Both the position numbers and the translations under genes were made by a program. The notes below the pieces were generated by a model. The model had not been told where the DNA came from. It saw only the letters and a list, made by a program, of their open reading frames with translations, and did not search any database. Positions 1-20,000 of a DNA stretch of 20,000 nucleotides are shown in pieces (the stretch's first letter is position 1; every line of letters begins with the position of its first letter). The stretch is taken from the IMG/VR virus record IMGVR_UViG_3300046058_000006; one strand, given 5' to 3'. The stretch is from an uncultured virus (IMG/VR IMGVR_UViG_3300046058_000006) (lineage: Duplodnaviria > Heunggongvirae > Uroviricota > Caudoviricetes).

Positions 1-28
1 CGCGGGTAAGCGGCATCAACGACGCGCG

Positions 29-931
29 CTAAGTGTTAATCAGGATTAACACGCAACGACACTGCGGATGGGTCGCCTGCGGGGGTAGCAGGTCCGAACG
101 GTTGTTTCTGACTTCTTGGATCGTATACTGTTTTCCTTCAAGCGCCTGGCACTGTGCGCACACGCGGTTATCCCCTGCCGTCGTATGCTCCATTTTCTTC
201 CCCGGCGTCGAACTGGCCCCTTCTATTCCGTATCCTACAGCGCGGTCGTCGTTGAACCAGTGATCATAAACATCCAGCGCGGTTTCGTTGTGCGCGCGTA
301 ACGTTTCGGTCCGGGCGATCATTTCGGCGCGGTGTACGCCAACTTTCCGCACGCGCTTACTAATCTGCCGGCCTACGTCGCGGGGGTTTTCCCCGCGAAG
401 CATACCGAACGTAAGCGTGTCCCGCACGTCGTCTGTAATGTCACCCGTCAGCGTTTCTAATTCGTTATAGTTGCGCGAAAACAAGCGCGAAAGCAACTGT
501 GATCTTTGCGCGCGGGGCAAAACATCTTCGCCGGCGTCGATCGCTATGCCAGCGCCTTCAAGCTGTGCGGTCGCAAAGGCTTCGCCTTTGGTTTCGGCGC
601 TTCTAACGTATTTCGCCGTGTAGTGCCGGCCTGCCGTTACTTCAGCGCGGCCCATCTTGTCTAAAACGCCCTGTTCGGCCTGTTCTTGTAACCAGCGGTT
701 GAACGCGGCGCGCGTCGCGGCCAGCGATCCGTCGTCTAAAGTTTCGGGTATACGATAATCTTCAAGCGCCGCGTCGGTCGTTCGGCGTTCGCTAATGGCC
801 AGCGCGTCGTTTTCGCCGATTGTCTTATTGACAGCCGCCGCCAAGCGCCGAACCCTGCCGGTTAGTTCCGGTCGGTACTGGCGTTCGCGTAGGTTGACCG
901 TGTGGCTTGGGTCGGCACTGTTCGATAGCAC
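29..931 (-). CDS. Phage head morphogenesis protein (Mu gpF / SPP1 gp7 family)
   Basis: Family motifs RAEMIARTETLRAHN, DNRVCAQC and C-terminal HPQCRC. Lies downstream of the portal gene. GTG start with a TATA-like CTATTA about 28 nt upstream. Confidence 0.9.
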   Translation of the reverse strand: MLSNSADPSHTVNLRERQYRPELTGRVRRLAAAVNKTIGENDALAISERRTTDAALEDYRIPETLDDGSLAATRAAFNRWLQEQAEQGVLDKMGRAEVTAGRHYTAKYVRSAETKGEAFATAQLEGAGIAIDAGEDVLPRAQRSQLLSRLFSRNYNELETLTGDITDDVRDTLTFGMLRGENPRDVGRQISKRVRKVGVHRAEMIARTETLRAHNETALDVYDHWFNDDRAVGYGIEGASSTPGKKMEHTTAGDNRVCAQCQALEGKQYTIQEVRNNRSDLLPPQATHPQCRCVLILINT

Positions 932-962
932 ACGGCCTTTGATTCGCCGGCCCTAATAGTCC

Positions 963-1409
963 TTAGTGGTCGTTAGACAGCATTTCGGCCAAGCGGCGCG
1001 CTTCTTCTTTCTGTTCGGGGTGTAGGTCCGGGTTATCAGCCCATCGTTCTAAGACGCGCACAGCCGCGTCAATCGTTCCCTGGTTGTAGGGGTATTCCTG
1101 TTCCCAAACTTCCCCGAACTGCACACACAAGACTAACAGCGGCGTCAGATCGACGGACGCACTGAAGCGGTCGCCGATCACAGGCAGGCGCGAAAGAACC
1201 GGGGCGCTTACCATTATTTCGACGGGTTCGCCTTCGTTAGCAATGTCAAAGTCGCCCGCTTCGATTTCTTCAGTGTGATCGTAGGCGTATTCACAAAACG
1301 CGCGGGCGATCGTAGCTTGATCGTCTACGTTCGGGTCGTTTTCGATTTCTTTCAGCCATTCGATGTACGCCTTCGCCGGTTTGTCCGCGTCGCGGTAGGT
1401 TTCGGTCAT
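963..1409 (-). CDS. Hypothetical acidic protein
   Basis: 148-aa ORF with halophile-type D/E-rich composition. Its ATG overlaps the TGA of the upstream small ORF (ATGA at 1406-1409). Confidence 0.75.
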   Translation of the reverse strand: MTETYRDADKPAKAYIEWLKEIENDPNVDDQATIARAFCEYAYDHTEEIEAGDFDIANEGEPVEIMVSAPVLSRLPVIGDRFSASVDLTPLLVLCVQFGEVWEQEYPYNQGTIDAAVRVLERWADNPDLHPEQKEEARRLAEMLSNDH

Positions 1410-1567
1410 ATGTAACCGCTTAGGGCTATGCTACCGAACAGGATAAAGATACCGACTATAAAGCGCCAGGGACAGCGCCGCAACAGACCTTCGGTGATCA
1501 ACCACCCGCACAGGTAGCCGCCGACTATCGGAATAGCGAACGCCAGGGCCGTTTTGCCGGCTAACAT
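1406..1567 (-). CDS. Small 2-TM membrane protein (53 aa; not in ORF track)
   Basis: Manual translation: MLAGKTALAFAIPIVGGYLCGWLITEGLLRRCPWRFIVGIFILFGSIALSGYI*. It overlaps the upstream gene's stop by 7 nt and the downstream start by ATGA, filling the gap exactly. Confidence 0.75.
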   Translation of the reverse strand: MLAGKTALAFAIPIVGGYLCGWLITEGLLRRCPWRFIVGIFILFGSIALSGYI

Positions 1568-1851
1568 TGCCCCGCGCCCATGCCCGGCAGTTGGGTTACG
1601 TCTTTGACCCGAACGTACCGATCACATTCGGGACATTCGCCTTCGCAACCCTTGAAAACAAAGCTATTCGGGTCGCGGTCCATGCTTGGCATATAGGTAC
1701 AGTCAAAGTCGTATGCTTGTAGGGTTGATACGCTTTGGCAAAACGGACAGCGCGCCAGCGTGCCGCGCGCATTATCAGCAATGCCAGTTGTATACGACGC
1801 GCCCATCGGATCGGTTTTAGTCAGCGGGGGTTCGTAATTAGGCCCGGCCAT
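1561..1851 (-). CDS. Small Zn-finger (CPxC...CPxC) protein
   Basis: CPFC and CPEC pairs. Start reassigned to MAGPNY (ATG at 1851) because a TTTTTTAT box lies about 30 nt upstream. Confidence 0.7.
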   Translation of the reverse strand: MAGPNYEPPLTKTDPMGASYTTGIADNARGTLARCPFCQSVSTLQAYDFDCTYMPSMDRDPNSFVFKGCEGECPECDRYVRVKDVTQLPGMGAGQC

Positions 1852-1877
1852 GGCTGTAACCAGCAGGTTACAGCCAT
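1850..1877. promoter_or_regulatory. Perfect 12-bp inverted repeat (putative operator) between TATA box and start codon
   Basis: ATGGCTGTAACC-AGCA-GGTTACAGCCAT. Confidence 0.6.
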
Positions 1878-1921
1878 AAAAAAGTTGTATAAAAGTCACA
1901 CAAAGTCGCACCAAGCGCGAC

Positions 1922-2059
1922 TTAGACCCGTTCGTTGCAACCTACGATAAGGTTTCCACAGTCCGCACAGGTGATTCTACAGCCGTCCTTTGTCGGCGCG
2001 CCGCCGTCGGCACAGTGATAACAGTCTACCATCGGGATGCTTGGGTAATTCGCGGTCAT
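1922..2059 (-). CDS. Zn-finger microprotein (45 aa, two CxxC motifs)
   Basis: MTANYPSIPMVDCYHCADGGAPTKDGCRITCADCGNLIVGCNERV resembles haloarchaeal one-domain C(P)xCG Zn-finger microproteins. Start reassigned from 2188 to 2059. Confidence 0.65.
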   Translation of the reverse strand: MTANYPSIPMVDCYHCADGGAPTKDGCRITCADCGNLIVGCNERV

Positions 2060-2125
2060 ACTAAAATCTGTTCGTCGCGGCACAGGCACGTTAGTTTTAT
2101 ACGATCCAGGCGTGTACGAATAGCT

Positions 2126-2219
2126 GGCGCGATAGTAAAGCGCCTTGGGACCTAACGGCGTGGCATATCCGTTCGGTGTCTGATTCATGCGCTGTCAAAA
2201 GCGGGCTTTCGTCCGCTTT
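2126..2219 (+). ncRNA. Putative small RNA unit 0
   Basis: TTTTATAC box at 2095-2102; 5' hairpin GGCGC/GCGCC (2126-2144); TCGGTGTC motif at 2173-2180; terminal hairpin AAAGCGGGC-TTTC-GTCCGCTTT. The TATA box could instead serve the divergent gene at 2059. Confidence 0.35.
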
Positions 2220-2236
2220 CGTACAACGACGTAGGA

Positions 2237-2268
2237 TTTATATACGACCCGCGCATTAGAACGAAATG
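2237..2268 (+). promoter_or_regulatory. Archaeal promoter, unit 1
   Basis: TTTATATA at 2237-2244. Same TTTA-N15-TTAG-N4-AA(A/T)TGC spacing as the promoters at 2410 and 2510. Confidence 0.55.
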
Positions 2269-2410
2269 CGCGTGGAAATCCCGCGCGCGGACACGTCAAA
2301 CATGGTTTGTCAGCAACCCCACAGGGTTGCTTCGGTGTCAATGCCGCTTATCTGTTACCAAAAGCACCGGAAAGGGCCGGCCTTTTGCCGCCCTTTGTTA
2401 CGGTGTTTGG
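2268..2410 (+). ncRNA. Putative small RNA unit 1 (three-way junction)
   Basis: 5' hairpin at 2268-2286. GACAC/GTGTC (2290-2339) closes the hairpins CAAAC/GTTTG and AGCAACCC/GGGTTGCT. Long terminal hairpin at about 2358-2410. Confidence 0.5.
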
Positions 2411-2552
2411 AAAAGTTTAAGTTACAAACAGCCGTTAGTAGGAAATGCGCCGAAGCACACGGCGTAGCACTACAGTAAACAGCGGGTACTTTCCTTCCAC
2501 GCTGTTTTCGAAACGTTTAAATTACAACAAGCCATTAGTGTAAATTGCCCCG
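2410..2552 (+). repeat. Duplicated BRE-TATA promoter block (2410-2452 and 2510-2552, exactly 100 bp apart)
   Basis: GAAAAGTTTAAGTTACAAACAGCCGTTAGTAGGAAATGCGCCG vs GAAACGTTTAAATTACAACAAGCCATTAGTGTAAATTGCCCCG; 33/43 identical without gaps (counted by hand). Confidence 0.7.
2447..2508 (+). ncRNA. Putative small RNA unit 2 (two hairpins)
   Basis: 5' hairpin GCGCCG/CGGCGT and terminal hairpin AAACAGCG/CGCTGTTT, downstream of a BRE-TATA promoter. Confidence 0.45.
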
Positions 2553-2704
2553 TAAGGGCAACGCGGCTGTCGGTGTCAGCCGGGCCTGGATCACCCGGCG
2601 CAAGCGGGACACGCTTGCAATCCGATCATATGCGACCGGCGAATCCGTGCGGCACGACGCACGTCCGCGCCTGTAGCGCGGAAGTTATATTCGGTTCGCC
2701 GGTT
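2546..2704 (+). ncRNA. Putative small RNA unit 3 (two three-way junction modules)
   Basis: 5' hairpin TGCCC/GGGCA. Module a: TCGG/CCGA closes GCCGGG/CCCGGC and GCAAGCG/CGCTTGC. Module b: GACCGGCGAA/TTCGCCGGTT closes GTGCG/CGCAC and TCCGCGC/GCGCGGA. Confidence 0.5.
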
Positions 2705-2722
2705 AACACCTCCTTACAATCG

Positions 2723-4390
2723 TTAAGCGTCAGCTTCAGCGCCGCCGCCGTTTTCACCTTCCCCGCCTTCACCGCCCGCTTGCGCGCCTGCGATTTCCGC
2801 CAAGGTTTCGCCGTCCGCCGCTTCGATTTCCTGAAGCGCGTTTTCAAGTTCGGCGTAGTCCATGTTCAAATCCTGTTCTACGACCTGTTCAAGCGGTAGG
2901 TAAGCGTCTACACCGCTCTGGATATAGAGCTTCCAACCCTGCATATACTTATACCAGGCTTCAGCGTCAAAGTCTTCGTCCTTCAGCGGGCTTTTCGATT
3001 GATCGGATTCGATCGCAAATTCTACACTGTCTATAAGATCTTCGCGGTCGCTGTCCGCGACGCTAACAATCCCCCGATCGATCAAGAAGCGCGCCTTCTT
3101 CCGAAAGATACCAGTGTAGCCGTCGGAAATCCGCCGGCGAATCCGGTTAACGTCCCGGTCGAACTGTTCTACACGCGGTTCCGTAACGTCGCGGTTGATA
3201 CTGTCGCCAAAGCCGACATACGCCTTCGGAACGTTAAGCCCGCCATAGATCGTATCGATGCTCATACGGATCGACGGTTCTATGTCCGGCAGTTCCGGCG
3301 TGTGCCATTCGGTTTCGACGCCGGGCGGCACGCCGAAGATACCACCTGGCGAATTATGCGCGCCGCCGCCCGATCCATCCAGGTCCGAATAGTCGGTTTC
3401 GTCGCCGCTTCGCCGCCGGTTTTCCTTCCACCCGCGCGACCCTGAAGCGCCCGACCCGCGCCCGCGCAAAGCGTTAATGAACTGTTGCATCTGTTGGGTC
3501 GTCCATTCGATTATATCCCCGGAAGGCAGTTCGACCTGGTTGAAGCTAACGTTCGCACGCGGATGGGCGATATTTTTCAGCGCCGCGTTGTAGTCGTCGC
3601 GCCTGTTCTGTACCGCTATCGCTTCTTCCGCAACGGGTTCAACGATCGACATACCGCGAACTTGGCCGGCCTTTCCTGTACTGCCGGCGCTGTGGTTCGG
3701 CGTGTCCGGCATGGGGTTCCGAACGATCTTGGTAACGTCGCGCTGTGAAAGCGGCACTACGTCGGCTTCAGCCTTGGACGAAGCGCGCCCCATGTTCTGA
3801 ATGTAACAAGCCCATTCGCCGCGCGCATTCTGCGGCGTGCCTTCAGGCACGTTCGCCGCGTCGTCGTCCGGTCGAATCAGCCGATCGCTTTCGGGATAAC
3901 AAAGAATGTCAACAGATAACGGATCGATCGACTGAAAGCCGGAAAAGTGGCTTGGATCGGTCGGGTCGTCGTACATATGTTCAAGCAATACGGTTCCGTC
4001 CAAGTCATGCGCACGCGCGTCGTACCACAACTGCGGGCCTAACGGCTTGTCGTATTCGCCGCCGTAAATAACGCATTGATCGGCCCACTTTCGTAGCAGG
4101 TCGGTTAGGTCGTCGTCATCCGACCGAACAGTAAAGCCAGGCCGGGCGACTTCCCCGCAACGCAAATCCAGGCCGGGGTTGATGTACGGGTTTTCCCGGT
4201 ACAGCCGCCGGTATAGCTGTATCTGGTTACGATCGGGGGAACTGCGTTCGTAGCCGCCGGCGCTGAAGCCGCCGAACCCTGAAGTCGTAGTTTGTGGGTC
4301 GGGAATGTCGCCCAAGAAATCCGGGCGGTCGCCGTCGCTTAGTGCAAGCGCGGCTTTTGTAATGTCGCGCGCGTCGCTATATAAGCTCAT
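2723..4390 (-). CDS. Portal protein
   Basis: 555 aa, located between TerL and the gpF-like gene. Has portal-like segments (LYRENPYINPGLD, RGMSIVEPV, IYGGLNVPKAYVG) and an acidic tail. Confidence 0.85.
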   Translation of the reverse strand: MSLYSDARDITKAALALSDGDRPDFLGDIPDPQTTTSGFGGFSAGGYERSSPDRNQIQLYRRLYRENPYINPGLDLRCGEVARPGFTVRSDDDDLTDLLRKWADQCVIYGGEYDKPLGPQLWYDARAHDLDGTVLLEHMYDDPTDPSHFSGFQSIDPLSVDILCYPESDRLIRPDDDAANVPEGTPQNARGEWACYIQNMGRASSKAEADVVPLSQRDVTKIVRNPMPDTPNHSAGSTGKAGQVRGMSIVEPVAEEAIAVQNRRDDYNAALKNIAHPRANVSFNQVELPSGDIIEWTTQQMQQFINALRGRGSGASGSRGWKENRRRSGDETDYSDLDGSGGGAHNSPGGIFGVPPGVETEWHTPELPDIEPSIRMSIDTIYGGLNVPKAYVGFGDSINRDVTEPRVEQFDRDVNRIRRRISDGYTGIFRKKARFLIDRGIVSVADSDREDLIDSVEFAIESDQSKSPLKDEDFDAEAWYKYMQGWKLYIQSGVDAYLPLEQVVEQDLNMDYAELENALQEIEAADGETLAEIAGAQAGGEGGEGENGGGAEADA

Positions 4391-4469
4391 ATGGTTATAT
4401 TCTTTTTTATTACGTCGCGGTGTAAAAACATGAGCACGCGGGCCTACAAGCGCGTATCACTTTTCCGAC

Positions 4470-4700
4470 AAGCGCTAACTGAAGCGGCGGCTTCAGTTTG
4501 TATCAGAACCGCGACGGTTATAGCCCCTGGATTCAGCGCCGGCTGAAAGTCGCCCCTATTGTAGAAGGGACTGAAATGTTTTTTAGGACAGAAATCGCTT
4601 CTACCGCCCGATTAGAAATCGGGGGTCTGAAGCCGCCCGCAAATCAGCGCTGATTGTACGAACCGTACAACCCCTGTGTCTAAGTTTTCTGACACCGAAA
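4470..4700. other. Structured non-coding element upstream of portal
   Basis: GGCGGCTTCAG (4486-4496) is complementary to CTGAAGCCGCC (4627-4637) and encloses several short hairpins. No convincing ORF. Confidence 0.4.
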
Positions 4701-4722
4701 ACAGCCGCAAAAATCGGTTCCC

Positions 4723-4747
4723 AAGCCGGGCGCTTGTCGCCCGGCTT
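4723..4747. terminator. Perfect hairpin at the stop codon of the 4746 gene
   Basis: AAGCCGGGCG-CTTGT-CGCCCGGCTT, followed on the minus strand by a TTTTT tract. Confidence 0.45.
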
Positions 4748-5174
4748 ACATTAGTCGTTTCGCCGATCGGAACCACTTACGGAACGCGCGGCTTTCGTTT
4801 TCGTAGTGTTTACGCCCGCTACACAACCGGGAAATCACGGCCAGCGAAACGCCGCCGCGCGGTCCTAAGATCAAGTGGGCGCTGTCAGACCCTAATTCGC
4901 CTTCATTATGCCATTTCGTTTCGGATCGCACGAACAGGCTAAGGCGGTCGCCGTTACGCCCGTCTAAGGGGTCTAAGTCGATTTCAAACTGTAGCCGGGT
5001 CGGTTTTTCGGGCGTGTTCCGGCGATCTTCAGCGCGCCGAACAGCGGCGACGGCAGAACGAACGCGCCGGCGCTGTGTAGGCGTCGCGTCAGCGGCTTCT
5101 AACGCGCCGCGAATGTGGTCGGGTAGCTGTTCTTCGCGCATTTCTTCGGCCAGGGGCGCGCTTCGTTGTGCCAT
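4746..5174 (-). CDS. Hypothetical protein (Arg-rich, possibly nucleic-acid binding)
   Basis: Start reassigned to MAQRS (5174); GAAAGAC-TTATGT BRE/TATA about 30 nt upstream. Divergent from the nuclease gene. Confidence 0.6.
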   Translation of the reverse strand: MAQRSAPLAEEMREEQLPDHIRGALEAADATPTQRRRVRSAVAAVRRAEDRRNTPEKPTRLQFEIDLDPLDGRNGDRLSLFVRSETKWHNEGELGSDSAHLILGPRGGVSLAVISRLCSGRKHYENESRAFRKWFRSAKRLM

Positions 5175-5269
5175 TGCATTTAGCACGAACAGCGGTATAC
5201 ACATAAGTCTTTCACATTAGGCCATACACTTACGCAAAGGGTTATGAAGCGGGCAGTGCTACGCCAGGT

Positions 5270-5926
5270 ATGGGACAGCTAACTGATAGCGCCCCTGAAG
5301 AACAGGCAAAGGTGTTCCTGTCCGCATGGCTACAGCGCGAAGGCGCGGCTGTGTTTTGGGAAGAAAACACCGAATGGCCGTTCCCGACCTTCAGCGTGTC
5401 CGGTACAGGCGGACGAAAACCCGACTTGGTTGCTTCGACGCAGGCCGGAAAAACAATCGCGTTAGAAGTGAAAAGCGGCTACAATACAAGCGGGCCGATT
5501 ACCGGGTTGATCCAGGCGTTCGGCTACTGGCGCGACTATTCGACCCGGAAAGCGAACTACAACCTGCCGAACCGCATGGGCGATAATCACAAGATCGACG
5601 TGTTCGCGGTAGCGACGCAGTACGCGAAACAAGGCGCGGCCTTTTGCCCGGATGGGAACCGCGATTCTATCCGCGACGATTATGCGTCAGACGAAAGAAC
5701 TTGGCGAAACACGCCGGATCAAGAGCACAACTGTAGCCTTGTGCTTCGCATGACAGCCGCGCGGCTTATCCGCGACCTATACGGCTACGAAAACCTGCCG
5801 GACGGCGCGCCAGGCTTCGGCCTGTTGCTGTCTGACGCCTTGGACGACCGAAGCGGCGATACAGTGCGCCCATGGGTATGCTACTACGACGAAAGCTTTG
5901 ACAATTGGGAACCTGTGGTAGAATGA
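5270..5926 (+). CDS. PD-(D/E)XK restriction-endonuclease-like protein
   Basis: Motifs E..(PEEQ), KPDLV, ALEVKSG and QAFGY (QxxxY). AAAGGG-TTATGA promoter about 28 nt upstream. Confidence 0.75.
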   Translation: MGQLTDSAPEEQAKVFLSAWLQREGAAVFWEENTEWPFPTFSVSGTGGRKPDLVASTQAGKTIALEVKSGYNTSGPITGLIQAFGYWRDYSTRKANYNLPNRMGDNHKIDVFAVATQYAKQGAAFCPDGNRDSIRDDYASDERTWRNTPDQEHNCSLVLRMTAARLIRDLYGYENLPDGAPGFGLLLSDALDDRSGDTVRPWVCYYDESFDNWEPVVE

Positions 5927-6180
5927 ACCGCAAGAAAGTGCCGGATCGCCTGGTAAGCGACGACTTCCGTTTTGACGGACAAACAATCAGCGAAATGGGG
6001 TATAACATCTACCAGTTCGGCGATTATGTGCGAATCGTACCGAACGATTCAAACAGCAATTGGGACAGCCGAAACGAAATGGGAACTGTGTGCCGGATCA
6101 TGGCACAGTTTGACTATATAATGGTACACGCTAACAGCAATCGTATGGTCTTTTCGCCCGAAACTGTTGCGCTGTTCTAA
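5923..6180 (+). CDS. Hypothetical protein (85 aa)
   Basis: Start reassigned to MNRKK, giving an ATGA overlap with the nuclease stop. Converges on TerL with a 4-nt overlap. Confidence 0.6.
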   Translation: MNRKKVPDRLVSDDFRFDGQTISEMGYNIYQFGDYVRIVPNDSNSNWDSRNEMGTVCRIMAQFDYIMVHANSNRMVFSPETVALF

Positions 6181-7664
6181 CCGACTACTGGCGCGACGCT
6201 ATCCGGCCTGTGCGGCCGGGAAGTCGGCGCGTTGCCCCCGGCCGCATAGCACGCGATTGCAAGCGCGTCCGGTATATCGTCGCCGCGCTTTTCGTCCCTG
6301 TGGTCTACTTTGACGTAGCCGCTTGGCGTGTGACTAAATTCCAAGTCCGTTAGCTGTTCGATTAGCTTCGTGTGATCCGGTAGGGTTAGACTGCCTTCGT
6401 CAATCCGGCGCTTCAGCAGGTTGTAGTATTCGCTTTTCGTTTTCAGGGTTGACTTTATTTCGCCAATGTTTGTCACGCCATAATCAGCGGCAAAGTCAAC
6501 AGCGCCGCCGCCGATTACGTTGCTTTCGATATAGATTTCTTCGGGGCCAAAGTCGCGGTTCATAGCGTTCGCCATGCCGACTATTTCTTTCGTATCGTTT
6601 TCAGGCATGACCTGGTAGACGTTTACCGTACCCTTTTCGTCTACAAGCACGCCTGCGGTTTCGTCTTTGCCGCCGCGTGCTGGATCAATGCCGCCGAAGC
6701 ACGCTATGCCTTCGGGCGCGAACTGCGGTAGGTCGTCGCGGACACATTCTTTTGCGTCGCGGTGTTTAATGAATACGTCGCCTTCGTCCGTAAAGATCGC
6801 CAGGTATTCCTTTTCGAAGGAAAGCGTATCCAAGCTTTCGCGCTTGTCTTGGACGAACGAATCCGCGACCATAGGGTTGATCGTAGTCGGCCAGTGAAAC
6901 CGAAACCAGTCACTATCATCTTCGCGTGCGTCGTTACATTTCCTGTAGAAATAGCCGCTCTTACCGTTCGTAGTCGAATACAAATAAAATTCAGTCGTGT
7001 CCGGCCTATCTTCAAAGCCGTCAATGTGGGAAACGTCGCCGGTAAATTCCCCAAACATCGGTTCTATGACTTCCGTAAGGATGGATTCTTTTTTATTGAA
7101 CGCGGCTTCGTCGAAAATTATGATTTGCGGCCCTAAGCCCCGTATCTGACTGCCGTCGTCGCCGGTCGTCTGACTGATAATCCGCGCGCCGCTGTCAAAT
7201 TCGTACATCGTTTTATTGTCCGTTTCGATGCCGAAAAATTCCTTTACGGACATACCGAACCGATCCGGCCAGGGGCTTTCGTAGTACCAGGCCGTCGCCG
7301 CTTGCATCATTTCGTCCGCCGTTGACTGATACGGCGCGGTGATCAACGTATCTTCGCCGTGTGCGGGCTTCAGCGGCGCGTCAGCCGCGATTAGCGACCC
7401 GCAAAACGTTTTACCGCCGCGCCTGCCGATCGGCGACGCGCTTTTCGTGTGTTTATTCCATGCGTTAACGTCTAACATTTTACGCTGGTAGTCGAACAGC
7501 GTCGGACCGAACAGCATTTCTACGCGCTTCGAACGCGGTAGTTTGCTAACGTTCTTCAGGAAATCAGCCGGCGACTGTTCTGCCGGTTCAAGCTGAATAT
7601 CTTTAACTTTCGTTACGTAGTCTAACAGCTCATCCGAATCCGGCAGGTCGTCTTTAGTAGGCAT
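6177..7664 (-). CDS. terL: Terminase large subunit
   Basis: Q-motif FDYQ, Walker A GRRGGKT, Walker B IIIFDEAAF, coupling motif YSTT, RNase H-like GIDPA and DDIPDA. Confidence 0.95.
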   Translation of the reverse strand: MPTKDDLPDSDELLDYVTKVKDIQLEPAEQSPADFLKNVSKLPRSKRVEMLFGPTLFDYQRKMLDVNAWNKHTKSASPIGRRGGKTFCGSLIAADAPLKPAHGEDTLITAPYQSTADEMMQAATAWYYESPWPDRFGMSVKEFFGIETDNKTMYEFDSGARIISQTTGDDGSQIRGLGPQIIIFDEAAFNKKESILTEVIEPMFGEFTGDVSHIDGFEDRPDTTEFYLYSTTNGKSGYFYRKCNDAREDDSDWFRFHWPTTINPMVADSFVQDKRESLDTLSFEKEYLAIFTDEGDVFIKHRDAKECVRDDLPQFAPEGIACFGGIDPARGGKDETAGVLVDEKGTVNVYQVMPENDTKEIVGMANAMNRDFGPEEIYIESNVIGGGAVDFAADYGVTNIGEIKSTLKTKSEYYNLLKRRIDEGSLTLPDHTKLIEQLTDLEFSHTPSGYVKVDHRDEKRGDDIPDALAIACYAAGGNAPTSRPHRPDSVAPVVG

Positions 7665-7731
7665 ATGTAAGCTTAGTCAAAAAGATCGCAAAAACCTTTA
7701 CTAAGACCGCCCGAAGGCGCGCTAACTAAAC

Positions 7732-8268
7732 CTACAGTTCCGAAAAGTCCGCGTCTATTACATCGTCGTCCGCGTCCCAAGTGTCGCTAACGCTTTGTCC
7801 CTGAAGCGCGTTCGCGGTCTTGGTTTGCGGGTCGTTCAACAGACCAAGCTTTTTCATGCGATTTATCACGCTTTCGTTTTGCGCGCGGACGGTTTCAAGA
7901 AGCACGTTCGGGATTTCTTCAATAAATAGTTCCCCTTCTTGTAGGTTTTCGCGTTCCTGCGTTATTCCTTCGCGCTTGATGTACCGATAGGCGTTCGGGA
8001 TTTGCTCTAAATCAATGGCGATAGCCCGCAAGACCTGTTTTGCGAACATATCCGGGTCGCGGCCATTGATCCGACGGTAGCGATCGGCCAGGTCCTTTTC
8101 CATCCGGTCGATAAAGTCCGTATCCGTCTTGGGAAAGTTGTGGTAGTAGTTTTCCCTGTCAGCGTATAGCCCGTGCTTGGTCGCGTTCTGGTTTCCGACC
8201 GGCGCGCCGCGTTTTTCGGCTTCAGCGCGGTCGCTGTTCGCTTCGTCTTTCGTTCGATCGTTTCCCAT
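7732..8268 (-). CDS. terS: Terminase small subunit
   Basis: GAPVGNQNATKHGLY motif typical of TerS N-termini; directly upstream of TerL. Confidence 0.8.
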   Translation of the reverse strand: MGNDRTKDEANSDRAEAEKRGAPVGNQNATKHGLYADRENYYHNFPKTDTDFIDRMEKDLADRYRRINGRDPDMFAKQVLRAIAIDLEQIPNAYRYIKREGITQERENLQEGELFIEEIPNVLLETVRAQNESVINRMKKLGLLNDPQTKTANALQGQSVSDTWDADDDVIDADFSEL

Positions 8269-8291
8269 ACGCCTTTTAGTACCTTCGCCGG

Positions 8292-9677
8292 CTAAAAGGC
8301 CGGGAAGTCACCGGGGAACGCGCGGAACGGAACCTGGCTTTGGGCGCGCAAGAATCCAAGTTCCGGCTGTGGTACATCCAGGCCTTCAGGGTAGACGACC
8401 ATGCCGATAGCGTCTTGGGAATGACCCGCGTACAGCAGGGCTTGGCTAACGCTTTCGCGCAAGACGCTTTCGGCGTCGTCTTCAGCTTCGATCATTAACA
8501 CGCCCAAGTTAGTGTCAACCACTACGTCCGGTTCGCGGCCGCTTTTCAACCGCGGTTCGATTAGCACCTTATCAGACCCGTACCGTTCTTCGAACGCGCG
8601 CGCGACCTGGTTAATCAGCGCGCGGTCGCTTGGCGGTCGCATATCGCCGGGGGCATCGTCGTCGCCTTCGCCGCCGTCGTCCGGTTCGTCGCCTTCAGGC
8701 GAATCGTCCGGCGATTCGCCAGGGTCGCCGGGTTCGTTTGGCATATCGCCGCGTTCGGGCGCGGCCAGCGCGGTCACACCTAACTGTTCTTCGATGTTTC
8801 CAAGCTTGTCAGCGATCGAAACGCGCTGTGAACCGCTGAAAACGTGTCCGATCAAACTTGGCCGGCCGCTGTCCGGGTTCGTAAGCAACGGCGCGCCACT
8901 ATCGCCGCCTTTGCTTTGTGCGGTCGTTACAAGCACGTCACGGCGTCGGACGTTTTCGTGGGCGTCGCCATAGCTAACGTCAACAGTCGCGTTTGTCGCG
9001 GTCACACGCCCGTCTGTTAGGCCTGTAGTCCGTCCGGTCTTTTGCACGCTGTCGCCGCGCATGACCGACCCGCCAGCTTGCATCGGACCGACGCCGTGCG
9101 GCAGGTACGCCCTTTGGCTTCGGCGTTCGCTTTCGCTTACAGACCGTGCGGCCGCGTCAGCCGGCGATCCATCTTCCAACAGCGAACCGCCCACGTATTC
9201 CCCCACAGTGCCGTCTGAATCACCGTCGATAGGCGACGGCTGTACGATCGGTTCGCCGACTTCAGCGTTTTCAGATCGCCCATAGACGTGCTGGTTAGAC
9301 ACACGTACCACCTGGCCGGCGTCAGCGTTCAAGCCGATTTCAGCGGCACTTGGGTCGGTTACACGCGCCATGAAGCCGGCAGTCGCCGCGCCGCCGCTGG
9401 CGTTCATTTCCGAAACGCCAGGTCGAACGGGCCGGTAGCGCCGTCGCGGGCTTTCAAGCCGGGCGCGCACGTCGTTGCCAAGCGCGCTAACGTCGTTGAC
9501 TTCAACCACGTCGGTATCAGCGTCGATACGTTCGCGCGCCAGTTTGCCCGACTTGATTTCATCTTCAGGTAGCTTTTCTTCGACCAAGACCACTACCTGT
9601 TCATCTTCGGCGCTTACGCCGCGCACACCGTCGTCCGAAAGGATAAATTCGTAATTCCGCGTGCTTCCACAGGACAT
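8292..9677 (-). CDS. Nal1-like trypsin-fold serine protease fused to a C-terminal PD-(D/E)XK-like domain
   Basis: Prodomain VVVLVEEKLP...DTDVVEV; RPVRPGVS; catalytic triad SNQH / ADAA / GGDSGA; VQKTGRTTGLTDG; D/E/P/G linker; then EPDVVV, MIEAED and QALLY. Confidence 0.8.
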   Translation of the reverse strand: MSCGSTRNYEFILSDDGVRGVSAEDEQVVVLVEEKLPEDEIKSGKLARERIDADTDVVEVNDVSALGNDVRARLESPRRRYRPVRPGVSEMNASGGAATAGFMARVTDPSAAEIGLNADAGQVVRVSNQHVYGRSENAEVGEPIVQPSPIDGDSDGTVGEYVGGSLLEDGSPADAAARSVSESERRSQRAYLPHGVGPMQAGGSVMRGDSVQKTGRTTGLTDGRVTATNATVDVSYGDAHENVRRRDVLVTTAQSKGGDSGAPLLTNPDSGRPSLIGHVFSGSQRVSIADKLGNIEEQLGVTALAAPERGDMPNEPGDPGESPDDSPEGDEPDDGGEGDDDAPGDMRPPSDRALINQVARAFEERYGSDKVLIEPRLKSGREPDVVVDTNLGVLMIEAEDDAESVLRESVSQALLYAGHSQDAIGMVVYPEGLDVPQPELGFLRAQSQVPFRAFPGDFPAF

Positions 9678-9712
9678 ATAGTATATACGACGCCCGCTTC
9701 TATAAATTTAGG
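9678..9712 (-). promoter_or_regulatory. Leaderless-type promoter for the protease fusion
   Basis: TTTATA (minus strand, 9701-9706) starts 29 nt before the ATG at 9677. Confidence 0.55.
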
Positions 9713-9885
9713 GCCAAAATCACTGTTGTAGAAATGAACAGCAGTAACAGGCCGCTGAAAAAGCCGGCCTTGAACCATTCGCGGCGATCCAGCGCGGTTA
9801 GTATCCATCGAACCAGTGTCGCGCTGTGAACCAGGATAACGACCATAAGAATGTATGCGGCGATTCGTATTCCCAAGTCGGTCAT
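9700..9885 (-). CDS. Small 2-TM membrane protein (array member 6)
   Basis: Two hydrophobic segments; ATGA-coupled. Confidence 0.75.
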   Translation of the reverse strand: MTDLGIRIAAYILMVVILVHSATLVRWILTALDRREWFKAGFFSGLLLLFISTTVILALNL

Positions 9886-10085
9886 ATCAGCCCTTCCGTC
9901 CGAAGCACTACCAGGATAACTTTACCGGATACATACGAAATTACAAGCGTAGCGCCGATAATCCCGATCCAGGTTTGCTGTTCGGGCGTCGTTCGTTTGA
10001 TAGCTTCGGCTATGGCAACGACTAACAAAACTGTTCCTACCAGGAACGTAAAGCCGATCGCCAAAGCAACCAGTTCTGAAATCAT
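9882..10085 (-). CDS. Small 2-TM membrane protein (array member 5)
   Basis: Two hydrophobic segments, SYVSGK at the end of TM2; ATGA-coupled on both sides. Confidence 0.8.
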   Translation of the reverse strand: MISELVALAIGFTFLVGTVLLVVAIAEAIKRTTPEQQTWIGIIGATLVISYVSGKVILVVLRTEGLI

Positions 10086-10300
10086 ATGTTTACCCCACTG
10101 TCGCGTAGCAGGTGTAGCGTCGCTTTACCCATTACGAACACGAACAGGGTAGCTATGAAACCCGCCCATATACGCCAGGCTTGATCATGCGTCAGACTGT
10201 TTTCTAAGATTGTCGCTAACTGAATCAGCGGCACAAAAGACACAAAGAATAGCTGTAGCACGAACACGCCCATTAGAAGCGCGGCCAGTAGTTCGTTCAT
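10082..10300 (-). CDS. Small 2-TM membrane protein (array member 4)
   Basis: Start reassigned to MNELL (10300), giving an ATGA overlap; VFVMGK at the end of TM2. Confidence 0.8.
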   Translation of the reverse strand: MNELLAALLMGVFVLQLFFVSFVPLIQLATILENSLTHDQAWRIWAGFIATLFVFVMGKATLHLLRDSGVNI

Positions 10301-10512
10301 GTTGCACCTGCCGCTTGTAGTATCGTCGCGCCGGTCATGTAACAGATAACCAGCGCCAGGGTAAGGACAGTTCCCCAAAACGCCTGTCTATCCGACGCCT
10401 TATCATTCAGGTAGCCAACTAACTTCATAAACCCGAAGCCAGCTACAATCAGCCCGAACCATACGACGAAACCAGCGCCTATAGCCGCCGCGCCGAAGGC
10501 AAAGGCGTTCAT
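10297..10512 (-). CDS. Small 2-TM membrane protein (array member 3)
   Basis: Two hydrophobic segments, CYMTGA; ATGA-coupled. Confidence 0.8.
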   Translation of the reverse strand: MNAFAFGAAAIGAGFVVWFGLIVAGFGFMKLVGYLNDKASDRQAFWGTVLTLALVICYMTGATILQAAGAT

Positions 10513-10742
10513 GCGTTTTCAGTCACCCATGCGATAGCGTCAGCGCCTATCGACTGTGCCGACCACAGCAGTACCACGAATACGATCAACCAAAAGAAAT
10601 CTTCGCGGTGATCCGAAAACGTCTGACTGTGTTCATCCAGCAGGTCTACCAGTTCCGCTAACAGTAGCCCGCCCGCACACACTGCGGCCAGCACGCCGAT
10701 GCCAGCGGCCAGGTTCAACAGGGTCGTTACCACGTCGATCAT
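10509..10742 (-). CDS. Small 2-TM membrane protein (array member 2)
   Basis: Two hydrophobic segments, AQSIGA; ATGA-coupled. Confidence 0.8.
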   Translation of the reverse strand: MIDVVTTLLNLAAGIGVLAAVCAGGLLLAELVDLLDEHSQTFSDHREDFFWLIVFVVLLWSAQSIGADAIAWVTENA

Positions 10743-10981
10743 GGCAAAGCCCCCGAAGCGACCGCGTTAGCCAGTTCAAGCGTTAGCTGTCCCATGAACC
10801 AGGCACAAATCAGCCCGAACACAAGCACGCCGAACAGGACGGGATAATCCAGCAGGGTTCTGTATTTCATCGGAACGCGGCTTTCAGCCATGATCAACAG
10901 TTCGCCGCTAATCACACCCAAAGCGACGATTATACCTATGACCAAGACGCCCAAGACGACTGTTAGAAGCGCCTGGATCAT
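10739..10981 (-). CDS. Small 2-TM membrane protein (array member 1)
   Basis: Two hydrophobic segments, AWFMGQ; ATGA-coupled. Confidence 0.8.
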   Translation of the reverse strand: MIQALLTVVLGVLVIGIIVALGVISGELLIMAESRVPMKYRTLLDYPVLFGVLVFGLICAWFMGQLTLELANAVASGALP

Positions 10982-11352
10982 GCTAACACGTCTCCGGGCA
11001 TCACCGGGTCGCTTTCATCGACTGTGCGGCCCTGTTCGGCGTCAAACATTACGTCGCCGTCTACAATCGCGCCGGGGCAACGCACTGCGTCGAACGGGCC
11101 GGCGTTCGCGTATTCTTGAATCGCCGAATGAAGCGCGGTACAGGTGATATACACCCGCGCGCCCTTTTGTGTGACCGCCCTGGTATCGTCGGTCTGTTCG
11201 TCCGTCGGCGACAGGCAGAAAAACCCGGTCTGTGGGTCTTTCAGCAACAGTACGCGGTCGGGGAACGGAAAGGGCATTTCGTGCCAAGCGCGCACAACTG
11301 CCGGCGAAAGCGATACACTGCCTTTCGTATTTGTAGCCGTAACGTATGCCAT
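10978..11352 (-). CDS. Hypothetical protein, possible AbrB/SpoVT-like DNA-binding fold
   Basis: The pattern TNTKGSVSLSPAVVRAW...DRVLLLKD...FCLSP resembles a swapped-hairpin barrel. Own promoter AAAACAG-TTATTA (TTATTA at 11375-11380) about 28 nt upstream. Confidence 0.5.
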   Translation of the reverse strand: MAYVTATNTKGSVSLSPAVVRAWHEMPFPFPDRVLLLKDPQTGFFCLSPTDEQTDDTRAVTQKGARVYITCTALHSAIQEYANAGPFDAVRCPGAIVDGDVMFDAEQGRTVDESDPVMPGDVLA

Positions 11353-11394
11353 ATTTACTATCTGCGTCGAACGGTAATAACTGTTTTGTCTGTG

Positions 11395-13248
11395 CTATTC
11401 GCTATCCAGTTCGTCCGCCAGCAGGCCGGCCGCGTCGCGTTCGTCGTCCGCCAGCGGTTTGCCTTCGGCGGCTTTGCGTAGCAGGTTCGCCGCGAAGCCC
11501 TTTGCATCTTCGTCGCTAACGAAATGGTGTAGAGCTTTTTCAGCGCGTCCTTCGTCGCCGTCAGCCGATTCTTCGCCGCCGTCAGCGGCCAGGTTGTCTA
11601 TTTCTGCGTCGCCGTCCGGCCCGAAGCCGCCGTAATAGTCGTTCATAACGGCGCGTCGTTCGGTGTAGGCGTCGCCAAAGGACATTCCTTCGTCGCGCAC
11701 GTCAACGATTAGCGCGTCGTCGCCGTTCGTGGGACGAAGCGCACGCCCGATAGTCTGGATCACTTCAACCGCCGACTTTCCGCCGTGTGCCAGGATAATC
11801 GCGTTAACATCGGGAATGTCAACGCCTTCTTTCAGCAACGTGGAAACCACTACGTCGATTTCACCGTCAGCGAACGCGGCCAGCTTTTCGTCGCGGTCAA
11901 CCGTATCGGACGTAACGACTTCAGCCGTAACGTCGCTGTCGCGCCCGGCGATCTTTTCAACTATGAAGTGTGCTTGATCGATCCGGTTGACGTTAACGAT
12001 CGTTCGGCGACCGACCTGGCTAAGACCGACTGCCTTTTTCGCTATAGCGTCGTTGCGCGCGTCGCTGTGTTCGATACACCGCTTGTAAGCGTCGTGATAT
12101 TCTTCCGCGCGACCGTTGCGGGTCGGGCCGTCGTGTTCGATCGTTTCGAAGCGCGGACGGGCCAGGTAGCCCTGCCGGATCATGTATTCCGCGCCACGCG
12201 AATAGATCACAGGGCCGATCGCCCCGTTGATCCAGATTTCTTCAGGTTCGTTGCGCCGCCAGGGGGTTGCTGAAAGACCCAAGCGGAACGCGGACGGGAA
12301 CAGTTGACCGACGCGGTGCATCGTATCGGCGACTGAAGTGCGGTGTGCTTCGTCGTAGATCGCCATGCCGTATTCGGCAGGCGATAGCGGCGCGTCGCCG
12401 TCAGCGCCGGACGTGCCTTTGCTAACAAGCGACTGCATGATAGCGACCGTAACTTGGTCGCCTTCGCGCCATTCGCCGTCGCCGATAATGCCGGGTTCGA
12501 CGCCTAACAGGTCGCGGATTTCATCGGCCCACTGGTACAAAAGTTCGCGCGTATGCACGAACACCATGGTCTTGCGCCCGACCTGCCGAATCGCGTGTAG
12601 CGCCGTGACAGTTTTGCCCGTGCCGGTAGGCAGTTCGATCACACCCGTCTGTTCTTCGGCGATCTTGTGGGCGGCTTCGTTCTGGTAGTCACGTAGTTCT
12701 TCTTCAAAGTGCCAGGACACGTCTATCGCGTCGCCTTTAAGACCGGATTCGGGGCCGGCCAGCGTAACGTCGAAACCTTCCGCTTCAAGAATCGCGGCCG
12801 CGCGGTCAACCAGGCCAAGGGGCGCGGTTCCCTGCCGGCGGTCTACGACGTGTTCGACTTCAGGGATTGACGGGTCAAATTCAGCGTCGGGGTTTTCATA
12901 CGCAAAGAAGTTATCCAGCACACCGATCGCCCGACCGCCGTCAATGTGAAACACGTTTTCGGCAGGGTCGCGCCGAAGCGTGACTTCAGGGCCGCTATCG
13001 TCGCCGGCGTTGATATAAAATTCGTCCTGTTGACTGCCGGTAGCGCGCCGAACCTGTTTCAGCGATTCTTCGCTGATTTCAACGGCCCATGCGAATTGAT
13101 CGTCGTCTAATTGATCGTATTCGCGGGGGTAGCAGGGTTCGTAATGAACGACGCCCCATTCGGTGCTTTTTATGTCGCCTTTGTCCGCGCCGATAATCGC
13201 CAGCTTTTCGCCGTATTCCGTGTCAACGGTCGTCGTTTCGTAGCTCAT
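11395..13248 (-). CDS. Superfamily 2 DNA helicase (XPB/Rad25/UvsW-like)
   Basis: LRDYQ, LPTGTGKT, YDEAH, GLSATP, EGVDIP, IQTIGRALR. Start reassigned to MSYET (13248); TTTATACG box at 13297-13304. Confidence 0.92.
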   Translation of the reverse strand: MSYETTTVDTEYGEKLAIIGADKGDIKSTEWGVVHYEPCYPREYDQLDDDQFAWAVEISEESLKQVRRATGSQQDEFYINAGDDSGPEVTLRRDPAENVFHIDGGRAIGVLDNFFAYENPDAEFDPSIPEVEHVVDRRQGTAPLGLVDRAAAILEAEGFDVTLAGPESGLKGDAIDVSWHFEEELRDYQNEAAHKIAEEQTGVIELPTGTGKTVTALHAIRQVGRKTMVFVHTRELLYQWADEIRDLLGVEPGIIGDGEWREGDQVTVAIMQSLVSKGTSGADGDAPLSPAEYGMAIYDEAHRTSVADTMHRVGQLFPSAFRLGLSATPWRRNEPEEIWINGAIGPVIYSRGAEYMIRQGYLARPRFETIEHDGPTRNGRAEEYHDAYKRCIEHSDARNDAIAKKAVGLSQVGRRTIVNVNRIDQAHFIVEKIAGRDSDVTAEVVTSDTVDRDEKLAAFADGEIDVVVSTLLKEGVDIPDVNAIILAHGGKSAVEVIQTIGRALRPTNGDDALIVDVRDEGMSFGDAYTERRAVMNDYYGGFGPDGDAEIDNLAADGGEESADGDEGRAEKALHHFVSDEDAKGFAANLLRKAAEGKPLADDERDAAGLLADELDSE

Positions 13249-13322
13249 GGTTTGTCCGGGGTTCGTCGCCCCGTGATTAACACGAATACCCGGACACGTA
13301 TAAACCCATCGTCTTAGGGTAG

Positions 13323-13565
13323 TCAACCCCAATTCGATTCATTCAGCAAAAACACGAAATAGAAGAACTTACCGACCACATACGGCAGGACGGCTATAAC
13401 GATGGTAAGCGCCGCGCCAGCATGAATCGATACGTGAAACACGTTAGAAATTACCATGGATACGATACCGAAACAGGCCAACAGGATAGCGCCGATAAAC
13501 CAGCACACTACGCCGTCAACCTGTACGCTGTCATCATTCCAAATAAATTCATCTTCTTCGGTCAT
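13323..13565 (-). CDS. Small 2-TM membrane protein
   Basis: Acidic N-terminus and two hydrophobic segments; ATGA overlap with the ERCC4 gene. Confidence 0.7.
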   Translation of the reverse strand: MTEEDEFIWNDDSVQVDGVVCWFIGAILLACFGIVSMVISNVFHVSIHAGAALTIVIAVLPYVVGKFFYFVFLLNESNWG

Positions 13566-14206
13566 GCTGTCACCGCGTCAGCGATCCGGCGCGCTTTCTT
13601 TTGACCTATGCCATTAACGTTCGTTAGCTTTTCCGGTTCGGCGTGTGCAACGCGGAACACGCCGCCGGCGCTAACGAAATGATCCAGCAGGCGCGACGCC
13701 AGTTCCGGGCCGACTGCCGGCAGGCCTTCGACAAGGTAACGCGGGCGCTTTTCAGGCGGCACGTCCGGCGCGTCGCGGATACTGGCCGGCGAAGCTTTGT
13801 CGTTGCGAAATTCGTTCGCGCGCTTGTCAACGACGTAGGCGGTCATTTCCTTATCGAACGTCGGCAGGACTTCTATACCCATGCGCGGGACGGCTTCAAT
13901 CGCGCCGATCACCGCTTTGTCGCTTATGTTGCGCATTGCCATGGTTTCTTTCCACCCGCCTTCAAGAATCAGCACGGGCTTCAGGTCGTTTTCTTCGCAC
14001 GCGCTATACAGCGCGCCAAGTTGTGACCATATGCTGTTTTCGTTCTGCGTCAGCCGATCCACAAAGTCCGGGTAGCGCTTCCGTTCTATCAGGTATTCGC
14101 CAGCCAGGAAATCACCCGCGCCAAGCTTGTCCTTTTCGTAGTCGTCGCCGCTTTCAGCGAACGCGGCCGCGTGCATTTCCGGCGGTTCGCGCGTATCAAT
14201 GATCAT
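13562..14206 (-). CDS. ERCC4/XPF family structure-specific endonuclease with tandem HhH
   Basis: IIDTRE, GDF, IERK, LILEG, and HhH motifs LPAVGP and VNGIGQKKA. Confidence 0.92.
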   Translation of the reverse strand: MIIDTREPPEMHAAAFAESGDDYEKDKLGAGDFLAGEYLIERKRYPDFVDRLTQNENSIWSQLGALYSACEENDLKPVLILEGGWKETMAMRNISDKAVIGAIEAVPRMGIEVLPTFDKEMTAYVVDKRANEFRNDKASPASIRDAPDVPPEKRPRYLVEGLPAVGPELASRLLDHFVSAGGVFRVAHAEPEKLTNVNGIGQKKARRIADAVTA

Positions 14207-14297
14207 AGTGAACCCCCGGCGGCTGTGTGATTATTTCGCCTTCGTTGTAGACGTGCGGTAGCAGGCCGGCGATCACCGGCGTCGGTTTGTCACCCAT
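14196..14297 (-). CDS. Putative 33-aa microprotein (not in ORF track)
   Basis: MGDKPTPVIAGLLPHVYNEGEIITQPPGVHYDH*. TTTTATT box about 29 nt upstream; overlaps the ERCC4 start by 11 nt. Confidence 0.5.
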   Translation of the reverse strand: MGDKPTPVIAGLLPHVYNEGEIITQPPGVHYDH

Positions 14298-14329
14298 ACC
14301 GAACGCGACGACCGGGAAGAATAAAAGCG

Positions 14330-16972
14330 TTACGCGAACGCCAGCAGTTCGGCCTGATTCGTCGCGTTCGGATTTAGATTAACCTGTTCGATCGCCTTCG
14401 TAAAGTAGTTTTGCCATATGTATGACCGGCTTTCCGGGGTAAAAGAAAAGGTGTCAACGCCCGCGCCAGGCACTTCTTGCGCCGCGCCATAGTCGGTATC
14501 TATTTCACCGTCCTTGTAGGCGCGCCAGGGTAGGGGTTCGTCCCGGTAGACCGGATGGATCACGCTTTCGCGCCCTGTATCGAACTTGATATAAGGCACT
14601 TTGTCACCGCGTCCAAGCTTCGCGCCGTCGATGTACCCGGCTTCGACCGCCGCGTTATACATCTTCGCGGCCCTGGCGTGCGCCGTATGGTTCGAATACG
14701 TATCACAGTTACATTCGTCGCGGTCACACACGCATGACAGCCGTTTTCGAAGCGACGCACGCTTTACCAGGTCGCCGTCGCGGTCGCCGTCTAACACGGC
14801 GTCGCGTTCGTCTAAGATAATCGGCGCGGTCGGTTCATCTTCTAACAGCGCTTCGACCAAGCGCGCTTGTAGGTTTGACGCGCCCTTCAGCGTGTCCGAC
14901 TTTTTGCACTTCAAGCCTACGACCTTGTGTTCGTCCGTCGCCTTTCCATCTTCCCAAACTTTCTTTACTGCATACGACTTTTTCTTGTCGGTCTGAATGA
15001 ACCGCGACGCGACATAATCCACGTCCAATTCTATGAACGATTCATCGCCGTTCATTTTAAACCCGACAAGGTGTTTGATGTGTCGATTCAGGCTGTCTAC
15101 AACAGCTTCCGCCGCGTCAGCCGCAACCTTGGCGCTGTCGTAGTCGTCCTTCAGGCTGATAAAGACGCTATCAGTGTCGCCGCCGATCACTTGGTCTACA
15201 GCGTCTATTTCGTTTTCTACGAACCGCCGGCTTTCGCGGATTAGGTACTGGCCGGTTTCGGTAATGTGTTCGGACATACCAGGGACGTAATAGCGGTGCA
15301 ATGGCGACGCGACCACGCCGAACGACGAATTATACAGGGACTTAATACCCATATACATAGCCGCCGCGACTTTCTTTTCAGGCGTGCCGTTTTCCGCCGC
15401 GTTCCGGCGATCTTTAAATTCTTGCGCCAAATCTTCCAAGTCCGACGTAGCATCGGCCAGGATGCCCCGCTCGTAATCTGGATGCAAGAATCCGCCGCGC
15501 GCGTCGCCGTCCTTTTCAGGGTCGAAGCGGCTGTTAACACCTTCGATAAACGGCTGTTCCGTGTTCGCCCAATAGTCGCCAGGTCCGTCAGCCGTCTTGT
15601 TAACGTCTAACAGCTTCGGTTTCGTTATGATTTCCCGGTCGTCCAAGTAGTCGCCGACTTCTTTTTTCAGACCTTCGTAGCCGTCCGTATCAACCCAAGT
15701 GTTTTCGCCCATGTTTAGCGCCTGAATGATGCTTGGATACATCGAACTGAAGTCAGCGACGAATACCCATTCGTGCGTTCCCGGCGTCGTTTCGAACACG
15801 TAGCCGCCCGGAAATTCGCCAGTGTCCCGGTAGCGCCCGCGATCGGGGAACACGTAGCCCTGTTCGTTCGCGCGCCGTAAGATCACACCGTCAACGGCCT
15901 TTCCGACCGCGACGCGCGGGTAGCCGTTGCTGTCGTAGGTGATCGTAGACATTCGCGTATGCCCCTGTTTGCACACACGCGCGGTCGTTTCGACAAGTAG
16001 GTACTGTTCCGAAATGCGGCGCGTTAAATCCGCGTCCTGTAGGTTGTAGGACTTCAGGCGTTCCGGGTCGTTATTCCACCATTCGCGTAGTTGCTTGTAC
16101 GATTCGCTTTCGTCCATATCCTTCGAATCGCCTAATTCGTGTTCGGCGACCGAATCCAGGCCATAGCTGTCTAATTGGTCGCGCTTGAACGACCGGAACA
16201 GGCCCATGGCGTCGAAATGGATCAAGCCAAATTCCGGCCAGGTAAAGCCCGAAACGCGGTCACTTTCTTCAAGCCGGTTTTTCAGGTACGGCAGATCGAA
16301 CGATTCGCTATTCCACCCGACAAGCACAAAGTAGTTTTCCAACAGACCGCCGTCGGAACGATCGGCCGGGTTCCCTATCAGTTCGGTGTAGATTTCCTGT
16401 TCCGTGCCAGTGATGAAAAATTCGTTGCCTTCGCCGTCAACCGCCGCGAAGGAAAGGATTTGCGCGTCCGCGTCGTCCGGTTCGGGGAACCCATCGGCCG
16501 GGTCTACTTCTATGTCAAAGTATAGCACGTCGCCCGGATCGGGCGTATCCAGTTCAAGCAGGTCCGGGCGATCGATTAAGACGCGCCTGGCATAAGGCAC
16601 GTCAGCCTGGTAGGTTTCCGGCACTATGTCAGCGTCGCTTTGCGGCATATCGGCCAGGTCGTCCCGAAGGTCGTCCAATTCGTTGCGAAAGCTACCGATC
16701 GTTCCGGGCGCTTCGGCTTCTACTTTCACGAAACCGTCCGGCGCATTATCGTAGTCCGGGTTCGTCCAAGCTTCCCACAGTTCGGTCTTAGACGTATCCA
16801 GTTCGCCCCATGGAATGTTATCAAAGTCGCCGACTTCCATGTAGAAGTACGGGTTGAACGGGGCTTTGAACTGTTTTCGGACTTTTTCGCCGTTTTCTTT
16901 CATTAACAGCTCAACGTACAACGGATCGTCCGTATTGTCGAACCCATATTGCAGGTCGTACACGCGGGACAT
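14330..16972 (-). CDS. polB: Family B DNA polymerase with 3'-5' exonuclease
   Basis: ExoI FDIE, ExoII WNSESFD, ExoIII YNLQD; polymerase motifs DFSSMYPS, KSLYNSSFG, GDTDS, KKKSY. Confidence 0.96.
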   Translation of the reverse strand: MSRVYDLQYGFDNTDDPLYVELLMKENGEKVRKQFKAPFNPYFYMEVGDFDNIPWGELDTSKTELWEAWTNPDYDNAPDGFVKVEAEAPGTIGSFRNELDDLRDDLADMPQSDADIVPETYQADVPYARRVLIDRPDLLELDTPDPGDVLYFDIEVDPADGFPEPDDADAQILSFAAVDGEGNEFFITGTEQEIYTELIGNPADRSDGGLLENYFVLVGWNSESFDLPYLKNRLEESDRVSGFTWPEFGLIHFDAMGLFRSFKRDQLDSYGLDSVAEHELGDSKDMDESESYKQLREWWNNDPERLKSYNLQDADLTRRISEQYLLVETTARVCKQGHTRMSTITYDSNGYPRVAVGKAVDGVILRRANEQGYVFPDRGRYRDTGEFPGGYVFETTPGTHEWVFVADFSSMYPSIIQALNMGENTWVDTDGYEGLKKEVGDYLDDREIITKPKLLDVNKTADGPGDYWANTEQPFIEGVNSRFDPEKDGDARGGFLHPDYERGILADATSDLEDLAQEFKDRRNAAENGTPEKKVAAAMYMGIKSLYNSSFGVVASPLHRYYVPGMSEHITETGQYLIRESRRFVENEIDAVDQVIGGDTDSVFISLKDDYDSAKVAADAAEAVVDSLNRHIKHLVGFKMNGDESFIELDVDYVASRFIQTDKKKSYAVKKVWEDGKATDEHKVVGLKCKKSDTLKGASNLQARLVEALLEDEPTAPIILDERDAVLDGDRDGDLVKRASLRKRLSCVCDRDECNCDTYSNHTAHARAAKMYNAAVEAGYIDGAKLGRGDKVPYIKFDTGRESVIHPVYRDEPLPWRAYKDGEIDTDYGAAQEVPGAGVDTFSFTPESRSYIWQNYFTKAIEQVNLNPNATNQAELLAFA

Positions 16973-17029
16973 TACAGCCCGGCGCTTTGCCCCCCAAAGA
17001 CTAAAGCGTTGCGTACCGCATTAGTAGAC

Positions 17030-17362
17030 GTGACTAACGAAACAGCGATCTTGGACGAAGCAAAGCAAATCGTTAACGAACGCGAAAGCACGAACGGGCC
17101 GGCGATCCAAAGCATGACTACGATTCGCCAACTGTGGAATGTCTACCTTGGCGAAGCGTATCCCGACATTACGACGCGCCAAGCGGCGGTCATGCTGGCC
17201 CTGCTGAAAGTCGGCCGGCACACGCATGGGGATAACGGCATAGACGACGCGCGCGACATTGCCGGGTACGCAGAACTGGCCGCGCGGGTCGAAGAAGAAG
17301 GCGATCACACCTGTTGCGACTGCTGTATCAACGACGAAACGGGGCCGGTTAACAAGTTTTAG
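17030..17362 (+). CDS. DUF6378-like phage protein (possible MazG-like fold)
   Basis: ILDEAKQIVNER..G, IRQLWNVYL, MLALLKVGR and DDARDIAGYA match the DUF6378 pattern as I recall it. Start reassigned to the GTG at 17030. Confidence 0.7.
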   Translation: MTNETAILDEAKQIVNERESTNGPAIQSMTTIRQLWNVYLGEAYPDITTRQAAVMLALLKVGRHTHGDNGIDDARDIAGYAELAARVEEEGDHTCCDCCINDETGPVNKF

Positions 17363-18237
17363 TCGTCGTCCCAAACGCTACCGCCGACCTTTTTACATTC
17401 GTCTACGAACGGACAGAACCGCATACAGTTGTCCGGGTCTATGGGGTCGGTCGCCGGAATGGTATCTTCTTGGCGGTTGTTATAGTGCAGGTACGCACGC
17501 TGTACGATTTCAAGCCAAACCTTAGCTTCTTGCGGCACGCGATAGCGCCTTTCATCCAGTTCGTTCCGGGTAATGTAGGTCAATTCACCCGGCGCGTCGA
17601 ACGCCTGCTGATAGGTCGCTAACTGGTATTGATGCTTCGGCCTGAAACCACGCTTGTTAAAGCGATCAAGCCAGTCTAATTTCTTGATCGTTTTGGTTTC
17701 AATTACCCGATCGATTGACCCATCATATTCCGACCATTCGCGGACAGTATCGATCGATGGGTAGCCTTCGATTTCTTCGTTGTAAGACGACTTAGCGTAC
17801 CGCTGTCCGTCCTGGCCGTCGAACACGTAAGCAACATGGCCGCGACCTGGCGCGTCAACGTTGAACACTACCCAATCCGATTCGCCTACGATCCGAAGGT
17901 AGCCATTCGGCGCGTCGTCCGCCGGCAGAAAGATCGTACAACCCACGTCCTGCCGAACGCGCTTGTCGCCAAATTCTTCGCGTAGTGCGTCGCCATACCT
18001 ATCTTCTATGTCATTCCCCAAGGGAAAATATGGCGACGCTTGGGGTTCTTTCCCGTTCTTGTGCGCCCAATATTCTTTCCGCTGGCACTTGGCAACATGG
18101 GACGCATGAACGTCGGTATCAACCGCTTTATGGCGACCTGGATCATGGCGGTCAACGTATTCGGCTTCAAGCCATTTCGGGATTAGTGGATCAAGCCGTC
18201 GAAAAGAGCCAGTATCTTCCGCCGCCGTCAATTCCAT
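17359..18237 (-). CDS. Cas4-like PD-(D/E)XK exonuclease
   Basis: HASHVAKCQRK, GESD, IETKT, QLATY and C-terminal CMRFCPFVDEC (1+3 Cys Fe-S arrangement). Confidence 0.85.
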   Translation of the reverse strand: MELTAAEDTGSFRRLDPLIPKWLEAEYVDRHDPGRHKAVDTDVHASHVAKCQRKEYWAHKNGKEPQASPYFPLGNDIEDRYGDALREEFGDKRVRQDVGCTIFLPADDAPNGYLRIVGESDWVVFNVDAPGRGHVAYVFDGQDGQRYAKSSYNEEIEGYPSIDTVREWSEYDGSIDRVIETKTIKKLDWLDRFNKRGFRPKHQYQLATYQQAFDAPGELTYITRNELDERRYRVPQEAKVWLEIVQRAYLHYNNRQEDTIPATDPIDPDNCMRFCPFVDECKKVGGSVWDDD

Positions 18238-18259
18238 ACGTTAACCTGTGCGCGGTCGG

Positions 18260-18508
18260 TTAAATAAGTGTCGCCAGGTAGATACTGAAAGCGCCGAACA
18301 GCACAGCGACGACCGCCGCGACATACGGCACACCGAACAGCAGTAAGATAGCTTTCGTTATGCTAATCTTTCCCGCCAGTTTATGCCAAGACCACCTGAA
18401 ATCGCGCTTGATGCTAACCAGGCCATGAACATAGCCGGCGAAAACCGTCAACTGCGTCAGTCCATACGCGACCGCGACGCTGGCCCACAGGGTATCAATC
18501 GCTTCCAT
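18260..18508 (-). CDS. Small 2-TM membrane protein
   Basis: Start reassigned to MEAID; TTATTTA box about 29 nt upstream. Probable paralog of the adjacent gene. Confidence 0.7.
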   Translation of the reverse strand: MEAIDTLWASVAVAYGLTQLTVFAGYVHGLVSIKRDFRWSWHKLAGKISITKAILLLFGVPYVAAVVAVLFGAFSIYLATLI

Positions 18509-18530
18509 ACTTTGCACTACAGCCGCGCGG

Positions 18531-18776
18531 CTAAATAATTGACGCAAACCACAGCACGCCTACAACGAACAGCGCCGCAGTAGTCGCGCCCCAAGCCGGC
18601 ATTACAATCGCGTCGAAAGCGATTTGCGGCGTTTTGACCTGTGCGAACGCTTCGCCCCACGTTAGGTTTCGCTTTCGCTTAACGCTAATTACCGACCACG
18701 AACACATGATAAAAACCATTAACAGAACGATCGGGTACGCCAGTGCGAACGCTAACCAAACCAAGCGCCATTCCAT
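18531..18776 (-). CDS. Small 2-TM membrane protein
   Basis: Start reassigned to MEWRL, 29 nt after TATAAA. Basic loop SVKRKRNLTW. Confidence 0.7.
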   Translation of the reverse strand: MEWRLVWLAFALAYPIVLLMVFIMCSWSVISVKRKRNLTWGEAFAQVKTPQIAFDAIVMPAWGATTAALFVVGVLWFASII

Positions 18777-18795
18777 ATTCCGCATACGGCAGGCG

Positions 18796-18810
18796 TGATT
18801 TTATATTTTT
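18796..18810. promoter_or_regulatory. Bidirectional TATA element
   Basis: GATTTTATATTTTT lies about 28-30 nt from both divergent ATGs (18776 minus, 18830 plus). Confidence 0.55.
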
Positions 18811-18829
18811 CCGTCGGTATTATATTCGT

Positions 18830-19186
18830 ATGGGAATGGTAACGGACCCGCCCGACCGGATTTCCGTGCGTAGGCTTACCAAAGCATACGCGGCGAATGA
18901 CATTTCTACTGAAGAACTAATGCGAACACTTCAGGAAAGCTATTCGTTTCACGAACAGATAGAAGTGATTAGCAGTCCGAAGGCAGGCGTGCTTACCATT
19001 TCCTATAACCCGGATGCACACCCGCGCTTGCACAAGAAGCTGAAAGCCGCCGGATGGGAAACCGACGGCATAGTAATAGACGCTTATCAGACGACCGAAT
19101 CCGTCGAACGGACACAGCCAGGCCGCGTCGCTACCTACAGGCTTGGTAACAAGTCAAGTAACCGCATGACTATCTTTCGCGGTTGA
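18830..19186 (+). CDS. Hypothetical protein (118 aa)
   Basis: Start reassigned to MGMVT to fit the TATA spacing. Confidence 0.6.
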   Translation: MGMVTDPPDRISVRRLTKAYAANDISTEELMRTLQESYSFHEQIEVISSPKAGVLTISYNPDAHPRLHKKLKAAGWETDGIVIDAYQTTESVERTQPGRVATYRLGNKSSNRMTIFRG

Positions 19187-19188
19187 TT

Positions 19189-19371
19189 TCAGCCGGTCAA
19201 GCTGGCAATGCCGCTAACGACCGCCATGAACAGCAGGTATGCAACCGTCAACTGAAGCACGGTAGCGGCGGCTGTATAAGAAATCATAAAGCCAGCAGTA
19301 AACCAGGCCGCGACTGCTAAAAGCGCAAAAATAGACATTACTATAACCAAAGCTAACGCGCCGTTATCCAT
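19189..19371 (-). CDS. Small 2-TM membrane protein
   Basis: Almost wholly hydrophobic 60 aa; TTTTTTA box about 28 nt upstream. Confidence 0.7.
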   Translation of the reverse strand: MDNGALALVIVMSIFALLAVAAWFTAGFMISYTAAATVLQLTVAYLLFMAVVSGIASLTG

Positions 19372-19414
19372 ACGGTTACTTTTGCCGCGCCCGCGTAAAA
19401 AAGTGCGGTCTAAG

Positions 19415-19816
19415 CTACTGGCCGCGGGTCGCTTCTTGTCGCGCCCGTCGCGCTTGCCAACTGGCCGTTTCCGTATCCTGTCGCGCTTCGCGGATTTCTT
19501 CTTCGACTTCCGGCGGTCCGTCGTATTCGCCCCACAACGCGCCGGCTTCGGCTTCGGCCAATTCCAAGAACGCCATTAGCACGTCCGCGCGGTGAATCCC
19601 TGCCGTTTGGACAAAGATACCGCCTTCAGCGTCGCGTTCCTGTACGATCGCTTCGAACGTATCGAAGCCCCCAGGCGGTTCGGCGTAGACGGTTTCGCCG
19701 TCTACGTTTTCGCGCATGGTCTTGACCGCCTTCTTAACACGCCGCGCCAGTTCCGCACGCGGATCGTCCGCACGTTCTAACGCCGCGCGTAGTTCCGGCT
19801 GTACGGTTCCGGTCAT
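19415..19816 (-). CDS. Hypothetical protein
   Basis: Acidic 133-aa ORF with an ATGA overlap to the upstream partial gene. Confidence 0.7.
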   Translation of the reverse strand: MTGTVQPELRAALERADDPRAELARRVKKAVKTMRENVDGETVYAEPPGGFDTFEAIVQERDAEGGIFVQTAGIHRADVLMAFLELAEAEAGALWGEYDGPPEVEEEIREARQDTETASWQARRARQEATRGQ

Positions 19817-20000
19817 GCTTCGATCACAGTGCCGTTTTCTTCCCGAAGGCCAGCTTCAAACAGCACATCGTCCAAGTCAGCGGGTTCGTCCGCCATTTGG
19901 TCTACGAACGCCGCCAGTTCCGACCGTTCGACTACGCCCCCGTCTTGGCTTTGGACGTAAACGCGCGCCGCTTCAGCGCCCGCTGAAAGGTCGCCAGTGT
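19813..20000 (-). CDS. 3' end of a gene running off the window (acidic, possible winged-helix C-terminus)
   Basis: Open frame TGDLSAGAEAARVYVQSQDGGVVERSELAAFVDQMADEPADLDDVLFEAGLREENGTVIEA*. Confidence 0.65.
   Translation of the reverse strand, partial: TGDLSAGAEAARVYVQSQDGGVVERSELAAFVDQMADEPADLDDVLFEAGLREENGTVIEA

Follow-up and report, generated by a model that had tools for sequence, protein, structure and literature searches.

Genome region and gene content

The window, by which the whole analysed stretch of 20,000 nucleotides is meant, is part of a haloarchaeal-type tailed virus of about 67 kb that occurs in halite metagenomes, and about 22 kb of this genome were examined. The genes relevant here are as follows.

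29..931, minus strand: Mu F-like head morphogenesis protein
2723..4390, minus strand: portal protein (phrog_9232, 2e-40)
4746..5204, minus strand: P0002, 152 aa, function unassigned; specific to the window and located in the hypervariable portal-TerL gap
5270..5926, plus strand: P0001, 218 aa, PD-(D/E)XK nuclease-like accessory gene
6177..7664, minus strand: terminase large subunit (TerL)
7732..8268, minus strand: terminase small subunit
11395..13332, minus strand: SF2 helicase (ResIII + Helicase_C), which supplies the helicase part of a split Hef-like pair
13562..14206, minus strand: ERCC4 + HhH nuclease (Hef nuclease domain)
14330..16972, minus strand: family B DNA polymerase (PolB)
17359..18237, minus strand: Cas4-like nuclease

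The order Cas4, small ORF, PolB is shared with the HRTV-27 annotation. Loose ends at position 4625 in three runs mark the gap between portal and TerL as hypervariable. A DNA-modification gene, which would bear on the incompatibility with a viral base modification raised in the preliminary description, was not seen in the approximately 22 kb examined.

Depletion of GAG and CTC

The trinucleotide GAG/CTC occurred 17 times in the window (5 GAG and 12 CTC), compared with zero-order expectations of 289 and 404 (693 in total) and first-order Markov expectations of 195 and 271 (466 in total), which bears out the near-total loss (15-20 copies seen, hundreds expected) reported in a preliminary description. 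The observed/expected ratio (O/E) was 0.02-0.04; the next lowest trinucleotide stood at 0.67. Depletion was seen in all eight tetramer pairs containing GAG, with GAGT/ACTC at 0 versus 152 expected and GAGA, GAGG and CGAG at 1 each versus 152-192. For GAGD it was about 290-fold (2 in the window versus about 583 scaled from the sister contig L004).

On the sense strand, GAG was found 6, 1 and 5 times in the three frames (208, 84 and 69 expected) and CTC once in each (109, 48 and 68 expected), and the 3,323 bases of non-coding DNA contained one GAG and one CTC (54 and 55 expected); counts were far below expectation on both strands and well beyond in-frame codons. Within the 22 ORFs glutamate was encoded by 408 GAA and 6 GAG, and only 1 of 408 leucine codons was CTC, as the preliminary description had noticed. 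Its further conclusion, that selection acts on the DNA and not on codons, holds: the depletion extends to every frame, to both strands and to non-coding DNA and came about by synonymous replacement, and the pressure behind the loss acts at the DNA level. No printed description of a trinucleotide purge was found.

The purge is accompanied by a broad avoidance of restriction-type sites in the same genome. CTAG was absent (47-76 expected) while GATC (119), TCGA (98) and GGCC (108) were plentiful, again as previously noted. Other words avoided in the window were GCAGC (0 versus 32 expected), CCCAG (1 versus 30), GGCGCC (0 versus 36) and TCGCGA (0 versus 23), and ACGCGT, CCCGGG, GAATTC, GACGTC, GTCGAC, TCCGGA and CGTACG did not occur at all.

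Residual sites

The 17 remaining sites are listed below.

188..190, minus strand: GAGC site TGGAGCA
2710..2712, minus strand: non-GAGC site AAGGAGGTG (includes GGAGGT), 11 nt past the portal stop codon
2916..2918, minus strand: GAGC site CAGAGCG
2927..2929, plus strand: GAGC site TAGAGCT
3261..3263, minus strand: GAGC site ATGAGCA, within the portal gene
4386..4388, minus strand: ATGAGC, the start codon and a Ser codon of the portal gene
4432..4434, plus strand: GAGC site ATGAGCA
5723..5725, plus strand: GAGC site AAGAGCA, within P0001
6958..6960, minus strand: GAGC site AAGAGCG
7629..7631, minus strand: GAGC site ATGAGCT, close to the TerL N-terminus
8005..8007, minus strand: GAGC site TAGAGCA
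10992..10994, minus strand: non-GAGC site CGGAGAC, preceding the ATG at 10981 by about 11-13 nt
11532..11534, plus strand: GAGC site TAGAGCT
13244..13246, minus strand: ATGAGC
15470..15472, minus strand: ACGAGCG, the sole CGAG of the window, kept in strain L001
16910..16912, minus strand: GAGC site TTGAGCT, missing from strains L001 and L002
18206..18208, plus strand: GAGC site AAGAGCC, kept in L001 and L002

Fifteen of the 17 are GAGC/GCTC, 13 of these being WGAGC, so that the asymmetry at the fourth base, where C is spared, is real. The earlier statement that nearly all remnants have this context stands, and the two exceptions then named (about 2709 and 10991) are the only non-GAGC sites; the coordinates given at the time agree within 1-2 bases, except that the site placed at about 11522 lies at 11532. 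The site at 2710 is Shine-Dalgarno-like but has no start codon in the next 10 nt; that at 10992 is possibly a ribosome-binding site, and ATGAGC at 13244 is probably the true helicase start (Met-Ser).

Synonymous replacement and enforcement among strains

Codons aligned with the syntenic sister contig L003 show that the purge was reached by synonymous replacement. Conserved glutamates encoded by GAG in L003 were GAA in the window in 52 of 53 cases, and leucine was kept through other codons at 27 of 40 aligned CTC positions, the replacements being CTT, TTG, CTG, TTA or CTA. Out-of-frame sites were removed through synonymous third-base or Ser-codon switches, xCT Cxx having turned into xCG Cxx at 7 of 8 conserved positions.

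The purge is still enforced among strains. GAGD would be created by 9.1% of the possible synonymous changes; the 180 synonymous differences of L001 and the 108 of L002 would be expected to yield 16.4 and 9.9 new GAGD sites, and none was observed. One difference in L001 and two in L002 would make GAGD singly, and these lie in multi-substitution clusters in which the haplotype lacks it. New GAGC sites numbered 3 in L001 and 1 in L002 (about 8 and 5 expected). Among the best-supported 40 of 1,699 variants in four other runs, none created a site (about 4.4 expected).

Comparison with relatives

The purge is specific to this lineage. L001 and L002 showed 95.1% and 94.0% nucleotide identity to the window, and the GAG/CTC O/E was 0.01-0.02 in all three. 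The corresponding value was 1.27 in L004, which is syntenic with 54-74% amino acid identity, 0.60 in the syntenic 52.8-kb relative G001 (PolB 56%), 1.25-1.46 in six cultured haloviruses and 0.42-1.65 in the remaining fetched loci. In L003 the preference for GAG and CTC codons that the preliminary description had called normal was evident (Glu GAG 196, GAA 102; Leu CTC 101 of 241).

L004 has purged another word than the window: ACAG/CTGT and CCAG/CTGG were absent (89 and 122 expected), CAGC/GCTG occurred 3 times (122 expected), and glutamine was encoded by 61 CAA and 14 CAG. In G001, GATC was found 2 times versus 404 expected. Avoidance profiles that differ from relative to relative are expected if defences are host-specific. 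For the halovirus Hardycor1, values of 0.01 for CAGC, 0.03 for CATC and 0.11 for CCAG are given, and its avoidance of non-palindromic tetramers is attributed there to restriction-modification (PMC7911831).

Selecting agent

The purge points to an antagonist that reads DNA and whose recognition sequence is exceptionally short. In our estimation there is about an even chance that the selecting agent is a DNA-targeting host defence whose recognition core is GAG and which the virus escapes by lacking its targets. Such a defence, encoded in the halite archaeal community, would read a three-base core modulated by its flanks, with GAGD and SGAGC forbidden and WGAGC partly tolerated, and the virus would present no targets by exchanging GAG/CTC for synonymous codons and codon pairs. 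Since all eight GAG tetramer pairs are depleted, a single GAG-core reader is more economical than at least five unrelated 4-mer systems. The agent may be a single enzyme that recognises an ultra-short site, or else a bipartite (Type I-like) enzyme family whose members share a GAG half-site. An all-or-none nuclease confronted with about 2,000 sites offers no fitness gradient, so that the explanation requires either that each site be penalised weakly or that the enzymes form a diversified family; under a small, roughly equal penalty per site, the approximately 2,000 sites may have been lost gradually. A host with a GAG-reading system would need to protect its own genome every 15-20 bp or so. The haloarchaeal restriction-modification lists consulted contain no system with a 3-bp site, their GAG-containing motifs spanning 6-12 positions. 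Escape from a host defence recognising GAG or GAGD, as proposed in the preliminary description, is a plausible reading and the best fit to the fourth-base asymmetry, the restriction-type avoidance and the differing words of relatives.

Less probable, and on balance unlikely, is a context-specific lesion or mutator enzyme, either a cytosine deaminase at CTC or a DarT-like ADP-ribosyltransferase at HCTC in single-stranded DNA, by which sites would be hypermutated away or each would carry a small replication penalty. This route would allow an initial total of about 2,000 sites to dwindle smoothly until hardly any were left. With GCTC spared, the effective motif is HCTC and has the length of the known DarT motifs TNTC and TTTW, the virus carries the split Hef-like helicase and nuclease pair (Hef has a fork-repair function in archaea), and CTT, TTC, GAA and AAG, which arise from GAG/CTC by a single transition, are enriched (Markov O/E 1.19-1.50). 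However, the transversion products CTG/CAG are the most enriched trinucleotides (1.49-1.60), replacements track synonymy and codon preference instead of a single mutation type, and the GAGD depletion would demand that these particular sites mutate hundreds of times faster than background. PADLOC returned generic helicase matches only and no enzyme of this kind.

It is improbable that the virus itself makes a frequent-cutting or nicking GAGD-like enzyme directed against GAG/CTC-rich host DNA, protecting itself by lacking sites and not by methylation. P0001 is a weak candidate for such an enzyme, and the only one seen. Its PD-(D/E)XK set (E10, P51-D52, E66, K68) is nearly invariant among 53 aligned family members, the predicted structure (pLDDT 90.8) has an alpha-beta-beta-beta-alpha-beta core, and by language-model similarity P0001 lies nearest (score 0.93) to a cluster named 'Type II restriction endonuclease'. 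Structural neighbours are restriction-like (AF1548, Z 7.7; XisH, 7.5; PaqCI, 7.0; the nickase N.BspD6I, 6.3; FokI, 5.7), but all Z values are below 8 and such values may reflect a common arrangement alone. No methyltransferase adjoins P0001, and the unpurged G001 lacks a homologue. The chlorella-virus nickases Nt.CviPII and Nt.CviQII recognise CCD and RAG, so enzymes reading three bases plus an excluded fourth do exist in viruses. Against this, P0001 is strain-variable whereas the purge is common to all strains seen: in a contig of run X2 position 5206 is joined to 5928, with exactly P0001 missing, a pattern consistent with a free-standing selfish gene resembling a homing endonuclease. A Methanosarcinales virus with a P0001 homologue (27% identity, adjoining primase) shows no strong short-word purge (lowest O/E 0.50 for 3-mers and 0.28 for 4-mers), and gaining a GAGD nuclease with about 2,000 sites of its own would be suicidal for a virus not protected beforehand.

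More doubtful still is avoidance of the PAM of the host's dominant CRISPR-Cas system, whereby a genome free of GAG/CTC would be neither sampled nor targeted. PAMs are 2-4 nt long and effective on either strand, and GAG is functional as a PAM of E. coli type I-E. Yet TTC, the common haloarchaeal I-B PAM, is over-represented in the window (632 copies, O/E 1.38), and the flank rule, with GAGC tolerated and more so after A/T, is unlike type I PAM reading. Because a PAM matters only beside a spacer, the benefit per site would be tiny, which is hard to square with the absolute ban in the strains (0 new sites versus 16 and 10 expected). The PAMs studied for the type I-E system of E. coli in PMC6568314 include GAG, and CRISPR systems, one of them in a nanohaloarchaeon, are described from the halite community (bioRxiv 10.1101/029934).

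The summed effect of many ordinary 5-7 bp restriction motifs containing GAG/CTC, also raised in the preliminary description, is very improbable, and the counts come close to refuting it. The haloarchaeal lists are rich in such motifs (CTCGAG, GWGCWC, GAGCAGC, CTCCAG, GTCGAGG, GRAGAAG, TCCTCGG; also GAAN5CTCC) and the virus avoids many longer words too. A change at any position nevertheless destroys a 6-7-mer, so GAG can persist, which leaves the loss of about 99.7% of GAGD, and the near-absence of each of the GAGT/ACTC, GAGA, GAGG and CGAG tetramers, unexplained; moreover, the cultured haloviruses avoid many such words yet retain GAG/CTC. The only variant to survive is one with many bipartite motifs in which GAG serves as the constant half-site.

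The likelihood of codon or tRNA bias, or of a sequencing or assembly artefact in which a modified base was misread and GAG seen as GAA, is negligible: the Glu codon ratio fits bias at first sight, but out-of-frame, antisense and non-coding sites are lost equally and other two-fold pairs prefer a G/C third base (GAC 353, GAT 144; AAC 164, AAT 41), while misreading would convert Leu CTC to Phe TTC where leucine is in fact retained, and three assemblies from different metagenomes, together with contigs of four further runs, concur on the purge.

Depletion of GAG and CTC

The trinucleotide GAG and its complement CTC are almost absent from the window (G+C content 55.7%), in which five GAG and twelve CTC (17 sites in total) were counted versus 693 expected from base composition and 466 under a first-order Markov model. 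All other trinucleotides occur at an observed/expected ratio (O/E) of at least 0.67. The near-total avoidance that had been read by eye in the preliminary description is borne out by these counts, as are the positions it named for residual sites and their GAGC/GCTC context, which holds for 15 of the 17; the exceptions are GGAGGT (2710) and GGAGAC (10992), both on the minus strand. CTAG, said to be missing, does not occur (47-76 expected), and GATC (119 sites), TCGA (98) and GGCC (108) are plentiful, as had been stated.

Codon usage in 22 ORFs also agrees with that description: Glu is encoded 408 times by GAA and six times by GAG, and CTC accounts for one of 408 Leu codons. Two-fold degenerate codons other than those of Glu favour G or C at the third base. 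Depletion on the sense strand extends to every frame, for GAG as well as for CTC, and 3.3 kb of non-coding DNA contain one GAG and one CTC (54 and 55 expected). Because all six frame/strand classes are depleted, together with non-coding DNA (2 sites versus 109 expected), the loss is a property of the DNA and not of codon choice; the earlier proposal that selection acts on DNA rather than codons is upheld, and codon bias was rejected. As in restriction-type avoidance, a short word falls far below expectation on both strands and independently of frame; the word is, however, not a palindrome of 4-6 bp, but asymmetric and 3 bp long.

Shape of the avoided word

The flanks of the word were evaluated using the counts in L004, a sister contig that retains GAG, scaled to 20 kb (D, any base but C; S, G or C; W, A or T).

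Table. Avoided contexts in the window
Context; window count; L004-based expectation; depletion
GAGD; 2; about 583; about 290-fold
SGAGC; 2; about 211; about 100-fold
WGAGC; 13; about 102; about 8-fold

Each of the three sites outside GAGC in the purged lineage (two in the window, one at position 456 of the strain fragment L002) has the sequence GGAGR. A start codon follows the one at 10992 after about 11-13 nt, and this site may act in ribosome binding; the one at 2710 (GGAGGTG) has no start codon close to it. ATGAGC is the sequence at five GAGC sites, two of these probably being Met-Ser gene starts. Depletion affects all of the eight GAG-containing tetramer pairs jointly, so that their common denominator is the trinucleotide, and the simplest description is a single reader that recognizes a GAG core and favours certain flanks.

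Distribution among relatives

The window was compared with two IMG/VR strain fragments of the same species (L001 and L002), with L004 (an IMG/VR contig of 11,964 bases, of which L003 is part 455-11964), with the syntenic relative G001 and with more distant viruses.

Table. GAG/CTC in the window and in other viral sequences
Sequence; relationship; O/E
Window; -; 0.02
L001; same species, 95.1% nucleotide identity, 256 mismatches; 0.02
L002; same species, 94.0% nucleotide identity, 212 mismatches; 0.01
L003/L004 (12 kb); syntenic sister, five orthologues 54-74% identical in amino acids; 1.24-1.27
G001 (52.8 kb); syntenic relative, PolB about 56%; 0.60
Six cultured haloviruses; distant; 1.25-1.46
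About 180 other fetched viral loci; mostly unrelated; 0.42-1.65

Since L004, G001 and the other sequences are unpurged, the purge is specific to one lineage, and it is younger than the split from L004. Among the fetched loci, about 190 with some overlap, no second GAG/CTC purge was found, none having an O/E below 0.42. In one survey of sequences, the deepest trinucleotide depletion beyond the purged lineage was that of CAG/CTG in L003/L004 (O/E 0.17).

The replacements are synonymous. At 52 of 53 aligned positions with conserved Glu, GAG in L003 corresponds to GAA in the window lineage; Leu CTC codons of L003 became CTT, TTG, CTG, TTA or CTA, and out-of-frame sites were lost by third-base changes or Ser-codon switches. 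The Leu pattern excludes a sequencing artefact, as a systematic misreading of GAG as GAA would turn Leu CTC into Phe TTC.

Maintenance in present strains

Among the possible synonymous single-base changes in the window ORFs, 9.1% would create GAGD and 4.4% GAGC. L001 differs by 180 synonymous changes, none of which yields a new GAGD (16.4 expected) and three a new GAGC (about 8 expected); for the 108 synonymous differences of L002 the corresponding numbers are zero (9.9 expected) and one (about 5 expected). The few differences that alone would yield GAGD all lie in clusters with further changes, and the resulting haplotype contains no such site. Contigs from four further sequencing runs each show about 830-1,030 differences from the window, and among the best-supported 40 of the 1,699 variant rows from these runs none creates a site (about 4.4 expected). 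The purge is enforced at present; it is a real, striking and actively maintained feature.

Other avoided words

The window belongs to a broad 'stealth' genome. GCAGC (32 expected), GGCGCC (36), TCGCGA (23) and CTGAAC (18) do not occur, CCCAG occurs once (30 expected) and CCGCGG four times (44 expected). About a dozen 6-bp palindromes are absent; ACGCGT, CCCGGG, GAATTC, GACGTC, GTCGAC, TCCGGA and CGTACG all have zero counts. Some of the words absent from the window are missing in G001 too, others are not. GTGG/CCAC and GGTG/CACC are about two-fold below the level of relatives.

In L004, GAG/CTC is kept and a different set is purged: ACAG/CTGT (0 versus 89 expected), CCAG/CTGG (0 versus 122) and CAGC/GCTG (3 versus 122). 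CAG/CTG overall has an O/E of 0.18, all 74 remaining CAG sites are preceded by G or T, and Gln is encoded by 61 CAA and 14 CAG codons. The window shows the opposite, no trinucleotide being more over-represented in it than CTG and CAG. G001 has 2 GATC sites versus 404 expected, whereas the window has an O/E of 1.58 for this word; this opposite status points to different hosts or defence repertoires inside one clade. With GAG avoided in the window, ACAG, CCAG and CAGC in L004 and GATC in G001, the purged word changes quickly between lineages, and the contrast with the CAG-type purge of the sister lineage suggests fast switching of specificity in an arms race.

Two IMG/VR sequences recovered in a scan for transcription factor B (TFB) homologues (L194 and L195, 34% G+C) have no CCAG/CTGG (67 and 57 expected) and also lack AGCT and GATC; asymmetric tetramer purges are therefore not confined to haloviruses.

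Comparison with known avoidance

Viruses of the HF1 group lack CTAG and GATC and Hardycor1 lacks AGCT, CTAG and TGCA, which has been read as escape from sequence-specific host defences (PMC7230728, PMC7911831). The window resembles them in that short words, CTAG included, are nearly gone from both strands in a lineage-specific manner, but differs in that the word has three bases and is non-palindromic, that about 450-680 sites were lost per 20 kb and that the word has no known cognate system. Non-palindromic tetramers are also strongly avoided in Hardycor1 (CAGC 0.01, CATC 0.03 and CCAG 0.11) and ascribed to host defences (PMC7911831, Table 2); our own counts on the Hardycor1 record (CAGC 1 versus 566 expected, CCAG 11 versus 566) agree with that table. 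Asymmetric short words are likewise purged in the window, and the purge in L004 is of the same kind; unlike the single tetramers of Hardycor1, however, the eight GAG-containing pairs of the window drop as a set. The literature accessible to our search describes avoidance of CTAG, GATC, palindromes and a few asymmetric tetramers in haloviruses and yielded no report of a trinucleotide GAG/CTC purge; supplementary tetramer or motif tables might list further words. The GAG purge is the extreme end of a known type of signal.

Words of similar size are read by nicking and cutting enzymes encoded by chlorella viruses (Nt.CviPII, CCD; Nt.CviQII, RAG; CviJI, RGCY). These viruses shield their own DNA by methylation and not by absence of sites. 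Two or three bases plus an excluded neighbour, as read by these enzymes, is the shape of GAGD; the purged virus instead lacks the sites, and no homologue of the chlorella-virus frequent-site enzymes was identified in the window. Type I enzymes with a GAG half-site include EcoAI (GAG(N7)GTCA) and EcoEI (GAG(N7)ATGC). The Type I motif GAAN5CTCC is listed for haloarchaea (PMC11033074). In Type I enzymes a 3-base half-site, GAG or CTCC among them, is the normal unit and can be combined with many partner half-sites; with GAG shared by many bipartite motifs, it would be the efficient thing to delete. The fourth-base rule of the window is, however, not expected of Type I enzymes, and bipartite motifs are without evidence here.

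Possible origin of the purge

The purge to be explained is DNA-level, synonymous, lineage-specific, currently enforced and found beside restriction-type avoidance, and relatives purge other words. The leading reading, to which we give an even chance, is that the virus has escaped a defence of its host that targets DNA through a GAG core. The agent would be host-encoded, and the virus would have escaped by gradual loss of sites; for the loss to be gradual, each site would have to cost the virus a little, through nicking or through a lesion slowing replication, or else the GAG half-site would have to be common to a diversified family of enzymes. Against a host defence, we know of no restriction system that reads 3 bp, and in the accessible parts of published haloarchaeal restriction-modification lists no 3-bp recognition site appears, the GAG-containing motifs there being 6-12 positions long; nor does this reading account for the tolerance of WGAGC. 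More tentatively, hypersaline archaea or their viruses might possess DNA-targeting systems that read about 3 bp, with an S-A-G core, modulation by the flanks and a specificity that switches between lineages, one lineage being forced to delete every GAG and its sister ACAG, CCAG and CAGC. If so, they would form an immunity, akin to restriction or based on lesions, whose recognition word is shorter than any other known and which is able to rewrite the codon usage of a whole genome.

Removal of GAG/CTC by a lesion-making or mutator enzyme is unlikely. As to an APOBEC-like footprint, which would pair loss of the target word with gain of one product word, the window gives a mixed picture: CTT, TTC, GAA and AAG are enriched, CTG/CAG are enriched more, and the replacements follow synonymy.

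Still less probable is avoidance by the virus of the site of its own nuclease, for which the candidate lies in a 1.8-kb gap between the genes for portal and large terminase subunit (TerL) that carries two genes absent from G001:

4391-6176, portal-TerL gap, with P0001 and a 152-aa ORF (P0002)
5270-5926, plus strand, P0001, 218 aa, member of an unnamed family of 91 proteins

P0001 is predicted to belong to the PD-(D/E)XK nuclease superfamily. The catalytic set E ... PD ... (D/E)xK is present as E10, P51, D52, E66 and K68, conserved in at least 90% of 53 family members, and the modelled structure (pLDDT 90.8; 36.7 for a single-sequence fold) has the alpha-beta-beta-beta-alpha-beta core (H9-23, E27-30, E42-44, E53-56, E62-68, H74-91, E96-98). 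Its structural neighbours are Hjc, AF1548, XisH, PaqCI, NucS and FokI, with middling scores (Z 4.6-7.7), and a cluster named Type II restriction endonuclease is among those closest to it by language model. Foldseek against PDB gave no match for P0001 at E <= 0.001, phmmer against PDB sequences gave a chance-level match only, and Pfam, NCBIfam and PADLOC yielded nothing for P0001, P0002 or other small ORFs.

That a purged genome carries a nuclease gene with no methyltransferase to accompany it is suggestive. However, the gene is strain-variable: a contig from one further run (X2) omits 5207-5927, exactly P0001, and three runs diverge from position 4625. Homologues were sought by tblastn in phage and plasmid records; a Methanosarcinales virus that carries one has no strong short-word purge, and a homologue on a haloarchaeal plasmid lies in an apparent defence neighbourhood, not beside a methyltransferase. 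The strain variability and the unpurged Methanosarcinales virus are indirect evidence against P0001 being a GAG-specific Type II restriction endonuclease, which is disfavoured; in its behaviour the gene resembles a free-standing one of the homing-endonuclease type. The gap as a whole is hypervariable among strains, with loose ends at 4625 in three runs and opposite-strand joints.

Avoidance of a CRISPR protospacer-adjacent motif is quite improbable, TTC not being depleted in the window. A sum of longer GAG-containing motifs has very little probability, and their simple union was rejected. Codon bias or a sequencing artefact has a negligible chance of being the cause.

Motif avoidance is one of the few routes by which the specificity of unknown defence systems can be read directly from a viral genome, and a clean, enforced trinucleotide purge implies a DNA reader with a word shorter than in any restriction system known to us. 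Synonymous freedom allowed about 99.7% of GAGD sites to be removed at no visible protein cost; the natural GAG-free DNA and a synonymous GAG-rich version are a ready pair of substrates for halite archaea or their extracts. Should the agent that reads GAG be found, it may prove to be a hitherto undescribed frequent-site nuclease, nickase or base-modifying enzyme, and the purge would then be of high interest.

Virus, genes and habitat

Almost all genes of the window are on the minus strand, and tRNA genes are absent from it. The following were identified:

Window: Mu F-like head protein
Window: portal protein
Window: terminase small (TerS) and large subunits
8292-9677: protease-like protein
11395-14206: SF2 helicase, 80-aa ORF and ERCC4/HhH nuclease, a split Hef-like pair
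Window: family B DNA polymerase (PolB)
Window: Cas4-like nuclease
L002:141-998, just past the window end: TFIIB/TFB homologue with zinc ribbon and two cyclin repeats

Among cultured viruses, tailed viruses of haloarchaea are closest: PolB shares 23-26% identity with Hafunaviridae and TerL 29% with HGTV-1. The order Cas4, small ORF, PolB is common to the window and HRTV-27; hallmark genes and local gene order are those of a Thumleimavirales-like haloarchaeal tailed virus, with distant relatives. The sequence was found in 13 runs of four studies labelled halite or rock metagenome, one of these containing every word sampled from the window and being its possible source; no RNA run is listed among the matching runs. 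One protein of the window is also encoded on contigs of 66,920 and 64,906 bp, so the genome should comprise about 65-67 kb, of which the purge was seen over about 22 kb.

No match was obtained when the window was compared by megablast with 50,697 phage records or when IMG/VR was scanned with TerL as a single protein, and a PolB alignment scan of JGI metagenome contigs and GTDB genome contigs gave no relative. Alignment scans with the Cas4-like protein and TFB returned the same four clade contigs and, beyond these, just unrelated giant-virus and other loci. The TFB homologue is encoded across the clade (also L003:5275-6147 and G001 32648-33544).

By NCBIfam (4.5e-31), the ERCC4/HhH nuclease corresponds to the nuclease portion at the C-terminus of archaeal Hef, and the split pair is present in G001 too. 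A PADLOC match of the helicase to PbeA (3.5e-29) reflects generic SF2 helicase similarity, and assignment to a Pbe system was rejected. The protease-like gene has moved within otherwise conserved synteny: TerS and the replication genes flank it in the window, the portal module and Mu F in G001 (48800-49753). A non-coding stretch of ~530 bases (2189-2722) follows the portal gene, starts with a perfect GGAGGTG with no start codon close by and contains a G+C-rich hairpin (CCGCGCTACAGGCGCGG); it could have room for a small RNA or a regulatory site.

Follow-up and report, generated by a model that had tools for sequence, protein, structure and literature searches.

We found that the gap behind the portal gene of an uncultured haloarchaeal tailed virus probably holds a real cassette of structured viral small RNAs, which is conserved in its lineage and carries a copy of the 3' tail of 16S rRNA. 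Judged from the sequence, the cassette is very probably transcribed, and the tail copy is rather likely to be functional. We consider it possible, with reservation, that the cassette is a stand-alone set of viral small RNAs in which one member acts as a free mimic of the 16S 3' end, either silencing reinitiation in the host or decoying a nuclease directed at the 16S tail.

Genomic setting

The window, i.e. the whole stretch of 20,000 nt that was analysed (IMG/VR record IMGVR_UViG_3300046058_000006), is part of the genome of this virus, whose nearest isolates are distant haloviruses. Its genes include those for the portal, the terminase subunits, a gpF-like head protein, a family-B polymerase, a helicase and an ERCC4 nuclease. 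The cassette fills the interval from the portal stop to a 36-codon CxxC gene, and the portal gene, its upstream neighbour, is convergent with it. A longer ORF around the CxxC gene (1922-2188) was not conserved; the ATG at 2057-2059 is altered in the relative L001 and in the run contigs X2, X3 and X4, among the differences listed. In ChaoS9 and HGTV-1, no comparable gap follows the portal gene.

Four relatives were available for comparison, with portal identities of 97 % (L001/G001), 70 % (L002/G002), 54 % (L125/G003) and 56 % (L126/G004). Three of the four share a dataset prefix, so the sampling is narrow. The complete relative G004 encodes a TFB among its 61 scanned proteins, which fits an archaeal host.

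Table 1 Features of the cassette and of the neighbouring genes in the window.
Feature	Position	Strand	Remarks
Mu gpF / SPP1 gp7-like head morphogenesis gene	29-931	-	PF04233, E 7e-14
CxxC zinc-finger gene, small, 36 aa	1922-2032	-	similar CxxC ORFs in L001, L002, L125, L126
Promoter 0	2085-2125	+	TATA 2095-2102, TA at -11/-10, +1 G at 2126; weak in the window
Unit 0 RNA, ~97 nt	2126-2222	+	predicted 5' hairpin, middle stem-loop, TCGGTGTC, A/U-flanked closing hairpin
Promoter 1	2226-2267	+	TATA 2237-2244; matrix rank 5 of 39,936; fits the three-promoter pattern
Unit 1 RNA, ~143 nt	2268-2410	+	fold z -4.0, 0/200 shuffles as good
Promoter 2	2405-2446	+	TATA 2416-2423; matrix rank 1 (+), also rank 4 (-)
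Unit 2 RNA, ~62 nt	2447-2508	+	predicted 5' hairpin, linker, closing hairpin with CUUUCCU loop (2489-2495)
Promoter 3	2505-2546	+	TATA 2516-2523; duplicate of promoter 2; matrix rank 2
Unit 3 domain A	2547-2633	+	predicted 5' hairpin and junction with exchangeable arms; z -2.0
Unit 3 domain B	2634-2704	+	predicted three-way junction on a 12-13 bp stem; z -5.3 for 2633-2720
Candidate fifth promoter, doubtful	2678-2715	+	TATA-like 2685; rank 3 in the window, 61 in L001
16S rRNA 3' tail copy CACCUCCUUA	2707-2716	+	mostly unpaired by prediction; 4-5 nt between the domain B stem and CCUCCU
Portal gene	2723-4390	-	phrog_9232, E 2e-40; distant matches to the ChaoS9 and HGTV-1 portals

Repeated promoters

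The initial annotation had proposed that four archaeal-type promoters with AT boxes at 2095, 2237, 2416 and 2516 each lead into a structured RNA, and all four boxes were found again. To rank them, we scored 39,936 window positions with a promoter matrix built from 100 upstream regions of genes in the relatives G003 and G004; the matrix is noisy, with 125 sites scoring above 6 bits. The boxes near 2416, 2516 and 2237 took ranks one, two and five, and the top five sites, with the minus strand at 2418 among them, all fall inside the 630-bp stretch. Three of the four proposed promoters were thereby upheld, while the box at 2095 ranked 373 in the window as against 22 in L001. We also observed that an RNA starting from the candidate promoter at 2685 would run antisense to the 3' end of the portal gene.

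The spacing TTTA-N15-TTAG-N4-AA(A/T)TGC, reported for three of the promoters, has three matches in the window, all in the cassette; with one mismatch allowed there are still three, compared with 0.03 expected, and none of 200 shuffles reached three. The similarity claimed for the promoters at 2416 and 2516, 100 bp apart, also held, with 33 of 46 positions identical without gaps and 77 % identity over 47 nt. The promoters are the sole repeated part of the cassette, at spacings of 142, 179 and 100.

When the 12 units of the five genomes were aligned on the first G of the 5' hairpin, which we chose as +1, every unit had an AT box starting near -31 and a +1 G that follows a T and opens a stem, and 11 of the 12 had TA at -11/-10. 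The start word is TTGC or GTGC, not ATGC, in unit 3 and in the units of G002. This layout resembles that of the measured promoters of halovirus HF2, which have a TATA box from -26 and start at a G (PMC8707807). No sigma-70 site was found in 1800-2800, and a simple terminator scan gave three sites compared with 1.7 in shuffles.

Predicted folds and coding potential

Each promoter is followed by a hairpin, as had been described, with starts at 2126, 2268, 2447 and 2547; the A/T-flanked closing hairpins noted for units 0-2 were likewise found, each bordered by runs of A and of T at either end. Of the bodies described as structured, unit 1, unit 2 (z -2.3 on the plus strand vs -0.4 on the minus strand) and the 3' half of unit 3 were far more stable than shuffled sequence; unit 0 had a z of -1.1 in the window, no better than shuffles (26 of 200 as good), and -3.2 in L001. 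Among 332 windows of 120 nt, 9.6 % on the plus strand and 10.5 % on the minus strand had z below -2, so a lone moderately low z carries little weight.

Domain B keeps its predicted shape in L001 after 15 substitutions, and 5 of 2000 random 15-substitution mutants matched the stability of L001, or 96 of 2000 when the changes were confined to the cluster. In the same test the count was 52 and 71 of 2000 mutants for unit 1, and the 5' hairpin of unit 3 was matched by 90 of 2000. For the loop hairpin (2576-2602), L001 was no more stable than random mutants (820 of 2000, not significant). Unit 2 is identical in L001, and unit 0 differs by 4 substitutions in 100 nt plus insertions, set against four-fold sites that differ at 41 of 255 positions in the portal gene and 30 of 155 in the gpF gene. 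Mosaic recombination could be an alternative source of this low divergence.

The check for covariation gave a divided result. In a fixed alignment of the window and L001, 125 pairs were unchanged, 5 were kept despite change (3 of them on both sides), 10 were broken and 7 gapped, and L001 refolds hairpins at matching places despite the broken pairs. RNAalifold, given the two sequences, aligned unit 3 wrongly, with double changes in 0 of 33 pairs, and gave 2 of 44 for unit 1. The promoter strand gives the better fold in 10 of 14 segments, the clearest case being the inverted unit of G003 (z -4.0 with nine G-U pairs vs -0.4 on the other strand); unit 0 and domain A of the window and the two units of G002 fold better on the opposite strand. 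Since such folds need G-U pairs, they would favour RNA over DNA cruciforms.

The sequence TCGGTGTC, claimed for units 0, 1 and 3, is indeed present at 2173, 2332 and 2570, with one minus-strand copy at 4698; the unit 1 copy is missing from L001. Positions 2270-2281 of unit 1 form a 12-mer that recurs in the unit of G004. The junction of domain A is closed by TCGGTGTCA (at 2570) and GCAATCCGATCATA (at 2617), a 14-mer and a 9-mer that are both found in L001/G001 and L002/G002 with 41-100 nt between them.

With regard to coding, the judgement that the stretch has no credible ORF was sustained. ORF 2266-2478, which covers unit 1 with 70 aa, is frameshifted to 31 aa in L001 and had no Pfam or PHROG match. 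The 32-codon ORF of unit 2 keeps its length in L001 with six residue differences, all where promoter 3 overlaps it, and neither ORF is acidic. The sequence comparison supports a cassette that is non-coding and acts through its plus strand: the short ORFs are not conserved, and the covariation support is mixed and thin.

Conservation and exchange among relatives

Each of the four relatives has structured units headed by promoters close to the end of the portal gene, with four units in G001, two in G002 and one each in G003 and G004. The cassette is convergent with the portal gene in four of the five genomes. In G003 the unit is inverted and sits beyond the CxxC gene, and the promoter pattern matches only there in 52.8 kb; promoter, fold and tail copy all stay on one strand despite the inversion. 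The TATA box, the TA at -11/-10 and the spacing to the +1 G are kept across relatives and the bodies are swapped. With nhmmer, the unit bodies did not align across lineages beyond short words, and no further unit copies were found in G003 and G004. Internal motifs of 9-14 nt are nevertheless kept between these otherwise unalignable lineages.

Exchange is also visible at short range. Among four DNA runs compared, the contigs X3 and X4 carry 107 and 92 different nt in place of 171 and 51 nt of the interior and match the window again from 2612, which indicates that the cassette is modular. The wider proposal of a duplicated and diversified set of promoter-driven RNAs is favoured by the promoter ranks, the layout in all four relatives, the structure-preserving divergence of two domains and the loss of ORF 2266-2478 in L001.

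Searches for further relatives added little. A metagenome scan gave one weak fragment match and two genome scans none; scans with the neighbouring proteins returned the four known records and three weak unrelated matches; and blastn of the cassette against phages and plasmids gave matches at E of 2 or above. A scan for the 14-mer hit at least 121 stretches, with the partner motifs only in L001/L017 and L002 among 123 matches examined, and a two-motif scan found L001 only. The scan for promoter plus tail gave 11 loci, none of them cassette-like, with a pattern so strict that it missed even G003.

Copy of the 16S rRNA tail

The feature common to all lineages had been missed in the initial annotation, which ended the element at 2705. 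The element reaches about 2720, and its most conserved motif, the tail copy, lies outside the annotated span. The motif CACCUCCU, the anti-Shine-Dalgarno (anti-SD) core of the 16S rRNA tail, is found on the promoter strand behind a hairpin in every cassette. The sole 8-mer common to the cassettes of the window, G002, G003 and G004 on either strand is CACCTCCT; any shared 8-mer at all appeared in 4 of 5000 shuffles and 6 of 5000 sets of random segments. The five records contain 1, 1, 1, 1 and 2 copies of it, one in the cassette each time.

The shared 8-mer sits 0-8 nt behind a hairpin, with CCUCCU at a spacing of 2-10 nt across lineages. Its predicted unpaired probability in the five cassettes is 0.72, 0.57, 0.46, 0.95 and 0.83, with unit means near 0.4; the window copy has 0.72 vs a unit mean of 0.42, and the G002 copy, 3' of a terminator-like hairpin, has 0.46. 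Within the window the tail copy belongs to unit 3 only, and units 0-2 are without it. The tail's 5' half, GGATCACC, is also present in the domain A loop at 2586-2595, and this loop is kept in L001. In addition, CUUUCCU lies in a hairpin loop in three lineages (the window, L002 and L125).

The 8-mer consists of the ACCTCC core, which has been used for archaea and bacteria alike (PMC6728339), plus one base on each side. With its flanks it matches 9-10 nt of the 16S tails in Table 2 of PMC6107228, and the window copy matches 10 nt. The main text of that paper does not cover archaea, so we inferred the host tail from the SD of H. volcanii, GGAGGUGA (PMC3986360), together with the ACCTCC core. Read on the opposite strand, none of five SD sites is followed by a start codon at 2-10 nt, compared with 5 of 13 AGGAGGTG sites on a haloarchaeal plasmid.

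Proposed mechanism

We tentatively propose, with considerable doubt overall, that the tail RNA works by masking Shine-Dalgarno (SD) motifs. The cassette would be a modular set of separately promoted, trans-acting small RNAs, in which each module joins a host-type promoter (BRE, TATA, TA at -11/-10 and +1 G) to a protective 5' hairpin and an exchangeable body, and units 0-2 would add a U-tailed closing hairpin. The single-stranded tail copy would pair with SD motifs, and an abundant, exposed anti-SD could compete with the ribosome at host operon junctions. Units 0-2 would be sister RNAs that offer other short pyrimidine-rich loops, e.g. CUUUCCU, to further targets.

In haloarchaea, SDs are used for reinitiation at downstream operon genes and not in 5'-UTRs (PMC6728339), so masking would damp host operon translation and spare the mostly leaderless viral mRNAs. 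A full 8-nt SD occurs at 31 operon junctions of H. volcanii (PMC3986360), and removal of the SD at such junctions lowered reinitiation by 20-80 % in six of seven gene pairs and raised it in one (PMC6728339); this partial and variable response means that the effect of masking could be modest. Strong SDs are rare before the viral genes (6/26, 1/9, 3/53 with one contig-edge artefact, and 3/64, all from crude gene calls), and in most of these genes a TATA box is found roughly 30 nt ahead of the ATG. However, coupled genes of the virus itself have SD-like sites, which counts against masking, and a duplex of 8-10 nt is short, which also weighs against it, as do the restriction of the tail to unit 3 and its place behind a terminator-like hairpin in G002. 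No helper protein for RNA pairing was found among the 61 scanned G004 proteins.

We also considered the loops as anti-start-codon guides for the genes of the virus itself, an idea that found no support. CAT is not enriched (6 in 628 nt), the longest match to an own-gene start is 11 nt and was equalled by 5 of 60 nulls, and the pooled p ranged from 0.05 to 0.78 over six settings, with a best single-genome p of 0.038 among 24 tests. Two single matches were noted as anecdotal, one of 10 nt between the unit 3 loop and the start of ORF 10739-10981 and one of 11 nt between unit 1 and the helicase start.

Alternative explanations

The main rival to SD masking is a nuclease decoy, which we consider unlikely but the strongest of the alternatives. 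The hairpin and tail would imitate helix 45 with the anti-SD and draw off a host nuclease or sensor directed against the 3' end of 16S rRNA, and the other units would mimic further substrates or antitoxins. The distance from the stem to CCUCCU is 4-6 nt in the window and L001, close to the spacing of 5 in rRNA (PMC6107228), although the spacing varies over 2-10 nt across lineages and the cassette hairpins share no sequence with helix 45. The mycobacterial toxins RelE1 and MazF6 cut at or next to the anti-SD (PMC12620021), and antitoxin mimicry by a phage RNA is established (PMC3475682); quick swapping of the unit interiors would fit an arms race. On the other hand, we met no haloarchaeal nuclease of this kind in literature that was read without a dedicated search for one, and RelE1 cuts 16S rRNA within 30S and 70S particles (PMC12620021), so a free RNA may be no substrate.

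A second alternative, which we judge rather improbable, is that the DNA acts in cis as an insulator or antisense element: convergent promoters and two-way hairpins would end or disturb read-through from the portal gene, and the RNA bodies would be secondary. The HF2 counter-transcripts, phiH1 Tant and PeSL-like elements offer parallels, and repeated promoters with counter-transcripts are documented in HF2 (PMC8707807). The convergence with the portal gene in four of five genomes, the A/T runs on both sides of the closing hairpins and the candidate promoter at 2685, which aims into the portal gene, agree with such a role. The inverted G003 unit beyond the CxxC gene does not, nor do the closing hairpins within 60-145 nt of each unit 0-2 promoter or the 9-14 nt internal motifs kept between lineages.

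Scaffold or protein-binding RNAs, whether for the virion, for packaging or as a sponge for a host or viral protein, are an improbable explanation as well; the conserved words would then be protein sites. The position in the head module, the three-way junctions and the constant TCGGTGTCA/GCAATCCGATCATA stem around arms of varying length are in its favour. Beyond short words, though, the units are unalignable across lineages, unlike a core structural RNA, ChaoS9 and HGTV-1 manage without a gap after the portal gene, and no RNA-binding family is present among the 61 G004 proteins.

It is quite improbable that the motif works on the other strand, as a start-less SD in the portal 3' UTR that parks 30S subunits or as the relic SD of a lost gene. 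In its favour, the portal strand of the window, L001 and L126 has AGGAGGUG at a distance of 8-30 nt after the portal stop, G002 unit 2 has its better fold on this strand (z -4.1), and translation in H. volcanii is repressed by an 8-nt SD (PMC3986360). Yet in G003 the SD would read against the portal strand, and folding there strongly prefers the promoter strand, the G002 site is about 185 nt from the stop, and a relic would not persist at 54-70 % portal identity. Leaderless small proteins are the least credible reading and extremely improbable. In units 1 and 2 the start site does coincide with an ATG that opens the 70- and 32-codon ORFs, at the 29 nt from the TATA box that is also seen in leaderless viral genes, and the shorter ORF keeps its length in L001. 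Against this stand the frameshift in the longer ORF, which also has no Pfam or PHROG match, the residue changes in the shorter one, confined to the promoter 3 overlap, the non-acidic products and the TTGC or GTGC starts elsewhere.

Comparison with known systems

The description of the RNAs as non-tRNA and of no recognised family agreed with our searches. Rfam 15 at E ≤ 10 gave one match in 1500-3500 (E 6.1, inside the portal gene), none for three relative loci at E ≤ 3 and none for the window, G003 and G004 at gathering thresholds. ARAGORN found no tRNA or tmRNA in the window or in nine of nine loci, and the five cassettes lack a T-loop consensus. A box C/D sRNA is not indicated, as no C-box was seen on either strand of the five cassettes, with one CTGA in three of them, and the CUGANGA core of the hammerhead ribozyme had no match on either strand. 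A TIGR-Tas array or CRISPR mini-array was rejected, the repeats being limited to promoters at spacings of 142, 179 and 100, and PF01798, the Nop domain of a Tas gene, is absent from G003 (81 % complete) and G004 (complete). Parts of the cassette presumably recall tRNA anticodon loops, the SRP Alu domain and CRISPR repeats; the CRISPR-like hairpin of unit 1 is altered in sequence in L001. C-rich, SD-pairing bacterial small RNAs of the RsaE type reportedly expose pyrimidine-rich single strands in or between hairpins, as the cassette would, and are said to be chromosomal with defined targets; the cassette has no sequence or Rfam match to them.

In our literature search, which covered subscription papers poorly, we found no tandem, separately promoted cassette of haloviral small RNAs and no viral mimic of the 16S tail, nor was RNA-based translational takeover or counter-defence found described for archaeal viruses. 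The haloviral non-coding RNAs described in the sources at hand are tRNAs, tRNA-like elements, a hammerhead and cis-antisense transcripts. New here is the conserved anti-SD 8-mer CACCUCCU common to all four lineages. If the proposed function is true, an archaeal virus would practise RNA-based translational takeover or counter-defence. The retention of the anti-SD in haloarchaea despite SD-free 5'-UTR use is a puzzle (PMC3986360, PMC6728339), and a tail conserved in a viral small RNA across 54-70 % portal identity suggests that SD pairing is worth attacking or imitating. The RNAs would then be a ready tool for probing the role of SD and anti-SD in haloarchaea, as a reagent of 60-175 nt testable in H. 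volcanii with existing reinitiation reporters.

Several described systems share single traits with the cassette (PMC3432209 and PMC7230728 also belong to the literature compared). Pseudo-ToxI of phage PhiTE is a multi-copy viral non-coding RNA that mimics a host RNA; it consists of near-identical repeats that mimic an antitoxin, whereas the cassette units differ in sequence and have separate promoters (PMC3475682). The phiH1 Tant is a haloviral regulatory RNA opposite viral genes and complementary to its target transcript, in contrast to RNAs in an intergenic gap with one relative inverted (as described in PMC8707807). CreT, known from haloarchaea, is likewise a small hairpin RNA acting on translation initiation, with an SD, a start codon and a mini-ORF where the cassette units have the SD complement (PMC10097628). 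A CreT-type toxin was rejected because the promoter strand has neither SD plus ATG nor AGAAGA, and none of the five other-strand SDs has a start codon in range.

The closest likenesses are to two kinds of repeated module. The class I intergenic repeats of HF2 are repeated haloviral promoters with a TTTAAGT-type TATA box and a G start, some of them bidirectional (PMC8707807). Compared through their quoted motifs of 8-12 nt, the HF2 repeats are dispersed and drive gene modules, while the promoters here are in tandem and lead into hairpin-bounded non-coding bodies (PMC8707807). By the quoted motifs the cassette falls outside that class, as both CTTTAAGT, part of the beta motif, and the gamma motif CGTCTNNTAGAG are absent from the 12 promoters; position 2415 of the window carries GTTTAAGT, and TTAG stands at -12. 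The PeSL elements of the T4-type phages RB49 and phi1 are repeated modules of promoter and stem-loop that favour shuffling; they use a bacterial sigma-70 promoter and end in the SD and start codon of a gene, unlike the geneless RNAs of 60-220 nt with an anti-SD found here (PMC2839356). A PeSL cassette proper was also rejected, with no sigma-70 site in 1800-2800 and no downstream gene. By analogy, then, the build of the cassette is one of HF2-type repeat promoters joined to PeSL-like shuffling modules, with a non-coding cargo.

Structured elements flanking the portal gene

A second non-coding, hairpin-rich block lies upstream of the portal gene, and its versions in the window and in G002, the relative with 70% portal identity, are conserved (nhmmer E 1e-9), with an invariant hairpin of 4 bp and an 8-nt loop. 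No clear match to this block was found in the more distant genomes G003 and G004, and Rfam and tRNA searches with it gave no hits. The block may encode a further RNA or serve as a packaging signal. In unit 2 of the putative G002 small-RNA cassette, the portal strand gives the better fold (z -4.1 against shuffles), and a hairpin loop on this strand shows GATCACCT, a second word resembling the 3' tail of 16S rRNA.

Coordinates of structured elements and genes in the window and its relatives
Feature	Location	Strand
Hairpin-rich block	window 4440-4745; L001 1206-1504; L002 3616-3808	
Invariant hairpin	near window 4555-4572	
G002 unit 2	L002 6200-6310	better fold on portal strand
CxxC protein gene	window 1561-1851	-
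Inverted repeat	window 1850-1877	
Six short hydrophobic ORFs	window 9700-10981	-
Trypsin-like protease gene (phrog_20754)	window 8292-9677	-
G003 303-aa gene	L125 3969-4880	-
G004 TFB gene	G004 14688-15560 (L132)	
G004 ~40-nt repeat	about G004 57732, 58949 and 13004	

Neighbouring genes and gene order

Downstream of the cassette, a conserved CxxC protein of 91-96 aa is encoded in all five genomes and has no match in curated families. The start of this 96-aa zinc-binding gene is spanned by an inverted repeat whose 12-bp arms pair without mismatch around a 4-nt loop. The repeat folds with z -5.4 on the minus strand and is changed in L001, the locus of the closest relative. Six short hydrophobic ORFs stand in a row; most overlap by ATGA and several carry SD-like sites, so they are predicted to encode translationally coupled membrane proteins. 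The trypsin-like protease gene lies upstream of terminase in the window but adjoins the head morphogenesis gene gpF in G003. In G003, terminase and portal are separated by an inserted gene of opposite orientation, which resembles, we presume, a homing endonuclease.

Promoter-related features of G004

The G004 virus itself encodes a TFB, an archaeal transcription factor that could read the cassette promoters. Its ~40-nt repeat is placed upstream of three genes, including the helicase, and we liken this to the intergenic repeats of halovirus HF2.

Follow-up and report, generated by a model that had tools for sequence, protein, structure and literature searches.

Seven overlapping genes on the minus strand of an uncultured virus are predicted to form a single leaderless operon, in which a probable DNA-binding regulator (g0) precedes six small proteins with two transmembrane (TM) helices each (m1 to m6). 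Three of these, m3, m4 and m5, are shown by profile comparison to descend from one ancestor, and both the number of genes and their alleles vary among close relatives. A variable, coupled two-TM array of an unnamed protein family appears to be new for a halovirus, and no description of one was found in the main texts of the open-access literature. The locus is of interest for the ways in which tailed haloviruses keep out competitors, disable defences at the membrane and bring about host lysis.

The window, that is the whole 20,000-nucleotide stretch analysed, lies on a virus contig of 66,920 nt. Family searches identified Mu-F head morphogenesis, portal, terminase large and small subunit and SF2 helicase genes as well as an ERCC4 nuclease, a family B polymerase and a Cas4-like protein. 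The core proteins are acidic (D+E 18-20%), and the source is an uncultured tailed archaeal virus (halovirus). The nearest cultured match of the terminase is HGTV-1 (29%) and those of the polymerase are halovirus polymerases (23-26%). The helicase on record has 617 aa; its start is placed at the ATG of position 13248 and not at the TTG further upstream (window 11395-13332). A DUF6378 gene (window 16949-17362, +) is convergent with the Cas4-like nuclease gene (17359-18237, -), which the polymerase gene adjoins.

Organisation and translation signals of the operon

A TATA-like box (TTATTA, 11375..11380, -) is located 28-23 nt upstream of the ATG of g0 (124 aa, 10978..11352, -). On the same strand g0 is followed by m1 (80 aa, 10739..10981), m2 (77 aa, 10509..10742), which has an acidic loop, m3 (71 aa, 10297..10512), m4 (72 aa, 10082..10300), m5 (67 aa, 9882..10085) and m6 (61 aa, 9700..9885), which is without a tail. 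The original prediction had described seven genes joined by ATGA overlaps, and all six junctions (10978, 10739, 10509, 10297, 10082, 9882) conform to this. The six products of 61-80 aa each contain two hydrophobic stretches, and the five hexapeptides that had been singled out for a Gly in TM2 are all present, the Gly being invariant in the alignment of each slot of the array. The loops of m1-m6 comprise 13-20 residues, and the tails, of 0-17 residues, carry no more than 3 charges. A 98-aa ORF starting from a TTG was rejected as a form of m4, which is the 72-aa protein starting from the ATG at 10300.

The -4 overlap is described as the commonest gene spacing in prokaryotes (PMC10666635), and according to the account of Hardycor1 half of the genes of that virus overlap (PMC7911831). 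The overlaps alone are ordinary, unlike a run of six two-TM genes: runs of two-TM small ORFs reach 2 at most in 14 cultured tailed haloviruses, compared with 6 here, and the longest chain of small ORFs with one TM is 3. The starts of m1-m6 are preceded by Shine-Dalgarno (SD)-like pairing with a mean of -6.9 kcal/mol versus -2.4 for array-internal 17-mers, and 0 of 10,000 random sextets of such 17-mers pair as strongly. The g0 gene is without an SD (dG +0.1), which together with the position of the TATA-like box suggests that its transcript is leaderless. Public gene callers begin g0 at Met26 (99 aa) and miss the leaderless start. The combination of -4 overlaps, an intragenic SD motif and a leaderless first gene is presented as the signature of termination-reinitiation in haloarchaea (PMC6728339), and all three elements are found in the array. 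The translational coupling predicted earlier is thus backed by the overlap and SD signature. By analogy with known haloarchaeal biology, translation would start once at g0 and re-initiate along the chain, so that the hairpins would be made together, and g0 may regulate the operon.

The predicted model of g0 consists of two beta-beta-alpha-beta-beta units (AF2 pLDDT 62, one of five models confident). Its best VIA structural match among 48,161 chains is 1n0e (UPF0040; Z 4.3, rmsd 3.1, 85 aligned residues, 6% identity), which we take to be MraZ, and the next matches are B3 domains. Since a Z of 4.3 is below the reliable level of the tool, the MraZ/AbrB-like assignment is plausible and unproven; g0 is a probable DNA-binding regulator of the MraZ/AbrB type. 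No match to g0 was found in Pfam, PHROG or NCBIfam, or by Foldseek at E<=0.001. The AbrB-like leader gene of the original prediction therefore stands weakly, in the tandem, MraZ-like form indicated by the structural match, and finds no counterpart in the Pfam and NCBIfam families. Like the MraZ/AbrB swapped-hairpin regulators g0 has two beta-beta-alpha-beta-beta repeats per chain and is the first gene of its operon, but it precedes a membrane-peptide array and not a cell-division operon.

Relationships among the hairpin proteins

Orthologues of equal length exist for all six slots. A profile built on all six members gave 33 matches, which all sort into the six slots with 63-100% identity; orthologues of m1 are 63-91% and those of m2 71-88% identical. 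Relationships between slots are more restricted. Only two of the 15 pairs beat the block-shuffle null (m3~m5, p 0.004; m4~m5, p 0.012), and comparison of profiles gave 59% for m3~m5, 50% for m4~m5, 4.5% for m2~m5 (0 of 40 nulls), 4% for m3~m4 and no more than 3.5% for any of the remaining 11 pairs. The TM2 Gly is invariant in 20 of 20 m3/m4/m5-type sequences. The tail Gly, one of two invariant glycines, is encoded by the SD of the following gene and was for this reason rejected as independent evidence of homology. As it lies within the last six residues, these were cut off before leave-one-group-out profile tests were run against shuffles and 66 natural two-TM ORFs as controls.

In these tests m3 scored 17-27 bits, with 10 of 10 sequences above the 99th percentile of the shuffles (12.1) and nine above the shuffle maximum. 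For m5 the scores were 13-25 bits (five of five above the percentile of 12.5, four above the maximum) and for m4 7.5-26 bits (six of six above 7.1, three above the maximum), while the natural decoys scored at most 8.2 bits. With a model of m3 and m4, 4 of 11 m2 sequences exceed the 99th percentile, and none does so with a model of m3, m4 and m5. The m1 sequences never pass, and two of four m6 sequences pass the percentile with one model, yet remain below the decoy maximum. The tandem paralog expansion that had been proposed for all six genes accordingly holds for m3-m5, where it is borne out by the profiles and by an extra m3 copy in relatives, is marginal for m2 and does not extend to m1 and m6. 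Likewise, profile-level homology beyond hydrophobic bias is found for m3, m4 and m5, and m1 and m6 fall within the nulls or below the decoy maximum. Both may be unrelated passengers. The core of the family comprises TM1, an amphipathic extension, the motif S/T-x-x-Q, TM2 ending in G and a short tail.

Searched against 1.84 billion representatives, a profile matched 11 proteins, namely 10 family members and a 1150-aa repeat protein (P0064) that was dropped as unrelated. At the sensitivity used the m3-m5 family appears confined to one uncultured virus group. Among Pfam, PHROG and NCBIfam families, exclusion families included, none matches m1-m6 above the cutoff, and no homologue of m1-m6, g0 or the neighbouring protease was found in the 14 cultured tailed halovirus genomes; one of the 14 gave a match of E 0.04 inside a 533-aa frame, which was rejected. 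Cultured phages yielded no relatives by tblastn with the protease or blastn with the array, and m5 gave one tblastn match of E=7. Scans of viral, metagenome and genome collections for the locus found no true relatives, and two matches of 17-18 residues (L001 and L002) were treated as chance. Feature matches in the ESM Atlas remained under 0.9, and its structure matches are generic hairpins. A prediction of an m4-m5 complex scored 0.01 and was counted neither for nor against an interaction. Two names given in the sources were rejected. ATP synthase c/K proteolipids are recognised by an acidic residue in the middle of TM2; the protein named 'ATP synthase subunit c/K' (P0017) has no D/E at this position and there is no ATP-synt_C match among 11 m2 sequences. 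The other rejected name is 'DUF606'.

A second tandem pair of small two-TM proteins, unrelated to the array, is encoded at window 18260-18547 and 18531-18785 (-). These two proteins are mutual paralogs, with 24% identity across 76 aa (E 2e-5; p 0.002 against block shuffles). Three further small hydrophobic ORFs (-) are found at window 13323-13565, 19189-19371 and 1406-1567, and the 20-kb window encodes at least 11 membrane microproteins.

Variation among relatives and the neighbouring protease

Four sequencing runs of 3 studies, carrying the label of a halite or rock metagenome, were aligned and cover most of the region; bins lacking cover were left out of the comparison. The order of genes in relatives rests on equal contig size and on two kinds of aligned metagenome contigs, not on annotated genomes, and proteins were likewise grouped per contig by equal contig size and not by annotated gene order. 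A contig of run X4 joins position 10085 to 10318 with 453 other nucleotides replacing 232. By hand translation, a loose end of run X5 at 10318 completes m3 as in one retrieved homologue (P0015), and then opens, at a further ATGA, with the first residues of m3b (P0063/P0070), a 73-aa protein that is 46-48% identical to m3 and is added after m3 in some relatives. P0070 and a 72-aa protein with 31% identity to m4 (P0068) occur on a 1525-nt contig size common to P0015, P0017 and P0031, and cluster-mates of the two share a contig size of 64,906 nt. The 24-nt end of a 72-aa m3 followed by genes of 73 and 72 codons with -4 overlaps predicts exactly 453 nt. This match together with the shared contig sizes leads to the conclusion that in this relative m3 is joined by a further copy and m4 is present as a strongly diverged allele. 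The comparison of copy number called for earlier thus reveals a variable array of 6 versus at least 7 genes.

The X4 and X5 sequences also depart just after the m5/m6 junction, where they start another hydrophobic ORF (30 nt visible, hand translation). It keeps the m5-type Ala7 and Gly11 and is probably a further paralog. Other contigs of X3 and X4 have the m3-m4 and m5-m6 junctions in the same form as the window. One X4 contig keeps the protease gene with its promoter but differs in the sequence just upstream (window 9719), which amounts to another occupant of the last slot.

The alleles of the slots form mosaics, while the helicase, g0 and the protease stay 81-98% identical. The 64,906-nt contig is 97% identical to the window in the helicase and g0, 91% in m1, 46% in m3b, 31% in m4, 81% in m5 and 95% in the protease. 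The values for a contig of 65,434 nt are 89% (g0), 78% (m2), 66% (m3), 75% (m4), 43% (m5), 81% (protease) and 90% (terS), and those for one of 64,987 nt are 98% (g0), 78% (m2), 68% (m3), 78% (m4), 90% (protease) and 92% (terS). Shorter contigs combine m3 at 63% with m4 at 94% and m5 at 97% (1535 nt), m3 at 48% with m5 at 94% (1967 nt), or m3 at 96% with m5 at 55% (1358 nt). Overall, g0 is 89-98% identical in relatives, alleles of m4 range down to 31% in close relatives and those of m5 from 43 to 97%. Since the slots change independently, the pattern points to allele exchange by recombination, and the fast diversification envisaged in the original prediction is supported by these mosaics. Copies would be added and alleles swapped at the junctions, with each cassette staying in the translation chain. 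Divergence at the DNA level is 11.0% in the array (5 pieces), 6.3% in terS/protease (14), 4.0% in the helicase (9) and 6.6% in mixed pieces (4), figures that describe a biased subset of 32 listed out of 173 pieces from which those below 80% identity were left out. Taken singly, 4 of 6 listed array variants are synonymous, too few to judge selection. A more distant virus (P0036, on a 69,206-nt contig) has a g0 homologue at 62%, recovered without the genes downstream of it, which would tell whether the array predates this clade.

The protease (8292..9677, -; phrog_20754, E 2.6e-26) lies directly upstream of terS and consists of a prodomain, a trypsin-like domain, an acidic Pro-rich linker and a nuclease-like C-terminal domain. 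A TATA-like box (TTTATA, 9701..9706, -) overlaps the m6 stop 29-24 nt upstream of its ATG, so that the protease has its own promoter. H130, D174 and GDSG are invariant, which makes for an intact triad. After the variable acidic linker, D384..E397xE399..Q412xxxY416 is conserved in the C-terminal domain, and we take this PD..ExE..QxxxY pattern to be of the PD-(D/E)xK nuclease type. Foldseek returned no match at E<=0.001 for the poor model (pLDDT 39); the two most probable rows, both weak, are YaeQ and an R2 element protein (0.33 and 0.30; E 0.6-0.8), which presumably are nuclease folds. The architecture (Trypsin/Nal1-like, with an N-terminal prodomain-like fold) persists to 33% identity (P0054). 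The protease is tied to the array by adjacency alone and is probably outside the module. Its separate promoter, the nuclease-like domain and the fact that no export signal was seen in it argue against the earlier suggestion of a partner acting on the S-layer.

A 9-mer, GAAGCGGGC, occurs after the TATA-like boxes of both the protease (window 9692-9700, -) and a 218-aa gene on the opposite strand (window 5270-5926, +), at a near-equal distance from the start, and is possibly a regulatory site shared by the two. The latter gene is located between terL and the portal gene and is divergent from 4746-5204. Its product has a PD..EVK motif, is PD-(D/E)xK nuclease-like and gave no family match.

Possible roles at the host membrane

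With loops of 13-20 residues and tails of under 18, the hairpins would be able to act only within the membrane, and the independent turnover of the slots suggests separate targets. It is tentatively proposed, by analogy, that m1-m6 are hairpins which act singly in the membrane and block rival viruses. In the least certain step, each hairpin would bind a different membrane target via its helices; the set would protect the infected cell against competing viruses in the manner of T4 Imm, and a shifting pool of competitors would keep the population rich in alleles. Bacteriophages are known to have both hypervariable arrays of paralogs and small exclusion proteins of the membrane. T4 Imm is an 83-aa two-TM superinfection exclusion protein, and proteins of its type resemble those of the array in size (about 60-85 aa), in having two TM helices and not much of a soluble part, and in being encoded by a tailed dsDNA virus. 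They differ in that there is no sequence match and that the present family is tandem, variable in copy number and archaeo-viral. The T-even internal-protein locus is a hypervariable array of small, diverged genes in tandem, and near-identical viruses differ in which of these genes they carry; its products are soluble, whereas those described here are integral membrane hairpins encoded in one coupling chain on an archaeal virus contig of about 67 kb. Superinfection exclusion is described for haloarchaeal viruses, where the repressor of SNJ1 brings it about (PMC12426801). Weighing against the exclusion reading are the missing match to exclusion families and the tolerance of membrane proteins to change, as higher divergence alone does not equal positive selection. 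Furthermore, exclusion matters most for viruses that are temperate, which this one may not be.

The same architecture and variability also speak for counter-defence or host take-over, in which the hairpins would intercalate into or plug host membrane proteins and the alleles would track host strains. We rank this reading second and hold it to be rather unlikely; the target would be a pore-forming defence effector, a transporter or a respiratory or ATP-synthase subunit. The hairpins weakly resemble subunit e of the V-ATPase, a hairpin as well and the only PDB sequence match (E 0.66), and Pfam ATP_synt_H is hit below the cutoff by 8 of 20 members (best E 0.001). However, such sub-threshold likeness is typical of hydrophobic hairpins, and the structure matches in the ESM Atlas are unrelated membrane fragments. 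Egress or lysis, with hairpins that make membrane lesions and an adjacent protease that attacks the S-layer, is improbable, although the array is located just upstream of terS/terL, as are the suspected holin genes of phiH1, phiCh1 and ChaoS9 in the published descriptions (PMC6471424, PMC6210493), and the protease triad is intact. Lysis genes and egress of tailed haloviruses are given as uncharacterised in PMC10791045 and PMC4810249. The suspected holins PhiH1_460/465, ChaoS9_400/405, HFTV1 gp33-34, which belong to a proposed lysis transcript (PMC12542753), and HrrHc1_155 of Hardycor1 (PMC7911831) are described as small overlapping TM genes, but they occur singly or in pairs, for the most part have a charged tail at the C-terminus, and form no paralog array. 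Small size and 1-3 TM helices, as in holins, are found in m1-m6, and the adjoining protease is separately promoted. The charged hydrophilic C-terminal tail that is named as the holin hallmark (PMC10791045) is present in HFTV1 gp33, PhiH1_460 and HGTV-1 gp37 and missing from m1-m6. Profiles of the array score at most 5.3 bits against HFTV1 gp33-34, PhiH1_460/465 and HGTV-1 gp34-37; no similarity to the compared phiH1, HFTV1 and HGTV-1 proteins and no Hardycor1 match was found. An essential timer would also not be expected as 6-8 freely swapped paralogs, nor does a protease with its own promoter and a nuclease-like domain favour the lysis system once considered for this locus.

Small overlapping hypothetical genes are described as common in haloviruses (PMC7911831) and the window holds the second, unrelated TM paralog pair at 18260-18785, so that the array might consist of near-neutral accessory genes that arose by local duplication, under relaxed selection on hydrophobic peptides and with routine shuffling by recombination. 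We give this little credence, since length, the pair of helices and the Gly/Gln positions are preserved in all retrieved alleles, including those at 31-48% identity, and the array is kept in 4 of 4 long relative contigs with recovered proteins. An obligate hetero-oligomeric membrane complex of fixed stoichiometry, as in the original prediction, would agree with the unbroken coupling chain and its SD motifs, and short overlaps are described as enriched for subunits of heteromeric complexes (PMC10666635). It is nevertheless very improbable, because the gene number is not constant (6 versus at least 7), and alleles with identities of 31-55% change slot by slot and independently of their neighbours.

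A broader form of the preferred reading, on which we are more guarded, is that the ATGA-plus-SD junctions might be plug-in sites at which new two-helix paralogs are inserted or swapped while expression stays intact, each neutralising a different virus or host membrane defence. If true, this would be the first allele-diversified intramembrane inhibitor family described for a haloarchaeal virus. The variability of the array singles out the host membrane as a place of conflict for the viruses of this population, and the differences in copy number and version are as expected of arms-race genes acting there. As the natural alleles are 31-97% identical and contained in a compact, cloneable unit of 1.3 kb, their specificity is directly mappable.
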